Shown here piece by piece: positions 1-64,000 of a DNA stretch of 64,000 nucleotides. The notes under the pieces were generated by a model that ran no database searches, was not told the DNA's origin, and was given only the letters and a program-made list of their open reading frames with translations. The DNA is from a virus. Lineage: Duplodnaviria > Heunggongvirae > Uroviricota > Caudoviricetes. The position numbers were made by a program, and so were the translations under genes. The stretch lies in IMG/VR virus record IMGVR_UViG_3300033153_011579, one strand, 5' to 3'. Within the stretch, counting starts at the first letter, position 1, and every line of letters starts with the position of its first letter.

Positions 1-2
1 TC

Positions 3-92
3 GCGGCGAGGGAGATGGAGCTCGAGCGCATCCGAGATCATTTATACAAGAACAGGGTCGAGGATTTCATCAGGGACGCCAATGGCGACTGA
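3..92 (+). CDS. 3' end of an upstream ORF (partial at window edge)
   Basis: Frame 3 reads AAREMELERIRDHLYKNRVEDFIRDANGD* with GC-rich third positions; TGA 90-92 overlaps integrase ATG by 11 nt. Confidence 0.35.
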   Translation, partial: AAREMELERIRDHLYKNRVEDFIRDANGD

Positions 93-969
93 GCAGCTAG
101 CTGCTTTTGAGCGGTTCCTCGAGCGCGGTGCGGCCAGTGGCCGCGCGCTGAGCGCGTCGTCGATCACGACGTACATGAAGGTCGCCAAGCTGATCGTCAA
201 GGCGAAGAAGCCGGAGAAGATTCTGGTCGCCGGGCTGAGCGTTTCTACCAAGACGAAGTACGTGTCTGTGCTGCGGCACTGGGCGGCGTTCACGAAAGAC
301 GCCGAGCTGGCGGAGATGGTGAGCGGCGGACCGCAGCTACAAAAGCTGCTGAAGAACCGTGAGTCGAAACTCCCGCAGAAGATCGAGGCGTTCACCGACG
401 CCGAGGTCGACCGGTTCCTCGAAATCCTGAAGGTGGTCAAGGGTGGCGAGCCGCCGTGGGTGTGGCCGTGTGTGTCGCTCCAGCTTCATCTCGCGCTGCG
501 GGTGAGCGCGGACCTGGCCGGCGTCCGACGGGACGCCGTGGAGAGCGCGCTCGTCACGAAGAAGCTCGCGCTGATGGGAAAGCGAGAGCGGATCGACTTC
601 ATGCCGGCGGGGTTCGTGGCCGAGGAGCTGCAGATGCTTGCCGAGCTCCCAAGCTGGGAGATCGTCGCGGACCTGATGTCGCCGACGACCAGGAAGCTGG
701 GCGAGTACGCCCACCGGCAGAAGGCGTACGAGATGTACGTCAGGGCGATGCAGGTCTTGGGTCCGAAGGCGGGGATCGTCGCGACGAAGACGCATCGGTT
801 TCGCCACTGGGGGATCACGAATTTTATCAAGAAGGTGGCCAAGGGCGACATCAAGCGAGCCCAGAGGTTCGCGCGCCACGCGAGTATCGAGACGACCCTC
901 CTCTACTACAGGACGGTCGACCTCGAGGAGGACGACGCGGCCCTGGCGGAGCTGAAAGGAAGACAATGA
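82..969 (+). CDS. int: Tyrosine recombinase / phage integrase
   Basis: 295 aa; LALRVSADL (Arg box), HRFRHWGITNF (HxxR), RFARHASIETTLLYY (His + catalytic Tyr); SAM-like N-terminal region. Confidence 0.85.
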   Translation: MATEQLAAFERFLERGAASGRALSASSITTYMKVAKLIVKAKKPEKILVAGLSVSTKTKYVSVLRHWAAFTKDAELAEMVSGGPQLQKLLKNRESKLPQKIEAFTDAEVDRFLEILKVVKGGEPPWVWPCVSLQLHLALRVSADLAGVRRDAVESALVTKKLALMGKRERIDFMPAGFVAEELQMLAELPSWEIVADLMSPTTRKLGEYAHRQKAYEMYVRAMQVLGPKAGIVATKTHRFRHWGITNFIKKVAKGDIKRAQRFARHASIETTLLYYRTVDLEEDDAALAELKGRQ

Positions 970-1139
970 GCGACAACCACATCTACGCCCCGGGGCGCTG
1001 CGTGAGCTGTGCACAGCGACGTTGGGACATCGAAGCCAAGAAGGCGGAGTGCGCGCTGGACCGTCCGGAATTCGATGCCGGTGACGACGGGAAGCGACGC
1101 GAGTGCTGGGAGTCGGGCAACGAGGACGAGGACCGGTAA
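966..1139 (+). CDS. Hypothetical small protein (57 aa, CxxC)
   Basis: MSDNHIYAPGRCVSCAQRRW...; ATGA overlap with integrase stop; its TAA is inside T1 copy 1. Confidence 0.5.
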   Translation: MSDNHIYAPGRCVSCAQRRWDIEAKKAECALDRPEFDAGDDGKRRECWESGNEDEDR

Positions 1140-1169
1140 GAGAGTGATGAATTCTCTGACACGGAGGGG
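1137..1169 (+). repeat. T1 element copy 1 (TAA / stem-loop / TGACACG / SD)
   Basis: TAAGAGAGTGATGAATTCTCTGACACGGAGGGG; TAA = stop of upstream ORF; ATG 1173. Confidence 0.9.
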
Positions 1170-1172
1170 ACG

Positions 1173-1730
1173 ATGAAGGTCGATATTCCAGACAACGTGA
1201 TCGAAAATCTCGTCGACGAAAAGGTCAAACAGAAAATGCGGGAGGTCGGATTCGATCTCGTAAAGTCTCTGAAAGGCTGGTTAGACCAGATCGACACTGT
1301 TGGTGAACTGTCTGCCTGGTCTACGGTGACTTACTATTTCATAGATACTTATCATCGGTTTTTCGAATTGCGGTGGGGGGAGTTTGAGCTGGATGGGCAA
1401 GCCGTCCCTCCTAAAACAGAAGTTGTCTTCGATGCTGGTTTAGACTCTGACGGTTTCGGCTTGGTCAAGCTATCGTCCGGTGAGTATGGATATTCTCAAT
1501 GTGAAAAACCGTGGATTCGTGTGAAGCCGACCGTTCACCGTTACGGCCCCGAAGAGAACCAGGTCGTCCTTGAGTATGACGAGCCGTGGTGTGATGGCAA
1601 GTGCCGGGTTCGCGTCGAAGACGGTGAACATATAACCCTCTGGCAGGAAGAAGAATTTAAAAAAGACTCAGAGGAGTTTGATGAGCTACGACAGGCCTGG
1701 GAGTCGATCATGAAACCGCCGGAAAAGTGA
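1173..1730 (+). CDS. Hypothetical protein (185 aa)
   Basis: ORF track; ATG 4 nt after T1 copy 1 SD; visibly lower GC than neighbours. Confidence 0.7.
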   Translation: MKVDIPDNVIENLVDEKVKQKMREVGFDLVKSLKGWLDQIDTVGELSAWSTVTYYFIDTYHRFFELRWGEFELDGQAVPPKTEVVFDAGLDSDGFGLVKLSSGEYGYSQCEKPWIRVKPTVHRYGPEENQVVLEYDEPWCDGKCRVRVEDGEHITLWQEEEFKKDSEEFDELRQAWESIMKPPEK

Positions 1731-1731
1731 C

Positions 1732-1766
1732 TGTAAGGGAATGCGCAATTCTCTGACACGGAGGAG
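1732..1766 (+). repeat. T1 element copy 2
   Basis: TGTAAGGGAATGCGCAATTCTCTGACACGGAGGAG; left arm AGGGAAT pairs with ATTCTCT only via G-U. Confidence 0.9.
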
Positions 1767-1769
1767 CGG

Positions 1770-2021
1770 ATGAGCTACGGAAGAACACCATACTACATCC
1801 TCAACATGATCAATTCGGACTGTGTTCACTTCTGGTGTGAGCTCGGAGAGGTTCTCGTGCCACAGCGCGCTGTCGACCAGTTTTGTGTCGTCCGCGTGCT
1901 GAACCCAGACGAGCTCATCCATGCTTTTCGCTGGTTCGAGGAACAGCGCCCGGACTGGGAGGACCTCCGCGAAGACTTTGTGGCAGCGCTCCGCAAAATA
2001 GCAGACGAGATAGAACGGTAA
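1770..2021 (+). CDS. Hypothetical protein (83 aa)
   Basis: ATG 4 nt after T1 copy 2 SD; TAA is inside T1 copy 3. Confidence 0.65.
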   Translation: MSYGRTPYYILNMINSDCVHFWCELGEVLVPQRAVDQFCVVRVLNPDELIHAFRWFEEQRPDWEDLREDFVAALRKIADEIER

Positions 2022-2050
2022 GGGAATGCGGAATTCTCTGACACGGAGGA
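2019..2050 (+). repeat. T1 element copy 3
   Basis: TAAGGGAATGCGGAATTCTCTGACACGGAGGA; TAA = stop of upstream ORF. Confidence 0.9.
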
Positions 2051-2054
2051 GACG

Positions 2055-2465
2055 ATGAACAAAGCAACCAAGGCACTCAAGACTCTCCGGGCTGTAAGTC
2101 GACCAGGTAGCCCGACGCGCCAGGCTGCCGTTCTAGGGTTGGCTGAAATTGAGAGGCTACGAAAGCAACGTGACGAAGCTCGACGTGACCACGCTGTTCC
2201 GGGGATGTACGCTCTCGGCTACGCGCTGTTCTACTTCCAGTTCAGTAACCGCGATCACGACTATGGAGATCAGGTCGGCCGCGTCCACGCTCTCTGTGAG
2301 CGCTGGGTGGATCTCCGGGCACGAGAGCACGCCGCGATGCTACAGGAGTTCGACCTCAACGAAGATCCAGACGACAAGAAGTGGGAAGCCTTCCTGCAGG
2401 GGTGGGCTCCAGAGTGGGACAAGCTCCTGGAAGACATCGACGACGAGTGCGAGAACCTGTGCTGA
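2055..2465 (+). CDS. Hypothetical protein (136 aa)
   Basis: ATG 5 nt after T1 copy 3; stop TGA 5 nt before T1 copy 4. Confidence 0.65.
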   Translation: MNKATKALKTLRAVSRPGSPTRQAAVLGLAEIERLRKQRDEARRDHAVPGMYALGYALFYFQFSNRDHDYGDQVGRVHALCERWVDLRAREHAAMLQEFDLNEDPDDKKWEAFLQGWAPEWDKLLEDIDDECENLC

Positions 2466-2470
2466 GGGGC

Positions 2471-2505
2471 TGTAAGAGAATGCGGATTTTTCTGACACGG
2501 AGGAG
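2471..2505 (+). repeat. T1 element copy 4
   Basis: TGTAAGAGAATGCGGATTTTTCTGACACGGAGGAG. Confidence 0.85.
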
Positions 2506-2508
2506 TTG

Positions 2509-2712
2509 ATGGAGTATTTCTCGACACTGTTTAACATCATGCTCGGCGCGCTCGGTATCTTGGGACTCCTTGTTGGAGGGGGGATCTTTATTGTGGGCAT
2601 CGCGGCGACTATAGTGGAGGAAAAGGCTAGATTCTTGTTGCTGTGCCCGATTGGATTTTTGGCCGGGTGCAGCGGATTAGCCTGGTTCGTCACGGTGGTG
2701 AAGTATCTGTAA
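2509..2712 (+). CDS. Small membrane protein (67 aa, 2 hydrophobic helices)
   Basis: MEYFSTLFNIMLGALGILGLLVGGGIFIVGIAATIV...; ATG 4 nt after SD; TAA inside T1 copy 5. Confidence 0.6.
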   Translation: MEYFSTLFNIMLGALGILGLLVGGGIFIVGIAATIVEEKARFLLLCPIGFLAGCSGLAWFVTVVKYL

Positions 2713-2739
2713 GAGAATGTAGAGTTCTCTGACGAGGAG
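2708..2739 (+). repeat. T1 element copy 5 (TGAC-GAGGAG variant)
   Basis: TGTAAGAGAATGTAGAGTTCTCTGACGAGGAG; TAA = stop of upstream ORF. Confidence 0.85.
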
Positions 2740-2745
2740 CGGATT

Positions 2746-3075
2746 ATGACTGTCGAAGAAACAAGCGAAGAGCTGGCGCTGGAGGGACGATCGGTGGTCA
2801 TCGAGGTGACCCGCTTTCCCAAGGGCACATCCCGCGGCCGGGTGACATCGCTCGCCGTCGGCATCGACCCCGAGGTGAAGGAGGGGGACGAGGCCGTCGA
2901 TGTGTCTCCCGCCCTCGTGGTCGACGCGCTGATCTACGCCCTGAAGCTGAACTACGACGCTGAGAGCCAGCACGGATCGGACGAGACCGCCGAGGAGTAC
3001 GTCGAGGACGTGGCGCGGATCCTGCTGTCGCAGATCGAGAACGATGAGCCGAGCTCGCTCAGGAGGGTCCACTGA
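2746..3075 (+). CDS. Hypothetical protein, paralogue A of 5953..6282 (109 aa)
   Basis: MTVEETSEELALEGRSVVIEVTRFPKGTSRGRVTSLAVGI...; near-identical second copy 3.2 kb downstream. Confidence 0.75.
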   Translation: MTVEETSEELALEGRSVVIEVTRFPKGTSRGRVTSLAVGIDPEVKEGDEAVDVSPALVVDALIYALKLNYDAESQHGSDETAEEYVEDVARILLSQIENDEPSSLRRVH

Positions 3076-3085
3076 CACGGAGAAG
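3073..3085 (+). repeat. Stemless T1 3' half (TGACACGGAGAAG)
   Basis: TGA of TGACACG is the stop of 2746..3075; GGAGAAG serves ATG 3089. Confidence 0.75.
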
Positions 3086-3088
3086 AAA

Positions 3089-3280
3089 ATGACTATGCTG
3101 ACCGCCTATATCGTTCTGGGGGTGCTCGTGCTGGGAGCTATCGGTACCGGTATCTGGGCCAAGCTCACTGGTGATCCGGTCCCTGTGATTCTTTGCGCCC
3201 TACTGATCGCGGCGGCGGCGGCGCTGTTGAACATCCCGTCGAGCAGGTTCGCCAAGTCCAAGAAGGAGCTCGACCGATGA
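3089..3280 (+). CDS. Small membrane protein (63 aa)
   Basis: MTMLTAYIVLGVLVLGAIGTGIWAKL...LCALLIAAAAALLNI; two hydrophobic helices. Confidence 0.6.
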   Translation: MTMLTAYIVLGVLVLGAIGTGIWAKLTGDPVPVILCALLIAAAAALLNIPSSRFAKSKKELDR

Positions 3281-3519
3281 AAAGATTCAAACTTCACCAG
3301 CGAGTCCGCGTGACCGAGGGCGAGCTCGTCGGCCGATTCGGAGCCGTCTGGCGGTGTCGTCGAGCCGATGATGCGGCATGGATCGCGATGGACGAAGACA
3401 TCCCGGAGTCGCTGCGACAGTTTCCAGCAAACGACGCACACGGCCGCGGTAACCACGTGATCCTCTGGCCGGACCAATGCGAGAGGATCACCAAAGCGCC
3501 GAAGCTGAAGGCTGTGTGA
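3277..3519 (+). CDS. Hypothetical protein (80 aa)
   Basis: MKRFKLHQRVRVTEGELVGRFGAVW...; ATGA overlap with upstream stop; GC-rich third positions. Confidence 0.55.
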   Translation: MKRFKLHQRVRVTEGELVGRFGAVWRCRRADDAAWIAMDEDIPESLRQFPANDAHGRGNHVILWPDQCERITKAPKLKAV

Positions 3520-3851
3520 TGATTCGAAACGGCGACAAACCAGGTGAGCGACGGTTAGCTCTTCCGATCCACTTCCGTGGGCCGACCAGGTGCCTCGGGG
3601 TGGAGGGGACCGTCGATGACGACTACAACGTGGTTCCAGTAGGTCGAGCTCGAGCTTGCGTGCTGAAGGACCTCTGCATCCGCTATCGGGACCGAGAAGA
3701 CTATGGACCGGCGACCCCCTGGTACTCCGAGTGTCCTTACGACTGGCAACGGATGATCTGTACGGAATATCAAACTTCGTGGAGAAATCGAGGGCCGGTG
3801 ATGGACCGTTTGGTAGACATCTACGCCGCGATGCCAGCGAGGGAGAAGTAG
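3519..3851 (+). CDS. Hypothetical Cys/Trp-rich protein (110 aa)
   Basis: TGATG coupling to upstream gene; MIRNGDKPGERRLALPIHF...; preferred over overlapping frame 3656-3853. Confidence 0.45.
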   Translation: MIRNGDKPGERRLALPIHFRGPTRCLGVEGTVDDDYNVVPVGRARACVLKDLCIRYRDREDYGPATPWYSECPYDWQRMICTEYQTSWRNRGPVMDRLVDIYAAMPAREK

Positions 3852-3853
3852 TC

Positions 3854-4339
3854 TTGGTTGAAATCACACACGACCGCCTCGTGAAAGCTGCAGCTATCTG
3901 GCTCGGCCAGAAGCATCGAGTGGTCTCCACCGAGCTCGTCTGCAGTACCGTCTCAGAGAACGCCGATGCTATCGGATGGGACGGTTACGGCAGGTGCATG
4001 GTCATCGAGTGCAAGGTCAGCCGCTCAGATTTTCTCGCCAACAAGCACAAACCACACGAGATCGTCGGTGACTCCATGGGGAACGAGCGCTGGTTCATGA
4101 CACCACCTGGTCTTGTCGAGCCAAAGGAGTTGCCGCGCAGCCACGGGCTCCTCGAGTACACGCCCAGTGGCCACGGGTCCGGCTACTTCATCCGCAAGGT
4201 CAAGAAAGCTCGGCCGCGGAAGAGGACGGTCGACCGGCTTTGGAACGAGAACCGAACACTGGTCGCCATCGCAGGCCGTGCTCTCGAGGCCGCTTCGAGG
4301 CTCAAGCCGCTCTGGCTCGGTGACGGCGAGGACGAGTAA
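3854..4339 (+). CDS. MmcB-like PD-(D/E)XK nuclease-fold protein (about 161 aa)
   Basis: ENADAIGWDGYGRCMVIECKVSRSDFLANKHK...RWFMTPPGLV motif pattern; TTG start 5 nt after GGGAGAAG; TAA in T1 copy 6. Confidence 0.55.
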   Translation: MVEITHDRLVKAAAIWLGQKHRVVSTELVCSTVSENADAIGWDGYGRCMVIECKVSRSDFLANKHKPHEIVGDSMGNERWFMTPPGLVEPKELPRSHGLLEYTPSGHGSGYFIRKVKKARPRKRTVDRLWNENRTLVAIAGRALEAASRLKPLWLGDGEDE

Positions 4340-4369
4340 GAGAATGCCGGATTCTATGACACGGAGGAG
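4337..4369 (+). repeat. T1 element copy 6
   Basis: TAAGAGAATGCCGGATTCTATGACACGGAGGAG; 28 nt upstream (CGGTGACGGCGAGGACGAG) also shared with copy 17. Confidence 0.9.
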
Positions 4370-4374
4370 TGAAG

Positions 4375-4581
4375 ATGGGCGTGCGAACAAAAAAGTTGGC
4401 TGAATGGAAACACGCTGCCATCGAGGCGTTCTACCGACTAGATAGCCTCGTCAATGACAGCGAGTGTGACAACGCAGAGGAACCATACTCCGATTGGCAG
4501 CCGTGCGAGGATGGGTGCAACTACTGTGACGATCGCGAGGCGAGGGACAGGATCGCCCAGCTCATGGCCAAGGACCAATAG
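4375..4581 (+). CDS. Hypothetical Cys-rich protein (68 aa)
   Basis: MGVRTKKLAEWKHAAIEAF...CEDGCNYCDD; ATG 5 nt after SD. Confidence 0.6.
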   Translation: MGVRTKKLAEWKHAAIEAFYRLDSLVNDSECDNAEEPYSDWQPCEDGCNYCDDREARDRIAQLMAKDQ

Positions 4582-4583
4582 GC

Positions 4584-4617
4584 TGTAAGAGAGTGATAGA
4601 TTCTCTGACACGGAGGA
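4584..4617 (+). repeat. T1 element copy 7
   Basis: TGTAAGAGAGTGATAGATTCTCTGACACGGAGGA. Confidence 0.9.
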
Positions 4618-4651
4618 TAAGTGGATCGACGGCAAGTACAAGGAATCCGGC

Positions 4652-4744
4652 ATGGACATCGATGGCAACCTCGACCGCGAAGTTGCGATCTTCCACCTGA
4701 CCGGTAAGGGGCGGGAGGCCGCGAAAAGCGATGAGGAAAAATGA
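4652..4744 (+). CDS. Tiny ORF, 5' end unresolved (30 aa from first ATG)
   Basis: High-GC3 frame KWIDGKYKESGMDIDGNLDREVAIFHLTGKGREAAKSDEEK* is open from 4589 but has no ATG/GTG/TTG before 4652. Confidence 0.3.
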   Translation: MDIDGNLDREVAIFHLTGKGREAAKSDEEK

Positions 4745-4845
4745 AAGAGACAATTGTCGAAATCATGTTTGGGTATCTGTATTTTGCGTTGGGTGGGGGT
4801 GCCGTCGCCTATGTGTGGTGGATGAGTAGCACTTTTGGAGGATGA
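4741..4845 (+). CDS. Small hydrophobic peptide (34 aa)
   Basis: MKETIVEIMFGYLYFALGGGAVAYVWWMSSTFGG*; ATGA overlap with upstream stop. Confidence 0.35.
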   Translation: MKETIVEIMFGYLYFALGGGAVAYVWWMSSTFGG

Positions 4846-4846
4846 G

Positions 4847-5050
4847 ATGGACAACCCCGACCTGTACTGCGTGAAGTGCTCGATCGGACTTGGCTTCGGT
4901 CCGCGCGCAACCATCGACAAGAAGGATTACTGCAACGGCTGCGCTGTCTACTTGCTACGCGCCCGCGTGGCCGAACTAGAATCTCAACCGGCGCAGACGA
5001 TGCCTGTCAAACGCACCGTGCGCGAGGCGGTGAACGATGATGTTGATTAG
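4847..5050 (+). CDS. Zinc-ribbon protein (67 aa)
   Basis: MDNPDLYCVKCS...DYCNGCAVYLLRARVAELE; GGAGGA 4 nt upstream; RARVAELE shared with 6829..7152. Confidence 0.55.
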   Translation: MDNPDLYCVKCSIGLGFGPRATIDKKDYCNGCAVYLLRARVAELESQPAQTMPVKRTVREAVNDDVD

Positions 5051-5339
5051 AGCAATCGGCAGCTCCCTGCTCGCAGTGGCGAGCATGACTATCCGTTGGA
5101 TTGCGGCCGACCTTCTAAGGAGTAAAGGAAAACACATGAGATCAACAACAATAGAAAAGATGTGTCAGGCAGCATCGGTACTCGACCGGGAGAAGTTTGA
5201 TGCTCTCGCCGAAGACCTTTTCGACGAACTGGCGGCTTCTACGACTCGGATGTCAGCAGCTATTCACAATTCGTACTGTCCGAAGTGCCTCGAAAAACAA
5301 CTCATAATCGACGACCTGCGGATCGTCGATCCTGACTGA
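5037..5339 (+). CDS. Hypothetical protein (100 aa; alternative start 5136)
   Basis: ORF track; hydrophobic N-terminus; internal ATG 5136 has AAGGAG/AAAGGAA upstream; AT-richer than neighbours. Confidence 0.4.
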   Translation: MMLIRAIGSSLLAVASMTIRWIAADLLRSKGKHMRSTTIEKMCQAASVLDREKFDALAEDLFDELAASTTRMSAAIHNSYCPKCLEKQLIIDDLRIVDPD

Positions 5340-5342
5340 TGA

Positions 5343-5357
5343 GGAATGACACGTTCC
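5343..5357 (+). repeat. T2 hairpin copy a (GGAA-TGACACG-TTCC)
   Basis: GGAATGACACGTTCC immediately after stop of 5037..5339 and 20 nt before T1 copy 8. Confidence 0.8.
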
Positions 5358-5376
5358 TTACGAAGAAAACGAATTT

Positions 5377-5412
5377 TGTAAGAGAACCCCAAGATTCTCT
5401 GACATGGAGGAG
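5377..5412 (+). repeat. T1 element copy 8 (TGACATG variant)
   Basis: TGTAAGAGAACCCCAAGATTCTCTGACATGGAGGAG. Confidence 0.85.
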
Positions 5413-5418
5413 ATAGTG

Positions 5419-5682
5419 ATGTTCGACGATTGGTCAACTTGGCAACTAGTACTGACCGGTGTCTTCTACTTTTTTCTGTGTATGCTGATCGGATTTCTTG
5501 CCACAGCCGTCCCAGCCTGGGTGCAGCTGTGGAGGGTCAAACAAGAATGTCGGAGTCGGGTAGCTCAAGCCAATCGAAGGTTTGATCTGTCTACTCGTGA
5601 TTTGTGTAAGAGAATGTCGGTTTCTCTGACACGGAGAAGAGAATGGGAACGGAAAAAGATCAAGACAACGTCAGGCACCTGA
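5419..5682 (+). CDS. Membrane protein (87 aa) reading through T1 copy 9
   Basis: MFDDWSTWQLVLTGVFYFFLCMLIGFLATAVPAWV...; TAA of copy 9 is out of frame so the ORF overlaps the next gene by 40 nt. Confidence 0.5.
   Translation: MFDDWSTWQLVLTGVFYFFLCMLIGFLATAVPAWVQLWRVKQECRSRVAQANRRFDLSTRDLCKRMSVSLTRRREWERKKIKTTSGT
5605..5639 (+). repeat. T1 element copy 9
   Basis: TGTAAGAGAATGTCGGTTTCTCTGACACGGAGAAG. Confidence 0.9.
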
Positions 5683-5945
5683 ACCAGGGTGAGCAGGCTT
5701 TTGCCGATCTGATCTCTGTCCTCTCCGACGGGAAGGTCTCCCGCGTCGTGGTGGCCTACTACTGCGAGGAGGACGAGGACGAGGAAGCTGGCTGGTCCTA
5801 CGTCCGGGCCTCGAGACCACCGAGCCCCATCGGTAGCGCCATCGTAGAGGATGTTGGAGCCGCGTCCTTGTTATCCTTGTACGTCAGAGACTGGTACGAC
5901 TCCGCCATGGCGACCGAGACAACCCACGAGGTGCCGCGGAAGTGA
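5643..5945 (+). CDS. Hypothetical acidic protein (100 aa)
   Basis: ATG 4 nt after T1 copy 9; MGTEKDQDNVRHLNQGEQAF...CEEDEDEEAGW. Confidence 0.55.
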   Translation: MGTEKDQDNVRHLNQGEQAFADLISVLSDGKVSRVVVAYYCEEDEDEEAGWSYVRASRPPSPIGSAIVEDVGAASLLSLYVRDWYDSAMATETTHEVPRK

Positions 5946-5952
5946 GGACAAG

Positions 5953-6282
5953 ATGGCTGTTGAGGAAACAACTGAAGAGCTGGCCCTGGAGGGACGCTCG
6001 GTGGTCATCGAGGTGACCCGCTTTCCCAAGGGCACATCCCGCGGCCGGGTGACATCGCTAGCCGTCGGCATCGAGCCCGACGTGAAGAATGGGGGCGACC
6101 CCGTCGATGTGTCTCCGGCCCTCGTGGTCGACGCGCTGATCTACGCCCTGAAGCTGAACTACGACGCCGAGAGCCAGCACGGGTCAAACGAGACGGCCGA
6201 GGACTACGTCGAGGACGTGGCGCGGATCCTGCTGTCGCAGATCGAGAACGACGAGCCGAGCTCGCTCATGCGGGTTCACTGA
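5953..6282 (+). CDS. Hypothetical protein, paralogue B of 2746..3075 (109 aa)
   Basis: MAVEETTEELALEGRSVVIEVTRFPKGTSRGRVTSLAVGI...; stop TGA lies in TGACACG. Confidence 0.75.
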   Translation: MAVEETTEELALEGRSVVIEVTRFPKGTSRGRVTSLAVGIEPDVKNGGDPVDVSPALVVDALIYALKLNYDAESQHGSNETAEDYVEDVARILLSQIENDEPSSLMRVH

Positions 6283-6292
6283 CACGGAGGGG
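6280..6292 (+). repeat. Stemless T1 3' half (TGACACGGAGGGG)
   Basis: TGA of TGACACG is the stop of 5953..6282; SD serves ATG 6296. Confidence 0.75.
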
Positions 6293-6295
6293 AAG

Positions 6296-6493
6296 ATGAG
6301 CCTGTTTTTTACGACGACAATTCGCGAGGATGTTGAGATCGAGGTCGATGTGGAGTGCTCGAGGTGTGGAGCCGCTCTCACGGCAACATCCAGAAGCGAA
6401 CACATCGGCTCCCACGATGAAAACCACCGGCTGGTGATCCACCCGTGCACCACCTGCTACCCGGTTGGCGCGACGGATACCGAGAGCTCGTAA
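6296..6493 (+). CDS. Zinc-ribbon protein (65 aa)
   Basis: ...VECSRCGAAL...HPCTTCYP; TAA inside T1 copy 10. Confidence 0.55.
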   Translation: MSLFFTTTIREDVEIEVDVECSRCGAALTATSRSEHIGSHDENHRLVIHPCTTCYPVGATDTESS

Positions 6494-6523
6494 GAGAATG
6501 TGCGTTTCTCTGACACGGAGGAG
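6491..6523 (+). repeat. T1 element copy 10
   Basis: TAAGAGAATGTGCGTTTCTCTGACACGGAGGAG; TAA = stop of upstream ORF. Confidence 0.9.
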
Positions 6524-6529
6524 TGGCAA

Positions 6530-6802
6530 ATGAATAAAGAGAAGAAACTCAAGAAGCTCGGGATCCCAGACAAGACCGTAACCTGGGAAGAGTTCAAGGA
6601 ACTCCCGCAAACGCGTGGTGAAGGGATCTCCTTTAAAGCGCAAGGTGTTGGGGACTGGAAGGGTGAGTGGTTCTGGTTTGAGTCGCTAGGGGTGGTTGAG
6701 GTCGACCGCGCCTTGGCCGATGGCGAGGTTATCAGAGGAATGAAGGTCAACGCTGGGAACTGGCACAGGCTTGTTGTCGTTCCTCATAATTTTCCTCGCT
6801 GA
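6530..6802 (+). CDS. Hypothetical protein (90 aa)
   Basis: MNKEKKLKKLGIPDKTVTWEEF...; ATG 6 nt after SD (track ORF start 6500 lies in the hairpin loop). Confidence 0.6.
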   Translation: MNKEKKLKKLGIPDKTVTWEEFKELPQTRGEGISFKAQGVGDWKGEWFWFESLGVVEVDRALADGEVIRGMKVNAGNWHRLVVVPHNFPR

Positions 6803-6807
6803 CGACC

Positions 6808-6843
6808 TGTAAGAGAATGGAGCGTTCTATGACAGAGAAAGAG
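6808..6843 (+). repeat. T1 element copy 11 (degenerate 3' half)
   Basis: TGTAAGAGAATGGAGCGTTCTATGACAGAGAAAGAG. Confidence 0.7.
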
Positions 6844-7152
6844 ATCAAGCCGAAGATGGTGGATGGCGAGGCGGTGTGTTCTAAAAACTGTCCGCGTTAT
6901 GGGATTGAGCCATGCATGGGGCTTGTTGATTTATCCTCATGCGCCCCCTACTACCGCGCCCGTGTCGCCGAGCTCGAGGCACAGATTTCAAGAATCAGCG
7001 ATACGATCTACCGGGGTGCTCCGCTGTCGTGGGCAAAGGCTGAATTTCACGAGGTCGTGAGCGCCTGGGAGCTGGATCTCTGTATCGCTCTGAACTTATG
7101 CGGCTTCCGCGACGCCCTTGAGCATATTAAGGCGAAGAAAGATTCAGAGTAA
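6829..7152 (+). CDS. Hypothetical protein (about 107 aa; start uncertain 6817/6829/6856)
   Basis: ...CSKNCPRYG...APYYRARVAELEAQISR; TAA inside T1 copy 12. Confidence 0.5.
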   Translation: MTEKEIKPKMVDGEAVCSKNCPRYGIEPCMGLVDLSSCAPYYRARVAELEAQISRISDTIYRGAPLSWAKAEFHEVVSAWELDLCIALNLCGFRDALEHIKAKKDSE

Positions 7153-7180
7153 GAGAATTTTACGTTCTCTGACACGGAGA
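7150..7180 (+). repeat. T1 element copy 12
   Basis: TAAGAGAATTTTACGTTCTCTGACACGGAGA; TAA = stop of upstream ORF. Confidence 0.9.
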
Positions 7181-7185
7181 AAAAG

Positions 7186-7674
7186 ATGAAGACACAAAAA
7201 GAGATTGCAGACCGAGTGAGCAAGTTAGGCAAATCAGACTTCTTCGGGTTCAGGGCAGAGGTACTGATCGGCTACTTGGGTATGGAACTGCTGGTGCCGT
7301 TCTTGAAGGAGGGTGCCCGCAAGCGGTTTGAAGAAGACAAGGAGAATCCCTGGACTGACCCGGTTTTCACAGAAGATGAGGTCAAGAAGGACATGCTCGA
7401 CTATCTCAAATTCGCTTTTGAGAAGTGTTTAGACCACCGTGGTATCTCCGCGAACCGGAGCATCGAGAAACTCGTTGAGTGGGCGTGGATTCTGGGGAGG
7501 GACGACCTGGTGGAGTTCGCAGGAGAGGCAGGCAACTTCCGAAATTACGGTGCGCCGGTTCTAAAGAAATTCGCTGAGGGGTTCGAGATAGAGCTGCCCG
7601 AGGACGAGCGGTTTCACCGAATGGCTCGTGGAGAGCGCTGCGGAGCGGACTACGCTTGCGGTTGTAACGAGTGA
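7186..7674 (+). CDS. Hypothetical protein (162 aa)
   Basis: ORF track; ATG after T1 copy 12 SD. Confidence 0.7.
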   Translation: MKTQKEIADRVSKLGKSDFFGFRAEVLIGYLGMELLVPFLKEGARKRFEEDKENPWTDPVFTEDEVKKDMLDYLKFAFEKCLDHRGISANRSIEKLVEWAWILGRDDLVEFAGEAGNFRNYGAPVLKKFAEGFEIELPEDERFHRMARGERCGADYACGCNE

Positions 7675-7677
7675 GCT

Positions 7678-7712
7678 TGTAAGAGAATTTTGCATTCTCT
7701 GACACGGAGAAG
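7678..7712 (+). repeat. T1 element copy 13
   Basis: TGTAAGAGAATTTTGCATTCTCTGACACGGAGAAG; preceded by shared TGAGCT. Confidence 0.9.
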
Positions 7713-8054
7713 ATGATGAATCAGGATAGAGTAATCGAAATAGTGAGGGGCTGGCGGTGTCCTCACTGCTTCATGGAGTACGAGAACATTAAGGAAGCCC
7801 AGGAGTGCGATCAGCAGTGCTCCGCCTTCCTCGACGATGCTCCCCCAACTTGTGACTGGTGTGATCAGCCGGGAGAACACGAGAGTCCAGTCGAGGGGCT
7901 ACACTTTCTCATCAACTGTGGGCACTACATGTACGGTATGCATGAGGACGATAGTGGGGACGCTGAGAACGACCGCTACGAGACCGTCCAGCGGTTACGC
8001 GGTGTCGAGGCCCTTCCATGGGAGTACCCAGACGTCGGAGTGAAAGATGAATAA
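7713..8054 (+). CDS. Cys-rich (zinc-binding-like) protein (113 aa)
   Basis: WRCPHCFMEY...ECDQQC...CDWCDQPGEH. Confidence 0.6.
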   Translation: MMNQDRVIEIVRGWRCPHCFMEYENIKEAQECDQQCSAFLDDAPPTCDWCDQPGEHESPVEGLHFLINCGHYMYGMHEDDSGDAENDRYETVQRLRGVEALPWEYPDVGVKDE

Positions 8055-8376
8055 GCCAGAAGAAGACTTTGGTCTCGTGGTCGAACTTCACGGCCCGCGC
8101 GTGATTCATCGGTGCCGAGACTGTGATCACAGGTTCGGGTCTCCGCCCAGGCATTGGCAATGTAAGGCGCACCCGCGTCACCTGGAAAACCCAGAATATG
8201 CTCTTCATTTGGTCGGAAGAGAGTTGGATGAAAGCGAGCTCACAGACGGATATGGGTTTTGTGACCTCATCCGTGTGGCGACACAGCCGACGTGTCCTGA
8301 GTTCGAGCCGCGTAGACCGGCGAGTGCTGGATTTGTGTCTTGGTGGAGAAGGCTGTTGGCGAAGTTCGGTCTGTAA
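8047..8376 (+). CDS. Cys-rich protein (109 aa)
   Basis: HRCRDCDHRFG...; 8-nt overlap with upstream gene, GGAG upstream; TAA in T1 copy 14. Confidence 0.55.
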   Translation: MNKPEEDFGLVVELHGPRVIHRCRDCDHRFGSPPRHWQCKAHPRHLENPEYALHLVGRELDESELTDGYGFCDLIRVATQPTCPEFEPRRPASAGFVSWWRRLLAKFGL

Positions 8377-8400
8377 GAGAATTTATGATTCTCTGACACG
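8372..8400 (+). repeat. T1 element copy 14 (no canonical GGAGG after TGACACG)
   Basis: TGTAAGAGAATTTATGATTCTCTGACACG then AGATGGGTAGATG. Confidence 0.85.
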
Positions 8401-8410
8401 AGATGGGTAG

Positions 8411-8650
8411 ATGAAGAAGCGAGCAAAACGAGTCGAAAGATTCCATGTGAGGTGTCCCTTTTGTGGCGATCTCGTGGACATCATGACGTCGCTCTCTTGG
8501 TGCTCTGGGTGTTTTGTCGAGTGGTACCGTACACGAGCTTGCAATTACATTTTTGATACCGAGAGGAAGACCGAGAGGTTCGTGTGGGCCAAGGCGGTGC
8601 AGAAGTCCGGAGGCATGCGGATCGCCTCAGCCAACGAGGACGATGAGTAA
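8411..8650 (+). CDS. Zinc-ribbon protein (79 aa)
   Basis: VRCPFCGDLVDIMTSLSWCSGCFVEWY; TAA in T1 copy 15. Confidence 0.6.
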   Translation: MKKRAKRVERFHVRCPFCGDLVDIMTSLSWCSGCFVEWYRTRACNYIFDTERKTERFVWAKAVQKSGGMRIASANEDDE

Positions 8651-8679
8651 GAGAATTCAGGATTCTCTGACACGGAGGA
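8648..8679 (+). repeat. T1 element copy 15
   Basis: TAAGAGAATTCAGGATTCTCTGACACGGAGGA; perfect 7-bp stem, 5-nt loop. Confidence 0.95.
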
Positions 8680-8683
8680 TGAG

Positions 8684-9052
8684 ATGTGGAACAGAGTAAT
8701 ATTCGCGGGCTGGATGGTAGTCGCGTTGCTGATCGGGGTCCTATTCGGCGCAGGCCTCTACCAAACCTGGCCGGCTAATCCCGACGTGATCGAGGACACC
8801 GAACCCTCAAGCGGTCGGCCCCTAGAGATCGAGATCTGCTCAGACGCGGCTGACCACTGCAACGATTCGGAGGACTGCGTAGAGGACGTATTCTCGCGGT
8901 GTCTTTACCACCTCGGGACGCCAACAATGTCCGACTGTCACGAAGAGTGCGCAGGGATCATGAAGGAGCTAAGCGACAAGAACGATGCGTGCTGGGATAG
9001 CTTCATGAACTGCCAAGACGTACTCGACGAGGTGTGGCGAGAAGCGCTGTAA
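8684..9052 (+). CDS. N-terminally anchored Cys-rich protein (122 aa), paralogue of 32459..32836
   Basis: TM VIFAGWMVVALLIGVLFGAGLY; TMSDCHEECAGIMKELSDKNDACWDSFMNC aligns with TIETCREECAEIVRDLSRANDDLWERWLAC. Confidence 0.65.
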   Translation: MWNRVIFAGWMVVALLIGVLFGAGLYQTWPANPDVIEDTEPSSGRPLEIEICSDAADHCNDSEDCVEDVFSRCLYHLGTPTMSDCHEECAGIMKELSDKNDACWDSFMNCQDVLDEVWREAL

Positions 9053-9086
9053 GAGAATTGAGAATTCTCTGACACGGAAAAGAGGA
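9048..9086 (+). repeat. T1 element copy 16
   Basis: TGTAAGAGAATTGAGAATTCTCTGACACGGAAAAGAGGA. Confidence 0.9.
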
Positions 9087-9091
9087 ACTCA

Positions 9092-9349
9092 GTGACTGAC
9101 GACATCATCCAGATTCGAACCGCGCCAGGATGCCGCAAGGAAAAGCCGATGCGGTATCTGGTGTTCCGCATCGAGTGCTACTACCCAGCGGGTGGGTGGG
9201 ACGACCTCGAAGCGACGACCAACGACAAGGAAACCGCAATCGAACTGGCCAAGAAAATTGAGGCTGAATTCAGCAGCGGCGAGGTGATTGACCTCGATAC
9301 TGGGACTCGCCTTTACCCGCCGTGGCGCGGTGACGACGAGGACGAGTAA
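9092..9349 (+). CDS. Hypothetical protein (85 aa, GTG start)
   Basis: GTG 5 nt after AAGAGGA; ends ...PWRGDDEDE*; TAA in T1 copy 17. Confidence 0.55.
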   Translation: MTDDIIQIRTAPGCRKEKPMRYLVFRIECYYPAGGWDDLEATTNDKETAIELAKKIEAEFSSGEVIDLDTGTRLYPPWRGDDEDE

Positions 9350-9380
9350 GAGAATTGGCGATTCTCTGACACGGAGAGGA
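9347..9380 (+). repeat. T1 element copy 17
   Basis: TAAGAGAATTGGCGATTCTCTGACACGGAGAGGA; upstream CGGTGACGACGAGGACGAG matches copy 6 flank. Confidence 0.95.
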
Positions 9381-9382
9381 AG

Positions 9383-9634
9383 ATGACCAGGCTCGAACAG
9401 TACCAAAAACTCCACGAGATCTTCCTCGTGAACAGGTTTTCGGACGTGTTGACCGAGGCTGAAGAAGACGACCTGCTCTACGCCCTGGACGCCGTTTGGT
9501 GGCAGATGACGAGTGCGGAGCACGCCGAAGCGGAGAAGGACACCTGGATGTGGAATCGGGTGCTGCGGGGATGGTTCGCGCACATCGATCCCGCTGGCGG
9601 AACGAACAACCCAGTGATGAAGTGGAGCTTGTAA
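9383..9634 (+). CDS. Hypothetical protein (83 aa)
   Basis: ORF track; TAA in T1 copy 18. Confidence 0.6.
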   Translation: MTRLEQYQKLHEIFLVNRFSDVLTEAEEDDLLYALDAVWWQMTSAEHAEAEKDTWMWNRVLRGWFAHIDPAGGTNNPVMKWSL

Positions 9635-9666
9635 GAGAACTGACAATTCCCTTACACGAGGAGGAG
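9630..9666 (+). repeat. T1 element copy 18 (divergent right arm, TTACACG)
   Basis: TGTAAGAGAACTGACAATTCCCTTACACGAGGAGGAG. Confidence 0.8.
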
Positions 9667-9669
9667 AGG

Positions 9670-9945
9670 ATGAGGCGGAATCGCAGAACAATGGTGGCCA
9701 CAAGCACGATAGGTTCGTGGATGAGCCGAGTGTATAGACTGGAAGCTGAGAACGAAAAGCTTCGTACTGATCTTCTCTTCGCCAAAGCAAAGATTAAGGC
9801 GATCCGGGTACGTATTGAGATGGTCGATGATGGGGAGAGCTGTTACCAGTCACACGACGCGGTACCAGACATTCTCAACATTCTGCGTGGGGGGACGCTT
9901 TGGACAGGAAGTCCACAGTACGCCGCCGTCAAAAAACGCCTGTAA
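9670..9945 (+). CDS. Hypothetical coiled-coil protein (91 aa)
   Basis: MRRNRRTMVATSTIGSWMSRVYRLEAENEKLRTDLLFAKAKIK...; TAA in T1 copy 19. Confidence 0.55.
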   Translation: MRRNRRTMVATSTIGSWMSRVYRLEAENEKLRTDLLFAKAKIKAIRVRIEMVDDGESCYQSHDAVPDILNILRGGTLWTGSPQYAAVKKRL

Positions 9946-9975
9946 GAGAACCGACTGACTCTATTACACGAGGAG
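9941..9975 (+). repeat. T1 element copy 19 (divergent)
   Basis: TGTAAGAGAACCGACTGACTCTATTACACGAGGAG. Confidence 0.75.
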
Positions 9976-9982
9976 ATAATAG

Positions 9983-10465
9983 ATGCACGGGCTAGGAAGA
10001 AGAGGAAACCGCCGGAAGAAACGCCTGAAGAAACATCGAGGCCGTACTCCTGCTAGAGTTTCGGCATCCAGCAAGGTCTACAACACTACCTCCAGGACCG
10101 TCGTCAAGACTGCTGCGCCCAGCACCGTCGTCACGTTCGACGACGTAGCTGATCTGGCCGAGGCGACCCTCGACGAGGAGAACGTGACCGCGCTGTTCAT
10201 GCGGTACGACAATAACATCAGGCCAACGCTCTTCTACACTGCCTACGCGGAAACTCCGTCTGGGCGCGTCTTCCTCCAGGCAGTCCATGTACTGTCGAAA
10301 GATGAGATCTACGAGAACCCAAAACACCCGCTGCCCTGTTACAGGGACGGCAAGGACATGAGGTGCCCCTATCCGCAGGAGCACATCATCGACAGGGCCG
10401 TTGAGTACTGGGAGTCCCGAGGGATTGACGTCTACGAGGGCACGGTGGAGATGAAGATTTTGTAA
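9983..10465 (+). CDS. Hypothetical protein with basic N-terminus (160 aa)
   Basis: MHGLGRRGNRRKKRLKKHRGRTPARV...; TAA in T1 copy 20. Confidence 0.6.
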   Translation: MHGLGRRGNRRKKRLKKHRGRTPARVSASSKVYNTTSRTVVKTAAPSTVVTFDDVADLAEATLDEENVTALFMRYDNNIRPTLFYTAYAETPSGRVFLQAVHVLSKDEIYENPKHPLPCYRDGKDMRCPYPQEHIIDRAVEYWESRGIDVYEGTVEMKIL

Positions 10466-10494
10466 GAGAACCTTCTATTCCCTGACATGGAGGA
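10461..10494 (+). repeat. T1 element copy 20
   Basis: TGTAAGAGAACCTTCTATTCCCTGACATGGAGGA. Confidence 0.8.
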
Positions 10495-10499
10495 TTGAG

Positions 10500-10733
10500 A
10501 TGAAAACGGGAGAACGCGAACTGTTCAAGGTAACCGGACGACCTGGTCGCCGTATCTGGCGCAAACAAGCCGGAGCGCGAGGGTACCGACCCATCTGGAC
10601 CTCCGACTACGTTGAGGAGGTTGACGGGAAGTTCTTCTGCACGATTCGGAGTGAGTCCGAGAACGACCTGCCGATGGAGCAGCACGATAACCTTCAAGAC
10701 GCGCTCGAGTGGTTGATGAGGGATCGGACGTAA
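10500..10733 (+). CDS. Hypothetical protein (77 aa)
   Basis: ORF track; TAA in T1 copy 21. Confidence 0.6.
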   Translation: MKTGERELFKVTGRPGRRIWRKQAGARGYRPIWTSDYVEEVDGKFFCTIRSESENDLPMEQHDNLQDALEWLMRDRT

Positions 10734-10762
10734 GAGAATCAACGATTCTCTGACATGGAGGA
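10731..10762 (+). repeat. T1 element copy 21
   Basis: TAAGAGAATCAACGATTCTCTGACATGGAGGA. Confidence 0.9.
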
Positions 10763-10766
10763 CAGG

Positions 10767-10961
10767 ATGAAACGCACGCTGTTGACCGAGATCGACTTTG
10801 ACCGTCAGAGCTGTCGGGTCATCGAGGCGGAGATCATCAAGTGCAACACCTGTAAGGGTAGCGGTTGGAAAGAGGTTTCGACGCACCGCGGAAACTACAG
10901 ACGCCGCTGTGCTCAGTGCCACGGCACAGGCAAGGTGCTGGTGGGACCGAAGGTTCGATGA
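10767..10961 (+). CDS. DnaJ-type zinc-finger-like protein (64 aa)
   Basis: Two CxxCxGxG motifs: CNTCKGSG and CAQCHGTG. Confidence 0.6.
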   Translation: MKRTLLTEIDFDRQSCRVIEAEIIKCNTCKGSGWKEVSTHRGNYRRRCAQCHGTGKVLVGPKVR

Positions 10962-10962
10962 C

Positions 10963-10996
10963 TGTAAGAGAACAGACGATTCTCTGACACGAGGAG
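10963..10996 (+). repeat. T1 element copy 22
   Basis: TGTAAGAGAACAGACGATTCTCTGACACGAGGAG. Confidence 0.9.
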
Positions 10997-11002
10997 AGAA
11001 GG

Positions 11003-11254
11003 ATGAATTTCAGTAACGAGCAAATGACAGAGTGGCTGTCGGAGGTTCCGGAAGCTACCAGCGTACGCTGCGTGGCTATCCCTCCGTACATCAGTAAAGA
11101 GATGAAGGAGCGGCCAGTGATTCCGTGGGATCTGCTTACCCGAGAAGTCAACAACAAGATAGGTGATGGTGACCGCGTACTCGGGATTCGTGCTGCGGGG
11201 GCCAACTCCTACGGCAATTACTGGATCATCATTTGGGTTGGCAACAAAGAGTGA
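11003..11254 (+). CDS. Hypothetical protein (83 aa)
   Basis: ORF track; ATG after T1 copy 22 SD. Confidence 0.6.
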   Translation: MNFSNEQMTEWLSEVPEATSVRCVAIPPYISKEMKERPVIPWDLLTREVNNKIGDGDRVLGIRAAGANSYGNYWIIIWVGNKE

Positions 11255-11257
11255 GCT

Positions 11258-11290
11258 TGTAAGAGAAACTAATATTCTCTGACGGAGGAG
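11258..11290 (+). repeat. T1 element copy 23
   Basis: TGTAAGAGAAACTAATATTCTCTGACGGAGGAG; preceded by shared TGAGCT. Confidence 0.85.
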
Positions 11291-11293
11291 AGC

Positions 11294-11527
11294 ATGGACA
11301 ACGATACCAAAAGACTGTGTGGCAACTGCTTCTGGTTTGATCAAGAGCTCTGTCGACGACTGCCACCGCGCATGATTGACCAGGTAGATCTTTATGAAAA
11401 AGATAGTGAGTTCAACACCTGGAATGCCAGTTACGCAGACGACTACACCTCTTGGCCAGTTGTAGAAGAGAAAGCCTGGTGCGGAGAATGGCGATCGAAG
11501 GAAGACGGCTGGCCCGTCGGTAAGTAA
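11294..11527 (+). CDS. Cys-rich hypothetical protein (77 aa)
   Basis: CGNCFWFDQELCRRLPP...WCGEW; TAA in T1 copy 24. Confidence 0.6.
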   Translation: MDNDTKRLCGNCFWFDQELCRRLPPRMIDQVDLYEKDSEFNTWNASYADDYTSWPVVEEKAWCGEWRSKEDGWPVGK

Positions 11528-11556
11528 GAGAATCAAACATTCTCTGACACGAGGAG
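11525..11556 (+). repeat. T1 element copy 24
   Basis: TAAGAGAATCAAACATTCTCTGACACGAGGAG. Confidence 0.9.
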
Positions 11557-11559
11557 AAG

Positions 11560-11673
11560 ATGATGGAAATTCTAATTTTTTGGCTGTGCTTTTGTGGACT
11601 CGGAGCCGTTGGTATATTGGTAGCGTCCTTGGTGATCCTCAGTGAGGAACGTCAACGAAACGGTCGCCAGTAA
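11560..11673 (+). CDS. Small hydrophobic peptide (37 aa; below ORF-track cutoff)
   Basis: MMEILIFWLCFCGLGAVGILVASLVILSEERQRNGRQ*; exactly bounded by T1 copies 24 and 25. Confidence 0.4.
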   Translation: MMEILIFWLCFCGLGAVGILVASLVILSEERQRNGRQ

Positions 11674-11701
11674 GAGAATCAGCACGTTCCCTGAAAGGAA
11701 G
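11671..11701 (+). repeat. T1/T2 hybrid element (copy 25)
   Basis: TAAGAGAATCAGCACGTTCCCTGAAAGGAAG: T1 left half joined to the ACGTTCCCTGAAAGGA tail seen in T2 copy e. Confidence 0.8.
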
Positions 11702-11714
11702 ATTGGAGAACAAA

Positions 11715-11927
11715 ATGTCGAAGAACACGGTCACGCAGCACGTTTTGGTTGATTCCCATGTTGAGTGCTTCCCTGAGGAATTCCTCGAAGCACTTCTCGC
11801 AGTTTGTCCGGCTCCCTTGGCACCGGACAGTCTTAAACAACTCCGTGACATAGGGAGAGTCCAGTTGAGCCTCTGGCTTTCCCCGGAGGACTTGAAGCGC
11901 TGGACAGGTAAAGCGCCAGGGGAATGA
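11715..11927 (+). CDS. Hypothetical protein (70 aa)
   Basis: MSKNTVTQHVLVDSHVECFPEEF...; stop TGA lies in T2 copy b. Confidence 0.5.
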   Translation: MSKNTVTQHVLVDSHVECFPEEFLEALLAVCPAPLAPDSLKQLRDIGRVQLSLWLSPEDLKRWTGKAPGE

Positions 11928-11938
11928 CACTTTCCCTG
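11919..11938 (+). repeat. T2 hairpin copy b
   Basis: GGGGAATGACACTTTCCCTG; TGA = stop of upstream ORF. Confidence 0.8.
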
Positions 11939-11976
11939 TGCCTACACAACAACCGCCTAGTGGGGCAAGGAGTAGG

Positions 11977-12330
11977 ATGATGACAGAGCATACATTGACC
12001 GTTGGTGGAAGCGAGGTCGTGGTTTCGAGTAACCCTGTTTCAAGGGACCTTGTCGGCTCGGACCGCAGCTTCGGAGATGAACGCGCGCACCCATGTCCGA
12101 ACTGTAGCAAAAATAGTCTGCGCTACCATTTCCTCGACTACAGGCCTGCGCTGTCGTGGGCCTGCGTCGAGTGTGGCTATGCTGAGCACCCGCCGATTGA
12201 AAAGTTGGTTGCCGATGGGTACTCCCCGCAGAAGGTAGAGGAGGATTGGTCGACCTGCATTTACCCAAAGGAGTGGATGCTTTACTCCCCGCTTGAGCGG
12301 TTAGCGTCACCACAAACACGAAAGGATTAG
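11977..12330 (+). CDS. Zinc-ribbon protein (117 aa; track start 11938 is GTG)
   Basis: HPCPNCSKNS...WACVECGYAEHP; AAGGAG 6 nt before ATGATG. Confidence 0.5.
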   Translation: MMTEHTLTVGGSEVVVSSNPVSRDLVGSDRSFGDERAHPCPNCSKNSLRYHFLDYRPALSWACVECGYAEHPPIEKLVADGYSPQKVEEDWSTCIYPKEWMLYSPLERLASPQTRKD

Positions 12331-12334
12331 AACG

Positions 12335-12685
12335 ATGGGTTTGTTTTCACCACCAGGCCAAGCTCCAGATCTCCGAGAGGCGAAAGATGTTAGAGTTATC
12401 GTCACCCTATGCAAGGACGAAGAACCAGGTGATGGATATGTCCGAACACAGATAACCGCTCTCGATGAACTCGAGGAGGGTGAAGAGGGTTTAAATATTA
12501 ACGGAGACAACGTCTTTGAGGCACTGGTTTACGCGCTGTACCACCACTTTGTAAACGAGCACGAGGTTGGGCATTCTTGTTGCCTTACTCATTTTATCGA
12601 AGAGATCACAGACCTACTGGAGCGTGTCAACGAGACTGACGGAAACGAAAAGGTCAGTCGGAGTTCTGAAGAACACACACATTAA
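12335..12685 (+). CDS. Hypothetical protein (116 aa), AT-richer
   Basis: ORF track; visibly lower GC than array average. Confidence 0.55.
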   Translation: MGLFSPPGQAPDLREAKDVRVIVTLCKDEEPGDGYVRTQITALDELEEGEEGLNINGDNVFEALVYALYHHFVNEHEVGHSCCLTHFIEEITDLLERVNETDGNEKVSRSSEEHTH

Positions 12686-12727
12686 TAAGGGTTATTGCAT
12701 CAGCTGCGGACCGTCGACCCTGTATGA

Positions 12728-12746
12728 GGAATGACACGTTCCCTGG
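12728..12746 (+). repeat. T2 hairpin copy c (in non-coding gap)
   Basis: GGAATGACACGTTCCCTGG. Confidence 0.8.
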
Positions 12747-12793
12747 TGGGAGAACGTCGAACTGGAGTGAGAGGAGTTTGAATGTTTAAAGCA

Positions 12794-12944
12794 CGTCGAG
12801 TTCTCCGAGCGCGCGGTGAGTGTGGACGGGGGCCTGCGTTGGGTTTTTGTGACGAATTCTCCTTAGCAGGCCTTCTACGTGGAGTGCTTCAACCATTCCA
12901 TCGACCTACTCGACCCACTCACCGCGCGCTCGGAGAACTCGACG
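12794..12944. repeat. 29-bp perfect inverted repeat flanking a 93-nt spacer
   Basis: 12794-12822 CGTCGAGTTCTCCGAGCGCGCGGTGAGTG is the exact reverse complement of 12916-12944; nested GGCCTGC/GCAGGCC pair in the spacer. Confidence 0.9.
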
Positions 12945-12971
12945 GCACGCAGTCGGGGGAAGGAGAAAAGA

Positions 12972-13181
12972 ATGCGAAAATATCGATTTCAGCACGATGA
13001 GGATGGTGACGTGCTGTGGGTCTACATCGCCGGTAACTCCGCGTACCCAGGGGAGCACCGCTTCGATCCACCAGAAGTTTTGGAGGCCTACATCGGTTAC
13101 CTTCGAGCATGTAAAGGTGATCAACTTGATTCTGATGTAGTTATCGCCTGGAAGGACAGTGCTTGGGGTCCGGATGTCTGA
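12972..13181 (+). CDS. Hypothetical protein (69 aa)
   Basis: MRKYRFQHDEDGDVLWVYIAG...; GGAAGGAGAAAAGA upstream; stop abuts T2 copy d. Confidence 0.5.
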   Translation: MRKYRFQHDEDGDVLWVYIAGNSAYPGEHRFDPPEVLEAYIGYLRACKGDQLDSDVVIAWKDSAWGPDV

Positions 13182-13196
13182 TGACACGTTCCCTGG
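13179..13196 (+). repeat. T2 copy d (left arm missing)
   Basis: TGATGACACGTTCCCTGG. Confidence 0.65.
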
Positions 13197-13232
13197 TACC
13201 CCTATGCCCAAACACTAGGCAGGAGGAATGAG

Positions 13233-13412
13233 ATGTCTGAAAAGAAAGCTGTGGTTCAACGTGTTGTCATCCACGAACTCTTGGATGCAGGTGTGGTGGC
13301 GATCGAAGGACGTGATCTTGTGTTCGAGTCCCCCTGGGACAAGGGCTCAGAGGCGATGATTGCTTTGATGAAGAAAGGCCTCGTCAAAGACGTGGTCCGG
13401 GACAGGGAATGA
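13233..13412 (+). CDS. Hypothetical protein (59 aa; below ORF-track cutoff)
   Basis: MSEKKAVVQRVVIHELLDAGVVAIEGRDLVFESPWDKGSEAMIALMKKGLVKDVVRDRE*; AGGAGGAATGAG upstream; TGA in T2 copy e. Confidence 0.45.
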   Translation: MSEKKAVVQRVVIHELLDAGVVAIEGRDLVFESPWDKGSEAMIALMKKGLVKDVVRDRE

Positions 13413-13423
13413 CACGTCCCCTG
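13405..13423 (+). repeat. T2 hairpin copy e
   Basis: GGGAATGACACGTCCCCTG followed by AAAGGAG SD and ATG 13438. Confidence 0.8.
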
Positions 13424-13437
13424 AAAGGAGAAGCCCG

Positions 13438-13713
13438 ATGGGTCAAACAACATCCGACAATCCAGGTGGAGTGAAGTCGCTCTTCGAAGATAACAACTCA
13501 CAAAAAGCTACTGCCTCCACGCTCGCCGGATACCTCGTCGAAGATGGTGCTTGGATGGTATTGCCAGATGGGGACCGCGAGATCACTATTGTGCGGCACA
13601 GAGACTATGGCACGATCATGTATCTCATTGATGGTCCAGGCGAGGATATAAGAAGCGGCGTAGTAAAAACGGTGCGAGAACTCGCTGACGCCATCGCCGT
13701 TGGTGGGGAATGA
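13438..13713 (+). CDS. Hypothetical protein (91 aa)
   Basis: ORF track; stop TGA in T2 copy f. Confidence 0.55.
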   Translation: MGQTTSDNPGGVKSLFEDNNSQKATASTLAGYLVEDGAWMVLPDGDREITIVRHRDYGTIMYLIDGPGEDIRSGVVKTVRELADAIAVGGE

Positions 13714-13726
13714 CACGTTCCCTAGG
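13705..13726 (+). repeat. T2 hairpin copy f
   Basis: GGGGAATGACACGTTCCCTAGG, 10 nt before T1 copy 26. Confidence 0.85.
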
Positions 13727-13736
13727 AACTTGAGCT

Positions 13737-13770
13737 TGTAAGAGAATCTCGCATTCTCTGACACGGAGGA
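13737..13770 (+). repeat. T1 element copy 26
   Basis: TGTAAGAGAATCTCGCATTCTCTGACACGGAGGA; preceded by shared TGAGCT. Confidence 0.95.
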
Positions 13771-13774
13771 AAAA

Positions 13775-13954
13775 ATGGACGAACACATGAGATATTTAGG
13801 CTGCCTGAAACTACTTGAGGATTGCTCACCTTACGTACCGGAAGAGATTCGTGAGGGTATCGAGATGGCTCACGACGATGCTGTAGAGGCCAGCAACGGG
13901 ACCTTGCGGGCTCGCAGTGTGCTCGATCGACGAGAGATCGAGGTGGTGACGTAA
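13775..13954 (+). CDS. Hypothetical protein (59 aa; below ORF-track cutoff)
   Basis: MDEHMRYLGCLKLLEDCSPYVPEEIREGIEMAHDDAVEASNGTLRARSVLDRREIEVVT*; bounded by T1 copies 26 and 27. Confidence 0.5.
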   Translation: MDEHMRYLGCLKLLEDCSPYVPEEIREGIEMAHDDAVEASNGTLRARSVLDRREIEVVT

Positions 13955-13984
13955 GAGAATCCGCACGTTCTCTTACACGGAGGA
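13952..13984 (+). repeat. T1 element copy 27
   Basis: TAAGAGAATCCGCACGTTCTCTTACACGGAGGA. Confidence 0.85.
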
Positions 13985-13985
13985 A

Positions 13986-14189
13986 ATGATGGGTAAAGAT
14001 GTGAGGACCAAGACATTCGCTATGATGTTTCGGGAGCGCTGCGTGATCATGCGGGATGCTTTCGACCGCCGTGACGTAGAGGGCTTTGCTACTGCTCTCA
14101 AGGACGTTGAGCGCCTGATGCGAGAGCACGCCGAGGGGTGCGGCTGCTCACAATGCCGAGAGACGCTGAAGATCATGAATGAGGTGTAA
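13986..14189 (+). CDS. Hypothetical protein (67 aa)
   Basis: ORF track; ...HAEGCGCSQCRETLK; TAA in T1 copy 28. Confidence 0.55.
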   Translation: MMGKDVRTKTFAMMFRERCVIMRDAFDRRDVEGFATALKDVERLMREHAEGCGCSQCRETLKIMNEV

Positions 14190-14219
14190 GAGAATACACA
14201 CGTCCTTTAACACGGAGGA
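14185..14219 (+). repeat. T1 element copy 28 (degenerate right arm)
   Basis: TGTAAGAGAATACACACGTCCTTTAACACGGAGGA. Confidence 0.75.
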
Positions 14220-14223
14220 AACG

Positions 14224-14460
14224 ATGAGTACTGTTCTGGATAATGACCAAAAATTGATGGTAATTCTGGCGGTTGTGGTGGCACTCTTCCTGTTAATTTT
14301 GGCTGGTGGGAAGCTTATTGGTGATGTTTTGTCACCCCCAACACCCCAAGAGGACTGTATGAACCAGGCCCAGCAGCTGGACAGCGAGGAGTCTGAGAAA
14401 GAAGCCTACTACAAGTGTCTTGAGTCTTTAGGGCTGGAAGATCCTAAAAAGGCTTTGTAA
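14224..14460 (+). CDS. N-terminally anchored small protein (78 aa)
   Basis: MSTVLDNDQKLMVILAVVVALFLLILAGGKLIG...; TAA in T1 copy 29. Confidence 0.55.
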   Translation: MSTVLDNDQKLMVILAVVVALFLLILAGGKLIGDVLSPPTPQEDCMNQAQQLDSEESEKEAYYKCLESLGLEDPKKAL

Positions 14461-14490
14461 GAGAATCTTCCGTTCTCTGACACGGAGAAG
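14456..14490 (+). repeat. T1 element copy 29 (last)
   Basis: TGTAAGAGAATCTTCCGTTCTCTGACACGGAGAAG. Confidence 0.9.
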
Positions 14491-14492
14491 AA

Positions 14493-15164
14493 GTGAAGCT
14501 GAGAAAACCACCAATCCTCTGCTCGATCTGCGGAGACCCAATCGTCACGAAGTGGCGAGACAAGCGAAGGCAGACCTGCGGGTCTCCCGAGTGCCGGGTG
14601 GCGATCCTGCTCGAGCCGCACCTGGGCGACCGGACTCGACCGTACGCCGGCGGAGCTCGCGGGAAGTGGAAAAAAAGCACCAAGCGCGGGTCGGTGGTGC
14701 GCGACCTCGCGAAGTGGGGTATTGGGCTTTCCGAGGAGATCTCCACGAACCTCGCCGACGCGGCCGACCAGGTCTTTAAGAGAACCAAAACCGCGAAGGC
14801 GGTCGGGACGAAGAAGGACGAGCGCGGTGCGGACCACCCGGAGGCCCAGGCTCAGATCTGGGGCTTCCTCGCTCGTAGGAGCGCGCTCATAAAAGTCGTC
14901 AGCAAGGACGACGGCGAGCCCGGGTTGCTCATTCTCAAAACCAAAAGCGAGAGTGTCCCGCACGCCATCCGCCGTCTCCTGAGCATCACCCCGGTCTCCG
15001 AGAACCTGTGCGATGTCTTCATGGCGTGGAGCTGTCCTTGCCCTCAGGACTCTCGAGTGATTTACGAAACGATCGACGACCTGCCCAAGACGGTAGGCTA
15101 TCACGACCCGTGCCCGCGTTGCGGTGCGGCACCACTGGAGGTGAAAAATGTTCCTAAAAAATAG
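14493..15164 (+). CDS. Hypothetical protein with terminal zinc-ribbon motifs (223 aa, GTG start)
   Basis: LCSICGDP...TCGSPECR at N-terminus; CPCPQ...HDPCPRCG at C-terminus. Confidence 0.6.
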   Translation: MKLRKPPILCSICGDPIVTKWRDKRRQTCGSPECRVAILLEPHLGDRTRPYAGGARGKWKKSTKRGSVVRDLAKWGIGLSEEISTNLADAADQVFKRTKTAKAVGTKKDERGADHPEAQAQIWGFLARRSALIKVVSKDDGEPGLLILKTKSESVPHAIRRLLSITPVSENLCDVFMAWSCPCPQDSRVIYETIDDLPKTVGYHDPCPRCGAAPLEVKNVPKK

Positions 15165-15528
15165 CGTGTTCCTTCCCGGGCGAGGCTGGCTACTCGTGAA
15201 GCCACCGGAGTCGGAAGCCGACACAGGAGAGGTCTACACTGTCGACGTGATCGAGCTCGCCGCCGAGGAGAAGTCCGCGTGCCCGCAGTTCCAGGAGGAG
15301 ACAGCGATACGCGGTGCTGGCGGCGCTCCGATGATGACCGTGGACATCGTGCTCCCGAAGCGCTGCTACGTCGGTGACCGGTGGAGCGTACTAAAGGACA
15401 GAGACGCAGTGCGCGAGGTACCCGACCTGGACGGTGCCCTGCTCAAGACCGAGGAGGTGATCGGCTGGGAGTGGGAGGACGACCGTCTCAAGCCGCCTCC
15501 TGGCGTCGTAGAGGACCTGGACTCCTGA
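15148..15528 (+). CDS. Hypothetical protein (126 aa)
   Basis: GGAGGTG upstream of ATG; 17-nt overlap with upstream gene. Confidence 0.55.
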   Translation: MFLKNSVFLPGRGWLLVKPPESEADTGEVYTVDVIELAAEEKSACPQFQEETAIRGAGGAPMMTVDIVLPKRCYVGDRWSVLKDRDAVREVPDLDGALLKTEEVIGWEWEDDRLKPPPGVVEDLDS

Positions 15529-16487
15529 TGCCGACCAGAGCACACATCCAGGCGTTGGCCAACGCGAGAGAGGCTCTCGAGCCGTTCAGCCGGTGGCTCG
15601 TCCGCGGGTGCGGGAAGACCGATGGAGAGGCCGACTTCATCATCAGCTTCGTGTGTCGCGCGCTGTGGACTTCCACCGCCGACGACGACGAGGATCCCGA
15701 CCCGCTCGATTGCCTCTCCGAGCCGATGATCACCCGGCCGACATTCAACAAGCTGAAATCGGCCATCCGGCAGTATTACACCTGGCACCTCGTCCGGCAG
15801 TCGTCGCCACCGAGTGAGAAAGAGCGGGCGAGGCGGCAGCTCAGGCGGCTCGAATCCATCTTGCCGTACGGCGGCGTCGGGAGACGAGCCAAACGGGTCG
15901 CGATCGATGCGCTGTCGCAGGCGGATTTAAAAAAGCTCATGGACGGACTGAAAAAATGGCACGCGGAACAAGGACGGCGATGGCCCTGGAGCTACCCGGT
16001 GATCAGCATGTGCCTGAAGATCTCGCCGGCGATCAGAAACTGTCTGGTCTACCTCTCTCGTGAGGAGCTCGTCCTCGCTCTCGCCGACGGGGTGAACAGC
16101 GGGTCGTTCAACCTGTGGGTCCGCCAGAAGAACGTGCCGGTCATGAGGTCGATCCCCATCGGGCTCGTCTGGAAAGAGGCGGACATGCTCGTCGGCTGGC
16201 CCTGGCAATGGGAGACGCTCCAGGACATTATCTCGTCGTCCAACGCGAGCACCCAGAACTCGGTGAACAAGATCAAAGAGATCTCTTTCAAGTACTATCG
16301 CCACGTCCTGGGAGACATCGGCGACCCGAAGACGTTCTTAGCTCGACTTCGGTATGCCACCTGGGTCTGGCTCTTGAAAAAGACGAAAGGCGACTGGCTC
16401 TCCGTCGCGCAGATCGTCGGGAAGTCGGTAAAGATCCTCAGAAGACGGCCGGAGCTGCTCGAGGTCGTGTCGAGGAGGCTGAACTAG
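15528..16487 (+). CDS. Recombinase-like protein with degenerate catalytic motifs (319 aa)
   Basis: TGATG coupling; ARLRYATWVWLLKKTKGDWLSVAQIVGKSVKIL resembles the HxLRH...GH box II but lacks His/His/Tyr. Confidence 0.4.
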   Translation: MPTRAHIQALANAREALEPFSRWLVRGCGKTDGEADFIISFVCRALWTSTADDDEDPDPLDCLSEPMITRPTFNKLKSAIRQYYTWHLVRQSSPPSEKERARRQLRRLESILPYGGVGRRAKRVAIDALSQADLKKLMDGLKKWHAEQGRRWPWSYPVISMCLKISPAIRNCLVYLSREELVLALADGVNSGSFNLWVRQKNVPVMRSIPIGLVWKEADMLVGWPWQWETLQDIISSSNASTQNSVNKIKEISFKYYRHVLGDIGDPKTFLARLRYATWVWLLKKTKGDWLSVAQIVGKSVKILRRRPELLEVVSRRLN

Positions 16488-17173
16488 TCCGATACGCAGC
16501 GAGTGTACTGAGACTCGGTCTTGAGAGACCCCCACACATAGGCCTCGGAGAACAGGACGCCCCAGGCGTACGCCGGGTTGTTCCCGGGCGAGCTCGACCA
16601 GTGGTACGACCAGCACGGACCGACAAGGTCATCCCCCCAGTAGCACCCGTCCGACCCGGGGCCTTCCAATTCGGCGCACGGATCGCAGTCGGGACCCTCC
16701 GCGCACGGATTCGTCAGGCAGTCGGGGTCGGTCACCCCGCAGTCTACCGACGCGCAGCCGACGATGATTCCCGACAGCTCCTGGATCAGCGGGAGTCGCC
16801 AGTCGTCGCCGAGGGCCTCGCAGTAGTCGACCGCGTCGACCCAGAGCATGAGCTCGGTGCTCGGCGGGTTCTCCCAGCAGAGGTCGCCGTCTAGCCAGCA
16901 GGTGGCCGTGTCGGTATCGGTGTCGGTATCGGTGTCGGTGTCGGTATCGATCACTGTTTCCGTATTGGTTTCGGTATCTTGCGTGTCTGTGTCGATCACG
17001 GTGTCCGTGTCGGTGTCCGTATCGGTCTCGGTGTCGGTGTCACCGTCGGTGTCCGTGTCCGTGTCGGTGTCCGAATCGACGTCCGTGTCGGTGTCGCCGG
17101 CGTCCGGCTCCATGAACGGAGCCTCGGTATCGCCGCAGGCCATCACAATTGCGAATATCCAAATATATCTCAT
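16484..17173 (-). CDS. Lipoprotein with (Thr-Asp)n repeats and DUF1566 (Lcl C-terminal-like) domain
   Basis: MRYIWIFAIVMACGD lipobox; DTDTDTD tracts; DDWRLPLIQELSGI...YHWSSSP...YAWGVLF...YTRCVSD. Confidence 0.7.
   Translation of the reverse strand: MRYIWIFAIVMACGDTEAPFMEPDAGDTDTDVDSDTDTDTDTDGDTDTETDTDTDTDTVIDTDTQDTETNTETVIDTDTDTDTDTDTDTATCWLDGDLCWENPPSTELMLWVDAVDYCEALGDDWRLPLIQELSGIIVGCASVDCGVTDPDCLTNPCAEGPDCDPCAELEGPGSDGCYWGDDLVGPCWSYHWSSSPGNNPAYAWGVLFSEAYVWGSLKTESQYTRCVSD
16908..17096 (-). repeat. Hexanucleotide-type tandem repeat (GTGTCG/GTATCG) encoding TD/TE/VD repeats
   Basis: gtgtcggtatcggtgtcggtatcggtgtcggtgtcggtatcg... inside 16484..17173. Confidence 0.9.
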
Positions 17174-17174
17174 C

Positions 17175-17420
17175 CTACATCTCCTCCCCATGCTGCAGAG
17201 CTCTCAGGGCCTCCCCGAGGTCCATGAACTCCTCGACCAGGCTGACGTCACCGTCCTCGCCGCCGGGTGCCCAAAGGTCGTACGTCCGGCTCGTCTTGTC
17301 GAATATCACGAAGTCGTCCGGCTCGACCGCCTCGAACACGCCGTCCTTGACGACCCCGGTCACCCGGTACTTCCGGCCTCTCTCGTGAGGATCGCTACTG
17401 AACCAAAATCCAATTTTCAT
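17175..17420 (-). CDS. Hypothetical protein (81 aa), co-transcribed with the lipoprotein
   Basis: ORF track; AGGAG upstream; stop 1 nt from the lipoprotein ATG. Confidence 0.6.
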   Translation of the reverse strand: MKIGFWFSSDPHERGRKYRVTGVVKDGVFEAVEPDDFVIFDKTSRTYDLWAPGGEDGDVSLVEEFMDLGEALRALQHGEEM

Positions 17421-17596
17421 CTCAAACTCCTATGCTCACGGGCTCGAGGGAGAGACAGGCCCCCCGGAGAACGACGACCGAGGCGAAGGCAGAAAGCCGC
17501 TGGTCAGACGGCAACCCCGACCGCTTTACAGGCGACCCGTCACTCCATCCAACCCGTGAGGTACTTCGTACATGTGTGATTTTGCGCTTCGGCATC

Positions 17597-18598
17597 CTAA
17601 AAAGGCGTCTTCCGCTCTGCTGCAGCCCTGATCATACCGTCTATCTCGCTCTTCAGCCACTCTCGCTCTCGCTCGGTCGGCTCCCGCCCCTTCACGCGGC
17701 CCGTGAACCACCCCAAATCGGCCTCCCAGTCGTACTCGTCGGCGAACACCCGGACCACCTGCAGCATCCGGTCTTTTACGTGCGCTCGAGTCAACCTCCC
17801 GCGGGAGATCGGCGCAGGCTTCTCCAGCGTCGCCATCAGCCCGCTAGCGGGTATGTATTCCTCGGACTCGTCCGGCTCGTCCTCTGAGGCCTCGTCGGGC
17901 TCGAGAGGCTCAGAATCGCCCTGAGGGGCGCTAGCGCCCTCTTTACATTGTTCACTAACACTGGAATCGGCGTTGACCGCGTTGATCAGGACAACGTGAT
18001 CGTCCAGCTTGTGCCAGAACGCTTGGACGAGTCCAGAGCACATCGCCTCGTCGAGCTTCTCGTCGTCCTCTTGCAGGCCGGACATCATGACCCGCCGAGT
18101 GTCAGGGTAGGTCGCCTCGATCTCACTCAGCAGACCGAGACCAGACATCCCAGGCATCTCGAAGTCGGTGATGACCACGTCGAACGTCCCGAGCTTGTTG
18201 ATGAGCATGATCGCCTGACTCGCCGAGCTCGCCTGGGTCGTCTCCCAGTCTTTGGGGAGAAGCCGGCAGACCGTCCGCCGCATGATGTCCTCGTCGTCGA
18301 CCACGAGGATGCGCAGGCGTCTCTTCGACGTCCTGGCTTCCGGAGGGTTGGTCCAGGCCCGGCACTCGCGAGCGAGGTTGACGTTCCCAACGCGCTCGGA
18401 GGTCGCGTAGACCGTCTCGATCACGGACTGCCAGAGGCCGCTGCAGGACTCGGGAGGTCCCCAGATCTCCTTCGGCCCAGCTCCCTCGATGGAGCTCAGC
18501 AGCCGGCCCTTGATCGTCGGGTCGAACAGCCCCTCTTTGAGAAACTGCATCGCGACCTCGCGAAGCTCGGGGTCCAGTGGTCGTCTAGATTTTGTCAT
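17597..18598 (-). CDS. Response-regulator receiver (REC) domain protein with unknown flanking domains (333 aa)
   Basis: RILVVDDEDIMRR...FDVVITDFEMPGMSGLGLL...RRVMMSG...FWHKL = DD / phospho-Asp / S / K of the CheY fold. Confidence 0.8.
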   Translation of the reverse strand: MTKSRRPLDPELREVAMQFLKEGLFDPTIKGRLLSSIEGAGPKEIWGPPESCSGLWQSVIETVYATSERVGNVNLARECRAWTNPPEARTSKRRLRILVVDDEDIMRRTVCRLLPKDWETTQASSASQAIMLINKLGTFDVVITDFEMPGMSGLGLLSEIEATYPDTRRVMMSGLQEDDEKLDEAMCSGLVQAFWHKLDDHVVLINAVNADSSVSEQCKEGASAPQGDSEPLEPDEASEDEPDESEEYIPASGLMATLEKPAPISRGRLTRAHVKDRMLQVVRVFADEYDWEADLGWFTGRVKGREPTEREREWLKSEIDGMIRAAAERKTPF

Positions 18599-18630
18599 TT
18601 CCGCTCTCTTTCTGCCGGAACCACCCGGCT
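18596..18630 (-). repeat. T3 leader copy a (hairpin + purine-rich SD)
   Basis: Minus strand AGCCGGGTGGTTCCGGCAGAAAGAGAGCGGAAATG ending at the response-regulator ATG. Confidence 0.85.
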
Positions 18631-18633
18631 GAT

Positions 18634-18861
18634 TTAGTCGCGCTCGACCGTGACGTCTTCCGCGTCGTAGGTGTGACCGAGGTCTTCCATCTCCATCCCG
18701 ACCTGCTTCTTGAGCTCCTCGTCGCTATCGCTTTGGGTCTGCGACAGGTTCTCGAACGACTCGAGGGCGAGCTGGCCGTCGTCGAGATCGTAACGGACTA
18801 CCCAGCCGCTGTAGTCGTCGGCTTCACCGTCCCAAAGTACTCTGATGTTGCTTGCGATCAT
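18634..18861 (-). CDS. Hypothetical acidic protein (75 aa)
   Basis: MIASNIRVLWDGEADDYSGWVV...; preceded by T3 copy b. Confidence 0.6.
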   Translation of the reverse strand: MIASNIRVLWDGEADDYSGWVVRYDLDDGQLALESFENLSQTQSDSDEELKKQVGMEMEDLGHTYDAEDVTVERD

Positions 18862-18894
18862 CTTCCGCTCTCTCTCTGCCGGCGACCAGCCGGC
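18859..18894 (-). repeat. T3 leader copy b (stem changed, structure kept)
   Basis: Minus strand GCCGGCTGGTCGCCGGCAGAGAGAGAGCGGAAGATG. Confidence 0.8.
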
Positions 18895-18903
18895 GGTTAT
18901 TCG

Positions 18904-19215
18904 TCAGCTTAAAACCGGCCAGAGCTGGACGTCGAAGATCTCCTCTTGCGTCCTCTGGATGTCTGTGAGGATCTGGTCCTGCTTCGCGAGCGCGGCGTAT
19001 GACTCCTCGTCGCCCTCGGCCTTGTCGGCATCTTCGAACCACGCGCGCCAGTTCTGGTTCGGGGCATCGCCCCACTCGCAGTCGATCGTGATGTCAGGAT
19101 ACAGTCGCGCGATCTCTTCGCCGACTGCCTTGCAGAACCTGTGCATCGACTTCTGGACGTCCATCCCGTCCATGTCGCCCATCGCGTGCTCGTCGATTCT
19201 GATGTGTGCGATCAT
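18904..19215 (-). CDS. Hypothetical protein (103 aa)
   Basis: MIAHIRIDEHAMGDMDGMD...; the track ORF extension to 19242 is the translated T3 leader. Confidence 0.6.
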   Translation of the reverse strand: MIAHIRIDEHAMGDMDGMDVQKSMHRFCKAVGEEIARLYPDITIDCEWGDAPNQNWRAWFEDADKAEGDEESYAALAKQDQILTDIQRTQEEIFDVQLWPVLS

Positions 19216-19248
19216 TTTCCGCTCTCTTTCTGCCGGAACCACCCGGCT
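19213..19248 (-). repeat. T3 leader copy c
   Basis: Minus strand AGCCGGGTGGTTCCGGCAGAAAGAGAGCGGAAAATG; upstream stop TAG overlaps the hairpin base. Confidence 0.85.
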
Positions 19249-19420
19249 AGTTGTCTTTAGATGCCTTGTTTATATGCGGGTACCACTTCTGCTGCCGAGT
19301 CCACATCTCTAAAACCTCGTCGGATGGTTCCCCGTATATGTCCAAGGAACAATCATTGCACTCGCCTTGCGGACCATATGGCTCTGTCAAACACCCACAC
19401 TCTGGACAACAGTTTTTCAT
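19247..19420 (-). CDS. Small Cys-rich protein (57 aa; below ORF-track cutoff)
   Basis: MKNCCPECGCLTEPYGPQGECNDCSLDIYGEPSDEVLEMWTRQQKWYPHINKASKDN*; preceded by T3 copy d. Confidence 0.45.
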   Translation of the reverse strand: MKNCCPECGCLTEPYGPQGECNDCSLDIYGEPSDEVLEMWTRQQKWYPHINKASKDN

Positions 19421-19455
19421 TTTTCCGCTCTCTTTCTGGCCGGAACCACCCGGCT
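19418..19455 (-). repeat. T3 leader copy d
   Basis: Minus strand AGCCGGGTGGTTCCGGCCAGAAAGAGAGCGGAAAAATG. Confidence 0.85.
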
Positions 19456-19524
19456 CACCAATTTAGACCCTGCACCCTGCTACATATTCACCACATTCGT
19501 AAGTGGTTGATTTTTCTCACCTTA

Positions 19525-19854
19525 TTAGCTCTTGGCCCGAGGATTCCGGACCTTGGGTTTCCGACCCTGCCGGACGGCTGTCATCCAGGCCTCGAGCTCG
19601 GCGACGAGGGCCTTGCTCTCGCGCAAGGTGTCTCGCTTCATCGGGTTCCCGCGGCTATCCTCTTCCGGGATCCACCGGCCGTACTTGTCCCTGCTGAACA
19701 CGAACCAGAGAGGCCCCCAGTTGAGCGACCTGGACTTCTTCTCGTCGGTCGCCGGCACGTACCCCGATTTTTCGATCTTCCAGTCTGCCGACGGGCAGCC
19801 GATGGACGTGTACTGACCGGCCGCCTTCCTCTTCCATTTGCATGAGTTTTCCAT
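19525..19854 (-). CDS. Hypothetical basic protein (109 aa)
   Basis: ORF track. Confidence 0.55.
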   Translation of the reverse strand: MENSCKWKRKAAGQYTSIGCPSADWKIEKSGYVPATDEKKSRSLNWGPLWFVFSRDKYGRWIPEEDSRGNPMKRDTLRESKALVAELEAWMTAVRQGRKPKVRNPRAKS

Positions 19855-19860
19855 GTCTCT

Positions 19861-20076
19861 TTATACCCTCACTGTGGGGTTGGGTTCCAGTCCAATCATC
19901 GACCGGACGTTCGCCGAAGACCCGAGACGGTCGGCCCAGATCTCCGCAGCGTGGTAGTCGCCGCTCGCGTAGGCAATCTGAAACTGTTTGACCGCTTCCT
20001 CGACCAGGGTGTTGGCCAGCTCGACCGCTTCCTCGTCGTTCTTGGGCTCTATCATCATCGCTTCTTCAAAGGTCAT
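19861..20076 (-). CDS. Hypothetical protein (71 aa)
   Basis: ORF track; AGGAGAA upstream. Confidence 0.5.
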   Translation of the reverse strand: MTFEEAMMIEPKNDEEAVELANTLVEEAVKQFQIAYASGDYHAAEIWADRLGSSANVRSMIGLEPNPTVRV

Positions 20077-20124
20077 CGTTTTCTCCTGGTTGCCGTGCCT
20101 ACCCTGCTGATGCTCTCGACCGCC

Positions 20125-20526
20125 CTAATGTGACAGCCACTCCAACATTTCATCGAATTTTTTTGCCTCGCCGACCCTTGCGACGCCGTCCATATCGTCG
20201 GTGAACAGCCCGTATTTTCCGGTCTTCGGCGACCACATCGCATACCTGTATCCCCCACCGCGGCTGTCGTAGGTCTCGGTCACCACGGACCAGTGGAACC
20301 GTCGGATGCTGTACTCGATCCGACCGTCATCGAAGTGCTTGGCCAAGATGGCTCTGCCGTGCGGGAGATCGACATCTGGTTTCGACTCTCGAGCCTGAAG
20401 GCGGGTCCTGGACGACCCGTCCTTCTTCTTCTTCCACGAGCTGATGCATCCGGCCATCCTCTCTCTATGGGTCTTTCTGGTCTTCCTGCGCTTCATGCCC
20501 CAGAGGCAATGCAAGCCCGGTGCCAA
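20125..20526 (-). CDS. Hypothetical protein (up to 133 aa; likely start MKRRK at 20496)
   Basis: ORF track. Confidence 0.5.
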   Translation of the reverse strand: MAPGLHCLWGMKRRKTRKTHRERMAGCISSWKKKKDGSSRTRLQARESKPDVDLPHGRAILAKHFDDGRIEYSIRRFHWSVVTETYDSRGGGYRYAMWSPKTGKYGLFTDDMDGVARVGEAKKFDEMLEWLSH

Positions 20527-20608
20527 CCAGAAAACTCAATGAAATTACGGGGCGGTCGGCCGGAGAGAGGGGCTGAGGTAAGATCTGTTACCGGGGAGGT
20601 GCGATCGG

Positions 20609-21295
20609 TTACATTCCGGCGATAAAAGCTGGCGGGCCAGCCCGCGCCACCAGGATCGGGCCGATCTTCGATCTCTCCCGCTTCACCTTCCGGGTCCTGA
20701 CCTTGGGGCCGAAGGCCGACGTCTTGCAATTCCCGGCCTGGTAGCAGGAGAGGGTCCCGACCAGGCTCCCGTCGCACTCTTCCTCCTGGCACCTCTTGAG
20801 CTCGTCGGTACCGGCCGAGAGCTGGCCCTCGGACGTCTTCATGTCGTAGCCCTTGGACAGAGCCTTTTTCAGAACCTGCCCGTGGACTTGCATCAGGCCT
20901 TGCTCTCCGTCTTTCCCATCTCGGATCTTTTCGTAAAAGCTCGATTCGTGGTCGACGACGACGGCCACCACGAGCGGGTCGACCCCGCGCTCGTCGGCAA
21001 TCCTGTCGATCATCGCCGCGAGCTTCGGAGCTCGCCGAGCTCTCTTCTGGTTGAGGGTGACCTCGATGCAGGCGTCTCGCCCTGGGCCTTCCTTCCGCTT
21101 CTTGCACGACGCGCTCAGAAAGCGCTTGATATAGTCCTCGACGTGGTCGGCTGTGACGAGTTTTTGGCCTCCCCAGACCGACGGCTCGTCACCAAGACCC
21201 TTCGACTCGGTCGGCCACGGGATCATCCAGATGACGATCACCACGAGGATGGCGATCAGTAAAAATAAAAAGAATCTGCCTCGCTTGTTCAGCAT
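20609..21295 (-). CDS. Lytic transglycosylase (SLT domain) with N-terminal signal-anchor
   Basis: FFLFLLIAILVVIVIWMIPW TM; VVDHESSFYEK...GEQGLMQVH = SLT ES...GLMQ motif. Confidence 0.8.
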   Translation of the reverse strand: MLNKRGRFFLFLLIAILVVIVIWMIPWPTESKGLGDEPSVWGGQKLVTADHVEDYIKRFLSASCKKRKEGPGRDACIEVTLNQKRARRAPKLAAMIDRIADERGVDPLVVAVVVDHESSFYEKIRDGKDGEQGLMQVHGQVLKKALSKGYDMKTSEGQLSAGTDELKRCQEEECDGSLVGTLSCYQAGNCKTSAFGPKVRTRKVKRERSKIGPILVARAGPPAFIAGM

Positions 21296-21319
21296 CCGGT
21301 CCTCCTGGGTTTGGGTTTA

Positions 21320-21333
21320 GGCCCCGCGGGGCC
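21320..21333 (-). other. GC palindrome / hairpin between two lysis-region genes
   Basis: GGCCCCGCGGGGCC is a perfect 14-bp palindrome; no U-tract. Confidence 0.3.
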
Positions 21334-21366
21334 CCGCTACAGATTGGATATTGGTAAGCTCGAGCA

Positions 21367-22041
21367 TCACTTTTTCTTCGGCTTGATCATGTTGGAATAA
21401 ACCCACTCGCCGACCTTGTATAGCACGTAGCCGAGGCTCAGGCCGAGAAGCAGATCGACCGGAGTGAGATCTCCGTCGAGGTCGACGTCCTTCAGACTCG
21501 GGTCGATGTCGACGACCACCTTCTTGTTAGTCCACCTGATCCCAGAATCCTGTTTGTCGGTCAGGAAGTAGTGCGTCTTGAAAAAATAGCCGGACTCCCT
21601 CGCGGTCTTGTTGGTGGCGAAGTTGACAAACTGCTGGCCGAGCTCCTGCTTGAGGCCGCCCTCGGCGAACATCGTCGCGTACATCCTCGCCGACATCGGT
21701 ATCTGGTCCCAGGTCCAGCCCTGGATCTCCTTGCGTCTCGCGATCCGGGCGGGGGTGCAGTGGTCCGGGTTGGCCTTGCACTTCGCTCCGTTCGGATTGA
21801 GCCAGGCCGGGTTCGTCGGCTGTGAGAATTTCCTGATCAGGCTCTTGAACGACCGCCACTTGTTGCCCCACCGGAAGAACCGCAGGAACATCGTCCACGC
21901 GAGCGCAGAGGCCTCAGCACGACCGAGGTGCTTGCCGTACCCGCCCTCGCCGGCCAGCGCCTTCGCAAGCCACAGGACGTCGTCGTCGGTCAGCGTGTAC
22001 GACTTCGAATTATCCTCGTACCGGTAGACTGCTCGAGCCAT
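21367..22041 (-). CDS. Possible cell-wall hydrolase-like protein with C-terminal TM (224 aa)
   Basis: DDDVLWLAKALAGEGGYGK...EASALAWTMFLRF loosely resembles the SleB/CwlJ (Hydrolase_2) N-terminal motif; C-terminal LLLGLSLGYVLYKVGEWVY. Confidence 0.4.
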   Translation of the reverse strand: MARAVYRYEDNSKSYTLTDDDVLWLAKALAGEGGYGKHLGRAEASALAWTMFLRFFRWGNKWRSFKSLIRKFSQPTNPAWLNPNGAKCKANPDHCTPARIARRKEIQGWTWDQIPMSARMYATMFAEGGLKQELGQQFVNFATNKTARESGYFFKTHYFLTDKQDSGIRWTNKKVVVDIDPSLKDVDLDGDLTPVDLLLGLSLGYVLYKVGEWVYSNMIKPKKK

Positions 22042-22192
22042 TTGCTACCTCAAATAGCGGACTGGTCCGCCCACCATGGTCTGAACCCTGGACATTCCAG
22101 GGACGGGTGCTCGTCTCGATGGAGCGCGCAGTTGCCACAAAGGTCTTTCACGATGAAGCTGAGGATCCGCGTGAGGTGGTGGTCGTCCACGA

Positions 22193-22555
22193 CTACTTCC
22201 CCCCGAGGATCCGCTCGATGAACTTCGAGTACGTGGCGGTCTCCTCGCCACCGACCTTCTTGCCGACCATCTTGCCGCCTTTGAAGGCCGCGACGAACGG
22301 AATCGACGTGACCTTGAGCTCGTCCGCCAGGGCGGAGTCCTGCTCGACGTCGACCTCGAGGAACTCCGCGTCATCACGATGCGGACACGCCGCCTTCTGC
22401 AGCTTCGGCCCGGCCTCGATGCAGCTCCCGCAGTTCGGACTGTGGAACTTCACGACCACGGGCTTCTTCGAAGATCGGATCTGCTCCCTTGCCGAGGCCG
22501 AGTTCGACCTCTTCAGAGGCATACAAAATCCCTGGAACTCTTGGTTTAGAGCCAT
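22193..22555 (-). CDS. Thioredoxin-fold protein
   Basis: VVVKFHSPNCGSCIEAGPKL (CxxC) and SIPFVAAFKGGK (cis-Pro loop region). Confidence 0.8.
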   Translation of the reverse strand: MALNQEFQGFCMPLKRSNSASAREQIRSSKKPVVVKFHSPNCGSCIEAGPKLQKAACPHRDDAEFLEVDVEQDSALADELKVTSIPFVAAFKGGKMVGKKVGGEETATYSKFIERILGGK

Positions 22556-22577
22556 GTATACTCCGCGTGCGACAAGG

Positions 22578-22826
22578 CTATCCTATTGATCTGAACTTGT
22601 CGAGGGCTTCGGTGAGGAGCTCGTCGTACCGATTCATCGCCTTGGCTCGCGCGTTGAACTCGAGCGACGTGAGCTCTGATAGGTCGACGTCTTGCTGCAG
22701 ACCGAGCTCGACCAGGATTCTGACCGCGCCACCGAAGCTCTCGCCGTTTGCCCCGGCGAACTCCATCACCTTGTTGTAGAGATCGCGCGATAGTCGGATG
22801 CCTGTTGGTGCCGTGTCGCTAGCCAT
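22578..22826 (-). CDS. Ribbon-helix-helix-like small protein (82 aa)
   Basis: MASDTAPTGIRLSRDLYNKVMEFAGANGESFGGAVRILVELGL. Confidence 0.45.
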   Translation of the reverse strand: MASDTAPTGIRLSRDLYNKVMEFAGANGESFGGAVRILVELGLQQDVDLSELTSLEFNARAKAMNRYDELLTEALDKFRSIG

Positions 22827-23472
22827 CTTCGTCCACCTTCGTGAAGGTTGTTGCCCAGACCCACGGGTTGACGGCCCAACCGAGCCCGCGGGAGAAGTTG
22901 ATCTGGTCCCACAGTATCGCAAACCAGGCGCGCGGGCTATCGTAACTCTTCTCCCAGTCTGGTGGACAGCCCTCGGCGAGGGCGTCCTCGTCGGTGATGA
23001 CGTCGACCCGCTCGAGCCGGATCTTCTTTATGTCGAGGTCGAGTCTCGAATAGATCCGCTTCATGAACAGCGAGGTGGTCCATGGCCCATCGAATTCCGG
23101 GTCGGTCGCGCGCCAGTAGACGCCAGCTCCACCACCGATACTCCAGTGATAAAAGCATTCTTTGACCCAGTAGTGGTCGCCCGAATCCATCCTCGAATAG
23201 ATCCGGTGGCTGGTCCCTTCGAGACCCCACTCATCGTCGGGGCCGATATACGGGAGGTGCAGGTACGGGCCGCCGTTCCCGGCTGGCGAAGGTCCGCCGT
23301 CGGCGTGTGCGTTGTCCCAATCCCAGAGCTCTCGAGGCTTGAGGTGTTTGTACCACGGGCCGCCATCGAAGTAGGAGTTGATGTTCGTGACGACTCGGCG
23401 CGTCTGCGTCTTCCTGCCGGCGATGATCTGCCTGACCATCTCGTCCTTGAAGAGTATCGGTCGCTCGATCAT
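22819..23472 (-). CDS. ASCH-like domain protein (217 aa)
   Basis: MIERPILFKDEMVRQIIAGRKTQTRRVV is an N-terminal motif common in phage ASCH-type proteins; ATGA overlap with upstream gene. Confidence 0.5.
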   Translation of the reverse strand: MIERPILFKDEMVRQIIAGRKTQTRRVVTNINSYFDGGPWYKHLKPRELWDWDNAHADGGPSPAGNGGPYLHLPYIGPDDEWGLEGTSHRIYSRMDSGDHYWVKECFYHWSIGGGAGVYWRATDPEFDGPWTTSLFMKRIYSRLDLDIKKIRLERVDVITDEDALAEGCPPDWEKSYDSPRAWFAILWDQINFSRGLGWAVNPWVWATTFTKVDEDG

Positions 23473-24215
23473 TTTGGAAAATCCTGAGGCCACGGATACT
23501 GCGGGGCCTGCTTGATGAGATTGTCCTTGACAAACACCGGAATATGATGGTCGAGGCACCAGAGACGGATATTCCAGGCCGTCTCTGCCGGGCATTCGAA
23601 CGCGTGCGGCCCAGTCATAGCACCGATTACTACCCAGCCGAGTCCGTCGAGGATCTTCGGGTTGAAGTTCTTCTCGACGAGCGGCTCGAGGCTGATCCAG
23701 TGGATGCCGGCCCTGGTCTCGGCGAGGTCATAGAGGCGATCGTCGGCCTCCCTGTCGTTCGTGGCGCTGACTCCCAGGTGGAGGTTATCGGGCCAGTCGC
23801 CGACGGCGAAGTTCAGCGGCCGCTTCGTCAGCATCAAAAACGTGTGCTGCGGCAGGGCGGTGATGGATTCGAGTATCTTTCGCTGGAGACCGGTCGTGTT
23901 GATCGCCACTTCCTTGGGATCGCCGGTCACTACCCAGCTCTGTGGAGACTCGACGCAGCAGAGGTCGGACATCGACCCGAGGAAGACGCGCTTCGTTTTT
24001 TTAGAACGCGAGAGTTTTGCGAATTCCCTCTCCCAGACGTCCAGGTGGACGGCGGGTGTGAAGGGGGCTAACCCCCTTTGTTTTAATCTCCAGTAAGCTG
24101 TTCCCTTCTTTCCTCCCAGTCTCGCCGCGAAGCGTCGCGCGTAGCAGTATTTACAACCGTTCGTGCAGCCGGTGAACGGGTTTATCGAAATATCGCACCA
24201 TTCGATCTTCGACAT
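23469..24215 (-). CDS. Phage Gp37/Gp68 family (DUF5131) protein
   Basis: MSKIEWCDISINPFTGCTNGCKYCYARRFA...; the track ORF N-terminal extension (Arg/Pro-rich) is rejected. Confidence 0.75.
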   Translation of the reverse strand: MSKIEWCDISINPFTGCTNGCKYCYARRFAARLGGKKGTAYWRLKQRGLAPFTPAVHLDVWEREFAKLSRSKKTKRVFLGSMSDLCCVESPQSWVVTGDPKEVAINTTGLQRKILESITALPQHTFLMLTKRPLNFAVGDWPDNLHLGVSATNDREADDRLYDLAETRAGIHWISLEPLVEKNFNPKILDGLGWVVIGAMTGPHAFECPAETAWNIRLWCLDHHIPVFVKDNLIKQAPQYPWPQDFPK

Positions 24216-24217
24216 CG

Positions 24218-24652
24218 CTACAGCCTTTCCACGACGGCCGCCATGAGGTCGATGACGGTGTCTCCGAGGTCGTCGATCTGAGTTTTGATCTTTTTGAATT
24301 TCTTTTTGAACGTGTTCGCCGAATCTTCGATGTAGCCGACCCGCGACTTGAGCCGATCGATTTTCTTCTCGATATTGCGGTCTCGCCTCTTGGAAGTCTC
24401 GTCGGCCCGCATGACCTGCTCTCGAAAATTCTGGTAGGCCGGACAGTCCGCCCAGCACTCCGGGCTCATTTTTTGCGATTGGGCCCGAGCTCTCGCTATG
24501 TCTTCGCCCGTCTTCTGTAGCGCCAGCTCGAGAGCGTGGTACCTCCCGAGCAGTACCGACTGCCACTGGAAGAGGAAGAACGACCGGTTCAGAGGCGGCA
24601 TTTTCTTCCACTCGTCGAGTTGGATCTCGGTCAGGTTGAGTTTGAAATCCAT
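24218..24652 (-). CDS. Hypothetical coiled-coil protein (144 aa)
   Basis: ORF track. Confidence 0.6.
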   Translation of the reverse strand: MDFKLNLTEIQLDEWKKMPPLNRSFFLFQWQSVLLGRYHALELALQKTGEDIARARAQSQKMSPECWADCPAYQNFREQVMRADETSKRRDRNIEKKIDRLKSRVGYIEDSANTFKKKFKKIKTQIDDLGDTVIDLMAAVVERL

Positions 24653-25119
24653 TACAACAACCTCCCTTGACCGTTCCGCTCTTCGTACTTCGCTATGGCC
24701 GCGGTCAGCCGCTGGTTCTCCTCCTCGAGCAGCTCGTTCCGCTCCTCGAGCTCGGCGACGTACGCGAGTAGTTTCTTGCGAGCCATCCTCGCCGGTTTTT
24801 CTGGAACCCTGATCGGTGGCCCGACGACCCAGACGACGGCCGTCCGCTTGGTGGTCGTTTTTCTGGTATTTCCGCTGTCCTTGATCTTCCCAAGGAGTTG
24901 GAGCTCGCGCCGGCGGGGGACCTCGGTGCTCACCGTGATGTCGAGCGCCAGCTGGATCTGCTCGTCGGTGGCCCCGACGTCGCCCATGTAGAGCAGGTGG
25001 CGAAATACCCGGTCGCGGATCGTCGGGGCCTTTTCCGACATCGACTCCGCGGCGTCCAGAGACGTCTCGCTATGAGCCTGGTGCGGGGGCGTCCCGCCGT
25101 ACGGCTGCTCGTGGGTCAT
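24652..25119 (-). CDS. Winged-helix DNA-binding protein (155 aa)
   Basis: MTHEQPYGG...IRDRVFRHLLYMGDVGATDEQIQLALDITVSTEVPRRRELQLLGKIKDSG...RTAVVWVV. Confidence 0.55.
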   Translation of the reverse strand: MTHEQPYGGTPPHQAHSETSLDAAESMSEKAPTIRDRVFRHLLYMGDVGATDEQIQLALDITVSTEVPRRRELQLLGKIKDSGNTRKTTTKRTAVVWVVGPPIRVPEKPARMARKKLLAYVAELEERNELLEEENQRLTAAIAKYEERNGQGRLL

Positions 25120-25433
25120 GAGGGCTCGCCCTCCTTTTTCTTGAGCACGTCGATCGCCTGGGAGACGTGGCGGAGCCCCTGGTTGCCGCCCTGGGTCAGC
25201 ATGTCGTAGTCGATGTCGCCGTAGTCTTCGAGGCACTTGTAGGCCTGCTCGAGCTCGGCCTTCACCGCGTCGAGCTGCTTGCGGAGAGCTGCTTGTTTGT
25301 CGAGCAACTCTTCGTGGTCATCGATCAGCTTGACGACTCTCTGTTTTGCGATCGGGTGCAGTAGCGCCGTACCGAAGTTGATACCCTTGAACGTGCTCCT
25401 GAGCATGGCGGCGGTGGCTTTGAAGTCAGACAT
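25116..25433 (-). CDS. Hypothetical protein (105 aa)
   Basis: ORF track; ATGA coupling downstream. Confidence 0.6.
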   Translation of the reverse strand: MSDFKATAAMLRSTFKGINFGTALLHPIAKQRVVKLIDDHEELLDKQAALRKQLDAVKAELEQAYKCLEDYGDIDYDMLTQGGNQGLRHVSQAIDVLKKKEGEPS

Positions 25434-26061
25434 CGCGCTTCCCCCACCTCTTCGGCCAGGTCTCGGGATCGTCGGTGCACTTCGGGCAGAGCGCGTAGCC
25501 GTTGTCGTGCAACTCGTCGACTTTGATCACCATGCTGTTGCACCGCGGGCAGACCATGCAGACGACCGTCTGCCCGCTCAACTCGGACGCTGCCTTGCCG
25601 ATGTAGTCGACATGAATAGGGCTCGCTACTTTCTCGGAGAGTTGGCCGAGACCGATGAGTACTTTCTCGTAGGCGTGGTTGTCCCTCTGGTGCTGGCTGG
25701 ACATCACCTGGAGCGTCTGAGCCCGATGCTTCCAGAGGGCGAGCTCGGCCTTGAGCTCTCTGGCTTCCTTTATTTTCACCTGGGACAGCCGGATCATCTC
25801 CTCGAGATCTGTCGCGTGGCTTTTTTCCTCATTGAGGATTCTGACGAGCTTCTTGATCGCTTCGGCCCGAGTCGACCCGGGCGGCCAGAGGGATTCGTCG
25901 GCACCGTTCCCGAGTGCGTCGTCGATCTCGGCGATGGCGGTCTTCTGGGTCTTGTGCTCATCGAAGATGCTCATCAGGTCGGCCTGTAGTTCCTCAAGAG
26001 TCTCCTTCCTGAGATTCTCGTCCTGTAGCCGCTTGATGATGTCTTCCTTGGCCATTACCAT
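25426..26061 (-). CDS. Coiled-coil protein with C-terminal zinc ribbon (211 aa)
   Basis: ...CMVCPRCNSMV...YALCPKCTDD. Confidence 0.6.
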   Translation of the reverse strand: MVMAKEDIIKRLQDENLRKETLEELQADLMSIFDEHKTQKTAIAEIDDALGNGADESLWPPGSTRAEAIKKLVRILNEEKSHATDLEEMIRLSQVKIKEARELKAELALWKHRAQTLQVMSSQHQRDNHAYEKVLIGLGQLSEKVASPIHVDYIGKAASELSGQTVVCMVCPRCNSMVIKVDELHDNGYALCPKCTDDPETWPKRWGKRDV

Positions 26062-26062
26062 C

Positions 26063-26266
26063 TCAATCCTCCCTCGTATATTTGTCTAAGAGCGCCTGCT
26101 GCTCCTTGGTGAGTTCTTCTCCGATCTGGGTCAGCATGACGACGTGCCAGAACTCGCACATCTCCCGCTGGGCGTCGTCGCACATTATTTGGAACTCGTC
26201 GGTGATCGTCTCGCCTTCTTCGAGCGGCGGCGCTTTGATCTCGACGGTCCAGGTGATCTCAGTCAC
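26063..26266 (-). CDS. Hypothetical protein (67 aa)
   Basis: ORF track. Confidence 0.5.
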   Translation of the reverse strand: MTEITWTVEIKAPPLEEGETITDEFQIMCDDAQREMCEFWHVVMLTQIGEELTKEQQALLDKYTRED

Positions 26267-27368
26267 GGATCACCTCGACGATCCCTTTGGCAGTTGGTGA
26301 CAAGCTCGCGAGGACCGCATCGGCTCCGGTGACCTCCCTGATGTGCGCCAGGAACTTTGCGTCGTCGTCCATCTTCAAGATCTCGCCGCCGTCGAAGAAC
26401 CGAAAGTCGTCGTTGATGAGGTCGAGGCACGTGACGGCCAGCTCCGGGGTTTTCGTCATGATGTAGTCGTCTTTGTAGATGGCGTAGCTGAGCAGGTCGA
26501 GATCCAGGAGGGTCTTCCTAAATGTTCCCTGGGGGCCGTCGTCCGGGTTCTGCTCGTGTGGATTGTCCTTGATGTTGCAGGGGACGATGTCGCTCATCGG
26601 ACCTTTCCCATGCCGCGTCTGGTAAGCGCGGGTGACGAGCACGATCTCCGGCTCGTATCCCATCTCGCAAATATTTTTCGACCCGGTGTTCGTCGGAGTG
26701 ACGTATGGAAAAAAACCAAAATTCTGGTCGAGCAGCAGGCCTTGCGACCCTTCCCAGATAACCGTTTCGAACGAATCGATGACCTGCTCGTTCGACATCC
26801 CGATGGCCGCGTTGTGTGTCACCTCGTCGCACGCGACGAAGAAATTTTGGATGATGTAGTCGTCCGGTCTGAAGCCGTAGTATTGATAAAACTGCTCCAT
26901 CTTCATCCGCATTATTCTCGGGTGGAACAGGTCTTCGAACAGCAGGTGATGACCCTCCCGCTCTCTTTTGACGGTCGCGAAGATTCCGACCTCACAGCTG
27001 CCGCCGAAATCGGAATTCCGCTTATTCCACTCGATTTCAAACGGCGTGGTGACCGGGCACCTGTGGTCGACGAGGAGTCGTGGGAAGACTTTTTTCACCA
27101 GCAAGACGTCGAGCTCGTTCATGAGGGCGACGGGGTTGACCGAGCAGTATTTCGACCAGAAGGTCGGGACGCCTCGGAACGACCCGCTACCGAAATGAGA
27201 AAATACGTGAGACCTACCGTCCTCGAGCACCACCTGATGCGCGGCCTGGTGGCCGCCCGAGAACCGCACCACGAGCTCGGCCTTGTTGACGTCACAGAGG
27301 TAGTCGACCAGATGTCCTTTCCCCTCGTCCCCAAAGCCGAGCCCGATGACAGCGATGTGCTTGGTCAC
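26259..27368 (-). CDS. Short adenylosuccinate-synthetase homologue (PurA family; PurZ candidate)
   Basis: IAVIGLGFGDEGKGHLVDYL, GGHQAAHQ, WEGSQGLLLD...PYVTPTNT, TRHGKGP, TCLDLI parallel the PurA motifs; 369 aa. Confidence 0.85.
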   Translation of the reverse strand: MTKHIAVIGLGFGDEGKGHLVDYLCDVNKAELVVRFSGGHQAAHQVVLEDGRSHVFSHFGSGSFRGVPTFWSKYCSVNPVALMNELDVLLVKKVFPRLLVDHRCPVTTPFEIEWNKRNSDFGGSCEVGIFATVKREREGHHLLFEDLFHPRIMRMKMEQFYQYYGFRPDDYIIQNFFVACDEVTHNAAIGMSNEQVIDSFETVIWEGSQGLLLDQNFGFFPYVTPTNTGSKNICEMGYEPEIVLVTRAYQTRHGKGPMSDIVPCNIKDNPHEQNPDDGPQGTFRKTLLDLDLLSYAIYKDDYIMTKTPELAVTCLDLINDDFRFFDGGEILKMDDDAKFLAHIREVTGADAVLASLSPTAKGIVEVIRD

Positions 27369-28234
27369 AGGATCTCCTCGCCGTCGGAGGGATCCGTCGC
27401 GCTGGACCGCCGCGTCGTTTTTCCGTAGTTGGCCAAGATCGTCGAGGCGATCGTCCCGGCGACATCCGTGTGGCGCTGGGCCGGCAGGAGGTCGTCACCG
27501 ATGAGCGCCTTCCACGAGTCGACCGTCTCGGGCTGGCTACCGCGGGCGGTCTCCGAGATGTTGATGTGAAAGACGTGGTACTTCTCACGCGCCGACTCGA
27601 GCAGCTCTCGGGACGTGACGTCCTGGTACTGGCCGGGGCCCATGATCTCCTGCAGGTCGCGGCTTGCTAAGCCGTTGAGGACCGGCTCGTCGCCGATGGT
27701 GAACAGGAAGCCGGGCTTGTTCCTATTTTTAAGGCAGTCGATCGCCGTGTGTCTCGCGGCGAAATACCAGGCGAGCATGTAGCTCTCGCCCTCGTTCCCC
27801 CCGCCGTGGCCTTCGAGGTAGACGTCGGTCAGCCAGCGGTCGAGCAGGTCGTCGCTCGATTCGAACTGCCCGACCTGGAGCGGGGCCTCGTCGCACGTGT
27901 GGTCGCCGATGGCCAGGAACAGGACTTGCGGGTCCTCGACGCCCTTGGCGATTATGGTCTCCATGATCTGCGGCAGCCCCTTCTTCACGAGCTCGTGCGG
28001 GACCGACCCCATCGACCCGGTGACGTCGAGCGCGATGATGATCGCGAGCGAGTTCGGGTGCTCTTCGGAATCGCACGACTCGCGTAGCGTGATCCCGTGG
28101 GGGCTCATGGCGTTGTGGATCGTCCGCTGCTTGAAGATCTGCTCGCGAGGGGCGTGTACGTAATTTAGCGACTCCGACCTCACAGCGCGGGCTGTGCTGT
28201 TGTATGTTCCGCCGCCCATCTCACTCACCTCCAA
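27365..28234 (-). CDS. von Willebrand factor A (vWA) domain protein
   Basis: LAIIIALDVTGSMGSVP MIDAS-type motif; stop overlaps the PurA-like ATG by 4 nt. Confidence 0.75.
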   Translation of the reverse strand: MEVSEMGGGTYNSTARAVRSESLNYVHAPREQIFKQRTIHNAMSPHGITLRESCDSEEHPNSLAIIIALDVTGSMGSVPHELVKKGLPQIMETIIAKGVEDPQVLFLAIGDHTCDEAPLQVGQFESSDDLLDRWLTDVYLEGHGGGNEGESYMLAWYFAARHTAIDCLKNRNKPGFLFTIGDEPVLNGLASRDLQEIMGPGQYQDVTSRELLESAREKYHVFHINISETARGSQPETVDSWKALIGDDLLPAQRHTDVAGTIASTILANYGKTTRRSSATDPSDGEEIL

Positions 28235-28562
28235 ACAGGTAGTCGTATCGCTTCTGGGCGATGTCCAGCTTGATCTCGGTGTTCCGGATCTTCACGCCGA
28301 GCTCGACGTCCTTGGCGACGTACTCGTCCGAGTTGAAGTCGCTGGCGAGCACCAGGCTGTCGGCCGAGGTGGGGGACAGGTCGAGCATGTTCTCCTGCTC
28401 CCTCGCCATCTTCCTTATCTGTAATTGCAGGTCTTCGATCCGCCGCTTGTAGATCAGCTCCGTGTCCTCGCCGATAGCCTCGGCTCGGTCGTTGCGGATC
28501 TTCTTGTTGTTGCGCTTCAGTGAAGACAGAAACGCGCCTTCTGTTTTCTCTTCTTCAGTCAT
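28221..28562 (-). CDS. Hypothetical coiled-coil protein (113 aa)
   Basis: ORF track. Confidence 0.55.
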   Translation of the reverse strand: MTEEEKTEGAFLSSLKRNNKKIRNDRAEAIGEDTELIYKRRIEDLQLQIRKMAREQENMLDLSPTSADSLVLASDFNSDEYVAKDVELGVKIRNTEIKLDIAQKRYDYLFGGE

Positions 28563-28620
28563 CTTTTCTCTCCCTTACTCGTGTGCCGTTGGCACCTTGG
28601 GGTTTGTTGACTTCTATCGC

Positions 28621-28977
28621 TCATAGCTCGAGCCCTCTCCACCAGTCCGACCTGGTCAGAGCAGGGATGCCTATTTCTTTCATCTTCTTGGTGAGCTGCT
28701 TGTTCATCTGGCCGTTGTTGAGGGGTCTGGAGGTCGAATATCGCTCGGCCGAATCGGCGTGGAAACCGAGAGACGACCGGCCTCTGCCGAGCCGCTCGAT
28801 CATCTTGACGGCGTCCATGTCCCAGCTCTTGTTGTGAACATCCTGGCACTCGAGCACCGCGCGCTGGGCGAGCTCGACGATGCATTTCTTACAAAAATCT
28901 CCCTCGTCGCGCCAGGGGATCATGTGCGAGGGGCGGATGTCGACACCGCAACGCGGGCAGTTTGCCTGCTCAGCCAT
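28621..28977 (-). CDS. Zinc-ribbon protein (118 aa)
   Basis: MAEQANCPRCGVDIRPSHMIPWRDEGDFCKKCIVELA. Confidence 0.5.
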   Translation of the reverse strand: MAEQANCPRCGVDIRPSHMIPWRDEGDFCKKCIVELAQRAVLECQDVHNKSWDMDAVKMIERLGRGRSSLGFHADSAERYSTSRPLNNGQMNKQLTKKMKEIGIPALTRSDWWRGLEL

Positions 28978-29164
28978 TTTTTTGTAACTCCTCGTGAGCA
29001 ATCTTCACTCCGCAGCAGACTTCGTAGTATCCGTCGTCGGTAGCGATCTCGGTCAGGCGGTATCCTAACTCTTCCTCTTCCTCGTGGCACGACCCGCAGC
29101 ATCTGGTCTCGAGACCGAATTTTTGTGCCGCTGCCGCACAGCCGCCGAGGTACTTATCAGCCAT
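28970..29164 (-). CDS. Small Cys-rich protein (64 aa)
   Basis: MADKYLGGCAAAAQKFGLETRCCGSCHEEEEELGYRL...YYEVCCGVK; 8-nt overlaps on both sides. Confidence 0.5.
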   Translation of the reverse strand: MADKYLGGCAAAAQKFGLETRCCGSCHEEEEELGYRLTEIATDDGYYEVCCGVKIAHEELQKNG

Positions 29165-29477
29165 CGGACTTCTCGGCGTCCGGCTCTGGGAAGTCGTGCT
29201 GAGTACCAACCATGGTGATGGCCACGAACTCGGCGGCTGGACGGTTGTGGAGGGCGCGTGAGGCTTGCACGAACTCCGGCACGATGCGGCCTTTGAAGTT
29301 GTTCAAAACGGTGGTGCAGAGCCCGTTGCCTTTTTCCTCTTGGTTTTCGAAGTTGAACGACGCGACCATGGGGAGCTGGTGCTCATTGCAGATCGCAATG
29401 ATCTTCGTCATCAGCGGGCTGATCTGCTCGTCGTGCACGGCTTCGAGGTCGAAGTGTTCTTGCTCTTCTTTACTCAT
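29157..29477 (-). CDS. Hypothetical protein (106 aa)
   Basis: ORF track. Confidence 0.55.
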   Translation of the reverse strand: MSKEEQEHFDLEAVHDEQISPLMTKIIAICNEHQLPMVASFNFENQEEKGNGLCTTVLNNFKGRIVPEFVQASRALHNRPAAEFVAITMVGTQHDFPEPDAEKSDG

Positions 29478-29478
29478 C

Positions 29479-30102
29479 TCAAAAGCTCTTCCTACCGGTC
29501 AGCTTCGTGACCAGTTTTCCAATTTCGTCTGGCGTGGGCGCGTCGGGATCCGCCTCGGTCGACCCGGGCAAGAGGTGGGCGTCCTGCGCCGGCCGCAGAC
29601 TCGGGCACAGCACCTGTGCTGCTCCTGCCGTGAGCCGCCCCTTGTCGACCGCGGCCTTGATGGTTGACTCGCGCGAGCTGACGTCGTGCCCCAGGCTGAC
29701 CAGCCACGCGGGCTTCTCGCTCGAGTCTCGCCGGCTCGCGATCTTCTTCCTGTAGATTTCCAAAAACGCAACGCGGGCCGCCACGCGGTCGGTCATCTGG
29801 CGCACCGCCTCGAACGCCTCGGCGATCTCCTGCGTCCAGACGGTCGTGTCGTGCTCGGAGTGCGGGCAGAGGGCCCAGGCCTCTTGTGGGTCCGGCCAGC
29901 CGGTGTCCACCCGCTCGAGGATCGCAGCGAGGGTGAGACGACGGCTCAACTCCCGCCGGCACCGACGAAGCGCGTGCAGCACGACGTCGTCCGGATACAA
30001 GGACAATTCCTCGACCATCTCGGCTGTCGCCGCCTCGGAGAGCTCGGTCGCGCAGATCTCGGCGGTGACCGCCAAGGCGATCACGAGATTACTCTTCTTC
30101 AT
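29479..30102 (-). CDS. Hypothetical replication-module protein (possible helicase-loader-like; 207 aa)
   Basis: MKKSNLVIALAVTAEICATELSEAATAEMVEELSLYPDDVVLHALRRC...; sits directly downstream of the initiator. Confidence 0.35.
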   Translation of the reverse strand: MKKSNLVIALAVTAEICATELSEAATAEMVEELSLYPDDVVLHALRRCRRELSRRLTLAAILERVDTGWPDPQEAWALCPHSEHDTTVWTQEIAEAFEAVRQMTDRVAARVAFLEIYRKKIASRRDSSEKPAWLVSLGHDVSSRESTIKAAVDKGRLTAGAAQVLCPSLRPAQDAHLLPGSTEADPDAPTPDEIGKLVTKLTGRKSF

Positions 30103-31111
30103 CTTCTTCAGCTTTGTATTTGTCGCGGAGTTTTCTCGCGACGTCCCCCGTGGTCGCCCGGCGGTCCGACGCACGCGCCGCGCCGTCGGTTATCTGTGAC
30201 CCGGTGGCCCACTCGGTCCTCACGGTCTCGGCGTCGACGAGCAGGGTGGGGAGGGCGTGGCCCTTCTTCACGTACCAGCCCTTGTTCATCGAGACGTAGT
30301 GCGCAACGACCTGCTCGGCGTCGGCGGCACCCAGGCGCTCGATGATGCGCCTTATGGCCGTGTTGGCCAGCGCGTTGCGCACAGGCGGAGTGCCGTACCG
30401 GAGCTTATAGGCGGCCGAATAGGCCTCCCAAACTCTCCCTGCTATCACCAGCCTCTCCTCCTTCGGCTTCGCCTTCGGTTTTTTCCTAGCTTCAGGTTTT
30501 TTCTCAACCGGGGTCACGGGCGCTTGCGCGCGTGAAGGATCCGGATCTCTCCCGTCGGGTTCCCCTCCGGGATCCCTTTCTGGATCTGGATCTGCCTCTG
30601 ATCTCTGCCTCTGCTTCTGCCTCTGCCTCTGCATGGCGTTACTATCGTTACTGGGCGTTACAGGGGGGTTACTAGGTGTTACATCAGCGTTACCAAGCGT
30701 TACATCAGCGTTACCATTACCTTTTTCATCCTCTTTTTTCCTCTCCCTGTACCTCCTTACCCTCTCAGCGGTTTTTTCTCGCCTATCGTCCGCCGAGCAC
30801 AGCTGCCGGTACTTCTCGCTGTTCAGCACCTTCCAGCCGCCGTCCACCGGGGCGATCCGCCGGCCCTCGTAATCCGGGGTCCTCGAGTGCTCGTCTGGAC
30901 TCATCAGCCGCTCGAGAGCTTCTTTGCAAAGGTCGAGGTCCACCCGCGCCTCGTGGGAGAGGCCGGGGACGCTCGCGCTCACGATCCCGTCTCTGTCCAT
31001 CAGCGCGAGCATCGTGATCCACACCAACCGGACGTGGTCCTCTTCGCAAACCCAGATCGACGACTGGAGAATCGAACTGTGCAACTTCGTAAAACCTCTG
31101 GTCATGGACAC
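30089..31111 (-). CDS. Phage replication initiator / replisome-organizer-like protein
   Basis: TKLHSSILQSSIWVCEEDHVRLVWITMLALMDRDGIV N-terminal motif; iteron array embedded mid-gene. Confidence 0.65.
   Translation of the reverse strand: MSMTRGFTKLHSSILQSSIWVCEEDHVRLVWITMLALMDRDGIVSASVPGLSHEARVDLDLCKEALERLMSPDEHSRTPDYEGRRIAPVDGGWKVLNSEKYRQLCSADDRREKTAERVRRYRERKKEDEKGNGNADVTLGNADVTPSNPPVTPSNDSNAMQRQRQKQRQRSEADPDPERDPGGEPDGRDPDPSRAQAPVTPVEKKPEARKKPKAKPKEERLVIAGRVWEAYSAAYKLRYGTPPVRNALANTAIRRIIERLGAADAEQVVAHYVSMNKGWYVKKGHALPTLLVDAETVRTEWATGSQITDGAARASDRRATTGDVARKLRDKYKAEEDEEE
30538..30603. repeat. Cluster of six GATC sites
   Basis: GATC at 30538, 30544, 30571, 30583, 30589 and 30600, within 66 bp next to the iterons. 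Confidence 0.8.
30636..30714. repeat. Eight phased GYGTTAC iterons (putative replication origin)
   Basis: GTTAC at 30638, 30647, 30657, 30668, 30678, 30689, 30699 and 30710 (spacing 9-11 bp); flanked by a CTGCCTCTG repeat tract and a pyrimidine-rich tract. Confidence 0.7.
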
Positions 31112-31130
31112 CAGTGTCCTTTCTTGAACT

Positions 31131-31382
31131 TCAGCTTTCAGATCCGTAGGTGTCTTTCATGTATTGACGAAGCAACGTCTCGAGCTTCCCGAGCTCCCGC
31201 TTCGACGTCGTTACCGCCGCCGGCCAGTTTGACCAGAACTCCTTTAGCTCCTCGAAGAGCAGCACACTCGCCGGCGACCCCCGGTTCACGATGCGCAGCA
31301 GCACGGTCAAAATTCGCAGGTTTGTTTTCGTCAGCATGGCCTTGAACGCCATCGCCGTATCGATCTTGTCCATGAACCCCAT
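31131..31382 (-). CDS. Hypothetical protein (83 aa)
   Basis: ORF track. Confidence 0.5.
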   Translation of the reverse strand: MGFMDKIDTAMAFKAMLTKTNLRILTVLLRIVNRGSPASVLLFEELKEFWSNWPAAVTTSKRELGKLETLLRQYMKDTYGSES

Positions 31383-31390
31383 GCGTCACC

Positions 31391-31651
31391 TCACCCTACC
31401 GGCCGCTTGGATCCGGTATCTCCGTAAATACTGATCGACGGCATGATGATCACCGACCAGTTCTGCCGGTAGTCGATCCCACCATCGCGCCACTTGTACT
31501 GAAAACCCCACGCCACATTCGGGCTGTTGAGCATCTCGGCCTGCATCGACTCGTTGTCGATCAGCGCGGCCATCGTCTGATGCGGCCCGAACCTCCCGAC
31601 CAGCTCGTCGACCAGCGGCTGGAGCTCAGCGTCCTTCGTTGCCAACCCCAT
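31391..31651 (-). CDS. Hypothetical protein (86 aa)
   Basis: ORF track. Confidence 0.5.
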   Translation of the reverse strand: MGLATKDAELQPLVDELVGRFGPHQTMAALIDNESMQAEMLNSPNVAWGFQYKWRDGGIDYRQNWSVIIMPSISIYGDTGSKRPVG

Positions 31652-31833
31652 CAGGAGACCTCCCCACCGAGGGTTTTGACCTTGCCCTCGATCAGGATGA
31701 TCCTCTTCGCCTGCTTCTCGTTGACCTTCTTGTACTCGCGGATCGCGGTGTCCCGCTGGTCGACCTGCTCCTTGAGGTTGGCGATCTTCTCGCGCTGGTT
31801 TTTTGCAAGCTTCTCTCTCGTGTTCATCGACAT
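31651..31833 (-). CDS. Hypothetical coiled-coil protein (60 aa)
   Basis: ORF track; start sits in the 19-nt junction also found at 32168-32186. Confidence 0.5.
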   Translation of the reverse strand: MSMNTREKLAKNQREKIANLKEQVDQRDTAIREYKKVNEKQAKRIILIEGKVKTLGGEVS

Positions 31834-31834
31834 C

Positions 31835-32173
31835 TCAGTCCTCCTCTGCGATCCGCTTGGCCACGCACAACTCCTCGGCCTGGCGCAGGGCCTTGGTCAT
31901 CGCCACGGAGTGGTCCAACTTGCCCATCTCCTTTAACGCCTGGATTAGTCCGTACTTCGATTGGGACACGCACACCGCCGCGTGCTTGCACGCCGACAAC
32001 TGGACGTCGAGGTCGTGCATCCCGGCTACCAGGGCCGCCACGTCGTCCTCGAGCGCGTCCACGTCGGCCTTGGCATTTTTTAAAACGTTCATGGTGACAC
32101 CAGCGTAGGTGGCCGAGGCAACCGCCAGCAAGACCATCACCGACAGCGCAACCTGTAAACTCGATCTCGACAT
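31835..32173 (-). CDS. Secreted coiled-coil protein (112 aa)
   Basis: MSRSSLQVALSVMVLLAVASATYA signal-like N-terminus. Confidence 0.5.
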   Translation of the reverse strand: MSRSSLQVALSVMVLLAVASATYAGVTMNVLKNAKADVDALEDDVAALVAGMHDLDVQLSACKHAAVCVSQSKYGLIQALKEMGKLDHSVAMTKALRQAEELCVAKRIAEED

Positions 32174-32174
32174 C

Positions 32175-32462
32175 TCAGTCCTCCTCGTTTCCTTTGCTGA
32201 CCGACGGACACCCAATCATGATGAGCTCCGCCCTGATCTCGGCCTTCAACTTGATCTTTCGGAGTAGCTCGCTGAGAGGATCACAGGCTAACCCAATCAA
32301 AAAGCTTTTTTCCGGGTGGTCGACGAGAATTATGGCGAGACCAGAGATCGACTTCAGCGCATGGTCGGCCAGCGGGCCCACCATCGGGTCGTCGGCGATC
32401 ATCGCTAACGCCTCCTCGGTCAACTCCGGTAGGTCCCGTCCCTTGATGTCGTCCAGACTCAT
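32175..32462 (-). CDS. Hypothetical protein (95 aa)
   Basis: ORF track. Confidence 0.5.
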   Translation of the reverse strand: MSLDDIKGRDLPELTEEALAMIADDPMVGPLADHALKSISGLAIILVDHPEKSFLIGLACDPLSELLRKIKLKAEIRAELIMIGCPSVSKGNEED

Positions 32463-32836
32463 AGTGAGGCCTCCTCACTTTCTGCGCAGGCCAGCCAGCG
32501 CTCCCACAGGTCGTCGTTCGCTCTCGACAGGTCGCGCACTATCTCCGCGCACTCCTCCCGACACGTCTCGATGGTCGGGGCGGCTGCCGCCTCGATGCAC
32601 AGCCGGAACTCTCGCGAGCGACACTCTTCGGACTGAGTCCTCGAGTAGTCGTGGGCCGAGCCGGGGCAGATCTCGTCGACCACCTCACCACACGTCTTCT
32701 CGATCGGCTCCGGGCAGTCGGTCTCGCACCGAGGAACGAAGAACGTTGCGATGACACAGCCGACCGCGATGCCGATGATCATGAACACGATGGCCAGCGC
32801 GATCATGCCGCCCTCTGTCAGTTTTCCGTCAGCCAT
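32459..32836 (-). CDS. N-terminally anchored Cys-rich protein, paralogue of 8684..9052
   Basis: TM MIALAIVFMIIGIAVGCVIATFFV; TIETCREECAEIVRDLSRANDDLWERWLAC. Confidence 0.6.
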   Translation of the reverse strand: MADGKLTEGGMIALAIVFMIIGIAVGCVIATFFVPRCETDCPEPIEKTCGEVVDEICPGSAHDYSRTQSEECRSREFRLCIEAAAAPTIETCREECAEIVRDLSRANDDLWERWLACAESEEASL

Positions 32837-32839
32837 GAC

Positions 32840-33718
32840 CTACCTCTTGGCCGGCGACACTACAGGAATCGAGCTCCCCTCGCCCGTGGCGATGACCTTG
32901 TCGCCGGGCCCGACGCGTTTATAAAGCGTCTTCTTGGCTTCGATCTCTCGCAGCGCAAGGTACTTGTCGGTGAGCGCGCCCCCCATGATCTTCACGTAGA
33001 CCGCCTCGGACTCCGCCTCGGCCGTCCTGACCGCCTTCATCTTCTCGGCGACCTTCAGCCGGTTGTCGGCCTGGAGCAGCTCCATCGCCTGCTTCGCCTT
33101 CTCCTCGTCGATCTCGATCTCTCGCCGGCGCTTCTTTTCGACGGCCTTGGTGATGACCTCCGGGTAGTCGAAGTTCGAGGTGACGACGCTCACGAGCTGC
33201 ATCGGCGTCCCCTTCAGCGAGGCGTGCAGCTGCTTGTGAATCTCTTTCTGGATCGCGTCCCGGTTTTCTCTGATCTGCGTCGTCGAGTATTTGCTCACGA
33301 TGCCACGCGCGATCGACCGAGCCTCGGGCTTCACGTACACGTTGTACAAGCTCTCGAACCCGAGTGCCGCCGCGTCGTACTCATCCCATCGCTCCATCTT
33401 CGACCCCTGGCGATTCAGGAGCTCCTTGATCGCAGATCCGTCTGCCGAGACCAGCCGCGTCCTCGTCACCAAATTGAACCTGAAGTTCAGGTCGTCCGAG
33501 CACAGGACGCTCATCTTCTCCTCGATGGCGTCCTCCTTCGTGTCGACCAGCTGCATCGAGTCGCGACCCCAGCACCCGTGGTGACCGGGTTGTAACACCT
33601 CGCCCGTCAGCCCTCCCGGGGTCTGTACCATCCCCACCCAGCCCGCAGGAACTACCTCGTTGCAACCGATGACCAAAAACGCCGCCAGGAACATTCCCAA
33701 AACACATGCTGATTTCAT
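32840..33718 (-). CDS. SPFH (band-7/prohibitin-like) domain lipoprotein
   Basis: MKSACVLGMFLAAFLVIGC lipobox; SPFH core followed by a coiled coil (EKKRRREIEIDEEKAKQAMELLQADNRLKVAEKMKAVRTAEAESEA). Confidence 0.75.
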   Translation of the reverse strand: MKSACVLGMFLAAFLVIGCNEVVPAGWVGMVQTPGGLTGEVLQPGHHGCWGRDSMQLVDTKEDAIEEKMSVLCSDDLNFRFNLVTRTRLVSADGSAIKELLNRQGSKMERWDEYDAAALGFESLYNVYVKPEARSIARGIVSKYSTTQIRENRDAIQKEIHKQLHASLKGTPMQLVSVVTSNFDYPEVITKAVEKKRRREIEIDEEKAKQAMELLQADNRLKVAEKMKAVRTAEAESEAVYVKIMGGALTDKYLALREIEAKKTLYKRVGPGDKVIATGEGSSIPVVSPAKR

Positions 33719-34077
33719 TGCCGAGCCTCTCTTTCTTCGGTGGTGAAGTCCACCTTGGAGCCACCGCGAACGCACGCGATGACTTGTTTGAGTTCTGCGA
33801 TCACAAACCGACCGAGACCGATCCTGTCGAGGTCGATGATGAGGGGCGGTGTCGTGTAGCCACGATCGTTGATCCTCACACGGAAGTTAACCCAGTCGCC
33901 GACCTTCACCCTGGTAAACCACCCGCGCACGGCGACCACCTCCCCGCGGAGGGTGTTTGTTTTCTCCGAGAATTTATCTCCGCAGTCGTCGGCGTGGATC
34001 CGCACGATCATCGACTTTCTCGGCATCGACGTGACGATGCCCTTGATGTCCTCCCTCTGAATTTCTCTATCGGCCAT
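33715..34077 (-). CDS. Hypothetical protein (120 aa), translationally coupled to the SPFH gene
   Basis: ATGA overlap with the SPFH start; GEVVAVRGWFTRVKVGDWVNFRV strand-rich segment. Confidence 0.5.
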   Translation of the reverse strand: MADREIQREDIKGIVTSMPRKSMIVRIHADDCGDKFSEKTNTLRGEVVAVRGWFTRVKVGDWVNFRVRINDRGYTTPPLIIDLDRIGLGRFVIAELKQVIACVRGGSKVDFTTEEREARQ

Positions 34078-34510
34078 CGTCCCGCTCCTTCGCCCGCTCG
34101 AGCGCGGCTTCGATGTACTCGTTCGCCTGCTGGCGCGCCTCGTCCGGTGGCTCGTCCTGCTGACGAAGATGCTCCGGTTTCTTCGCCTCGCGGTCGGCGG
34201 CGAGCTCCTCGGCCGTTGGCTCGTCTGGTTTTTCGAGGTTGAGCTCGGTGCGCCCCTCCTCGGAGGGAGGCGTGATGTCTGGCGCTATCCCCGCTCCGTG
34301 ACCGAACAGAAGGCCGTGCACGAACAAGCCCTCGATGGTCAGCAACAACGATGCTACGAACAACCACCGGAGCGTCTTCGCGTTCAACACCGGGTAGCCA
34401 GCCTTGATGCGACCCCTGATCCCGAGCGCCAGGAAGAAAGCCGTGATTCCAAACAGGATCGCCACGATGACGATCACCAGCACCTGCATCAGATAGTTCA
34501 GCGAAAGCAT
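34067..34510 (-). CDS. Multi-pass membrane protein (147 aa)
   Basis: LMQVLVIVIVAILFGITAFFLALGI, LRWLFVASLLLTIEGLFVHGLLFG. Confidence 0.55.
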   Translation of the reverse strand: MLSLNYLMQVLVIVIVAILFGITAFFLALGIRGRIKAGYPVLNAKTLRWLFVASLLLTIEGLFVHGLLFGHGAGIAPDITPPSEEGRTELNLEKPDEPTAEELAADREAKKPEHLRQQDEPPDEARQQANEYIEAALERAKERDDGR

Positions 34511-34520
34511 CAGTTACCTC

Positions 34521-34922
34521 CTATGCCTTGATGATTTTCGAGGTCGGTGCCGAGCCGGCCATCATCACCTGCTCGGCTGCAACCCGGAAGCCGATCTGGA
34601 ACATCTTGGCCGCCTCCACCGGGAAGACGTTGTCGTACGTCGCACCGGTGGCCAGGACGTGCCTCGCAAACTGGTCTCCGCAGATCCGACCGACCAGACC
34701 GATCATGACGTTCTGCTCGAGGCCGCCGCGACACTGGATCCGCATGGTGTCGAAGATCGCATCCTCGATCGCCGGCAGGACGTCTTTCTTGGTGCGGTCG
34801 ATCAGGTTGGGAGTGTCCTTGCCGAGGTAGGAGTTTCCCAGATGCAGGAGGAACACACCCCAGATTTTGGTGAACTCCGTCACCTGCTTTTTGAGGTCTG
34901 CCGGAAAGGTATTAAAAGTCAT
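34521..34922 (-). CDS. Hypothetical protein (133 aa)
   Basis: MTFNTFPADLKKQVTEFTKIWG...; the track N-terminal extension is rejected. Confidence 0.5.
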   Translation of the reverse strand: MTFNTFPADLKKQVTEFTKIWGVFLLHLGNSYLGKDTPNLIDRTKKDVLPAIEDAIFDTMRIQCRGGLEQNVMIGLVGRICGDQFARHVLATGATYDNVFPVEAAKMFQIGFRVAAEQVMMAGSAPTSKIIKA

Positions 34923-35146
34923 CGGGCGTCTCCTTGCCGTCGCGACCTGTCGCGACCCAGCTCCTGGCTGAAGGCGATCGTCCCAGGAATCCACTCCATA
35001 TTTTTGGCGTTCGTTTTTACGATGTTGAAGCAGTCCTGCACGATGCGCGACAGCGACACCTCGTACTTGTCGGCCTGCGCTCGCATCTCATCGAGCAACC
35101 CCTCTGGCAGATAGATCGACTGTTTTCTTTTGTCTAATACGGCCAT
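34919..35146 (-). CDS. Ribbon-helix-helix (CopG/Arc-like) DNA-binding protein (75 aa)
   Basis: MAVLDKRKQSIYLPEGLLDEMRAQADKYEVSLSRIVQDCF. Confidence 0.6.
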   Translation of the reverse strand: MAVLDKRKQSIYLPEGLLDEMRAQADKYEVSLSRIVQDCFNIVKTNAKNMEWIPGTIAFSQELGRDRSRRQGDAR

Positions 35147-35147
35147 G

Positions 35148-35513
35148 TCAGTCACCTCCAAGCTTGAAGAGTGCGTCCATGAACCGCACGCCGGTCGAGA
35201 CGCACTTGAGCACGACCTTCGCTCCGTCCGACGGCAGCGTGTCGACCAGCTCGTCGAGAGCCTTGTAGTTGACACGGCCGGTCGCTGGGTCGAACGCAAT
35301 CTTTACCAGGCGCTCCTGATCCGGGGTCATCCCGGTATGGGTGTTCTTCTCGATGAGCTCGTCGTCTCTGATCGAAAACTCTCGACGAATCTCGGCGAGC
35401 TTCTGGGCCATGCTCGCCACCTCGTTCTCGGCACCCGGAGTCTGACTGTCGACGTGAGCCTTCAGCTTCTGGCAGAGGGCGACCGCCTGCTCTCTATTCA
35501 TCTTCGTCGGCAT
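35148..35513 (-). CDS. Hypothetical protein (121 aa)
   Basis: ORF track. Confidence 0.55.
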   Translation of the reverse strand: MPTKMNREQAVALCQKLKAHVDSQTPGAENEVASMAQKLAEIRREFSIRDDELIEKNTHTGMTPDQERLVKIAFDPATGRVNYKALDELVDTLPSDGAKVVLKCVSTGVRFMDALFKLGGD

Positions 35514-35751
35514 CGGCCTCTTCTTCCTCGTCCTCCTCGTCCTTCTCGTCGTCGTCGGCCGGAGCGGAGTCCGAGCTCTCCTCGACGAGGAAGATCAGAG
35601 TCAGCGTGTCCGCCTCGGCGTCCATATGCGGACGCACCGAGCAGTTCTCAGGGATGTCCGAAAATTCTTTCTTCGCCGCGACGATCAGGATGTTGACCAT
35701 CTCTTCGGTGCTGAACTCGACCTCGTTTTGAGATGTTTTTCTACGAATCAT
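35494..35751 (-). CDS. Hypothetical protein with poly-acidic C-terminus (85 aa)
   Basis: ...ADDDEKDEEDEEEEADADEDE*. Confidence 0.5.
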   Translation of the reverse strand: MIRRKTSQNEVEFSTEEMVNILIVAAKKEFSDIPENCSVRPHMDAEADTLTLIFLVEESSDSAPADDDEKDEEDEEEEADADEDE

Positions 35752-35956
35752 TTTCTGTCTCCTCGGTGATGTCCTCACAGTTTTTCTCGGCCATCTGGCA
35801 GAGAGCACATCTTCTCGCCAACCCGTTTTCCTCGTTCAAGTGAAGCTCGAATAAAAAGCACGACCAGAAGGGAGCGTCGCCACCGCGCCACGGACATTTG
35901 GGGTCGCAGTGCTGCGCTGTCAAGGGGACGATCGGTAGAAGGATCCGCCCCATCAT
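35741..35956 (-). CDS. Cys-rich small protein (71 aa)
   Basis: MMGRILLPIVPLTAQHCDPKCPWRGG...RRCALCQMAEKNCED. Confidence 0.45.
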   Translation of the reverse strand: MMGRILLPIVPLTAQHCDPKCPWRGGDAPFWSCFLFELHLNEENGLARRCALCQMAEKNCEDITEETENDS

Positions 35957-36153
35957 CAATTGCCCTTGTCCCAGGCGTCCCAGATTTTCTGTGTTTTCTG
36001 AATCACCTCGCCGAGCTCGTCGATGGATTCGATCTCGTCGGGCTCGAGCTGGGACGGCCCGCTGATGAGTTGGAGTTGTGCCAAATGTGCAGCCATCAGG
36101 TTCACGCAGCCGTCGCGAATGAATTTGTTGATCATCGACCGCTTGCTGATCAT
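35956..36153 (-). CDS. First gene of the leftward operon, hypothetical (65 aa)
   Basis: MISKRSMINKFIRDGCVNLMAAHLAQLQ...; GAGAGGAAA SD upstream. Confidence 0.5.
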   Translation of the reverse strand: MISKRSMINKFIRDGCVNLMAAHLAQLQLISGPSQLEPDEIESIDELGEVIQKTQKIWDAWDKGN

Positions 36154-36230
36154 GGTGTTTCCTCTCGCCGCGGAGCCATCTAGCCACACCGTTACCTACA
36201 TGTCAACACAGTGGCAAAAAAACTTAGCAC

Positions 36231-36258
36231 TTGACAGGGTGGGAGAGATGGATACAGT
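36231..36258 (+). promoter_or_regulatory. Sigma-70-like promoter candidate for the rightward late block
   Basis: TTGACA (36231-36236) - 16 nt - TACAGT (36253-36258) in the AT-richer divergent gap. Confidence 0.4.
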
Positions 36259-36313
36259 GTGTGCAATGTATTCAGAGGTATCACACTGCACTCGCCACCA
36301 CCACGCAGTTGCT

Positions 36314-36343
36314 AATAGGTGCTCATATAAAGGATCACCTATT
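36314..36343. promoter_or_regulatory. Operator-like inverted repeat
   Basis: AATAGGTG - 14 nt - CACCTATT; second pair TGTAGCA (36346-52) / TGCTACA (36373-79). Confidence 0.4.
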
Positions 36344-36465
36344 GTTGTAGCACAGGTGTGTGTAGTACGGCATGCTACATGTCCCTACCCACCCCCCCCT
36401 AAAAAACGAAAAAAAACGAGTAGTTTAAAAAAAACGATCACCTCCGGTCACGTTCAAAGGATTTT

Positions 36466-37026
36466 ATGAAAATGCATGAGCACAATTTCACAGTCCAGTT
36501 GCGCGATAAAGAAGGCGGGGTCCTCGCCGAGGTCATCACCACAGCGACCGCCATGCGCGCTGGTGAGAAAAAACGCCTGCTCGAAGGCGTTCCCGAGCTC
36601 GAGATGAAGCCCCCCGGCAGCCTTTTCGTCGGCGACACCCTCCTGCGAGATCAGGAAGTAGTCGACCACGAGGAAAAATTCGACATCTGGCTCGATGTGA
36701 AAGAGGTGTTCGACAAGGTCGAGGACGACCCCGACCGGCTACCCGGGAAAGTCTGCCACAACTGCTACATCTGGGACCACGCCGAGGGCAAGCGTATTTT
36801 CACGATGCCGACCCACCGGTACGACAACGGGTCCTTTGCGATGTACGAGGAGATCACCAAGGCCGTTTCTGCGAAAAACCACGCGCGGACCTTGACCCCC
36901 GACAACGTCGGCTACTGCTCGAGCCACCTGAAGCTCTGCGCCGAGTCGGGGGTCGCCTGCAAGAACTACGACCCGAAGCCGTGGATCGCTCGATTTCGTA
37001 ACTGGTGGATCAGGGCGTTCAGATAA
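36466..37026 (+). CDS. Hypothetical protein (186 aa)
   Basis: ORF track; first gene of the rightward block. Confidence 0.65.
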   Translation: MKMHEHNFTVQLRDKEGGVLAEVITTATAMRAGEKKRLLEGVPELEMKPPGSLFVGDTLLRDQEVVDHEEKFDIWLDVKEVFDKVEDDPDRLPGKVCHNCYIWDHAEGKRIFTMPTHRYDNGSFAMYEEITKAVSAKNHARTLTPDNVGYCSSHLKLCAESGVACKNYDPKPWIARFRNWWIRAFR

Positions 37027-37586
37027 TGACGGACTTCAAAACACGCCGGGGCGACATCCCCGTACGCACCGAGCAGGAGCTGCTCGATGAACACTGGGTC
37101 TGCGCCTTCTGCCACGAAAAAACCCACGGGCCCGACTGCACCCACTGCGGGTCGCCTCGTCAGGACGCCCTGATCGTCGTGCCCGACGGCGAGGTCGGCG
37201 AGGAGCTGATCGAACGTCTTCGCACCAACCGCCGCTGTGGACACTGCGTCTATTTTTCGCACCGCAAAGGCCAGGAAGAGATGAACTCCCCCAGGGAGCA
37301 ACTCTTCCTCAAGCTCATCAAAGAGATGGAGATGCGGGAGGTCGCCGCCAACATGGACTGGAAGCTCGCCGGACTCTGCGAGCAGTGGTCCGGTGGTCAG
37401 GAAGACCTCTTCATCACCTGCGCCAACTCCCCGGCGCGCTGTGCCAAGAAACACCTCGGCGATGTGCCGTACGCCGAGAAAGATCAGAACGTCGAGTGCC
37501 CCGCGTACAAACCCCGCGGTGGCGACGGCAAGGAGATCCGGTCGTATCGCATGGTCAAGAACTCCAGAACGGTGGGGACCGACTGA
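37026..37586 (+). CDS. Zinc-ribbon-containing hypothetical protein (186 aa)
   Basis: MTDFKTRRG...WVCAFCHEKTHGPDCTHCGSPR; TAATG coupling. Confidence 0.6.
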   Translation: MTDFKTRRGDIPVRTEQELLDEHWVCAFCHEKTHGPDCTHCGSPRQDALIVVPDGEVGEELIERLRTNRRCGHCVYFSHRKGQEEMNSPREQLFLKLIKEMEMREVAANMDWKLAGLCEQWSGGQEDLFITCANSPARCAKKHLGDVPYAEKDQNVECPAYKPRGGDGKEIRSYRMVKNSRTVGTD

Positions 37587-37780
37587 TGCCACCCAAATCA
37601 AAGGTCGTGACGTATCCCTGGACGCCGCAAGACGAAGAGCGAATCTCGCGGATCACCCAGGGCCTCGAGAACCACCAGATGAACTTCTTCCCACCTGGAA
37701 AGCTCCCGAGGACGAAGCTCATCTACCTGCTGATCCATCGCGGTATGGAGGCGATCGAAAAGGAGCTCGGTCTTGATTAA
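37586..37780 (+). CDS. Hypothetical small protein (64 aa)
   Basis: MPPKSKVVTYPWTPQDEERISRITQGL...; TGATG coupling. Confidence 0.5.
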   Translation: MPPKSKVVTYPWTPQDEERISRITQGLENHQMNFFPPGKLPRTKLIYLLIHRGMEAIEKELGLD

Positions 37781-38246
37781 TTTGGCATCGCCGCGTCAGG
37801 GTGCTCTGGCCGATCTTCTCTCCACTGGAGAGTTACTCCCGATGGTCCTGGTCGCCCTCGGCCTGGCGATCGTCATCACGTGCACCAGGGCCGGCTACCC
37901 GCTCCGCTTCCTGTGGTGCATGCTCTTCAACTTCCGCTTCACCAGGTGGCTCTGGAACCTCGTGCTCTGCCCTCACTGCTGCTCGTTCTGGACCGGCTTC
38001 GCCGTTGGGTATGCGGTCACGGGTGACTGGATAAAAACCATACAGATCGCCGTCACGGCGTGCGGCGTCATGTACGTGCTCCAGAAGACTTTCTCACGAG
38101 ACCGCATTGTCGCCGCCGACCGTGTCCACGGCGACAGGTGGGTCTTGGATGTTCGCGGCGTAGCGTTTGAACCCCCTGAGGATTTCGAAGAGATCCTCGG
38201 TATAAAAAACGGTTTGAAGGAGACTCCAGATGACGAAGATGGGTAA
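37773..38246 (+). CDS. Membrane protein, DUF1360-like (157 aa, TTG start)
   Basis: Hydrophobic helices; LCPHCCSFWTGFAVGY resembles the DUF1360 CxxC-W motif. Confidence 0.5.
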   Translation: MINLASPRQGALADLLSTGELLPMVLVALGLAIVITCTRAGYPLRFLWCMLFNFRFTRWLWNLVLCPHCCSFWTGFAVGYAVTGDWIKTIQIAVTACGVMYVLQKTFSRDRIVAADRVHGDRWVLDVRGVAFEPPEDFEEILGIKNGLKETPDDEDG

Positions 38247-40275
38247 ACAACTCGGGGAAGCACTCGAAAAGAGCTTCGACAGAACCATCAGGGATTTCAG
38301 AACCGAGAGCCGGTCCACCGGCACCACGGGCCTCGATGCGCTCGAGCAGCTCGGGAGGGAGTTCGAAACCGTCAGCGTCAACATACATAGGAAAAACGAG
38401 CACGGTAAGTACACCCTGTTCTCTCCACTCGAGGGCGTGGCCGTCGCCGACCTCCTGCAGCAGGGGTACGACGTCTTTTGCAAGAACGAGGGCGGCGAGG
38501 GCGACTACAAGGTGGAGGTTGTCATCCCGGCGAAGGAGCCGGGGAAGCCACCCGTCCGTCGCTGGGAGGGGCCGTTCATCGTGAGCGGCACGCCGCGGCT
38601 CGAGGTCTCCAAGACCGAGATGTCCAAGCAACAGAACAGTTTCGGATTTCCGTTCAACATGATGAGCGGCCTCCCCGCGAACACCGCCGCCGCCGGCAAC
38701 CAGGGAGGAGCTCCCTACGTCCGCGACCTGCTCCAGCAGATGAACAAGTCCTCCGAGAGCCAGAACAACATGGTGCAGCAGATGATGGGCCTCATGATGA
38801 TGAAGGACATGATGCCCGGCGCGGACCAGAAGAAGAACGGCGAGACCGACGCCAATAACCCGGCCGTGCTCGCGCTCCAGACCCAGGTCAGCGAGGTGAC
38901 CCGACGGCTCGACGACGAGCGCCGACGGTCGGAGGACGACCGCCGATCTCGAGATCAGGAAAAGCGTATCGAGGCCGCCGAGCGACGCGCCGAGGAGAAC
39001 CACCGAGAGGTACTCCGCCTGCTCGACAACAACAAGACCACCGAGACCATCGAGCTCATGAAGCTCCAGCGCGACGGCCAGGGCTCCAAGGACGACTCGT
39101 TCCTCAAGCTGATGGCCATGAACCGTGAGGATTCCAACCAGTCCCAGGCGCGGTTCGACGGGCTCATGATGAAGCTGTTCGACAAGCCAGACGGCGTCGA
39201 CCAGAGCTCGAAGGTCATGGGCATGATGATGGAGTCGTCCGTCGCCCAGCTCAACATGATGACCCAGATCGCCGCGAGCGGTCTCGCCGGAGGTTCCGAA
39301 AACCCGTGGATCGACCTCGTCCGCGAAGGGGTCGGCACGGTCAAGGAAGGTTTCAAGGGCGTCCTCGCCATGAAGTACGGCATCGACATGGACGGCGACG
39401 ACGAGGACGGCGAAGATGGCGAAGAGGCCCCGGCCCCCCTCACCCAGCACGTCCCGCCGGCGAAGATCGAAGCGCGGACCGACCCGGAGACCGGAGAGGC
39501 GGTACCGGAAGAAGCACAGACCACCGTCGACCAGCCGGCTCCAGAAGAAGACACCGAGGACGAAATCCCGCAGAGCGCGCTCGACGACGCCGACGAGCTC
39601 AAAAAATACATCCTCACCGACGACGAGCTCACGGGGCTCGCGCAAAACCGGCAGACGCAAAAAATCCTCAAGGCCGTCGAGGAGAAGGACTATCCGCAGG
39701 CCACCGCCCGGATCTTCGAGCGCGTCCGTGGCAAGTCGCCCGTCCACAAGCGCTGGCTCAAAGCCCCCGGCCCGCTCACCGCGCAGATCCTCACGCACTT
39801 CGGGCTCACGCACCACATGTTCGCGATGACCCAGAACCTGATCGACTTCATCGGCCATATGAACGGCGGTGGAAATCCGAACGACTGGTCCGAGAACTAC
39901 AAGCCGGTCAAGGAAAAGAAGGAGAGCAAGATGAAACCCGACAACCCCGCAGCCACCGAGCTGGGCGTGACCATGGGCGAGCGCAAGGAAGGCGAGGACT
40001 ACGACGCGTCGAAGGTTCCCGACGATCCCAAGCTGGCCGAGCTGGCCGAGCAGCAGCGAGCTCTGCGCGAAGAGAAGAACGTGCTCGACCAGATGGAGCA
40101 GATCGAAGAGAACATCGGGTTGCTCAAGGAAGGGAAGATCGACCCGCAGCGCGCGGCGTTCCTGCGCACGGAGAAGAAGCTCCCGGCGTCCGGAGAAGAG
40201 GACGAGGCGCTCAAGGAGATCGCAAAGCTGCGGCACGACATAAAGAAGCAGCAGGCCGAGGAGGGGAGGGCTTAA
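38230..40275 (+). CDS. Large Met-rich / coiled-coil / acidic protein (681 aa), possible scaffold-like virion assembly protein
   Basis: MVQQMMGLMMMKDMMPG, RRLDDERRRSEDDRRSRDQEKRIEAAERRAEE, DMDGDDEDGEDGEE; function unassigned. Confidence 0.6.
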   Translation: MTKMGKQLGEALEKSFDRTIRDFRTESRSTGTTGLDALEQLGREFETVSVNIHRKNEHGKYTLFSPLEGVAVADLLQQGYDVFCKNEGGEGDYKVEVVIPAKEPGKPPVRRWEGPFIVSGTPRLEVSKTEMSKQQNSFGFPFNMMSGLPANTAAAGNQGGAPYVRDLLQQMNKSSESQNNMVQQMMGLMMMKDMMPGADQKKNGETDANNPAVLALQTQVSEVTRRLDDERRRSEDDRRSRDQEKRIEAAERRAEENHREVLRLLDNNKTTETIELMKLQRDGQGSKDDSFLKLMAMNREDSNQSQARFDGLMMKLFDKPDGVDQSSKVMGMMMESSVAQLNMMTQIAASGLAGGSENPWIDLVREGVGTVKEGFKGVLAMKYGIDMDGDDEDGEDGEEAPAPLTQHVPPAKIEARTDPETGEAVPEEAQTTVDQPAPEEDTEDEIPQSALDDADELKKYILTDDELTGLAQNRQTQKILKAVEEKDYPQATARIFERVRGKSPVHKRWLKAPGPLTAQILTHFGLTHHMFAMTQNLIDFIGHMNGGGNPNDWSENYKPVKEKKESKMKPDNPAATELGVTMGERKEGEDYDASKVPDDPKLAELAEQQRALREEKNVLDQMEQIEENIGLLKEGKIDPQRAAFLRTEKKLPASGEEDEALKEIAKLRHDIKKQQAEEGRA

Positions 40276-40511
40276 TGGTCAACCACCAGGACCTGATGAA
40301 GCAGGCCGAGGCCATCTTCATCTTCTTCGAGCGAGAGGTGGAAAAATACGAGCGCGACCAGGGCGCACAGATGCTGACCGACAAGCCCACCAGAGAGGTG
40401 TGTCGGAAGACGCTGGTCGCCGCCGGGAACTACATCGCGAGAGCTATCGACGACCTCACCAAGATCGACGAGCACGAAGAGCTGCAGAAGAAGCAGCATC
40501 AGGAAGGGTAA
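40275..40511 (+). CDS. Hypothetical protein (78 aa)
   Basis: MVNHQDLMKQAEAIFIFFEREVEKYE...; TAATG coupling. Confidence 0.5.
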   Translation: MVNHQDLMKQAEAIFIFFEREVEKYERDQGAQMLTDKPTREVCRKTLVAAGNYIARAIDDLTKIDEHEELQKKQHQEG

Positions 40512-40512
40512 A

Positions 40513-40872
40513 ATGAAAGTCATCATCCACCCGCTTGGCGAGCGCGTACTCGTCGAGCCGTTCGACCTCGAAGGGGCGACCGCCGCCGGCGTCATCATCC
40601 CGCTCTCCAAGGGCTCCCACAAGCTCGGGAAGATAGTCGCCGTCGGCGACGACCTCGAGCCGTTGTGTGAAGAGACCGAAGCGGAGAGCGAGCTCGACGA
40701 CGACGAGGAGCTCGACCCCGTGAGCTCTTGGGGCCCCCCCCCTGTCGCGGTCGGCGACAGCATCATCTACAACCGCTTCCTCCCGCTCATCCTCCCCACC
40801 GATGATTCGAAAATCGAGAAGCACATGGTTGCGCTCGAGGACATCCAGGGCCGGGTCGAGATCGAAAAGTGA
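40513..40872 (+). CDS. GroES/Hsp10-like co-chaperonin with acidic insertion
   Basis: MKVIIHPLGERVLVEPFDLEGATAAGVIIPLS...GKIVAVGDD...VAVGDSIIY. Confidence 0.65.
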   Translation: MKVIIHPLGERVLVEPFDLEGATAAGVIIPLSKGSHKLGKIVAVGDDLEPLCEETEAESELDDDEELDPVSSWGPPPVAVGDSIIYNRFLPLILPTDDSKIEKHMVALEDIQGRVEIEK

Positions 40873-41207
40873 ACATGTTCGAAAAACCGGTGGTCGTCGG
40901 GCCGCTGAGAGAGGAAGAGAAAATGTCAGCAGATAGAACCATCGACGCGGGGAAGGCGCGAGAGGCTGCCAAGGAGATCGGGGGACTCTTCTACGAGACC
41001 AAGGTGCAGACCAAGAAGCAGGCACGTGAGGTCGCACTCAGGATGGCCGATATGCCGATCGACTGGCACGGTATCATCGAGATCGTCGAGGACGGCCTCT
41101 TCGTGCACCACGGCTCACTCGAGACGGTAAAGTTGCTCCAGATTGCCGAGGGTGCCTGGACCGACCAGACGCTGGCCCTCACGTTTGTCGGCAAGCTGTT
41201 CGACTGA
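40869..41207 (+). CDS. Hypothetical protein (112 aa; ATG alternative at 40875)
   Basis: ORF track. Confidence 0.5.
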   Translation: MNMFEKPVVVGPLREEEKMSADRTIDAGKAREAAKEIGGLFYETKVQTKKQAREVALRMADMPIDWHGIIEIVEDGLFVHHGSLETVKLLQIAEGAWTDQTLALTFVGKLFD

Positions 41208-41311
41208 TCCTCAGCGAAAAACACCAATTCACGAAAAAAAAGAAGTCGTCCCAACACCCTGATAATCATGGGCAAACTCCTTAACAAGCCCATGTGTGCA
41301 AAAAAACACAC

Positions 41312-41339
41312 TTGACTACAATGTGAGATATAGATTACA
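41312..41339 (+). promoter_or_regulatory. Weak promoter candidate (possibly near-leaderless transcript)
   Basis: CACTTGACT - 16 nt - ATTACA, 9 nt before ATG 41349, which has no SD; the CACTTGAC context is shared with 36228. Confidence 0.25.
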
Positions 41340-41348
41340 CCAACACAC

Positions 41349-41951
41349 ATGAACCCAGAGGTGCATCGTGGGGTCACGAGCATCAAGCAACGACTCGACC
41401 TGATAGCACAAAGGATCGATGTCAGCGTTCGTAGACCCCAGAAATCCTTAGACGGACGGCAGTTCATGCTCAAGGATTTCACTCACTTCATCGTTCGCGG
41501 TACCCCACAACACGGCCCAGCATCAGAAGAAGAGCCCATCAACGCGGTGTTCAGCTACGTGAAAAACAACATCGAGTACCGCCAGGATCCGACGGGCTAC
41601 GACTACTACATGGGTGCCGGGCGCATCATCAACTCCAAGGCCGGCGACTGCGACGACCTCACCATCATCATCTGCGCGATGCTCGACAGCATCGGCTACC
41701 GCACTGGAGCTCGGGTGATCTCTCCCGACGGGCACCAGTGGCACATCTACTCGCTCGCCGGGGTCGACCCTGCGTTCAACGGGGAGCCCTCGAGAGTCGT
41801 ACCGCTCGACGCTGCCTACGGTGACGAGCCCGGCTGGGAGCCGTCGAACAGATTTCGAAAGTACGAGCAGCAATGCACCTTCTTTAAGGGCAAGGTCGTT
41901 GGCTACAAGGTCGTCCGGGACGGCGGGTCCTGGTTCAATTTTTTCAGGTAG
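41349..41951 (+). CDS. Transglutaminase-like cysteine peptidase domain protein
   Basis: SKAGDCDDLTIIICAMLDSIGYRTGARVISPDGHQWHIYS...VPLDA (Cys-His-Asp arrangement). Confidence 0.7.
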   Translation: MNPEVHRGVTSIKQRLDLIAQRIDVSVRRPQKSLDGRQFMLKDFTHFIVRGTPQHGPASEEEPINAVFSYVKNNIEYRQDPTGYDYYMGAGRIINSKAGDCDDLTIIICAMLDSIGYRTGARVISPDGHQWHIYSLAGVDPAFNGEPSRVVPLDAAYGDEPGWEPSNRFRKYEQQCTFFKGKVVGYKVVRDGGSWFNFFR

Positions 41952-41961
41952 GAGGGTACCA

Positions 41962-42927
41962 ATGGCCGTCAGGAATCCCAGTCTCGCCGCGCAGAACATG
42001 CCGCCCGAGTTTCGTTTCAAACCGACCAAAATCTATTACGACAAGCCGCCACGGAACACCGTCTACGAGGACGCCCTGGGGTCCGGTGGGAAAGCCCCGA
42101 TCGACCCGCGCCTCCAGCGGCTGCTCGACCCGATCACCTGGAAGTCCGACCGCTCGCCGGTCGCCAACATGCAGCAGAGCGCGCACGGCGTGATCTCGAA
42201 ACTCATCCACGAACACAAGCACTCGCAGACCCCCCGCACCATCATCCGCAAGAACGTCCCGAAGATAACGATCAACACGAGGCACGAAGAGCAGCCCGGA
42301 GCTCGCCAGCCGCTCATGCGCGGCAACCGCACCCCGCAGCAGGTGGCGCGCGGTGTGAAGACCACGCACAGGCCCGTCAGGCCGGGTCCGGACATCAACA
42401 AGATCAACGCCATCCTCGACCCACGGCGTGGCTTCAAGCCCGGGTCGGCCGAGGCGTACCGCAACCTCCTGATGCAGGCCACCCCGGAGTCGGTCGAGCA
42501 GATCGCCGCGAAGGCGGAGCGCGCTGCAGAAAAGCGCGAGGAGCCCACGACGTCCATCGGCAGTCACCAGTTCACCGACGCGGAGCTCCAGGCGGCCCCC
42601 CCCGGTCTGATCAAGGTGATGGTCGACCGCGAACTTCAACGACGCACCAAGAAGAACAAGCCGCGCGTGATGTTCGACCCGAGAGAATCTCGCGGTCTGT
42701 CGACACACGGGCAGTACACCACCATCCCGCGACCTGGTCTCGTCGAGTTCGAGCCCGGGAAGTTCATGCGGCCCGAGCAGCTCGGCATGACGGCAAACGA
42801 AGCGGTGGTCGCGATGGATTCCAACGGTCAGCCGAAGCCGAAGGTCGGCGGCGGGTCGATCCTCCTCGGCCTCGGTGCCGCGGCTCTCGCGATCCTCGGC
42901 CTCTCGATGGTAGTGGGTGGGAGATAG
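41962..42927 (+). CDS. Hypothetical virion-block protein with C-terminal TM (321 aa)
   Basis: GGAGGG SD; ends GGGSILLGLGAAALAILGLSMVVGGR*. Confidence 0.6.
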   Translation: MAVRNPSLAAQNMPPEFRFKPTKIYYDKPPRNTVYEDALGSGGKAPIDPRLQRLLDPITWKSDRSPVANMQQSAHGVISKLIHEHKHSQTPRTIIRKNVPKITINTRHEEQPGARQPLMRGNRTPQQVARGVKTTHRPVRPGPDINKINAILDPRRGFKPGSAEAYRNLLMQATPESVEQIAAKAERAAEKREEPTTSIGSHQFTDAELQAAPPGLIKVMVDRELQRRTKKNKPRVMFDPRESRGLSTHGQYTTIPRPGLVEFEPGKFMRPEQLGMTANEAVVAMDSNGQPKPKVGGGSILLGLGAAALAILGLSMVVGGR

Positions 42928-43279
42928 CGTGGGCGACGTCATCACACTGGACGGCCTCGACTCCACGACACTCTCCGGCACGAAGTGCGGGAAGCTCGTG
43001 TCGATCAACGCTCCGATGCTCGGGCAGAGCGTCCAGGTGTGCGAAACTGACGTCAGCCGCATGGCAGGCCTCGCGGGCGTCAAGCGCCGTCCTGGCCGCC
43101 CCAAGAACACCACCGTCAAGAACGGAGCGCGCAAGCCCCGGTTCAAGGGCTGCGGCTCTACCAAGGTAGTGAAGACCAAAAAAGGGAAGAAGATCTGTAA
43201 GTGTGCAGATCGTGGAAACGGGCAGATCCTGCCCCATAAATCCTGTGGGTTGGGAAAGCCCACGAAAAGGAGTCGATGA
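42917..43279 (+). CDS. Lys-rich basic protein (120 aa, GTG start)
   Basis: ...RPGRPKNTTVKNGARKPRFKGCGSTKVVKTKKGKKICKCADRGNG. Confidence 0.5.
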   Translation: MGDSVGDVITLDGLDSTTLSGTKCGKLVSINAPMLGQSVQVCETDVSRMAGLAGVKRRPGRPKNTTVKNGARKPRFKGCGSTKVVKTKKGKKICKCADRGNGQILPHKSCGLGKPTKRSR

Positions 43280-43398
43280 TGGCCAGACGGAAGAAGAAGA
43301 AGGGTATCCGCACTGCTTCGGGTCGCTGCCGGTTCGGCAAGGTCAAGAAGGGCCGCCGGAAGGGCGCTTGCCTCAAGTCCAAGCGCGCCCGCAAGTAG
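43276..43398 (+). CDS. Very basic mini-protein (40 aa; below ORF-track cutoff)
   Basis: MMARRKKKKGIRTASGRCRFGKVKKGRRKGACLKSKRARK*; ATGA coupling. Confidence 0.45.
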   Translation: MMARRKKKKGIRTASGRCRFGKVKKGRRKGACLKSKRARK

Positions 43399-43471
43399 CC
43401 TTCGCCTGCTCTTTTAGCGGGCGGAACACACCGCAGCAGGCGAGTGATCCGCCCTGCGGAAGGAGGAGAAC

Positions 43472-43582
43472 ATGAAGAAGGGTACGTGCAAGCAGAACAA
43501 GAACAAACGCGGAGCCAAATGGGTCTGCCGGTCGAAGAAAACCGGCAGGGTCAAATTCTCCAAAACAAAGCTCTACAAGTGA
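43472..43582 (+). CDS. Very basic mini-protein (36 aa; below ORF-track cutoff)
   Basis: MKKGTCKQNKNKRGAKWVCRSKKTGRVKFSKTKLYK*; GGAGGAG 4 nt upstream. Confidence 0.45.
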   Translation: MKKGTCKQNKNKRGAKWVCRSKKTGRVKFSKTKLYK

Positions 43583-43590
43583 GCTCAACG

Positions 43591-44154
43591 ATGACGGGGT
43601 TTCCCGTCGAGGAGGACCAGAAGATGCGAAAGCGCAGCGATGACGCGGTCTCCGGCAGGGGACCACAGGACGACCAGTTCGTGGAAAAAAACGACGACAC
43701 CGACGTTGGTGCCTACACCATCGAGCCTCTGGCGGGAGTAATGGGCCTCGGGGCCAAAGACTTCCTTCCGCCCGCGGCCGGTGGCCTCGGCTACTTCGTC
43801 GCAACGTGGCTGGTGAACCGCTTCGGCGGGAACATCTCCGGCTACCTGACCCGGTTCGCTCCTCTCGTGGGCGGAGTGCTCGGGGCCTTGCTCAACGGCG
43901 TGGCCTTGCCCTTCGTCGCCAAGGGAAACGGGAAGAAGATGGTGGCGCAAGCCGCCGCCACTTCGCTGACCATGGGGATCATGTCCCAGATCCTCCGCGA
44001 GACCTCTGGCCTCGGAGCAGTCGTCATCGACCGGATCGCAGGAGCCGGTCCGATGGGTGCGCTCCCCGGCCCGACAGTCCACGGCGCAGGGACGATGCCC
44101 AGGCAGATCCGACAGACACTCGACAAGAGCGTCTATGGAAACTCGTGGGGCTAG
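43591..44154 (+). CDS. Gly-rich multi-pass membrane protein (187 aa)
   Basis: AAGGLGYFVATWLVNRFGG, FAPLVGGVLGALLNGVALPFVA, AAATSLTMGIMSQIL. Confidence 0.55.
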   Translation: MTGFPVEEDQKMRKRSDDAVSGRGPQDDQFVEKNDDTDVGAYTIEPLAGVMGLGAKDFLPPAAGGLGYFVATWLVNRFGGNISGYLTRFAPLVGGVLGALLNGVALPFVAKGNGKKMVAQAAATSLTMGIMSQILRETSGLGAVVIDRIAGAGPMGALPGPTVHGAGTMPRQIRQTLDKSVYGNSWG

Positions 44155-44218
44155 GCCCCGCAAAACCCGTTAGGTCGATCGCTGAAAAGCACGCCTGACA
44201 CAGAGGAGAAAACAAGCC

Positions 44219-44929
44219 ATGGCCGTCAACACAATCGAATTGCCTTCGGGCGAGATCTTCACCATCGCCGATTGGGGCGATTTCCCGCTGTACTCGCGCG
44301 CCCAGATCGCTCCCGGCAACGCGCAGGACGTGATTGTTTTCAATTACGTCGAAGCCCAGCCGATCCCGGGCGGCGGTGTCGCCGCGGCGCTGTCAACGCT
44401 GATTGACAGCAATCTCGAGCAGGACTCCGCACTGCCCATCGACGAGCAGATGATCGTCTTCTCCGTCCAGATCCGTTTCGACGAAGCGGACTCGGATGCA
44501 GCCGGCCTGGTGACGCAGGCGGACAGCGGTGCAGAGGGCATGATCAAGTGGCTCAACATCACGCACAACACGTATTTCGAGCTGACGGTGACGAGCCAGA
44601 AGCCTCGGGTACAGGGCGTGATCACCGAGTTCCCGATCGGTGGTGGGTTGTACTGGCAGCAGTCCCGTGACACCGGCGCGACCGTGGCCGGCTACACGCC
44701 GACGCCGATGCCGTACGACAACAACGTGGCCTACGAGGTCATCAACGGGTTCCCGACCGCCGAAGCGGCTCGCCGCCTCGCGCTGCCGGTCCACATCCCG
44801 ACGATGCAGACCTTCAAGGGCCGCTTCCGGTGGCCGCGTGGTGCGCTGCCCGCCGGCGGTATCAGCCCGGTGACGGACTTCGGTCTGACCGTGTTCCTCT
44901 ACGGACCGCGTCAGCGCCAGGTCGACTAG
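44219..44929 (+). CDS. Putative major structural (capsid-candidate) protein (236 aa)
   Basis: Strong SD-like CTGACACAGAGGAGAAAAC upstream; followed by a very stable hairpin; beta-strand-rich sequence. Confidence 0.5.
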   Translation: MAVNTIELPSGEIFTIADWGDFPLYSRAQIAPGNAQDVIVFNYVEAQPIPGGGVAAALSTLIDSNLEQDSALPIDEQMIVFSVQIRFDEADSDAAGLVTQADSGAEGMIKWLNITHNTYFELTVTSQKPRVQGVITEFPIGGGLYWQQSRDTGATVAGYTPTPMPYDNNVAYEVINGFPTAEAARRLALPVHIPTMQTFKGRFRWPRGALPAGGISPVTDFGLTVFLYGPRQRQVD

Positions 44930-44935
44930 CCGAGC

Positions 44936-44997
44936 GATCCTACCTATTCACCACTCCCCGAGCCGACCGGCTCGGGGAGTTCCGAGGTGGTAGGATC
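44936..44997 (+). terminator. Strong nested stem-loop after the capsid-candidate gene (attenuator/terminator-like)
   Basis: Inner CTCCCCGAGCCG-AC-CGGCTCGGGGAG (44954-44979); outer GATCCTACC / GGTAGGATC; only TT follows. Confidence 0.45.
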
Positions 44998-45008
44998 AGG
45001 AGGCTGGT

Positions 45009-45911
45009 ATGACGGAAAAATTCTTCTCCCCGCGCTGGTTGCACCAGTCCGTAGAGATCGGTGCCACCAGCCACCGGCCAGTTCCCTCGGCGTTCTTCGC
45101 GAACAACGAGGTTTGGAATTGGCATCTGGTGTATCTCGCGATCGTCGGCACTGCCGCGCTCGACGAGGCGGGGAACTACTCGCACGCGCTGGGCGGCGTG
45201 GCCAGGCGCTTGCGCCTGAATATCGGCATGTCGCAGATGGGCGACATCAACGTCGTGCCGTCCAACGGTCACGCGATGTTCGGTCCTAACGAGTCGTACC
45301 TCGTGCACTCGAACGACTTGAACATCGGCGCGGCCCTGCGGTTCGACCCGAAGTATCCTTACCAGCTTCCTCCCGACACGGGCATCGCCGCGCGCGTCAG
45401 GAACGACAACCTGACCTACAACATCGACAACCTCGGCTGTTTGTTCATGGGGTTCGACGAGCCGGCAGGGTTCGGCGAAGGCCCGCGCAACCCGGTCCAC
45501 ATCGGAGCTCGCGCGATCGAGGAGCTGCAGCCCGGCGGCGACTTCACGTTCGACGACGCCGATTTGTTCAACGACGGAGAGCACCCGGCGACCTTGACCG
45601 ACATGGTTTTACAAGGGTTCGCTCTCAATGAGCAGAATGTTTCGAACAACACATGGGACCAGGTCTCCTGGCTCCTGAACCCGAGCACCGGGCCCGAGTG
45701 GATGCCGAACGACCAGCCGATCCCGGTCGGCTGCCTCTGCCCGTTCAACCGCGGCATCCTCGACGCTAACGACGTCGGACCTCGAGCGTACGTCTTCCCG
45801 GAAGAGACGATCATGAAGCCGCGCCAGCGGATCTCGATCGAAGCGTTCAACTACTCGGCGTCGGAGCAGATCTTCGAAGTCTGCCTGTTCGGATATTTGG
45901 AGGTGGCATGA
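45009..45911 (+). CDS. Structural-block protein, beta-sandwich-like (300 aa)
   Basis: AGGAGG SD; C-terminal ETIMKPRQRISIEAFNYSASEQIFEVCLFGYLEV motif shared with neighbours. Confidence 0.6.
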   Translation: MTEKFFSPRWLHQSVEIGATSHRPVPSAFFANNEVWNWHLVYLAIVGTAALDEAGNYSHALGGVARRLRLNIGMSQMGDINVVPSNGHAMFGPNESYLVHSNDLNIGAALRFDPKYPYQLPPDTGIAARVRNDNLTYNIDNLGCLFMGFDEPAGFGEGPRNPVHIGARAIEELQPGGDFTFDDADLFNDGEHPATLTDMVLQGFALNEQNVSNNTWDQVSWLLNPSTGPEWMPNDQPIPVGCLCPFNRGILDANDVGPRAYVFPEETIMKPRQRISIEAFNYSASEQIFEVCLFGYLEVA

Positions 45912-46738
45912 TGAAGAACTACCTCCCGTTCGCAGTGCGCGAAATCCGGACGTCCGCAGGGGTCAACTGGGCCGGCGGCATCCCGCCGACGCAGAGCGCG
46001 GTCCAGGTCGTCTCGCTCGACGTGGGTTTTGGCGAGAAGGTGATCTTGCAAGACCTGAACGTCTACGCCTACACCGGCGGCGAGGCCGAGCCGTCGACCC
46101 AGCTGCTGATGCGCGTCGGCTACCTCGGCAAGGGATACCTCACCGAGCGCCGGCTGCCCGCCGGACTGTTCATCAACAAGTCCCGCCCGGCGGTACCGGT
46201 CTGGGAGTTCATCAGGCCGTACATCCTCTACCCGAACCAGCAGCTGCGAGCTCGGGTGGCGACGGCCCGGAACGTCTTCGGGAGCCAGGGCCTGATGTTC
46301 AGCGGCGTGAGGCTCAAGGACAACCGTCCTTGCATGCTGTACGACACGACGGAGAACGTGATCGCCGCCGGCGGTGGCGCGGGGTTCGTCGATACCAGCT
46401 TGCGCTGCCCGGGAGACTCCCCGGTCGCGTTGCACTCGGTGTCGATCGCCGACTGGGACTTCACGAAGACCGCCAACACCTCGGTGGTGCAGATCTGGAG
46501 CCCGCACGGTAGGGAGTGGTTCCAGGTGTCGCCGTTCGCCGGGCCGCCCCCGGCAGCCGACCAGAAGTGGATCGACCCCCCCGTCGACATGCTGTCGCTC
46601 GAGGAGTTCCGCGGCTGGAGCATCGGATCAGGCCAGACGTTCCTGGTCGAGTTCGAAAACACCGGACCCGACAACTTCAACGTCATGGTGACCTTACGGG
46701 GCTCCGTGGAGGTCGATGAGGAGGACCGTCATGGTTGA
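45908..46738 (+). CDS. Structural-block protein with internally duplicated strand motif (276 aa)
   Basis: ATGA coupling; YILYPNQQLRARVA...GLMFSGVRL and GSGQTFLVEFEN...VMVTLRGSVEV. Confidence 0.6.
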   Translation: MMKNYLPFAVREIRTSAGVNWAGGIPPTQSAVQVVSLDVGFGEKVILQDLNVYAYTGGEAEPSTQLLMRVGYLGKGYLTERRLPAGLFINKSRPAVPVWEFIRPYILYPNQQLRARVATARNVFGSQGLMFSGVRLKDNRPCMLYDTTENVIAAGGGAGFVDTSLRCPGDSPVALHSVSIADWDFTKTANTSVVQIWSPHGREWFQVSPFAGPPPAADQKWIDPPVDMLSLEEFRGWSIGSGQTFLVEFENTGPDNFNVMVTLRGSVEVDEEDRHG

Positions 46739-47660
46739 TCTCGCACAGAGTGAGATGTACAAGACCATCCCCCTCGGCGACGACGTCGCGCGGGAGTTCC
46801 CCTGGTGGCGCGAGGGTCAGACCACCTTCGCGACCGGCGTCGCGTACCGCGAGCAGCGGTTTGTGTTCGGGCCGAACAGCGCGCCCTTGCGCTCCGACCG
46901 CGAGATCCCGATCGACATCACCGAGATCCGGATGATCCTCGATACGACCACCGAGCGCGAGCAGGCGGGAGAGCAGAACACGACGGTTCAGATTTTTCAC
47001 TCGAAGTACGACATCATCAACAGATGGCAGCCGGTGCTGAGCGTCAACACCCTGTGTAACCGGGGGTTCGGTGGCGATACCGCGTCCGCCATGTTCAAGC
47101 TGCCCGCTCCGTACTTCCTGCAGCGCGGCCAGGCGTTCAAGATGGAGCTCGTCCCGCTGACGGCGACCATGGCGAACAGGACGATCGACGTCTGCCTACG
47201 AGGCTGGGACCCGTTCAACAAGTTCCCATGCGTCATGTCCAAGCAGATCGCCCTGGGCGCGGCCAACGCCAAGGTCGACCTCGTGTTCGACGAGAACCGT
47301 GACGCCGCCATGCGCAGCATGTGGATCCGGGACATCACGTTCGGGTTCAGCGAGGTGAACGCCGCGGCAGCGCCGAGGTCGATCACCGACCATATCCGCG
47401 TGCGGTTCCATCCGGGGATGGGCCCGAAGTGGACCGACGATATGACGATTGGCACGAGGTTGTCAGGCCTCGTGCACGACGACAGCTACGTCTCGGCGGT
47501 CGGAGCATATCGGCCGACCACGAGGTTCGTTCCCAAAGCTCCAATCGTCCTGCGGCCCCGAGAGGTGTTGACGATCAAGGTGAGGAACGAGGTGGCCATC
47601 GCCTCCGGGCCTCACACCTGGTACTGCTGGGTGATCGGTACGCAGAAGGGAAGGTACTAG
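46731..47660 (+). CDS. Structural-block protein with internally duplicated strand motif (309 aa)
   Basis: GGAGGA 5 nt before ATG 46731; YFLQRGQAFKMELVP...IDVCLRGW and IVLRPREVLTIKVRN... Confidence 0.6.
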   Translation: MVDLAQSEMYKTIPLGDDVAREFPWWREGQTTFATGVAYREQRFVFGPNSAPLRSDREIPIDITEIRMILDTTTEREQAGEQNTTVQIFHSKYDIINRWQPVLSVNTLCNRGFGGDTASAMFKLPAPYFLQRGQAFKMELVPLTATMANRTIDVCLRGWDPFNKFPCVMSKQIALGAANAKVDLVFDENRDAAMRSMWIRDITFGFSEVNAAAAPRSITDHIRVRFHPGMGPKWTDDMTIGTRLSGLVHDDSYVSAVGAYRPTTRFVPKAPIVLRPREVLTIKVRNEVAIASGPHTWYCWVIGTQKGRY

Positions 47661-47945
47661 ATGCTGAAGGGCATTCCGCTGCGCGCCATCGCCACCGTCA
47701 TCGCCGGGCCGTTCCCCTCCGCGACCACAGTCGAGGTGGTGTCGACCACGATGTACGACGACCACCGGGAGGGGTCGATGTGCTGGGTCAGCGACGAGGG
47801 GGCAGCCAACTGCCGTGTTGGGCACGGCTTCCCGCTCGAGCCGGGCACCAAGGTCGAGGTCGAGCTCGCCTCCGGCCAGGAGTTGTACGCGATCACGCAG
47901 TCGATCGCTCGGCTCGGAGTTTCGGTAAAGGGAACGCGATGGTGA
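47661..47945 (+). CDS. Small structural-block protein (94 aa)
   Basis: ORF track; TAGATG junction. Confidence 0.55.
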   Translation: MLKGIPLRAIATVIAGPFPSATTVEVVSTTMYDDHREGSMCWVSDEGAANCRVGHGFPLEPGTKVEVELASGQELYAITQSIARLGVSVKGTRW

Positions 47946-48112
47946 GAAAAAAGAAACTGTCGGCCGCGCAGAAGATGAAGCTCGCCATGCTCAACAAGGT
48001 GTTCGACATGGCGGACGCGTTCGTCAAGGGCGCGGGAGCTCCGCGCAAGAAGGCCACTAGTGGCCACCTCGCCGGCGGCGTGGCCCCAGCCCCGTGCGGG
48101 AAGTGCGACTGA
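47939..48112 (+). CDS. Small basic protein (57 aa)
   Basis: MVRKKKLSAAQKMKLAMLNKVFDMADAFVKGAGAPRKKATSGHLAGGVAPAPCGKCD*. Confidence 0.45.
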   Translation: MVRKKKLSAAQKMKLAMLNKVFDMADAFVKGAGAPRKKATSGHLAGGVAPAPCGKCD

Positions 48113-49047
48113 TGGAAGAAACGCCACAATTCCTCGACTGGAACAAGCCGATCCCGGTGGGGGTCTGGCGCGTGGCGATGTTCGTGTTCAACGACCGGGT
48201 GATGCAGGGCTATGGCGACGAGTATGTCGCCAACTACATCACGTACTGGGGGGCGAGGGTCGGTCTCGACGTCTCGAAAAACCATATCGTCAAGGGCGCG
48301 TACAAGGTTCAACTCGGCGCGGACCCAGCAACCCCGTGGTTCGTGTACGTGAGGAACACCGTGAAGGGCCTCACGTCGGTGGAAGTCTTCAAGACGACGA
48401 AGATGCTGGTGTGGTTCTTCGAGCAAGCCACCGAGGGCTGGATGGCCAACTACCTCGAGACGGCCCAGGGGCATCTCGGTGCGGGCATCAGGCAAGCCAA
48501 CCCACCGCAGTGGGCGACCTCCGATTCGTTTCTGCTCGCCGAGCGCTGGTACGGCGTGGCCACCATCTGGAAAGACGTCGCGCCCAACCCGAACTTGATA
48601 GAGGACAAGCTCCAAAAAATGGGGCTCGACATCTGGAGCGGTCCGGGGGGCGTCGTCTACAAGGACGACAATCCACGGGTCATGATCCTGTCGCTCTACA
48701 CGGGCGATAAGCCCCGGCGGGTGGGGGACATCCAAAAGGCGATTGGTGCCAAGGCTCTCGTCGTCGACCTCAACCATTTTGAAAAGAACTACACGAAGGA
48801 CAAGTCGGACAAGATCTACGAGGCGTCCGGGGCGATGCTCGAGACGATTGGCGATATGGCGGTTGGGATCTCCGAAGGTCTCGAGAACGCCACCGACCTC
48901 GTACCCACGGTGTTCGACATCCTCGGCTGGATCGCGAAGTGGGGACCGTTCATCGCGGTCGGCGCGGTCGCGCTCTACTTCGGCCCTCGGGTGCTGACGG
49001 CAGCCAAGAAGAGCCGAGGCGAGTGGAAGAAGGCGAGGGCGGCATGA
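48112..49047 (+). CDS. Hypothetical protein with C-terminal TM + basic tail (311 aa)
   Basis: TGATG coupling; ends WGPFIAVGAVALYFGPRVLTAAKKSRGEWKKARAA*. Confidence 0.6.
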   Translation: MEETPQFLDWNKPIPVGVWRVAMFVFNDRVMQGYGDEYVANYITYWGARVGLDVSKNHIVKGAYKVQLGADPATPWFVYVRNTVKGLTSVEVFKTTKMLVWFFEQATEGWMANYLETAQGHLGAGIRQANPPQWATSDSFLLAERWYGVATIWKDVAPNPNLIEDKLQKMGLDIWSGPGGVVYKDDNPRVMILSLYTGDKPRRVGDIQKAIGAKALVVDLNHFEKNYTKDKSDKIYEASGAMLETIGDMAVGISEGLENATDLVPTVFDILGWIAKWGPFIAVGAVALYFGPRVLTAAKKSRGEWKKARAA

Positions 49048-49364
49048 CGAGCAAGCAAAAGATCATCGCGGGAGTCGCCGCGGGAGCCGCCGCCGCCCTG
49101 ATCACCGGTCTCGTCATCTGGCGCTCCCGGAAGAGGCTCGCGCTCGCCGCTCTTAAATACGAAGTCGATCCTTTATATAAGGCCCCCGCCGGCCTCAAGA
49201 CGCTGAAGCTCAGGAGCGTGCCGAAAGCCGCGGTGGTGGCCGTTAGAAAAATACACGGCAAGTTCAAGCTGCACCAGGCGTTCAGGGACACCGACGCCAT
49301 GTACTTGGTAGAAATCCACGAGGGGTTCGACCCGCTCGTGTTTCGAGTGAGGAGAAAGACATGA
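49044..49364 (+). CDS. N-terminally anchored small protein (106 aa)
   Basis: MTSKQKIIAGVAAGAAAALITGLVIWRSRKR. Confidence 0.55.
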   Translation: MTSKQKIIAGVAAGAAAALITGLVIWRSRKRLALAALKYEVDPLYKAPAGLKTLKLRSVPKAAVVAVRKIHGKFKLHQAFRDTDAMYLVEIHEGFDPLVFRVRRKT

Positions 49365-50419
49365 GAGGCAATCCCTACGATTGGATCAACCAGACTCGCG
49401 AGCACAAGGTGTTCGGAACTCGGCACTACCCGCTGATCGCCGGGCTCGCTGGGAAGTCCAACGGCTACCCGGCGTTCGCCATGCAGGTCCAGAGCCTGCC
49501 TGGTCTGCAGCGCAACCAGTACATCCGCGAGTGGCGGCAGTGGTTCGGGCGGCACGGCAAGAGCTGGGAGAAGATGGGCTGCCTCAAGGAAAACCGTCTC
49601 GGCCAGTACACCGACCGCTACAGGTGGACCGAGTGGAAGCCGGGCCTCGGTGCCTTCGGGTCGTTCGATACGAGCGTCGGGATGGGCTGGACCGCGATGG
49701 GGAACCCCGGCGCGAACTTCATCCCCAAGACGAACGTCATCCCGATCCCGGGGTACCCCGGCTGGGTACGCCAGATCGGCATGCTGAAGTACGACAAGGT
49801 CGGCGACGCGTGGCCCTGGTGTCTCGTGTACGCCAAGACCGACGGCTCGCAGTACGTCTGGTACTACAAGTACTCGGCGTCTCAGCCTCCGTTCCCCGGA
49901 GTCCCGCAGCCGACCGGCGGTGGCGACGACATCGGCACCGCGATCCCGAGCTCGACGAAGGCCGCGGTCACCGCGCTCCAGAAGGCGCTCAACCTCGCCG
50001 ACGCCAGGGACTCGCACAACAGGAAGCTGAACGAGGACGGCAACATCGGGCCCGACACGTGCTACGCGGCGTACCAGTTCAAGTCGGAGATGGGGCTCGG
50101 TACCGGAGCTGGGCTGCCCGCGGAGTTCTGGCTCTACCTCGGCCTGCCCGAGTCGTACGTCAAGTACAAGAACATCTGCTCGGCCTACTCGAGTGGAACG
50201 GAACCGAAAAAAACGACCAAACAACCGGGGCCGCTACCGGAGGAAGAGACTCCCGACCCGACGGTCAAGGCGGGCGACGCACCGCTCTCGATCTCGAAGG
50301 CGGGCCTCGGTGGCAAGAAGATGCTCCTGCTCGGCGGGGCCCTCCTGTTCGGGGGGCTCGTCGTGCTCGGTCGTAAGAAGAAGAAGCGCGGAAAACGCTC
50401 CAAGAAGAGGAGAAAATAA
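49361..50419 (+). CDS. Peptidoglycan-binding-domain protein with C-terminal TM and poly-basic tail (352 aa)
   Basis: TKAAVTALQKALNL...LNEDGNIGPDTCYAAYQFKSEMGL (PG_binding_1-like); ends LLLGGALLFGGLVVLGRKKKKRGKRSKKRRK*. Confidence 0.6.
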   Translation: MRGNPYDWINQTREHKVFGTRHYPLIAGLAGKSNGYPAFAMQVQSLPGLQRNQYIREWRQWFGRHGKSWEKMGCLKENRLGQYTDRYRWTEWKPGLGAFGSFDTSVGMGWTAMGNPGANFIPKTNVIPIPGYPGWVRQIGMLKYDKVGDAWPWCLVYAKTDGSQYVWYYKYSASQPPFPGVPQPTGGGDDIGTAIPSSTKAAVTALQKALNLADARDSHNRKLNEDGNIGPDTCYAAYQFKSEMGLGTGAGLPAEFWLYLGLPESYVKYKNICSAYSSGTEPKKTTKQPGPLPEEETPDPTVKAGDAPLSISKAGLGGKKMLLLGGALLFGGLVVLGRKKKKRGKRSKKRRK

Positions 50420-50988
50420 TGCCGTCCAAGAAGAGCAAGAAGAAGCGCGGGAAGAAAAAAGGGAGTCCGCTCCCACTCGTGATCGCCGCGGCGGCCATCG
50501 GTCTCGCCCTCTTCTTCGTGAGCAAGAAGGGGTCCGCCGGAGTGCCCAAGGACATCCCCAAGGGGAAGGGTCCCGGGAAGGCACCTCCCGCAGGAGCGCC
50601 GGCCAGCGCGCGCCCAGCTCCCGAGCTCACCGCGGCTCCGGACCCCGTGCCGACGGGAGAAGCGATCGACGACGCGCCGGCACCGACCAGTTCCGGCGAC
50701 ACCGGGCCGAGCGACCCGCTGAAGGCGGCCGGCTGGAAATGGGGCTTCATGGGATCTGTCGACCCCGACGAGGCATGGTCCGTCGGCGAGGTCATCAGCC
50801 CTTCACAGCTGCCGTTTGGTGCGGACAACCTGATCCAGGTGAGCCCGCTCGACACGGTCGAGGTGGCCTACTACCTCGCGTCGCAGGAGATGCTGACGCC
50901 TGGCTACTACGTGGTCGGGCAGATCAACTCGGAGGGCTTCTCCTTCGAGCCGCCCTTCTGGGGCATCATCCACGTCTGGCAGGAGTAG
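50419..50988 (+). CDS. N-terminally anchored protein with poly-basic head (189 aa)
   Basis: MPSKKSKKKRGKKKGSPLPLVIAAAAIGLALFFVSKKG. Confidence 0.6.
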   Translation: MPSKKSKKKRGKKKGSPLPLVIAAAAIGLALFFVSKKGSAGVPKDIPKGKGPGKAPPAGAPASARPAPELTAAPDPVPTGEAIDDAPAPTSSGDTGPSDPLKAAGWKWGFMGSVDPDEAWSVGEVISPSQLPFGADNLIQVSPLDTVEVAYYLASQEMLTPGYYVVGQINSEGFSFEPPFWGIIHVWQE

Positions 50989-50994
50989 GGAAAG

Positions 50995-51648
50995 ATGCCG
51001 TCGCCGCACAGCTATTACAGCTACCTGAAGATCTACAACGGGTCTGTGGGAGAATCGCCGCGCAAGGGGGCTTTTTACATCCCCAAGCATGGCGAGGCAC
51101 TCACGAGGATCGCCAAGCAGGCGTACGGGTTCGTGACCAGTACGCTCGCCGGCGTCCAGATGATCAACAGATCAGCATGGAATCGCAATGCGGCGAAGCA
51201 GGGTGCGTTCAAGTATCGCGTGACGTCGACTTCTTGCAAGTCGAAGATGGCCAACCCGGACAACGCGCTCACTACCCAGGGCTACAACAAGGGGGCCTGG
51301 CTCGCGCTGTGCCCGCCTTACCCGCTGTTCTGGATCCCGGCGAAGGCGGGCCAGATGCCGGAAGACCTCGCGCCTCCGGACGCCCCCCCCGGTCCCCCCG
51401 GAGCGACCTTCAAGGCACCGCCGAAGTCGCGTGGTGGAAGAGTGACGACGAAGAAGAGAGCCGGGGTCAAGACCACCAGGCAATCGCCCGGTCCGGGGAC
51501 GCAGTCGCCCTACTACCAGGGCCAGGGGACGTCGGGCTCGAGGAAGACGGCTCTCGCCGGCGTCGGGTCGCCGTGGATGCTGCTCGCCCTCGCGTTGCTC
51601 GCAGCCGGAGGATACGTATGGTACAGGCGGCGGAACAAGAAGAAGTAG
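50995..51648 (+). CDS. LysM-like protein with C-terminal TM + basic tail (217 aa)
   Basis: FYIPKHGEALTRIAKQAYG (weak LysM-like); ends PWMLLALALLAAGGYVWYRRRNKKK*. Confidence 0.5.
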   Translation: MPSPHSYYSYLKIYNGSVGESPRKGAFYIPKHGEALTRIAKQAYGFVTSTLAGVQMINRSAWNRNAAKQGAFKYRVTSTSCKSKMANPDNALTTQGYNKGAWLALCPPYPLFWIPAKAGQMPEDLAPPDAPPGPPGATFKAPPKSRGGRVTTKKRAGVKTTRQSPGPGTQSPYYQGQGTSGSRKTALAGVGSPWMLLALALLAAGGYVWYRRRNKKK

Positions 51649-51753
51649 AGACCAAGCGGTGCTCGATCTTCAAACCCTTCTCTGACCCTGTTTTTTCAAA
51701 GACAGTAACAGTCGTCCTTTGCCCTCGATGCGGGGCGACACCAGAGGTGATGC

Positions 51754-53571
51754 ATGGGTAACGAAAAGGGGCAGGAGCCCAAAACCCCTTCGAAGAGGAA
51801 GATGAACGACCGGAGGGTGACGCAGGCCCAGGTCGGCGTCGAGCAGCCGACCGACCGCGACGAGGGTTGGGACGTCTCGAAATTCCGGCAGATCATCTTT
51901 TCGATGCACCCGGTCGACCCGGACATCGACGACGTGGGTGCCGTCGGCTGGATCGCGTACGTCAAGGTCTGGCGCTTCAAGCTCGCCAACCGCTGGGGTA
52001 CCGGCAGCTCGGGAGGACAGTGGTACGCCGAGGACGAGCTCATCATCTCGATGGACGGCGATGTCGCGAACGGCGGCCCGATGGAGTACCAGCTGCCGAC
52101 GTGGAACGCCGAGAAGATGTTCTTCCAAGTGGTGCTCTCCGAGGGCGGTCCCGATACGTGGCAAGCCGCGCAGACCATCTCCGGGCTCGTCCCGCAGTCG
52201 TGCGAGTGCGAAGCGGACGTCGGCAGTATCGGTGGCGGCGGTGGGTCCGGTGGAATCGTCGTCTCGAACCTGTTCGATCTGATGGCCCACAACGACTACA
52301 CGTACAGCTCGCTTCGTGGCGATTTCGTCGCCACCAGGATTGCCGCGAACTCCATCCTGGTCAGCGGGCTCGACTTCGCGGTCGAAGAGCGGCAGATCCT
52401 GGCGATCGGCCTCAAGCGCTCGGGGACAACGTCCAGAACGCGCATGTGGTATCGCGACGACACCCTGCGTGTCGACTACACGCCAGGAACCTCGCTCATC
52501 GTGCACGCTGGCTTCACCAGCGACGCCCTGGACGAGGTGATCGTCTTCCTCGAGGGACCGTCCAAGGTGGACGACCCCACGAACCGAGCTCGACGCAACA
52601 AGACCGTCAACCCCGACCCGAAGCATGTCGCGACCGACGGGATTTTTCTCGACATCACGAAAGCCGAGCAGGCCGACGACGATTATTTCCCGTTCATGAT
52701 GAACCAGGACGGCTACCACTGGCTGTCGACGATGATCACCCTGACCGAGGACACCGTCGTGACGCTCGAGGCGACAAACGACCTCGCAGCGGACGGTGCC
52801 GAGGAATGGTACGACGTCACCGAGGAGGTGCTCGGCGTCGCCTCGGTCACCACGGCGAACGACGACCAGGCCTTCCCACCGCAGTGCTGGGTCGGCTGGC
52901 GACGGATGCGCTGGGTGGTCGGTGAGACCGGCTCTGGCGGTACCTGCAAGCTCTACATGCTGAGATCGGCCTATGGCAACCACTGGGTGCCCGTCGCCCG
53001 TGAGGGCCTCCCAGCGCTCCATGGCGGCCTCCCGGTGATGGGCGAAGCTCGAGCTGTCCAGGCCCCGGCCATCGCCGCGCTGTCCGCTGGGAAGTTCGTC
53101 ACGAACCTCTTCAAGGAGCTCGTCGGAGCAGCCTTCGACTGGGCCGTCGGAGCAGACCGCGGAGAAGAGGTCGACCCCGTCGACACGCGGGACTACACGA
53201 ACGTCATGGCCGAAGTCACCGGCCAAGGGGATGGTGATTTTTACTACTACCTCGACATGGCCCACTTCACAAAAGTGGGCATCCAGATCGAGAACGTCGA
53301 TGGAATAGCCGGCGACAACACCTACACGATCCATGGCTCGGAGCAGGACGACGGTACTGCACCGAACGCCGTTATCTACCAGGACATCACGCAGTTCGGG
53401 TGTGACAACATGAGAGCAGCCAACGCCGCGAACTACACGGCGGACGTCCTGTTGCAACTGAACGCCGCCGGGCTCTCGTACAAGTGGATCATGGTTCATG
53501 TCGAGCGCGCCAATGATGGCGCAAACACCGACGGCGAGTGGACCATCCTCGCCCGTCCGCTCTACCACTAG
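51754..53571 (+). CDS. Large multi-module beta-rich structural protein (605 aa; fibre/spike candidate)
   Basis: GGGGGSGG linker; repeated beta-sandwich-like modules ending ...EWTILARPLYH. Confidence 0.6.
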   Translation: MGNEKGQEPKTPSKRKMNDRRVTQAQVGVEQPTDRDEGWDVSKFRQIIFSMHPVDPDIDDVGAVGWIAYVKVWRFKLANRWGTGSSGGQWYAEDELIISMDGDVANGGPMEYQLPTWNAEKMFFQVVLSEGGPDTWQAAQTISGLVPQSCECEADVGSIGGGGGSGGIVVSNLFDLMAHNDYTYSSLRGDFVATRIAANSILVSGLDFAVEERQILAIGLKRSGTTSRTRMWYRDDTLRVDYTPGTSLIVHAGFTSDALDEVIVFLEGPSKVDDPTNRARRNKTVNPDPKHVATDGIFLDITKAEQADDDYFPFMMNQDGYHWLSTMITLTEDTVVTLEATNDLAADGAEEWYDVTEEVLGVASVTTANDDQAFPPQCWVGWRRMRWVVGETGSGGTCKLYMLRSAYGNHWVPVAREGLPALHGGLPVMGEARAVQAPAIAALSAGKFVTNLFKELVGAAFDWAVGADRGEEVDPVDTRDYTNVMAEVTGQGDGDFYYYLDMAHFTKVGIQIENVDGIAGDNTYTIHGSEQDDGTAPNAVIYQDITQFGCDNMRAANAANYTADVLLQLNAAGLSYKWIMVHVERANDGANTDGEWTILARPLYH

Positions 53572-53582
53572 GAGATTTTCAC

Positions 53583-53858
53583 GTGGGAATAGACATCAAA
53601 GCAGAACTCAGCAAGCTGGCGCTCGCCAACCTGGTCGATATTCCGCAATCTTCCGGAAAACCCCCAGGGGTGCCGGACATCACCAAAGCCAAGGCGCTCG
53701 CCGTTCTCAACAAGCTCCGCGAGATCGCCAAGCACAACGGCTACCGTGGGATCGCCAAGGCCGAAAAAATCCCCGAAAAATGGGTCAGGAAGCTCGACCT
53801 GCTGCGCAAGGAAGTCATCGCCGAGAAGCAACCCAAAGAGATCGAGGATCTCGAATAG
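53583..53858 (+). CDS. Hypothetical protein (91 aa, GTG start)
   Basis: GGAG 8 nt upstream; VGIDIKAELSKLALANLVDIP... Confidence 0.45.
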   Translation: MGIDIKAELSKLALANLVDIPQSSGKPPGVPDITKAKALAVLNKLREIAKHNGYRGIAKAEKIPEKWVRKLDLLRKEVIAEKQPKEIEDLE

Positions 53859-54467
53859 ATGCCCGCGTACTTCCACATCATCGACCCTAACGGCCACATC
53901 GTACGGATCGATGCGTCGACCCACGCCCAAACCACGATCGAGTACGAGCACCACGAAATCCATGGCTCCAGCTCGTTCACCTGCTGGTACGAGCAAGAGG
54001 TCTCGGACGATGGCGACCAATCGATCATCGCCTTCAAGACTCCCGCTGGAGCCAAGTGGGGCCACCTCACGTTTGCCGCCTCAGCCTCGCAGCCGGCGGA
54101 GGCCTGGATCCTCGAAGCCCCCGACGTCGTCGACAACACAGGAGCGCCGCTCGCAATCTGGAACAGAAACCGGGCCATCATCCTACCCAGCATAATGATC
54201 GACACCTCCCAGAACCCGGACGTCGTCGACCAGGCCACCTTCTTCACCGAGGTGACGATGGGTAACGTCACGGCTGGCGACGAGATCGACCACCAGCACC
54301 TCGAAGCGGGTCGGGGACCCCGTGCGATCGGCGGAGTATCCCGAGGCTCTCAGGAGTGGATACTCAAGCCCGAGGTCCACTATGCATTCATCGTCGAGTC
54401 CCTGAACGACGACACCAACGTCCACAACCTCCAGGTCAACTGGTACGAGCATACGGATAGAAACTGA
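53859..54467 (+). CDS. Beta-sandwich-like structural protein (202 aa)
   Basis: TIEYEHHEIHGSSSFTCWY...NLQVNWYEHTDRN; TAGATG junction. Confidence 0.55.
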   Translation: MPAYFHIIDPNGHIVRIDASTHAQTTIEYEHHEIHGSSSFTCWYEQEVSDDGDQSIIAFKTPAGAKWGHLTFAASASQPAEAWILEAPDVVDNTGAPLAIWNRNRAIILPSIMIDTSQNPDVVDQATFFTEVTMGNVTAGDEIDHQHLEAGRGPRAIGGVSRGSQEWILKPEVHYAFIVESLNDDTNVHNLQVNWYEHTDRN

Positions 54468-55105
54468 TGAGCCGCCTTCTCCCACACGACGTTACCGCCG
54501 AAGACAGAATGCGCCGCTGTTTTTTTGGTACGCGGTTCCGTCGGCCGGGAGATGAAGTCGAGAAACAGGGTGTGATCAGCGGTGCGCCTGTTATCAATCG
54601 AGGTGCGACGTTCGATGGCGTGAACGACTACATCACCTACGGGTTGTGGGGGCAGTTCACCGATAAGGACCCCGTCTCGTTTCACTGCTTGTTCTACCCC
54701 AATATAGTCCCATCCGGCGCAATGACTGAGTTTCCGTTTTTTGATACGCCCGATGCTTCGTTGAACTACGCTTGCAGGTTGACAACGACTGGCACATTCC
54801 AGTTTCGTGTCGGCAACGTATCACTCATCAACATAGCTGTCGGGGTGTACTCCGCGCTGTGGAATAATGGCGGCCGAAACTTGGTGACACTGTCCTCAAC
54901 TAGCGGGGCGAGTGACATCATGTTCAACGGAACCGTGCTCGCTGCGGCTGTTGATACAGCTTGGACCCCGACGGTTGTCACTTCATTGGCCATTGGTCGG
55001 AGATCGGGTGCGCGATTCAACGGACGTATGGAGTCTCTCCACCTCTTCAACAGTCTCCTCAGCGAAGAAGACCACCAGGCGATCTGGGCTGGGGGAGGTG
55101 CCTGA
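54467..55105 (+). CDS. LamG / concanavalin-A-like lectin domain protein 1
   Basis: GATFDGVNDYITYG...; ATGA coupling. Confidence 0.6.
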   Translation: MSRLLPHDVTAEDRMRRCFFGTRFRRPGDEVEKQGVISGAPVINRGATFDGVNDYITYGLWGQFTDKDPVSFHCLFYPNIVPSGAMTEFPFFDTPDASLNYACRLTTTGTFQFRVGNVSLINIAVGVYSALWNNGGRNLVTLSSTSGASDIMFNGTVLAAAVDTAWTPTVVTSLAIGRRSGARFNGRMESLHLFNSLLSEEDHQAIWAGGGA

Positions 55106-55794
55106 TGGGCCTCTATAACTGGCGCAACAAGCTCCTCCTGGACCTGCCGATGTTGATGCGGGACCACGACCCCGGCAACACCCTGTCGGTCAACAGAGGG
55201 CGTGCGGGAGCGGCCCTCGATGCAACATGGACCGCTGGAGTCACTGCACCGACGAAGCTCGGATACCGGAGGGGGTACTCGTTCGATGGTGCCGACATTA
55301 TGTTGGTTGCGGATGATGCGTCAATCCGATTCGGTACTGGTGATTTCACTGTATTATCAACTTTTGGCACTACGCAGAGTGCGAATCCTGCCAGGACTAT
55401 CGTAGCGAAAGGCACTGTCGGCGTTGATGAGTGGTTGTTTTATCGCTTTGCCGCTGGAGGTATTCAAAGTATTAGATTTTACGGTGACGGTGGTGCACTC
55501 AACGTAACAGCTGTTTGGACTGGGCGGCATCAGGGCGTCAACACAGGCGTGTTTGTGCGTAGCGGTGATGACGGGTTTCTCTACATCGGAGGGCAGCAAG
55601 TAGCGACACAAGCAGGCATCGCAGCGGTTGATCTGAGCACGACAAAAGATGCTTCAATTGGATCTGCTAATGAGGGTGGTGAACGTTACTGGGTCGACGA
55701 CATCTACCACGTCGGCATGGCCAACTTCGCGCTGAGCCCCCATCAGGTCGCCCAGTACCACAGCACGATGATGCGGAGGCTCCATGCGCTTTGA
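55105..55794 (+). CDS. LamG / ConA-like domain protein 2
   Basis: MGLYNWRNK...YSFDGADIMLVADDASIRFGTGDFTVLSTF; TGATG coupling. Confidence 0.6.
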   Translation: MGLYNWRNKLLLDLPMLMRDHDPGNTLSVNRGRAGAALDATWTAGVTAPTKLGYRRGYSFDGADIMLVADDASIRFGTGDFTVLSTFGTTQSANPARTIVAKGTVGVDEWLFYRFAAGGIQSIRFYGDGGALNVTAVWTGRHQGVNTGVFVRSGDDGFLYIGGQQVATQAGIAAVDLSTTKDASIGSANEGGERYWVDDIYHVGMANFALSPHQVAQYHSTMMRRLHAL

Positions 55795-55831
55795 CTTGCA
55801 AAGTAGTAGCGACATGAGGAGCTACCGGTCA

Positions 55832-55846
55832 GTCCCCGCAGGGGAC
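55832..55846 (+). other. Short GC hairpin between LamG genes
   Basis: GTCCCC-GCA-GGGGAC. Confidence 0.25.
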
Positions 55847-55875
55847 AAGACTATCGGAACACCCGAGGTGTTACG

Positions 55876-56532
55876 ATGAGCTTCCTCCAGCAGTCGATCC
55901 GGGACCAGTCACTCGTCGAGTGGGTCGACCTGCGTCGTTGGAACGCCAACTTCAACGACCTCTCCGGTCAAGGGGCCGTCGGGACGCCCTCCGACGTCTG
56001 GTACGGTGGTGGTGGAGTGCAGTTCGCCAACGACGACGGCTACATCAGCGTGCCTGACGTCGCCGCACACCGAAACGACGCCCTGTCGATCGTAGTCGTC
56101 GGTGAGTTCGACAGGCTCGAGCGTCCCGCCGCCAACCCAGGATTCCTGCTCACCAGGATGGACGGCGGTGGAAACATCGAGTGGCAGTTCGGGATCGACG
56201 ACACTCCGCAACTGTTCTTCGTCGATACCAACGCGTCGGCGACAGTCACAAGAGCAGTCGACTACCGCGGCATGCGCTCGCTTGGGCTGACCACCACGAA
56301 TGGCGGTACGCCGATTGGTTACGGTCAAGGGCTCTCGCTCGGTAATTTCTCCGGTGCGGCAGACGTCGATGCAAACGTCGATATGCTGCTGTACCTCGGG
56401 AACAACGACGACTTCGACCGGTCGATGCTCAACCCCATGCACGCCGCCCTGCTCTTCAATCGACCTCTCGACGAAGAAGAGATGGCCGTCCTCCACGGCG
56501 AGCTCATGGCGCTCCCCGGAGGTGAGCACTGA
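55876..56532 (+). CDS. LamG / ConA-like domain protein 3
   Basis: GGGVQFANDDGYISVPDVAAHRNDALSIVVVGEFDR. Confidence 0.6.
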   Translation: MSFLQQSIRDQSLVEWVDLRRWNANFNDLSGQGAVGTPSDVWYGGGGVQFANDDGYISVPDVAAHRNDALSIVVVGEFDRLERPAANPGFLLTRMDGGGNIEWQFGIDDTPQLFFVDTNASATVTRAVDYRGMRSLGLTTTNGGTPIGYGQGLSLGNFSGAADVDANVDMLLYLGNNDDFDRSMLNPMHAALLFNRPLDEEEMAVLHGELMALPGGEH

Positions 56533-57872
56533 TGCCGCGTGCATACGCCACACGACGAGTTCTCCTCGTGCCCGACCTCGCCGACCCCGCCCTCTACGGA
56601 GCGTGGACCATGGTGCCACGAGGTGGCCTCCTTGTTGACCACACTCCCCAAGGGAACGACGGCGTCCCAGGCGCGTCTTCCGGAGTCGAGCACACAATCC
56701 TCGGCCCGATGCGGAGGTATTGGCCGAATAGCGGAGCTGGCGGGTCCGTGATCGGTGCTCCTGGAGACTTCGCTCTGGGCGATCTGACATGCTGCTTTTG
56801 GACGCGGATGGATATTGGAGCTGCGCCTGATGCCTATGGGTTTGGCTACCGATTGAACAACAACGATCAGTGGTGGCTTCGCGTTCGTGCTGGGTTGGTC
56901 TCTATTTTCGACGACATCGATAATGCTGGAGCAAATCTGTACCAGACACTGGTTCAGGCGGGCAGGCTGGTTCACGTTGTTGGTGTGATGGATAATCTTG
57001 AAAATCTTCTGTACCTTGACAACGTCTTGGTGGGCTCGGGCACCTTTGCCTCTGACAACTGGGCGAGTTTTGCTGGGCAGTTGTATCACGGTGCGAGGAC
57101 CACTGGCGCTGATCCAGTTCAAGGCATCGTCTCACCCGCTCTCGTCCACAACGCAGCCAAGGACCAGGCCTGGGTCACCAAGGACTACATGAAGGGCGCT
57201 TCGGCCGTCCAGTTCAAAACCGACTGGGGCGTCAAACAGAGCGTCGGGAACGAAGTCGCCAACGCTCGCGTCGGCCACAATAGCTCGCCCTTCGAGATCG
57301 TCAGCGGTACCTGGCAGATGACCATGGACACCATCGACGGTGTCGACGTCAAGGTGATGGAGTGTATCGCTGCTGGAGTGGTCGGGATGCCGACCTCGCT
57401 GTTCGAGGCGACCCCAACCGAGGCGGCATTTGGGACGTGGGAGTGGTGGTTGACCAAGGTCGACGGCAGTTCACCTTATGTGATGTTCGCTGGATCTGAC
57501 CTTGCTGCTATAGCCGGTGGGACACAGAGCGGATACGACATTATTATCAACTCTGCCGAGCGTGTCTTTTTTCAAGAGTGTGCTGCTGGTGCTCCGGTAA
57601 GCTCTTGGTGGACTGACATCGATTATGTGACACCCGGATCATGGAACAAGTTCAGAGTCACTAGGAGATATGACGGCCAGTTCACCGTATACATGGATGA
57701 CGTTTTAATCAACGCGACTGGCGGTGTGGAGTCTAACCCCTTCACCGATCTGACCACCACGACAGCCAACTACGTCGTGCTCGAATTCGACGCCGGAGAT
57801 AAATTTGGGTATGCCGACCGTCGCGGCTCACACAGTTTCGTAAAATACCTCGGGGTCATCCCCCCAGGGTAG
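56532..57872 (+). CDS. Tandem LamG/ConA-like (second half DUF1080-like) protein 4 (446 aa)
   Basis: GDFALGDLTCCFWTRMD...; FEIVSGTWQMTMDTIDG...WNKFRVTRRYDGQFTVYMDDVLI. Confidence 0.6.
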   Translation: MPRAYATRRVLLVPDLADPALYGAWTMVPRGGLLVDHTPQGNDGVPGASSGVEHTILGPMRRYWPNSGAGGSVIGAPGDFALGDLTCCFWTRMDIGAAPDAYGFGYRLNNNDQWWLRVRAGLVSIFDDIDNAGANLYQTLVQAGRLVHVVGVMDNLENLLYLDNVLVGSGTFASDNWASFAGQLYHGARTTGADPVQGIVSPALVHNAAKDQAWVTKDYMKGASAVQFKTDWGVKQSVGNEVANARVGHNSSPFEIVSGTWQMTMDTIDGVDVKVMECIAAGVVGMPTSLFEATPTEAAFGTWEWWLTKVDGSSPYVMFAGSDLAAIAGGTQSGYDIIINSAERVFFQECAAGAPVSSWWTDIDYVTPGSWNKFRVTRRYDGQFTVYMDDVLINATGGVESNPFTDLTTTTANYVVLEFDAGDKFGYADRRGSHSFVKYLGVIPPG

Positions 57873-57884
57873 GAGGATAGAAGG

Positions 57885-58640
57885 ATGGGCAACCAGTATT
57901 ACGGACGATCGTGGAACGAGCTGATGGAGCTCTGCACGGCCGAGTATCGGTTCTACCGAAACTCGCAGCGGAACTTCCGCCCGGCGAACATCGGTGCGGG
58001 AACCGGTGTCGCCGACATGGGCGAGTACCTGATCGACGCCGACAACGTGCCCAAGCAGTCGGTGTGTCTCGGGATGCCGGCCTTCTGTGTCGACTACCCC
58101 ACGGCCCACTTCAACTTCCCCCAGAACTTCGACGATACGATGGGGGCCGAGGACGCCTTTACCCTGGAGTACCTCGGTGTCGTCCAGGACCGCCTGATAC
58201 CAGATAGGTACATGGCCCTGGTCGGCGAAGATGGCGCGGCGACTCCCTACGTCGGGATCCGCGATGACAACCTGGTCGAGATGGATTTCGGCACGCAGCA
58301 GGTCTCGAACGGTCTCTGCGAGTGGTGGAAAGACGGTCTGATCCACTTCGTCGTCTCTCGGGCGGCTGGTGCAGCGCCCGAAACGGAAATTTACATCAAC
58401 GGAGTGCGGATCGACTTCGTCAGTCGTCTGGCTGGCGCGGGGGCCTTCACCGACGCCGCCGGCCAGATCTTCAACCACGCCGACAACAACGGAGACCAGC
58501 ACCCGTGGTGGGGTCACCACTTCATGCTCCGGCAATATTCGGCGGCGTTGAGGAAGTCCGAGGTCATCGAGATGTTCCAGGACGCGCAGCGCCTGATCCC
58601 GCATCACCTGATGCACATCCCGGTCGACTCGGCGGAGTAA
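57885..58640 (+). CDS. LamG/ConA-like domain protein 5 (251 aa)
   Basis: ...WWKDGLIHFVVSRAAGAAPETEIYINGVRIDF...; AGGAGGA SD. Confidence 0.5.
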   Translation: MGNQYYGRSWNELMELCTAEYRFYRNSQRNFRPANIGAGTGVADMGEYLIDADNVPKQSVCLGMPAFCVDYPTAHFNFPQNFDDTMGAEDAFTLEYLGVVQDRLIPDRYMALVGEDGAATPYVGIRDDNLVEMDFGTQQVSNGLCEWWKDGLIHFVVSRAAGAAPETEIYINGVRIDFVSRLAGAGAFTDAAGQIFNHADNNGDQHPWWGHHFMLRQYSAALRKSEVIEMFQDAQRLIPHHLMHIPVDSAE

Positions 58641-58663
58641 GAACGAAGCGGTAGGAGGATAAC

Positions 58664-59158
58664 GTGGGAGACAGCGACACACTGATCGAGATCGCCAAGA
58701 GCCTGGGAGAGGTCAATGGCTCGATGGCCGGCGTCCATCGCGAGATGAAAGGTGTTCGTGGAGAGGTTCGAGAGCTGCGGGACGAGGTCAAGGAGATGCC
58801 CGACCAGTGGAGGGCGGAAGCTGCGGACATCGTCGAAAACTGCAGAGAGCGACGGGACGAGCTCGCCGAGGCGAAAGAGCGTGGGGAGTCCACCGCGGTC
58901 ACAAACCTCGCCAAGGAACAGGCAAGATCTCGGAGGCCGTCCACGCCTCCCCGGAAGCGCGACAGTTGGATCGACAGCGTCGTCAAGACGGCGATGAAGC
59001 CGGTCATCACTACGCTGGTGGTGGTCTGCATGGCCGCCGGCGCGGGGTTCGCCGTGTCCCACTGTAGCAACGGCAAAACGGTCGAGCCGGCTGATCTGAA
59101 GGCGCTCGAGGATAATTTGCTCGAGCGGTTCAAGAAGGTGAACGGAGGCGAGCGATGA
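58664..59158 (+). CDS. Coiled-coil membrane protein (164 aa, GTG start)
   Basis: AGGAGG SD; TM KPVITTLVVVCMAAGAGFAV. Confidence 0.55.
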   Translation: MGDSDTLIEIAKSLGEVNGSMAGVHREMKGVRGEVRELRDEVKEMPDQWRAEAADIVENCRERRDELAEAKERGESTAVTNLAKEQARSRRPSTPPRKRDSWIDSVVKTAMKPVITTLVVVCMAAGAGFAVSHCSNGKTVEPADLKALEDNLLERFKKVNGGER

Positions 59159-59682
59159 GTAACCTCGACCCAGCTCTGTGCAAGTGGGAGCTGGTCAAGA
59201 AGTGGGACTATCAAGACGTCACCATGGAGCGGGCCTTTGCAGAAGGCGGCGGCCTGGTGGTCGGTGGCAAGCTCCGGGGCCACGCTGCTTCGGGATTCGT
59301 CCTGAGCGACCTCGGCGTCCCCTCTGAGCTGATCGACGAGATGGCCGATAAGTTCGGGAAGACGTGGGAGGTCCTCCTGTTCGTGACGTCTCCCCATCCG
59401 GTGGGTGCCGGGAACTTCACGCTTGCCGAAGAGGTGTATGCCCTGTGGGCCTACAAGGCGACCTGGCCGCCGCCGATGCACTCGTCGCTGGACTACGTCC
59501 CCGACGCGGTGCTGAGGAACGCGCGGCTGTTCAAGCTGCAGTGCCCGACGGAGGCCGCGCCCTGGCTCCAGAAGAAGAAAGAGCATTCGATGAAGCCCCG
59601 GAGCTCTATCTGGGTTCCCGTAATTGGCGGTTTTTGCCTGGTGGGAACCTGGTTGCTCGCGCGAAAAAGGAAGAAGCGGTGA
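59155..59682 (+). CDS. Protein with C-terminal TM + basic tail (175 aa)
   Basis: ends IWVPVIGGFCLVGTWLLARKRKKR*. Confidence 0.55.
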   Translation: MSNLDPALCKWELVKKWDYQDVTMERAFAEGGGLVVGGKLRGHAASGFVLSDLGVPSELIDEMADKFGKTWEVLLFVTSPHPVGAGNFTLAEEVYALWAYKATWPPPMHSSLDYVPDAVLRNARLFKLQCPTEAAPWLQKKKEHSMKPRSSIWVPVIGGFCLVGTWLLARKRKKR

Positions 59683-59704
59683 GCCACCGCTGGCAATATA
59701 GGAG

Positions 59705-59718
59705 GCCCACTGGTGGGT
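59705..59718. repeat. Imperfect copy of the GCCCACTAGTGGGC palindrome
   Basis: GCCCACTGGTGGGT, contains GTG start 59713 and follows GGAG. Confidence 0.6.
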
Positions 59719-61014
59719 GACTGGGACAAAAAGTGCCGCGATCCTAAAACTGCAAAACTGGCTAGCCAGTGTGCGCGGCGTGGGTACCTGTCCGATAACA
59801 TAGGCGGCCTAGGCCGCTTCGGGACGGTGAAGACGTACGCCGCGCCAGAGCGAGGGCCTCTGGAGCGCGTGAAGTCCGCTGAGAACATGGGGCCGACCCG
59901 GTCTCAGCTGTTCACATGGACGACGAAGGTCCACGCGCCGAGCTGGAGCTTGCCCGCGGTTGGCACCTGTCCGGGGGCGTGTGGAGTCGACAAGAAGTCC
60001 ATCAGAGACACGAAGAAAATACCGAAAAAATGCCTCGGGTGCTACGCGTACAACGCGGGGAAGTACGGGACCGAAGAGGTGAAGAACGCTCAGCACCGGC
60101 GGTGGGCGTGGTTCGATTCTCAGCCCAAGAAGGAAGTCGTCAAGGGGTTGGTCGAGGCGATCAAGGTCTCCGGGCGAGACGATTGCACGACCAGCCGCGC
60201 GAAGAAGTCCGACCCGTGGACGTGCAAGAAGGACGAGGGCGGCCGGAAGGTATGCGCTCGCGAGGATCCGGTGACGTGCAAGACGACGGTGAGCGGGCTG
60301 CCGACACACTTCCGACTATTCGACTCGGGAGATTTCCACGACGCGAGAGCGGTATGGATCTGGCGGAGCGTCGCGAGAAAACTCCCGGACATCAAGTTCT
60401 GGGCTCCGACGACCGCGTGGATCGACCACAAGTACGAGCATCCCGAGGACAAGCAGAAGGAGGTCGACCTCCACCTCGAGCTCGGCCGGCTCGCGAAGAT
60501 GAAGAACGTTACTCTGCGGCCGAGCGCGTTGAGTCTCGACCGCGCAGCTCCCGACGTCGAGATCGGCGGCCGGAAGGTCGCGGGGAGCGGGATCGTCTCG
60601 TGGGAGGCGATGAAGACGACGGCCAAATGTCCGTGGGAGGACAAGCCGACGAAAAACAAGTGCAAGCGCACGTACCGGCACCTGCCGCAGGCGAAGACGC
60701 TGTCGGGCAAACCGGTCATTTACGACCCGGACGACGATTCGACCAGGCCGGAGAAGGTAAAGGTCAACGGGAAGGTCCACCGGCTCTGTCCGGGTGACTG
60801 TGCGAAGTGCATGGCGTGCTGGAACAAGCGAGAGCGGGTGGTGTACGTGCAGCACGGTCCTGACGCGAAGGCGAAGGAAAGGATGCTCGAGCGGGGCGAG
60901 GACATGCTCGAGTACATGGAATTGCTGTTCCCGCAATACGCGGACCTCGGGCCGGACAGTGCGGACCACCCGGCGCAACGGTTTTTGGCGGCACAGCGAA
61001 AGAAGGCCCACTAG
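59713..61014 (+). CDS. Cys-rich protein (433 aa) with CxxxC...CxxCYA N-terminal cluster
   Basis: SLPAVGTCPGACGVDKK...KKCLGCYAYNAGKYG, reminiscent of the Gp37/Gp68-type TGCxxGCxYCYA cluster at 23469..24215. Confidence 0.5.
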   Translation: MGDWDKKCRDPKTAKLASQCARRGYLSDNIGGLGRFGTVKTYAAPERGPLERVKSAENMGPTRSQLFTWTTKVHAPSWSLPAVGTCPGACGVDKKSIRDTKKIPKKCLGCYAYNAGKYGTEEVKNAQHRRWAWFDSQPKKEVVKGLVEAIKVSGRDDCTTSRAKKSDPWTCKKDEGGRKVCAREDPVTCKTTVSGLPTHFRLFDSGDFHDARAVWIWRSVARKLPDIKFWAPTTAWIDHKYEHPEDKQKEVDLHLELGRLAKMKNVTLRPSALSLDRAAPDVEIGGRKVAGSGIVSWEAMKTTAKCPWEDKPTKNKCKRTYRHLPQAKTLSGKPVIYDPDDDSTRPEKVKVNGKVHRLCPGDCAKCMACWNKRERVVYVQHGPDAKAKERMLERGEDMLEYMELLFPQYADLGPDSADHPAQRFLAAQRKKAH

Positions 61015-61027
61015 TGGGCTATTTTAA
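61006..61027 (+). terminator. Perfect 14-bp palindrome GCCCACTAGTGGGC + TATTTTAA (terminator-like)
   Basis: Contains the TAG stop of 59713..61014 at 61012-61014; T-rich tail follows. Confidence 0.35.
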
Positions 61028-61031
61028 AGGA

Positions 61032-61045
61032 GGGCACTAGTGGCC
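61032..61045. repeat. Imperfect palindrome copy GGGCACTAGTGGCC
   Basis: Contains GTG start 61040 and follows AAGGAG. Confidence 0.55.
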
Positions 61046-61303
61046 AAACGAAGACCATGCAAAGGAGTAAGCGTCCGGCACGAGTTCAGCGGGCCGGTCG
61101 TCAGCAAAGGATATTCCACGGCGGAGGTAAGGTTCAAGAATGTAGGAAGGGACTTCCGAAACGAATTCGAGATCAAGTGCAAATATACCGACCCCAAGTC
61201 AAAAGTGAAAAAGTTAGTTGAGCGCATCAAGGTAGATGCGCAGCAAGAGGCAACCGACCGCGCCTGTGCACTGGTCAAGAGTCGTTGTAAGCGGAAGAAA
61301 TAA
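61040..61303 (+). CDS. Small basic protein (87 aa, GTG start)
   Basis: ORF track; VAKRRPCKGVSVRHEF... Confidence 0.5.
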   Translation: MAKRRPCKGVSVRHEFSGPVVSKGYSTAEVRFKNVGRDFRNEFEIKCKYTDPKSKVKKLVERIKVDAQQEATDRACALVKSRCKRKK

Positions 61304-61304
61304 G

Positions 61305-61946
61305 ATGCCCAAGAGTCCAGGACCAGCGACGTTGTTCATGCTGCTGACGGGTGGAGCTTTGCTCCTGGCCGGCGCGGTCCGCGCATTCTCCGGTGAGCAA
61401 AAAAGCCCACTAGTGGGCCCGAGGTATGTGGTGGCGGTGGGCGACTCTCTGACGGCGAACGGGTCGTATTGTCGGACGCTCGAGCGGATGCTTCCTGTCG
61501 GGTCGAGGGTGGACTGCGTCGGGTACGTTGGCGAGGGGGCGCAGGCGATCTCCACGAAGGTAGGGAAGGCGATCCTCGCCGGAGCAGACGACGTGATCGT
61601 GTTGGCCGGCGTGAACGACCTGGCGTCGGGTCGCGGGGTGCAGGGGACGGTCTCCGGGCTCGACAAGATTTACCAGAAGGGGAGGGCATCGGGCGCGCGG
61701 GTGATCGCAGTCCACCTGACTCCGTGGGCGGGGCATTCGAAAGGGTCGCAGCTACAGACCGAGACGTGGAAGGTGAACGCGTGGATGGCGAAATACCCAT
61801 CGGTCGAGATGGTGGTCGAGACGCAGGAGCTCGGTGATGCCGGCGTCCTCTACCCGGAGTACGGAGCTGGCGACGGGTTACATCTGAGCGAGGCGGGCCA
61901 GGACAAGCTGGCGGAGATCATCTTTAGCCAGGTGTACGGAGGATAG
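61305..61946 (+). CDS. SGNH/GDSL hydrolase with N-terminal signal-anchor
   Basis: VVAVGDSLTANG (block I), VIVLAGVNDL (block III), GDGLHLSEAG (DxxH block V). Confidence 0.75.
   Translation: MPKSPGPATLFMLLTGGALLLAGAVRAFSGEQKSPLVGPRYVVAVGDSLTANGSYCRTLERMLPVGSRVDCVGYVGEGAQAISTKVGKAILAGADDVIVLAGVNDLASGRGVQGTVSGLDKIYQKGRASGARVIAVHLTPWAGHSKGSQLQTETWKVNAWMAKYPSVEMVVETQELGDAGVLYPEYGAGDGLHLSEAGQDKLAEIIFSQVYGG
61404..61417. repeat. Second perfect copy of the palindrome GCCCACTAGTGGGC (inside the SGNH gene)
   Basis: Identical 14-mer 398 bp after the first copy. Confidence 0.8.
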
Positions 61947-61948
61947 GG

Positions 61949-62260
61949 ATGAAGAAGGGCACGAAGAAGGTTCTCATCGGCGGCGCGATCCTCGGCGGCC
62001 TCGTGCTGGCGGCGTTGTTCATCCGAGATCGGTTGCTCACGGCCGGGCCGGGGAAGTCATTTAAGGAAGAGCTCAAGCTGGCCTGGATCAAGGGATACAA
62101 CAAGGGTTGGAAGGAATACGGCAAGGGGGTGGAAAGCTACCCTCCTTACGATTACGGCGAGGATGATTTGCACACCGCGTGGTCGCTTGGTTACAGTCTC
62201 GGTCGTATGGACAAGGGAACAGATAAGGATCACAGTTATAAGAAAAACCCGTATGCGTGA
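61949..62260 (+). CDS. N-terminally anchored protein, MKKGTKK family (103 aa)
   Basis: MKKGTKKVLIGGAILGGLVLAALFIRDR. Confidence 0.55.
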   Translation: MKKGTKKVLIGGAILGGLVLAALFIRDRLLTAGPGKSFKEELKLAWIKGYNKGWKEYGKGVESYPPYDYGEDDLHTAWSLGYSLGRMDKGTDKDHSYKKNPYA

Positions 62261-62330
62261 CAGAAAAAGCTCTTAAATTACAGGGGCAGCACTTTGCTGC
62301 TCTTGACAAGACAAAGGATCGTCTAATAAG

Positions 62331-62347
62331 CTCGCCCTCAGGGCGAG
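62331..62347 (+). other. Hairpin in the 62261-62380 gap
   Basis: CTCGCCC-TCA-GGGCGAG followed by TTCTAG; TTGACA at 62303 lies upstream. Confidence 0.3.
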
Positions 62348-62380
62348 TTCTAGAGTGGGATAGCTCACAAGGAGGAGACG

Positions 62381-62725
62381 GTGTTCAACCCAGGTGTTTA
62401 CGGAAGTTCTTCGGTACCCGGTCTCGGCGTTCTCGGGATGTCTGGGTTCGACTACGAAAAGTTGATCGGCGAGGGCAAGAAGGCGCTCGACAACATCAAC
62501 AAGGGGAACGTGAAGATTCCGACCGAGAAAGAGCTCCAGGAGATGGTGTCGAAGCCGACGAAAGACCTCGCCGAGGAGATCGGCGGCCAGCTGGCGAAGG
62601 AGCATGGCACGGCGACGGGAAAAGCCGCCGCCGGCGAGCTCTGGACCAAGGCGAAACCGTTTGCGATCGGGGCACTTGTTCTCGTCGGCGGCATCCTGGT
62701 CGTGATGGCCGCGAGGAAAAAGTAG
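62381..62725 (+). CDS. Protein with C-terminal TM + basic tail (114 aa, GTG start)
   Basis: GGAGGAG SD; ends KPFAIGALVLVGGILVVMAARKK*. Confidence 0.55.
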   Translation: MFNPGVYGSSSVPGLGVLGMSGFDYEKLIGEGKKALDNINKGNVKIPTEKELQEMVSKPTKDLAEEIGGQLAKEHGTATGKAAAGELWTKAKPFAIGALVLVGGILVVMAARKK

Positions 62726-62726
62726 C

Positions 62727-62999
62727 ATGGCCCGCAAGCCCAAATACGGTCTACGGAAATCGCTCGAGTCGAAGCGCAGCACGTACGACCACGAGTTTCG
62801 AGCTCGGCAGTCGTGCGAGAATCCATGCCGCACGTATTTCAACAAGCTCGAGGCGGCGGTCGACCGCGGGAACACCAAAGTGGCCGAGTTTCACGCGAGC
62901 CGGTACTGGAGCTGCGTGTGGAGTTGCATGGATACGAGAGTCCCCAAGAAACTGAAGCGAACGCGTATCGCCGCGAAGATCAAGAAGCGGAGGAGATAG
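62727..62999 (+). CDS. Basic Cys-containing protein (90 aa)
   Basis: ORF track; ends KKLKRTRIAAKIKKRRR*. Confidence 0.5.
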   Translation: MARKPKYGLRKSLESKRSTYDHEFRARQSCENPCRTYFNKLEAAVDRGNTKVAEFHASRYWSCVWSCMDTRVPKKLKRTRIAAKIKKRRR

Positions 63000-63446
63000 A
63001 TGGGCTACACGCACTACTGGGAGATCAAACAAAATCTCACAGCCTCGGAGTGGATGAAGATCCAGCAGAAGGCGCGCGCGTTGATCAAAAAAGCGCGAGC
63101 CAAGGGGATCTGTGTGGCCGGTGGCGCGGGGGAAGGTTCTCCTGAGGTGAGCTCCAAGGAGATCTGGCTCAACGGCTGCGCGAAGAAGAAGTGGAAGCAC
63201 AAGTACGCGTACCCGGGAGCTGACCAGGCCCACGAGACGTTCAGCTTCAAGCCGAAAAAGCGGGAGTTCGATTTCTGCAAGACGGCGGAAAAACCCTACG
63301 ATGCGCTCGTGGTGTCCATCCTGAACGAGGCGAGGAAGATCGCCCCAAAGAAGATCCGAGTCAGCTCCGACGGTGGCGACGAGGCTATCAAAACCGTGCT
63401 CAAGGGACTCGGACTTCTACCGGCCAAGAAGCGGAGGAGAAGGTAA
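63000..63446 (+). CDS. Hypothetical basic protein (148 aa)
   Basis: ORF track; ends LLPAKKRRRR*. Confidence 0.55.
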   Translation: MGYTHYWEIKQNLTASEWMKIQQKARALIKKARAKGICVAGGAGEGSPEVSSKEIWLNGCAKKKWKHKYAYPGADQAHETFSFKPKKREFDFCKTAEKPYDALVVSILNEARKIAPKKIRVSSDGGDEAIKTVLKGLGLLPAKKRRRR

Positions 63447-63802
63447 TGAAGAAGGGTACCAAGAAGACACTCGGAGCCGGCCTCCTGCTCACCTCGGTCA
63501 TCCTGGGCGTCGTCCTCTACAAGAGGTCGAAGCAGCCGAGCACGTCTGGTCTCGCGGCGCTCTCGCCGAACCAGGCGAAGCAAGCGCGGCTCGTCCGCCA
63601 GTTCGCAAAGCGGATGGGACGCGACCTGACGCCGAAGCCGGTGGTCGTCGAGAAAGTTCTGCCAAACGGCATGACGCAGTCGTTCGCCAGAAAATACGTC
63701 GGCTGGTTGAACGACCGGAGCGCGCAACGCGGGACGAAGTATACCCACAAACACATCAGCCCGAGCAGCCTGGCGCTGCCCGTCGACCAGGCAGTGAGGT
63801 AA
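63446..63802 (+). CDS. N-terminally anchored protein, MKKGTKK family (118 aa)
   Basis: MKKGTKKTLGAGLLLTSVILGVVLYKRSKQ; TAATG coupling. Confidence 0.55.
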   Translation: MKKGTKKTLGAGLLLTSVILGVVLYKRSKQPSTSGLAALSPNQAKQARLVRQFAKRMGRDLTPKPVVVEKVLPNGMTQSFARKYVGWLNDRSAQRGTKYTHKHISPSSLALPVDQAVR

Positions 63803-63806
63803 ACAG

Positions 63807-64000
63807 ATGCTCAACTTTTCACTCGGCGCAGGGTTCTCTCCTCGAGGTGCGGTAGCGGTGATCGACAAGTGGATCCAGGGAGTCGGAGTTCAGGCGAACG
63901 CGCGGATCGACGGGACGCCGGTACCGCACATCCTCATCCGGAGGCTGTCGCATCGGTTCGGTGCCGGCGCGTTCCGGATCCACCAGGGCCACCTCTGGGT
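63807..64000 (+). CDS. 5' part of an ORF running off the window
   Basis: MLNFSLGAGFSPRGAVAVIDKWIQGVGVQANARIDGTPVPH...; open to the window end. Confidence 0.4.
   Translation, partial: MLNFSLGAGFSPRGAVAVIDKWIQGVGVQANARIDGTPVPHILIRRLSHRFGAGAFRIHQGHLW

Follow-up and report, generated by a model that had tools for sequence, protein, structure and literature searches.

A 33-nt gene-junction element built on a palindrome shared with the early promoter punctuates an expanded phage gene array

The window (the whole 64-kb stretch of DNA analysed, from an uncultivated phage) contains an array of about 47 ORFs, all co-oriented, which is punctuated between positions 1136 and 14489 by 29 co-oriented copies of a 33-nt element, GTAAGAGAAT-N5/6-ATTCTCTGACACGGAGG, that combines a stop codon with a short palindrome and a ribosome-binding site. 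The palindrome is shared with a conserved early promoter, it is conserved at the level of sequence, and the array that it punctuates is a lineage-specific expansion, with mosaic joints, within a conserved gene module. The reading that we tentatively favour is that the element serves as a portable gene junction around an operator-type palindrome, bound on DNA by a regulator in the manner of stoperators, with flanks that give a stop codon and a ribosome-binding site and with a repeat that fosters gene shuffling.

The first-pass annotation of this DNA had claimed 29 copies in one orientation and none elsewhere in the window, as is borne out by both a two-arm search (first full copy starting at 1136, last at 14457) and a covariance model built from the copies. 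The model found no further match on the + strand of the 64 kb beyond the known copies, and its matches on the - strand comprised only the palindromic core of known copies. A query with TTCTCTGACACGGAGG, allowing up to three mismatches, gave 25 matches, all on the + strand and all within 1152-14488, against 1.02 +/- 0.93 in shuffled sequence. The repeat recurs on average every 460 bp. Its parts had been correctly listed (stop, stem-loop, TGACACG and Shine-Dalgarno (SD) sequence), and the copies agree with the description of near-invariant arms around a variable inner loop of 5-6 nt. The array also holds six type-2 sites, one of them partial, with arms of the promoter type (GGGAA/TTCCC). The features are as follows:

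82..969, +, divergent tyrosine recombinase, 295 aa, left backbone gene (Pfam Phage_integrase, E = 3.6e-4; phrog_1 integrase, E = 2.4e-11)
966..1139, +, 57-aa protein (four cysteines, acidic tail), preceding the first element copy
1136..1168, +, element copy 1; TAA ends the upstream ORF
1733..1765, +, element copy 2; left arm AGGGAAT
2018..2050, +, element copy 3; left arm AGGGAAT; TAA ends the upstream ORF
2472..2504, +, element copy 4
2709..2741, +, element copy 5; tail GACGAGGAG; TAA ends the upstream ORF
3068..3088, +, right half only, TCCACTGACACGGAGA; stop codon given by the TGA in TGACACG
4336..4368, +, element copy 6; TAA ends the upstream ORF, which has an acidic tail
4585..4617, +, element copy 7
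5341..5359, +, type-2 palindrome GAGGAA-TGACACG-TTCCTT; promoter-type arms
5378..5411, +, element copy 8; inner loop of 6 nt
5606..5638, +, element copy 9
6275..6295, +, right half only, TTCACTGACACGGAGG, duplicating the one at 3068; stop codon given by the TGA in TGACACG
6490..6522, +, element copy 10; TAA ends the upstream ORF
6809..6841, +, element copy 11; degenerate, right arm containing the next ATG
7149..7181, +, element copy 12; TAA ends the upstream ORF
7679..7711, +, element copy 13; TGAGCTT directly before
8373..8405, +, element copy 14; TAA ends the upstream ORF
8647..8679, +, element copy 15; TAA ends the upstream ORF
9049..9081, +, element copy 16; TAA ends the upstream ORF
9346..9378, +, element copy 17; TAA ends the upstream ORF, which has an acidic tail
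9631..9663, +, element copy 18; TTCCCTTAC variant, loop identical to that of the L061 copy at 11055
9942..9975, +, element copy 19; degenerate, TTAC variant
10462..10494, +, element copy 20
10730..10762, +, element copy 21
10964..10996, +, element copy 22
11259..11291, +, element copy 23; TGAGCTT directly before
11524..11556, +, element copy 24
11670..11703, +, element copy 25; degenerate, right arm TTCCCT, lacking TGACACG
11917..11938, +, type-2 palindrome CAGGGGAA-TGACACT-TTCCCTG; TGA is a stop codon
12726..12744, +, type-2 palindrome GAGGAA-TGACACG-TTCCCT
13182..13194, +, partial type-2 site TGACACG-TTCCCT, lacking the left arm
13403..13423, +, type-2 palindrome CAGGGAA-TGACACG-TCCCCTG; TGA is a stop codon
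13705..13723, +, type-2 palindrome GGGGAA-TGACACG-TTCCCT; TGA is a stop codon
13738..13770, +, element copy 26
13951..13984, +, element copy 27; TTAC variant, stem of 10 bp perfectly paired
14186..14219, +, element copy 28; degenerate
14457..14489, +, element copy 29; source of the ribosome-binding site of the conserved 223-aa backbone gene
14493..15164, +, cysteine-rich 223-aa conserved backbone gene, directly after the recombinase in array-less relatives
15148..15528, +, 126-aa conserved backbone gene
15528..16487, +, 319-aa distant recombinase paralogue, right backbone gene (22% identity to 82..969, E = 9e-7)

In 19 of 29 copies the upstream ORF stops at the TAA of the element (P = 4e-4 against an expectation of 1/3), exactly the count reported earlier, and at the remaining copies the upstream stop mostly lies 2-9 nt before the element. 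GGAGG or GGAGA, 5-8 nt upstream of the next start codon, serves the downstream ORF. According to the gene map, the palindrome is present at all non-overlapping array junctions except one; the element-free junctions are overlaps or very short gaps, the exception being a 33-nt gap at 4707/4741. Sigma70 promoters and terminator-like sites are no commoner in the array than background, so that the array is a single long operon, where control sites within it would be meaningful. The hairpin is not followed by a U-tract on its 3' side, and the original view that it is not an intrinsic terminator holds.

The palindrome AGGGAAT-N4..6-ATTCCCT, named P2, abuts the -35 box of the conserved early promoter, a sigma70-type promoter that heads an operon with the recombinase, the array and the backbone genes. 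In aligned early promoters, P2 is located 1 nt upstream of TTGACA, or 3 nt upstream in the window phage, whose P2 lies 1.2 kb beyond the window edge. Six lineages carry it (L058, which is the window phage, L061, L063, L064, L066 and L203), three of them without the element and one with a single diverged copy; the pattern was found neither in 57 unrelated viral control loci nor in the more distant relative L210, whose promoter is otherwise kept. Right arms agree within phages, being TTCTCT at P2 and in the array alike in the window phage, and TTCCCT at P2 and in 3/6 array copies in L061. The upstream neighbour gene in L061 is divergent, and P2 is therefore probably not transcribed there. The arm AGGGAAT proves to be the ancestral one, of promoter type, contrary to its earlier reading as an RNA stem retained through G-U pairing. 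This sign of RNA action is unsupported: stem mismatches across copies comprise 15 G-T and 15 A-C, and covariation is no higher than in shuffles (92.6% paired versus 93.2%, with one double change). Comparison of the copies indicates that the arms are kept as sequence while the loops are randomised, which, together with the lack of covariation or G-U bias, matches the prediction for recognition by a protein. Outside the 7-nt arms, the G and T before AAGAGAAT and the GAC and then ACG after the right arm are conserved in 35-36/36 array copies; these flanking positions are not present at P2.

Under the operator-type reading, the core AGrGAAT-N5/6-ATTCyCT, which is the same palindrome as P2, would be the DNA target of a putative sequence-specific regulator, probably dimeric, that occupies the promoter and almost all non-overlapping junctions in the accessory-gene array. 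We infer both the binding of a protein to the palindrome and its transcriptional effect; internal sites would let such a regulator block or modulate RNA polymerase within the 15-kb operon. The left TAA, and the right TGACACG followed at fixed spacing by GGAGG, supply a stop and a strong ribosome-binding site, such that any ORF between two copies is terminated and translated in a promoterless polycistronic mRNA. Given how often the repeat recurs, it is proposed that the copies also act as recombination joints, which would explain the expansion and mosaic content of the array. The stoperators of cluster A mycobacteriophages, in which an operator sequence is reused in short intergenic spaces, provide a documented precedent, though they differ in that here other operons carry no copy. 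Counting against the operator reading, the conserved neighbours include no recognisable HTH protein. A rigid dimer is hard to reconcile with the P2 spacer, whose length differs between sites (4 to 6 bp), and no DNA-binding geometry accounts for TGACACG lying 3' in type-1 copies but within the spacer in type-2 sites.

A close rival, possible but on balance doubtful, is that the element works at the RNA level as an intercistronic element functionally like SAS/ESAS, with the hairpin GU.AGAGAAU/AUUCUCU.AC, the single-stranded ACACG and the SD either bound by an RNA-binding protein or endoribonuclease or passive, and controlling translation initiation, coupling, processing or mRNA stability for each cistron. 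The ESAS and SAS of cluster K mycobacteriophages share its architecture of inverted repeats with a variable spacer followed by a conserved SD-containing motif; SAS/ESAS and PeSL had been rightly chosen as precedents from the outset. Every copy is on the strand that is transcribed, within a single operon and with rigid spacing to SD and start codon, and a hairpin is predicted in nearly all copies (mean -6.3 kcal/mol). The array palindrome is lengthened to 10 nt per arm, with a G-to-T variant (TTAC) that closes an A.G mismatch, and TGACACG is predicted to be single-stranded both as the 3' tail of type-1 copies and as the loop of type-2 sites. Conservation of the GT, GAC and ACG flanks is unexplained by DNA binding to the arms alone, and the stem extension and fixed single-stranded SD linker fit better with an RNA role. 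In those 19 copies the stop codon falls within the stem, and in most others it is no more than 9 nt upstream, so that ribosomes terminating there would melt the hairpin. However, beyond the missing covariation and G-U excess, it is the arm sequence itself that is kept, not merely complementarity, and an RNA element does not predict the same arms upstream of the early-promoter -35 in array-less relatives. An alternative, SD-sequestering hairpin is not conserved and is less stable than the main one in 34/35 copies, and Rfam yielded no match to the element. It is highly improbable that each copy is instead a promoter, giving every small gene its own transcript through host RNA polymerase or a polymerase with an upstream-encoded phage sigma factor. 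The cTGACA directly after the right arm does resemble a -35 box, palindrome plus TTGACA is the real early-promoter arrangement, and a sigma-70-family gene lies upstream (L058 3433-4107), but no -10-like hexamer occurs 16-19 nt downstream (mean best score 2.29, equal to background; 4/6 reached in 1/35 copies), the SD and start codon fill the space needed for a -10 box and transcription start, and the array has no more sigma70-like sites than background.

The conserved module has the order recombinase, 223-aa protein, 126-aa protein and paralogous recombinase-like protein. Between the same two backbone genes, the array ranges from 0 to 13.5 kb among relatives; the element is found in only three or four related lineages, and in L063 and L066 the same junction holds insertions that lack it. 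Copy 18 (9631) and its identical-loop counterpart in L061 (11055) lie between ORFs that are unrelated in the two phages, and an internal duplication spans exactly from a start codon to the next start codon. Neighbouring copies have similar loops (edit distance 3.04 versus 4.22 +/- 0.19; 0/5000 shuffles as low), and 5' extensions of 15-18 nt are common to unrelated ORFs; the shared sequence noticed earlier, GAGGACGAG before TAA and TGAGCTT before GTAAG, is real. The mosaic look of the ORFs is likewise reflected in heterogeneous GC content (array 54.6%, rest 60.7%) and GC3 (array 0.41-0.85, backbone genes 0.77-0.87). No strain-level presence/absence polymorphism was seen in four contigs from three samples, which are collinear with the window and 99.9-100% identical to it.

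The variable array length, alike neighbouring loops, copy found between unrelated ORFs in two phages, shared extensions, start-codon-bounded duplication and heterogeneous ORFs are also what a passive or selfish recombination joint would give, one PeSL-like in consequence only, with no regulation beyond stop and ribosome-binding site, that persists and spreads as ORFs enter and leave the array by homologous recombination or gene conversion between copies. PeSLs are a precedent for such a joint, yet this explanation is unlikely: purifying selection acts on the arms, GT, GAC and ACG, the 5-nt loops being randomised, which argues that sequence matters beyond homology; the promoter copy is left unexplained; and the four contigs lack polymorphism. 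Site-specific recombination, in which the element is a core site (9-10 bp arms, 5-8 bp spacer) for the flanking paralogous tyrosine recombinases as they capture or excise ORF cassettes, is more unlikely still. The array lies exactly between two paralogous recombinase-like genes, the second of which, proposed earlier, is confirmed as a distant paralogue of 82..969; the ORFs are promoterless, neighbouring copies have related spacers, and the 9-7-9 anatomy resembles simple tyrosine-recombinase core sites (dif, loxP, FRT), which favours this explanation. However, the recombinase genes and the intervening 223-aa gene are conserved and adjacent in element-free relatives, even distant ones, the L063 and L066 insertions lack the element, spacer sequence and length differ between copies, and the four contigs reveal no excision or insertion. 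The 82..969 protein, which has relatives at 58-62% identity, scores 26 and 21 bits against XerA/XerC models with cut-offs of 220-335 and is not IntI-like; family-model searches with the 15528..16487 protein gave no match. The element fails integron membership tests and, as first described, is unlike attC and lacks a GTTRRRY core. Of the integron-like layout originally suggested, cassette shuffling is supported (by the 0-13.5 kb array, the copy between unrelated ORFs in two phages and the start-to-start duplication), while the recombinase and site type are not, given a recombinase co-oriented with the array, its weak XerA/XerC match and a recombinase pair kept in relatives without the element. 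The occurrence of the arms at the early promoter is the reason that a regulator-binding junction module is more likely than an integron site. The first-pass annotation is thus partly supported, in its anatomy, its rejection of a terminator and its precedents but not in its integron framing or G-U hint, and it was right to leave the mechanism open. In L061 and L206, too, homologues of the 57-aa protein at 966..1139 directly precede the first copy of the element.

The small-gene array of the window is punctuated by a repeated element that joins the end of one gene to the start of the next. A search for its 3' half (TTCTCTGACACGGAGG, up to three mismatches) returned 25 matches in the window, all on the + strand between 1152 and 14488 (1.0 +/- 0.9 in shuffles). 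When both palindromic arms were required, 29 full copies were found from 1136 to 14489, the number reported in the first-pass annotation, and two further sites (3068 and 6275) retain the right half only. A covariance model made from 36 copies added no + strand copy in the 64 kb and its - strand matches are just the palindromic core of known copies, which upholds the earlier statement that the element is absent elsewhere and in the opposite orientation. Apart from arms at a promoter, the copies are therefore confined to 1136-14489 and not spread over the genome. All 29 lie at gene junctions on the + strand, oriented along transcription as stoperators are. The element is 33 nt long and starts with GTAAGAG; its arms of 7-10 nt, of which the right is TTCTCTGAC, surround a spacer of 5-6 nt. 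Its TAA is the stop codon of the upstream ORF in 19 of the 29 copies, a count given in the first-pass annotation and reproduced by the gene map (P = 4e-4 against one frame in three); in the others the stop usually lies 2-9 nt upstream of the element. On the downstream side, TGACACGGAGG stands 5-8 nt before 29 start codons in one orientation, and the GGAGG within this distance of the next start agrees with the Shine-Dalgarno (SD) role originally assigned to it.

The gene map also bears out the approximately 47 co-oriented ORFs. Units from one element to the next contain 1-4 ORFs each, and junctions without the palindrome are overlaps or very short gaps, with 4707/4741 as the sole exception. Both sigma70-like promoters and terminator-like sites occur at background level in the array; the latter result, together with the lack of a U-tract after the hairpin, rules out an intrinsic terminator, in agreement with the first-pass annotation. 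A known RNA family is likewise ruled out, as no Rfam family matches the element. The sole match, a fluoride riboswitch at window 11920-11984, is sub-threshold (20.1 bits vs a gathering score of 34; E = 0.11), overlaps a palindrome with promoter-type arms (a type-2 site) and is probably due to chance.

Nearly all copies can fold into the element's main hairpin (GU.AGAGAAU/AUUCUCU.AC), with 92.6% of cells paired and a mean of -6.3 kcal/mol. Its columns are almost invariant, and for this reason the search for compensatory changes suggested in the first-pass annotation yielded no pairing or covariation signal above shuffles and one double change only. G-U pairing, previously taken as a hint of action in RNA, does not stand out either, given that stem mismatches comprise 15 G-T vs 15 A-C. 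A translational switch in which the right arm pairs with either the left arm or the SD (UUCUCUG-ACA-CGGAGGA) was rejected: the alternative, SD-burying hairpin exists in consensus copies and is neither conserved nor covarying, its mean stability is -1.9 kcal/mol vs -6.3 kcal/mol for the main hairpin, which is the stabler in 34 of 35 copies, and it is broken in TTCCCTTAC variants. Type-2 sites, once considered as covariation support for this hairpin, were reinterpreted as bearing promoter-type arms. Given an almost invariant hairpin, no covariation and equal numbers of G-T and A-C mismatches, selection acts on the sequence of the arms and not merely on their complementarity, which points to a sequence-specific factor. 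RNA structure at the element is possible.

The same arms are found at the early promoter. Upstream of the operon's first gene, at 4107-4297 of L058 (a longer contig of the window phage), lies a regulatory region that aligns across six lineages; this region, 1.1-1.3 kb left of window position 1, is also present in the related contigs L061 (7130-7355), L064 (1-200), L203 (4640-4850) and L210 (6400-6560). It contains, in order, clustered TTTCCCGTG repeats, a TGTACACAATGTATACA-type palindrome, a further palindrome (P2; AGGGAAT-N4..6-ATTCCCT), TTGACA, a -10-like hexamer 16-18 nt past TTGACA and a conserved leader with AAGGAG before ATG. TTGACA begins one base after P2 (three bases in the window phage), such that the P2 arms adjoin the -35 box in six lineages, and P2 is found in lineages without any array. 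It is absent from 57 unrelated control loci and from L210, a more distant relative in which the rest of the promoter is kept. P2 shares the 7-nt arms of the element and lacks its flanks. In the window phage it reads AGGGAAT-CCCCT-ATTCTCT, with the right arm TTCTCT of its own array, and in L061 its right arm is ATTCCCT, as in half of the L061 array copies. The gene upstream of P2 in L061 is divergent, so P2 is probably not transcribed there. Six type-2 sites in the array (GGGAA-TGACACG-TTCCCT), one of them partial, carry P2-type arms. Directly after its right arm the element bears cTGACA, which resembles a -35 box; at 2.29, its best -10 score for a distance of 16-19 nt equals background, and hence the element is not a complete promoter, in keeping with the background level of sigma70-like sites in the array. 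That each element nevertheless provides its gene with a promoter is extremely improbable.

The early region holds 3-5 TTTCCCGTG/CACGGGAA repeats, which may be operators or iterons. Directly upstream of it in L058 (3433-4107) is a gene for a 224-aa sigma-70-family factor with regions 2 and 4. In L061, a gene for an AcrVA2-like protein (5869-7059, - strand) is divergent from the early promoter, and a further gene (3219-3512) contains a long 6/12/18-nt periodic repeat. No regulator, and no repressor, is recognisable among the conserved early genes. A 57-aa four-cysteine protein was considered as a trans factor and set aside: its gene is linked to the element by co-location only, preceding the first copy in three lineages, and the diverged copy in L064 adjoins a different gene. 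Just upstream of the four-cysteine gene and the first element copy, L061 (9849-10232) and L206 (48-431) encode a ribosomal protein S12-like protein (PF00164).

The window phage is novel. INPHARED contains no nucleotide match for the first 16.5 kb of the window and no protein match for the recombinase or a 681-aa protein. The same phage occurs in three JGI samples, with L058 reaching 5.4 kb further left than the window. A relative of the 223-aa protein resides on an 81-kb contig binned as Planctomycetota, the bin of a phage contig saying little about the host. Four backbone genes are common to all relatives:

82-969, co-oriented with the array: recombinase
14493-15164: 223-aa cysteine-rich protein
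15148-15528: 126-aa protein
15528-16487: 319-aa recombinase-like protein, a distant paralogue of the recombinase

Within this conserved four-gene module, the array represents an expansion specific to the lineage, and the distance between the recombinase and the 223-aa gene varies widely among relatives.

Distance from the recombinase gene to the 223-aa gene, and occurrence of the element, in the window phage and related contigs
Window phage: 13.5 kb; element present, 29 copies
L061: 2.7 kb; element present, 6 copies
L066: 2.4 kb; no element
L063: 0.66 kb; no element
L210: about 0.3 kb (325-nt gap); no element
L064: about 0; one diverged element copy, elsewhere
L203, L209 and L211: about 0; no element

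Together, the genes for the recombinase, the 223-aa cysteine-rich protein and the recombinase-like protein (82-969, 14493-16487) form a conserved syntenic triad that also occurs in L203, L209, L210 and L211, its synteny being kept even in distant relatives. The 223-aa family comprises 71 clusters at 50% identity in a public protein collection, with no annotation.

The element occurs in the window phage, in L061 with six copies, in L206 with a single copy on a contig of 683 bp, and in L064 with one diverged copy. The wider search advocated in the first-pass annotation revealed no other carriers in IMG/VR, metagenome contigs or GTDB genomes: IMG/VR gave single chance matches by DNA pattern and nothing by protein, JGI/ENA metagenome contigs gave only L118, which has the same sequence as L061, and GTDB genomes gave chance matches only, and thus no prophage or host. 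Most array ORFs are ORFans, with two assigned to PHROG families of unknown function. Their GC3 is lower and more heterogeneous than that of the backbone, consistent with the mosaic composition noted earlier.

Shuffling has left several traces in the array. Neighbouring copies have loops that resemble each other more closely than do those of distant copies (mean edit distance 3.04 vs 4.22 +/- 0.19 in shuffled order; 0 of 5000 shuffles as low). The window copy at 9631 and the L061 copy at 11055 have the loop CTGACAA in common and are 88% identical over 59 nt, with unrelated ORFs flanking them on both sides. The last 15-18 nt before the element, encoding an acidic ...DEDE tail or including TGAGCTT, are common to several unrelated ORFs, substantiating the shared 5' extensions that had been noticed at some copies. 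An internal duplication of 347 nt (2746 vs 5953; 91.6% identity) runs exactly from start codon to next start codon; the duplicated 109-aa gene (window 2746-3092 and 5953-6299) has an orthologue in L063, where it lies upstream of the recombinase. The proposed comparison of related genomes for gain or loss of cassettes found no strain-level presence/absence polymorphism, as L058, L059, L060 and L205 are 99.9-100% identical to the window. A common copy with unrelated flanks and a varying array size may reflect insertions, deletions and replacements bounded by the element, in relatives too divergent (58% recombinase identity) for breakpoint mapping.

The layout originally described as integron-like has some features in common with integrons. 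As in integrons, a tyrosine recombinase stands beside small ORFs that share one orientation and lack promoters of their own, and the imperfect palindromes between these ORFs are conserved at their ends and variable in the middle. In contrast, attC sites measure 57-141 bp, have R''/L''/L'/R' boxes and a GTTRRRY core, and serve IntI as substrates in folded single-stranded form; the IntI gene is divergent from the array and adjoins attI and the Pc promoter. The element is 33 nt long and has neither the boxes nor the core. The recombinase at 82-969 is not a divergent IntI next to attI and Pc. It is co-oriented with the array, its best NCBIfam scores are 26 bits for XerA and 21 bits for XerC (cut-offs 220 and 335), and its match to Pfam Phage_integrase is below the gathering score. 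Nor is the recombinase linked to the site: the recombinase pair is conserved and adjacent without the array in L064, L203, L209 and L211, and with the 325-nt gap in L210.

Clear precedents, two of them rightly named in the first-pass annotation, exist among phages. The start-associated sequences with extended inverted repeats (SAS/ESAS) of cluster K mycobacteriophages (Pope et al. 2011; PMC3203893) similarly place a conserved motif that includes the SD close to start codons, at a distance of 3-8 bp, with imperfect inverted repeats of variable spacing directly upstream; they are restricted to non-structural genes in one orientation, at 11-19 copies per genome, and their function, known as they are since 2011, was still unexplained in 2025. 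Unlike the element, they have the consensus GGGATAGGAGCCC, 17-bp repeats and a spacer of 4-13 bp, in a cluster K genome; neither this sequence nor such a genome is found here, INPHARED being without a match for the 16.5-kb region. The element differs in having arms of 7-10 nt in every copy, a left arm that carries the upstream stop codon, a much greater density (29 copies in 13.4 kb), a different host lineage and arms that match the palindrome at the early promoter. Stoperators of cluster A mycobacteriophages, of the L5 gp71 type (PMC9283540), are also reused operators of an early promoter, with more than 20 copies in short intergenic spaces oriented with transcription, and the element likewise has at least 20 oriented intergenic sites, and its 7-nt arms recur at an early promoter. 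However, stoperators are asymmetric 13-mers bound by a monomeric repressor (HTH plus stoperator domain) that blocks the elongation of transcripts, lie over both genome arms and have no fixed SD phase, whereas the element is palindromic, occurs in one operon only, is fused to a stop codon and RBS and has no recognised repressor. PeSL (promoter-early stem-loop) cassettes of T4-type phages (PMC2839356, PMC4122927) share its composite intergenic architecture, which takes in the stop codon of one gene, a stem-loop, and the SD and start of the following gene, as well as its location in ORFan-rich regions. In these hyperplastic regions PeSLs serve as exchange points between unrelated genes, a role that the element may share. 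PeSLs, though, contain a strong sigma70 promoter in full, and their G/C-rich stem-loop is of terminator grade, in contrast to the -35-like pentamer (cTGACA) with a background -10 score and the weak A/T-rich stem without a U-tract seen here. The element has precedents in all three systems and belongs to none of them, because its sequence is different, its site is a palindrome where stoperators are asymmetric, and it lacks a -10 box. The novelty lies in the way a single unit of 33 nt unites stop codon, promoter-type palindrome and RBS at 29 junctions, in a lineage far from any cultured phage. Bacterial REP (repetitive extragenic palindromic) elements are likewise short palindromes (~20-40 nt) at the 3' ends of genes within operons, and they can affect the mRNA stability and translation of the gene upstream. 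Unlike the element, REPs belong to chromosomes, are found in either orientation, have no link to the SD of the following gene and are mobilized by RAYT transposases, and no RAYT transposase gene was seen here.

Selection on arm sequence and the presence of P2 at the promoter make a regulator's DNA site the simplest account, one we hold tentatively and at somewhat less than even confidence: the palindrome may be the DNA site of a putative early-promoter regulator, multiplied along with a stop codon and RBS to form the standard joint between accessory genes. By analogy, such sites could act as internal control points in a 15-kb promoterless operon, functionally like stoperators; the stop codon and RBS would render every inserted ORF translatable, and 33 nt of homology per junction could permit exchange, as for PeSLs. 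A role in RNA, of the SAS/ESAS kind, is compatible with this account, as the two are not exclusive, and is somewhat less likely. It fits four features that a DNA site leaves unexplained: GT, GAC and ACG are strictly conserved although they lie outside the 7-nt arms, the phase to the SD is fixed, the stop codon is located within the stem, and TGACACG forms a tail in type-1 copies and a spacer in type-2 sites.

A purely passive recombination joint is improbable, and site-specific recombination by the flanking recombinases is very improbable, since relatives that lack the element keep both recombinase genes and the hallmarks of integrons are missing. More speculatively, and as a long shot, the array would be a phage-borne, self-expanding gene-capture device, an analogue of the integron that arose independently in a virus. 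The operator-derived palindrome would then be the target of the two flanking paralogous tyrosine-recombinase-like proteins, or of a hairpin-directed duplicating insertion process; a new ORF would enter at an existing copy and gain its stop codon and RBS from it, and the likeness of neighbouring loops would be a trace of target duplication.

The array extends the SAS/ESAS architecture, in an unusually clean and dense form, to an unrelated uncultivated phage lineage, and illustrates the way in which standard junction modules allow a phage to assemble ~45 ORFan genes into one large region. This bears on the assembly and silencing of early host-takeover and anti-defence gene sets. The palindrome held in common with the promoter-proximal site gives rise to a testable idea, namely that one factor binds both promoter and junctions. 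Should the module work as proposed, it would provide a compact synthetic-biology part joining stop codon, control site and RBS.

Beyond the array, the window phage encodes a PurZ-like adenylosuccinate synthetase (26259-27368, - strand; phrog_1211, E = 1e-51), 33-35% identical to Rhizobium phage and cluster C mycobacteriophage proteins, a GP88-like protein and, near the PurZ-like gene, a DUF5131 protein (23469-24611, - strand) whose match to radical-SAM is weak and below threshold; the DNA made by the phage may contain 2-aminoadenine. A 333-aa protein with a response-regulator receiver domain (PF00072, E = 3.5e-15) is encoded at 17597-18598 (- strand), with a smaller receiver-domain gene at the equivalent place in L203. 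Candidate sigma70-like promoters (TTGACA/TTGACT) are located in larger intergenic regions outside the array at 36190-36465, 41208-41348 and 62261-62380, and the intergenic region at 36.2 kb divides divergent - strand and + strand blocks.

Follow-up and report, generated by a model that had tools for sequence, protein, structure and literature searches.

The gain, loss and copying of small orphan early genes in phages are mostly ascribed to unspecified illegitimate recombination. In tailed phages, such small genes are gained, lost and replaced between conserved neighbours. This gene-boundary mosaicism is reportedly covered by Susskind and Botstein's modular theory and by comparative work on lambdoid phages and mycobacteriophages. 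To our knowledge, there are few cases in which a conserved intergenic repeat is the clear joint, and the main one is that of the PeSLs of T4-type phages.

PeSLs are promoter-early stem-loop cassettes. Each element contains a strong sigma-70-like early promoter (a −35 box, a −10 box and an AT-rich upstream region) and a stable stem-loop that serves as a terminator or attenuator (PMC2839356; PMC4122927). Recombination between neighbouring elements gives rise to circular DNAs, and the crossovers have been mapped between the Shine-Dalgarno sequence, the −10 box and the ATG (PMC2839356; PMC4122927). Cluster K mycobacteriophages carry the start-associated sequence (SAS), a 13-bp sequence (GGGATAGGAGCCC) located 3–8 bp upstream of start codons, and immediately 5' of some SAS lies an extended SAS (ESAS), which consists of imperfect inverted repeats with a variable spacer (PMC3203893). 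A role in translation initiation was suggested for them, their function being given as unknown, and the portion of that report on which we draw makes no mention of recombination (PMC3203893).

Here, we analyzed a 64,000-nt stretch of the genome of an uncultivated tailed phage (IMG/VR record IMGVR_UViG_3300033153_011579; hereafter, the window), in which two similar small genes, copies A and B, lie within an array of a short intergenic repeat, T1 (Table 1). We favour the reading, with a probability of roughly 0.55, that the gene was copied via recombination at short translation signals on gene borders and that both copies were then kept.

Table 1. Positions of copies A and B, their neighbours and the T1 elements in the window.
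Feature	Position	Strand	Remark
T1 array, 29 elements	1136..14490	all +	each separates the stop of a small gene from the start that follows
Full T1 5' of copy A	2709..2745	+	GTAAGAGAAT-GTAGAG-TTCTCTGAC-GAGGAG-CGGATT
Shine-Dalgarno half of T1 before copy A	2729..2739	+	variant CTGACGAGGAG
Copy A (P0001), 109-aa early protein, function unassigned	2746..3075	+	
Half-element CTGACACGGAG after copy A	3072..3082	+	without the T1 5' arm
63-aa predicted membrane protein 3' of copy A	3089..3280	+	
Full T1 5' of the 100-aa gene	5606..5642	+	heads a two-gene unit that includes copy B
100-aa gene directly 5' of copy B	5643..5945	+	
Copy B (P0002), 109-aa paralogue	5953..6282	+	
Half-element CTGACACGGAG after copy B	6279..6289	+	without the T1 5' arm
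65-aa Cys-rich protein 3' of copy B	6296..6493	+	ends in a full T1 at 6490
Probable third, distant paralogue, 116 aa	12335..12685	+	hhalign probability 72%, E = 3.4e-5

Copies A and B and the borders of their homology

The two ORFs are each 330 nt long (109 codons and TGA) and are colinear without gaps. They differ at 26 nt, which corresponds to 92.1% identity (blastn, E ~1e-137). An initial annotation of the window had described them as recently duplicated, with a handful of differences between the proteins. The duplication is borne out; the differing residues number 11 of 109 (90% amino-acid identity), and a dS of 0.19 indicates that the duplication is not especially recent.

The homology spans the ATG to a shared motif, as had been proposed, and our pairwise comparison showed that it is ORF-precise. 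Upstream of the copies, 16 of 60 nt match, which is the random level, and the contexts differ: copy A follows a full T1, while copy B is separated from the 100-aa gene by a 7-nt spacer without T1. Downstream, the first 7 nt past the stop codon (CACGGAG after TGA) are the same in both copies, and the next 53 nt match at 23 positions. The first 10 nt beyond CACGGAG match at seven positions, compared with a mean of 5.5 for unrelated T1 copies, of which 26% of pairs score at least seven. Because this match lies within the T1 background, the homology cannot be traced beyond 7 nt, and the copied tract is the ORF with at most the 7-nt Shine-Dalgarno core 3' of its stop codon. Homology thus neither continues well past TGACACGGAG nor starts well 5' of the ATG, and a plain segmental duplication was rejected because the flanks on both sides are not homologous.

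The initial annotation had placed the end of the duplication precisely at a heptamer, TGACACG. The relevant unit is instead the 11–12-nt Shine-Dalgarno-bearing half of T1, CTGACACGGAGG, and about 20 genes here have it as their generic ribosome-binding module. Since every T1 has this half, ending at the heptamer is indistinguishable from ending at the stop codon; as CACGGAG is so generic, the 3' breakpoint can be placed no more closely than within the first 7–17 nt after the stop.

Each half-element contains the stop codon TGA of its copy and serves as the ribosome-binding site for the following gene, and these two following genes are unrelated. In the window, an exact GACACGGAG that precedes a start codon but has no T1 5' arm is confined to the sites after copies A and B, and at both sites the TGA of the motif is the stop codon, in the same register. 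The half-element is a shared derived feature of the two copies, most simply explained as part of the copied unit. Homologues elsewhere end in CAC-TAA or CAC-TGA without CACGGAG, which indicates that the His-stop ending is native to the gene and that the motif was added in this lineage. At locus A, CTGACGAGGAG and CTGACACGGAG flank a spacer and the ORF, and removing positions 2729–3071 restores a canonical T1 before the gene at 3089. This is the structure expected for an insertion into the Shine-Dalgarno core.

We calculated dN/dS between the copies and found that both are under purifying selection (dN/dS = 0.27, Fisher p = 0.0015). Seven of the 12 replacement changes fall in one loop of 10 codons (codons 41–50), a ~13-fold concentration (p = 2e-5) that changes 6 of the 10 loop residues, and outside this loop dN/dS is about 0.12 (p = 9e-6). 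These results fit the earlier suggestion of selection for two diverging alleles. Since the copying, purifying selection has acted on both genes while the loop has diverged, and A and B may have been retained as functionally diverging paralogues.

The family is tiny: when 1.84 billion representatives were searched exhaustively with a profile, only five proteins were recovered. The product of the probable third paralogue is about 25% identical to the copies and colinear with them over the full length. The 109-aa product had no match in Pfam or PHROGs. An AlphaFold2 model from four sequences had low confidence (pLDDT 63.8), and with this model a Foldseek search against the PDB gave a best match of E = 1 and none below.

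The T1 repeat

T1 is a stop-to-start repeat of ~40 nt with the form TGTAAGAGAAT-N5-7-ATTCTCTGACA-CGGAGG-N4-7-ATG. It carries a ribosome-binding site and usually also supplies the TAA stop of the upstream gene. At 29 of 31 sites the arms are 11 bp long with a spacer of 5–7 nt. The stem formed by the arms is AT-rich, has one mismatch in its 11 bp and is weakly stable; the candidate hairpins range from −8 to −13 kcal/mol (z-scores 0 to −2) and have no T run.

The arms are conserved as sequence. A structured RNA was rejected for T1, which may still form a hairpin, because the Rfam covariance models gave no match at T1, the folding is weak and there was no covariation beyond sequence conservation (84.9% of cells paired, with one compensatory cell, no better than shuffles). 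T1 was also rejected as a sigma-70 promoter, since 16.5 kb held four promoter-like sites against 5.2 expected and none of them lay in a full T1, and as an intrinsic terminator, since terminator-like sites were not enriched and none occurred at T1 on the + strand. A promoter for the phage's ECF-type sigma factor (positions 3433–4107 of contig L001) was judged unlikely from the sequence only: the GTAAG-to-TCTGA spacing of ~14 nt falls short of that in known ECF promoters, and transcription would begin within the Shine-Dalgarno sequence.

Related phages and the origin of the pair

Megablast of positions 1–12000 of the window against 50,697 phage records gave no match. IMG/VR held no family member and no T1 array; 30 single matches were observed there, isolated, and we took them as chance. 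No relatives were found among genome contigs, and among metagenome contigs there was one, L007. The copy number, which the initial annotation had proposed to check in related genomes, was 0 or 1 per visible contig with a variable position, as judged on contigs of 0.6–14 kb.

T1 elements are joints in these phages. L009, L010 and L011 share a module of 681–768 nt at 99.6–99.7% identity, in which a 116-aa family member and then a 76-aa gene are enclosed by two T1s; the flanks differ, and the breaks lie at or inside both T1 elements. These three contigs are short-read assemblies, in which chimeric joins at repeats are possible. Between the window and L007, two consecutive T1s with matching loops are kept and the intervening ORF is unrelated. 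The window also has a second small duplication, in which two unrelated genes share only their last 10–18 codons and the following T1. The compared sequences thus indicate that element-associated recombination is real in this phage group, and the exchange of modules inside T1 in relatives makes T1 recombination plausible for the 3' joint of the A/B pair.

The 5' joint of copy B is an ordinary gene border without T1. Consequently, the TGACACG-associated recombination proposed in the initial annotation agrees with the T1 joints of related phages and fails at this joint, so that the T1 link is only half supported. The 100-aa gene before this joint is found in one other cluster only, with orthologues in L009 (84% identity) and L012 (54%) that are followed by other, unrelated genes. 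The border after it is mosaic in L009 and L012 too, where the joint is likewise gene-precise and lacks T1, which shows that T1 is not required for such joints. The gene after the L012 orthologue has no similarity to the 65-aa gene after copy B; homology between them would have fixed the ancestral arrangement at locus B.

We suggest that a small early gene was copied once within this lineage, although the second copy may instead have come, as an allele, from a close relative. The recombination would have taken place between short conserved translation-signal sequences at gene borders, the process by which related phages exchange the cassettes that lie between their T1 elements. The 3' joint may have used, or fallen within, the CTGACACGGAG(G) core, and the CACGGAG motif could have been already present at both recipient sites. 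If insertion was at the core, the empty locus A would read GTAAGAGAATGTAGAGTTCT followed by CTGACACGGAGAAGAAAATG. An unoccupied A or B locus was seen in none of the relatives; the copying may have gone from A to B or from B to A, and its source may have been this genome or another phage. The duplication itself is an ordinary event, of the ordinary kind of phage gene shuffling.

A possible though rather doubtful alternative is that random illegitimate recombination was filtered by selection and that T1 had no mechanistic part. Joints would be seen at gene borders only, as other joints destroy genes, and TGACACGGAG would be shared only as the standard ribosome-binding sequence that any downstream gene needs. 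The border without T1 before copy B and the mosaic border after the 100-aa gene in three phages agree with this explanation. So do the similarity past CACGGAG, which is no higher than between unrelated T1 copies, and L012, which has no T1 and uses GACACGGAGG once as a ribosome-binding site. However, with only two half-elements in the window, both with the TGA stop in the same register, an independent origin is less parsimonious, and selection alone hardly explains modules that, at 99.6% identity, break inside T1 on both sides.

It is unlikely that the duplication is older and that repeated gene conversion confined to the ORF has kept the copies 92% identical, their flanks having never been homologous or having long diverged. 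The distant third paralogue attests to a longer presence of the family in this genome, and the differences between A and B are patchy (identical runs of 62, 50 and 47 nt; permutation test, P = 0.0045). However, the patchiness is not significant at third codon positions alone (P = 0.10) and matches where the protein alignment is conserved or variable, so that uneven constraint explains it; conversion would also leave the half-element shared beyond the stop codon unexplained. An assembly artefact, by which two strain alleles of one gene were misplaced at two positions, is very improbable: although the sister-sample contig L002 stops about 150 nt 3' of copy A, and L001 stops between the copies, ~1.9 kb from A and ~1 kb from B, the flanks of each copy are unique and unrelated on both sides, both contexts recur in independent assemblies of at least two further samples (L001 and L002 for A, L005 and L006 for B; 99.9–100% identity), and L001 and L005 overlap consistently between the copies.

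On a bolder reading that we consider improbable, T1 would not just be a passive stretch of homology: a phage cassette system would use it as its dedicated joint, and crossovers or insertions would favour its CTGAC(AC)GGAG core. The core might then be recognised by a phage protein, such as a tyrosine-recombinase-like pair or a protein binding the conserved AGAGAAT-N5-ATTCTCT palindrome. Small ORFs would move as circles or patches, integron-like, in the phage early region, and the A/B pair would be a captured product, locus A having received an ORF within its core. The divergent tyrosine-recombinase-like pair in question (82–969 and 15528–16487) brackets the array.

Comparison with known systems

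Integron arrays adjoin an IntI-type integrase and have attC sites with R''/L''/L'/R' boxes and a GTTRRRY core. The T1 consensus (TGTAAGAGAAT..ATTCTCTGACA) has no attC core and spans only about 27 nt, and the integron reading was rejected. A 295-aa integrase-like protein is co-directional with the T1 array; it matches PHROG integrases and has a weak generic Phage_integrase match (20.8 bits, below the cut-off of 27.1 bits). The same integrase persists in relatives that have no T1, a point against linking the two. In gene-boundary mosaicism, joints also lie exactly at gene borders; the difference is that many joints here are in a dedicated, highly conserved repeat and not at arbitrary borders.

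As far as the portion of the SAS/ESAS report used here describes those elements, T1 resembles them in having an asymmetric conserved Shine-Dalgarno motif of ~12–13 bp, a few bp 5' of the starts of a subset of genes and in one orientation. A full T1 would correspond to an ESAS, with its inverted-repeat arms and 5–7-nt spacer upstream of the motif (an analogy only), and the half-elements after A and B to SAS-only sites. However, by the same partial description, the T1 motif CTGACACGGAGG is analogous in position and content to the SAS GGGATAGGAGCCC and differs in sequence, the arms are 11 bp as against 17 bp in ESAS, and T1 usually also gives the TAA stop of the upstream gene. No relation to Cluster K was seen, the phage having no DNA similarity to any deposited phage (window 1–12000, 50,697 records).

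PeSLs have no sequence similarity to T1 and belong to another phage group. T1 lacks their sigma-70-like promoter and terminator-like stem-loop and carries a ribosome-binding site instead, and a T1 half bounds the A/B pair on just one side. The likeness is that both are short, conserved composite elements, located between genes in a hyperplastic early region rich in small orphan genes, and that they act as 'linker' sequences for modular shuffling. In our comparisons, as with PeSLs, the elements are where the insertions, deletions and replacements that distinguish relatives have their ends, and the PeSL crossover zone corresponds to the zone of the A/B 3' joint. As T1 holds a ribosome-binding site and often the upstream stop, an exchange inside it keeps both neighbours translatable. 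The T1 phage group is a second, unrelated case of an intergenic repeat as a joint, and the A/B pair would exemplify what such shuffling can produce: two paralogues that are both retained and diverge.

Extent of the duplication and selection on the two copies

We aligned copies A and B, two early genes of the window (see table). The alignment was gap-free with 26 nucleotide differences (92.1% identity; blastn, E about 1e-137), and 11 of the 109 amino acids differed. The 60 nt 5' of the two ATGs matched at 16 of 60 positions, which is the random level. Past the stop codons, the first 7 nt (CACGGAG) were identical and the next 53 nt matched at only 23. A full T1 (2709-2745), a copy of the intergenic repeat described below, lies directly 5' of copy A, and copy B follows gene 5643-5945 (100 aa) after a 7-nt gap. 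An assembly artefact was ruled out, because the context of copy A was recovered in L001 and L002 and that of copy B in L005 and L006 (independent assemblies from two sister metagenomes, 99.9-100% identity), and L001 and L005 overlap in the stretch between the copies.

The initial annotation had proposed a recent cassette duplication ending at the heptamer TGACACG. The duplication is borne out for the gene, with homology running from the ATG to at most about +17 past the stop. In the 10 nt past CACGGAG, A and B agreed at 7 positions; the mean for unrelated T1 copies is 5.5 of 10, and 26% of pairs reach at least 7. Thus, all sequence 3' of the stop is generic T1, and the 3' breakpoint may fall anywhere from the stop codon to about +17. 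The heptamer itself is explained by a second small repeat, (G)GGAATGACACGTTCCC, which also contains TGACACG.

Table. Features of the window and of related contigs
Feature	Position	Strand	Remarks
Copy A (P0001)	2746-3075	+	330 nt, 109 codons and stop
Copy B (P0002)	5953-6282	+	330 nt, 109 codons and stop
Half-element after copy A	3072-3082	+	directly 3'
Half-element after copy B	6279-6289	+	directly 3'
Probable third, distant paralogue	12335-12685	+	116 aa, about 25% identity
Common tail and T1 of genes 3854-4339 and 9092-9349	4270-4377, 9280-9385	+	
(G)GGAATGACACGTTCCC repeat	5343-5357, 11921-11935, 12728-12742, 13406-13420, 13707-13721	+	
Related form of this repeat	13178-13196	+	
Degenerate T1	6809-6842	+	3' arm TTCTATGACAGAG
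Weak fluoride riboswitch match, probably chance	11920-11984	+	20.1 bits (gathering score 34), E 0.11
Tyrosine-recombinase-like proteins	82-969, 15528-16487	+	either side of T1 array
ORF with long 6-nt and 12-nt periodic repeats	16484-17191	-	repeats at 16889-17125, GTGTCGGTATCG type on + strand; predicted product Asp/Thr-rich, repetitive
Adenylosuccinate-synthetase-family gene	26262-27368	-	Pfam PF00709, E 1e-39; best PHROG phrog_1211, '2-aminooxy adenylosuccinate synthetase', E 1e-51
Two-gene module	L009 1341-2032, L010 466-1153, L011 1-768		
Ribosomal protein S12-like gene (PF00164), related phage	L007 2147-2531, L013 9849-10232, L014 6731-7114		two genes 3' of integrase; no such gene in window
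Sigma-70-family gene, regions 2 and 4 only (ECF-like)	L001 3433-4107		about 1.3-2.0 kb before the start of the window; upstream of integrase, three genes intervening; co-directional with T1 array

Nei-Gojobori counts over the whole gene gave Sd = 14 and Nd = 12 (pS 0.169, pN 0.049; dS 0.191, dN 0.051, dN/dS 0.27; Fisher p = 0.0015). This substitution pattern indicates that both copies are functional genes. Codons 41-50 carried no synonymous and seven replacement changes (pS 0, pN 0.30; alone not significant, p = 0.29), and the gene outside them showed Sd = 14 and Nd = 5 (pS 0.183, pN 0.023, ratio about 0.12, p = 9e-6). The enrichment for replacement changes was about 13-fold (p = 2e-5), for a partition picked post hoc with the data already seen. 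The same region is variable and bears indels in the family alignment, and the main difference between A and B is probably one surface loop. The two diverging alleles suggested earlier fit the selection on both copies and the clustering of replacements in the loop, as would diverging paralogues; however, relaxed constraint in the loop could explain the divergence as well. The differences were also patchy, leaving identical stretches of 62, 50 and 47 nt (P = 0.0045). At third codon positions alone this was not significant (P = 0.10), and gene conversion is therefore not needed to explain it.

The protein family and its distribution in relatives

The 109-aa protein had no match in Pfam and PHROGs. 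Among 5.8 billion proteins there were four matches, A and B being two of them, and an exhaustive profile search (1.84 billion representatives) added P0005 (105 aa) and the distant P0007 (116 aa). The AlphaFold2 model (pLDDT 63.8) shows three strands and then helices; a PDB search with it found nothing. ORF 12335-12685, which has no T1 on its flanks, is probably a third, distant paralogue: it aligns colinearly with the family, scored E 3.4e-5 in hhalign (probability 72%) and reached E 0.001 in pairwise BLASTP.

We then compared the relatives, where copy number was zero or one per contig. One member lies upstream of the integrase (61% identical) in L012, a 12.9 kb contig, and another overlaps the end of a 227-aa gene in the short contig L004 (window homologue of that gene, 14493-15164); T1 is absent from both contigs. 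The short contigs L009-L011 carry T1 and a single distant member, which a full T1 precedes. No member was found in up to 13.8 kb of the T1-bearing phage represented by L007, L013 and L014, or in the short, T1-free contigs L015 and L016. The family gene thus has a different location in every relative, and the close pair appears specific to the window's lineage, although absence from short contigs is weak evidence.

The T1 repeat as a recombination joint

T1 is a repeat of about 40 nt, of which TGACACGGAG is the 3' half. Its consensus is (T)GTAAGAGAAT - 5-7 variable nt - ATTCTCTGACA - CGGAGG - 4-7 nt - ATG, and all 29 copies in the window (1136 to 14490) are on the + strand. Upstream genes often terminate at the TAA within GTAAGAG, and GGAGG is the Shine-Dalgarno of the downstream gene; T1 is therefore a stop-to-start connector. 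Together the arms make an imperfect palindrome of 11 bp that has a single A/G mismatch. In 41 copies from three phages, pairing held in 84.9% of cells, with only one compensatory change and covariation values not above shuffled controls. Predicted hairpins were weak (-8 to -13 kcal/mol, z-scores 0 to -2), and an Rfam search gave no match at T1. These results show that the arms are conserved as sequence. The element resembles neither a sigma-70 promoter nor a terminator, and it may be a candidate RNA hairpin beside the ribosome-binding site or a candidate protein-binding DNA palindrome. L012, L015 and L016 lack T1 and keep homologous genes tightly packed; T1 is thus an addition in some lineages that is not needed for expression. 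In L012 (8685-8712) the 100-aa orthologue ends ..CATGACACGGAGGAGTAG GGT ATG, where the T1 core doubles as coding sequence and ribosome-binding site, so the core may predate the palindrome part. Gene 6829-7152 probably starts at the ATG inside the 3' arm of a degenerate T1; in the L009 orthologue the start follows a normal T1.

T1 is a recombination joint in this phage group, as three cases show. Firstly, a module of 681-768 nt is common to L009, L010 and L011 (three sequencing runs), 99.6-99.7% identical and set in differing flanks: T1 (loop CTGTTG), a 116-aa family member, a 76-aa gene and T1 (loop CTGCGG). Between L009 and L010 the left break is the 5' edge of T1 and the right break falls between T1 loop and 3' arm; between L009 and L011 the right break is just past the Shine-Dalgarno core and ATG. 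A caveat to this case is that all three contigs are short-read assemblies. Secondly, three T1 loops are identical between the window and L007 (0.17 expected, P = 0.002). Consecutive T1s with matching loops stand in the same order (window 13738, 13951; L007 4294, 4586), and the ORFs between them are unrelated (59 aa versus 85 aa, no BLASTP alignment). Thirdly, the unrelated genes 3854-4339 (161 aa, ..PLWLGDGEDE*) and 9092-9349 (85 aa, ..PPWRGDDEDE*) share nothing but their last 10-18 codons and the following T1, which may spread along with a short upstream coding tail. Acidic tails also occur in several other T1-ending genes (NEDEDR*, ANEDDE*). The (G)GGAATGACACGTTCCC repeat is a 5-6-bp hairpin with a GACAC loop, and the gene before it usually terminates at the TGA of the repeat; hybrids with T1 (loop ..CACG) lie at 11670, 13951 and 14186.

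Origin of the pair and comparison with known systems

In the window, exact GACACGGAG followed by a start codon and lacking the 5' arm occurs at two sites only, the half-elements after A and B, whose TGA is the stop codon of both genes. That the 5' arm is missing after both A and B, in an identical register, would most simply mean that the half-element was part of the copied unit. Homologues from other metagenomes end in CAC-TAA or CAC-TGA without CACGGAG (L003 and L012, L004); thus, His-stop is an original trait of the gene, to which the motif was added in the window's lineage. At locus A, spacer and ORF lie between CTGACGAGGAG (2729-2739) and CTGACACGGAG (3072-3082), and taking out 2729-3071 would restore a canonical T1 before gene 3089, as expected for an insertion into the T1 core. 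Such an upstream repeat is absent at locus B, where the 5' joint coincides with the end of the 100-aa gene. At this border in L009 (orthologue 84% identical) and L012, homology stops at the stop codon, other, unrelated genes follow, and T1 is absent.

The best account is that a single gene was copied through recombination at short conserved translation signals. The 3' joint would lie in the T1 core. Locus A is shaped like an insertion into this core, and at its 5' end copy B is joined at an ordinary gene border. Alternatively, the second copy may have been acquired as an allele from a related phage. The chief competing explanation invokes random illegitimate recombination followed by a selective filter, with CACGGAG common to both only as a generic ribosome-binding site. 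It is plausible given the blurred 3' breakpoint and the lack of T1 at the 5' joint of copy B. The interpretation of the initial annotation, TGACACG-associated recombination or selection for two diverging alleles, is upheld in part: homology extent, selection on both copies and T1 joints elsewhere in the group agree with it, but for the A/B event itself we infer the use of the T1 core, and likewise the direction of copying and the reason for retention of both copies.

An integron array was rejected: there is no attC-like core, the integrase is co-directional, generic and weakly matching, and T1-free relatives keep it. The two tyrosine-recombinase-like proteins are very divergent (22% identity, colinear, E 9e-7); that of 15528-16487 had no match in Pfam or PHROG and, by eye, seems to be missing the C-terminal region with the catalytic Tyr. 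Elsewhere in the window, the product of 26262-27368 is read as PurZ-like from its best PHROG match, and the phage DNA might be built with 2-aminoadenine.

Closest to T1 in behaviour are the PeSL cassettes of T4-type phages, conserved elements between genes through which modules are shuffled and whose crossovers were mapped between Shine-Dalgarno, -10 box and ATG (PMC2839356). T1 lacks the promoter and terminator features that define a PeSL. Closest in anatomy are the SAS/ESAS repeats found in Cluster K mycobacteriophages (PMC3203893). Their motif includes a Shine-Dalgarno sequence, and some sites have an inverted repeat with a variable spacer upstream of it. They differ from T1 in sequence and in phage group. 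The A/B duplication is an ordinary event of phage evolution, and the T1 system is a variant on a known kind of element.
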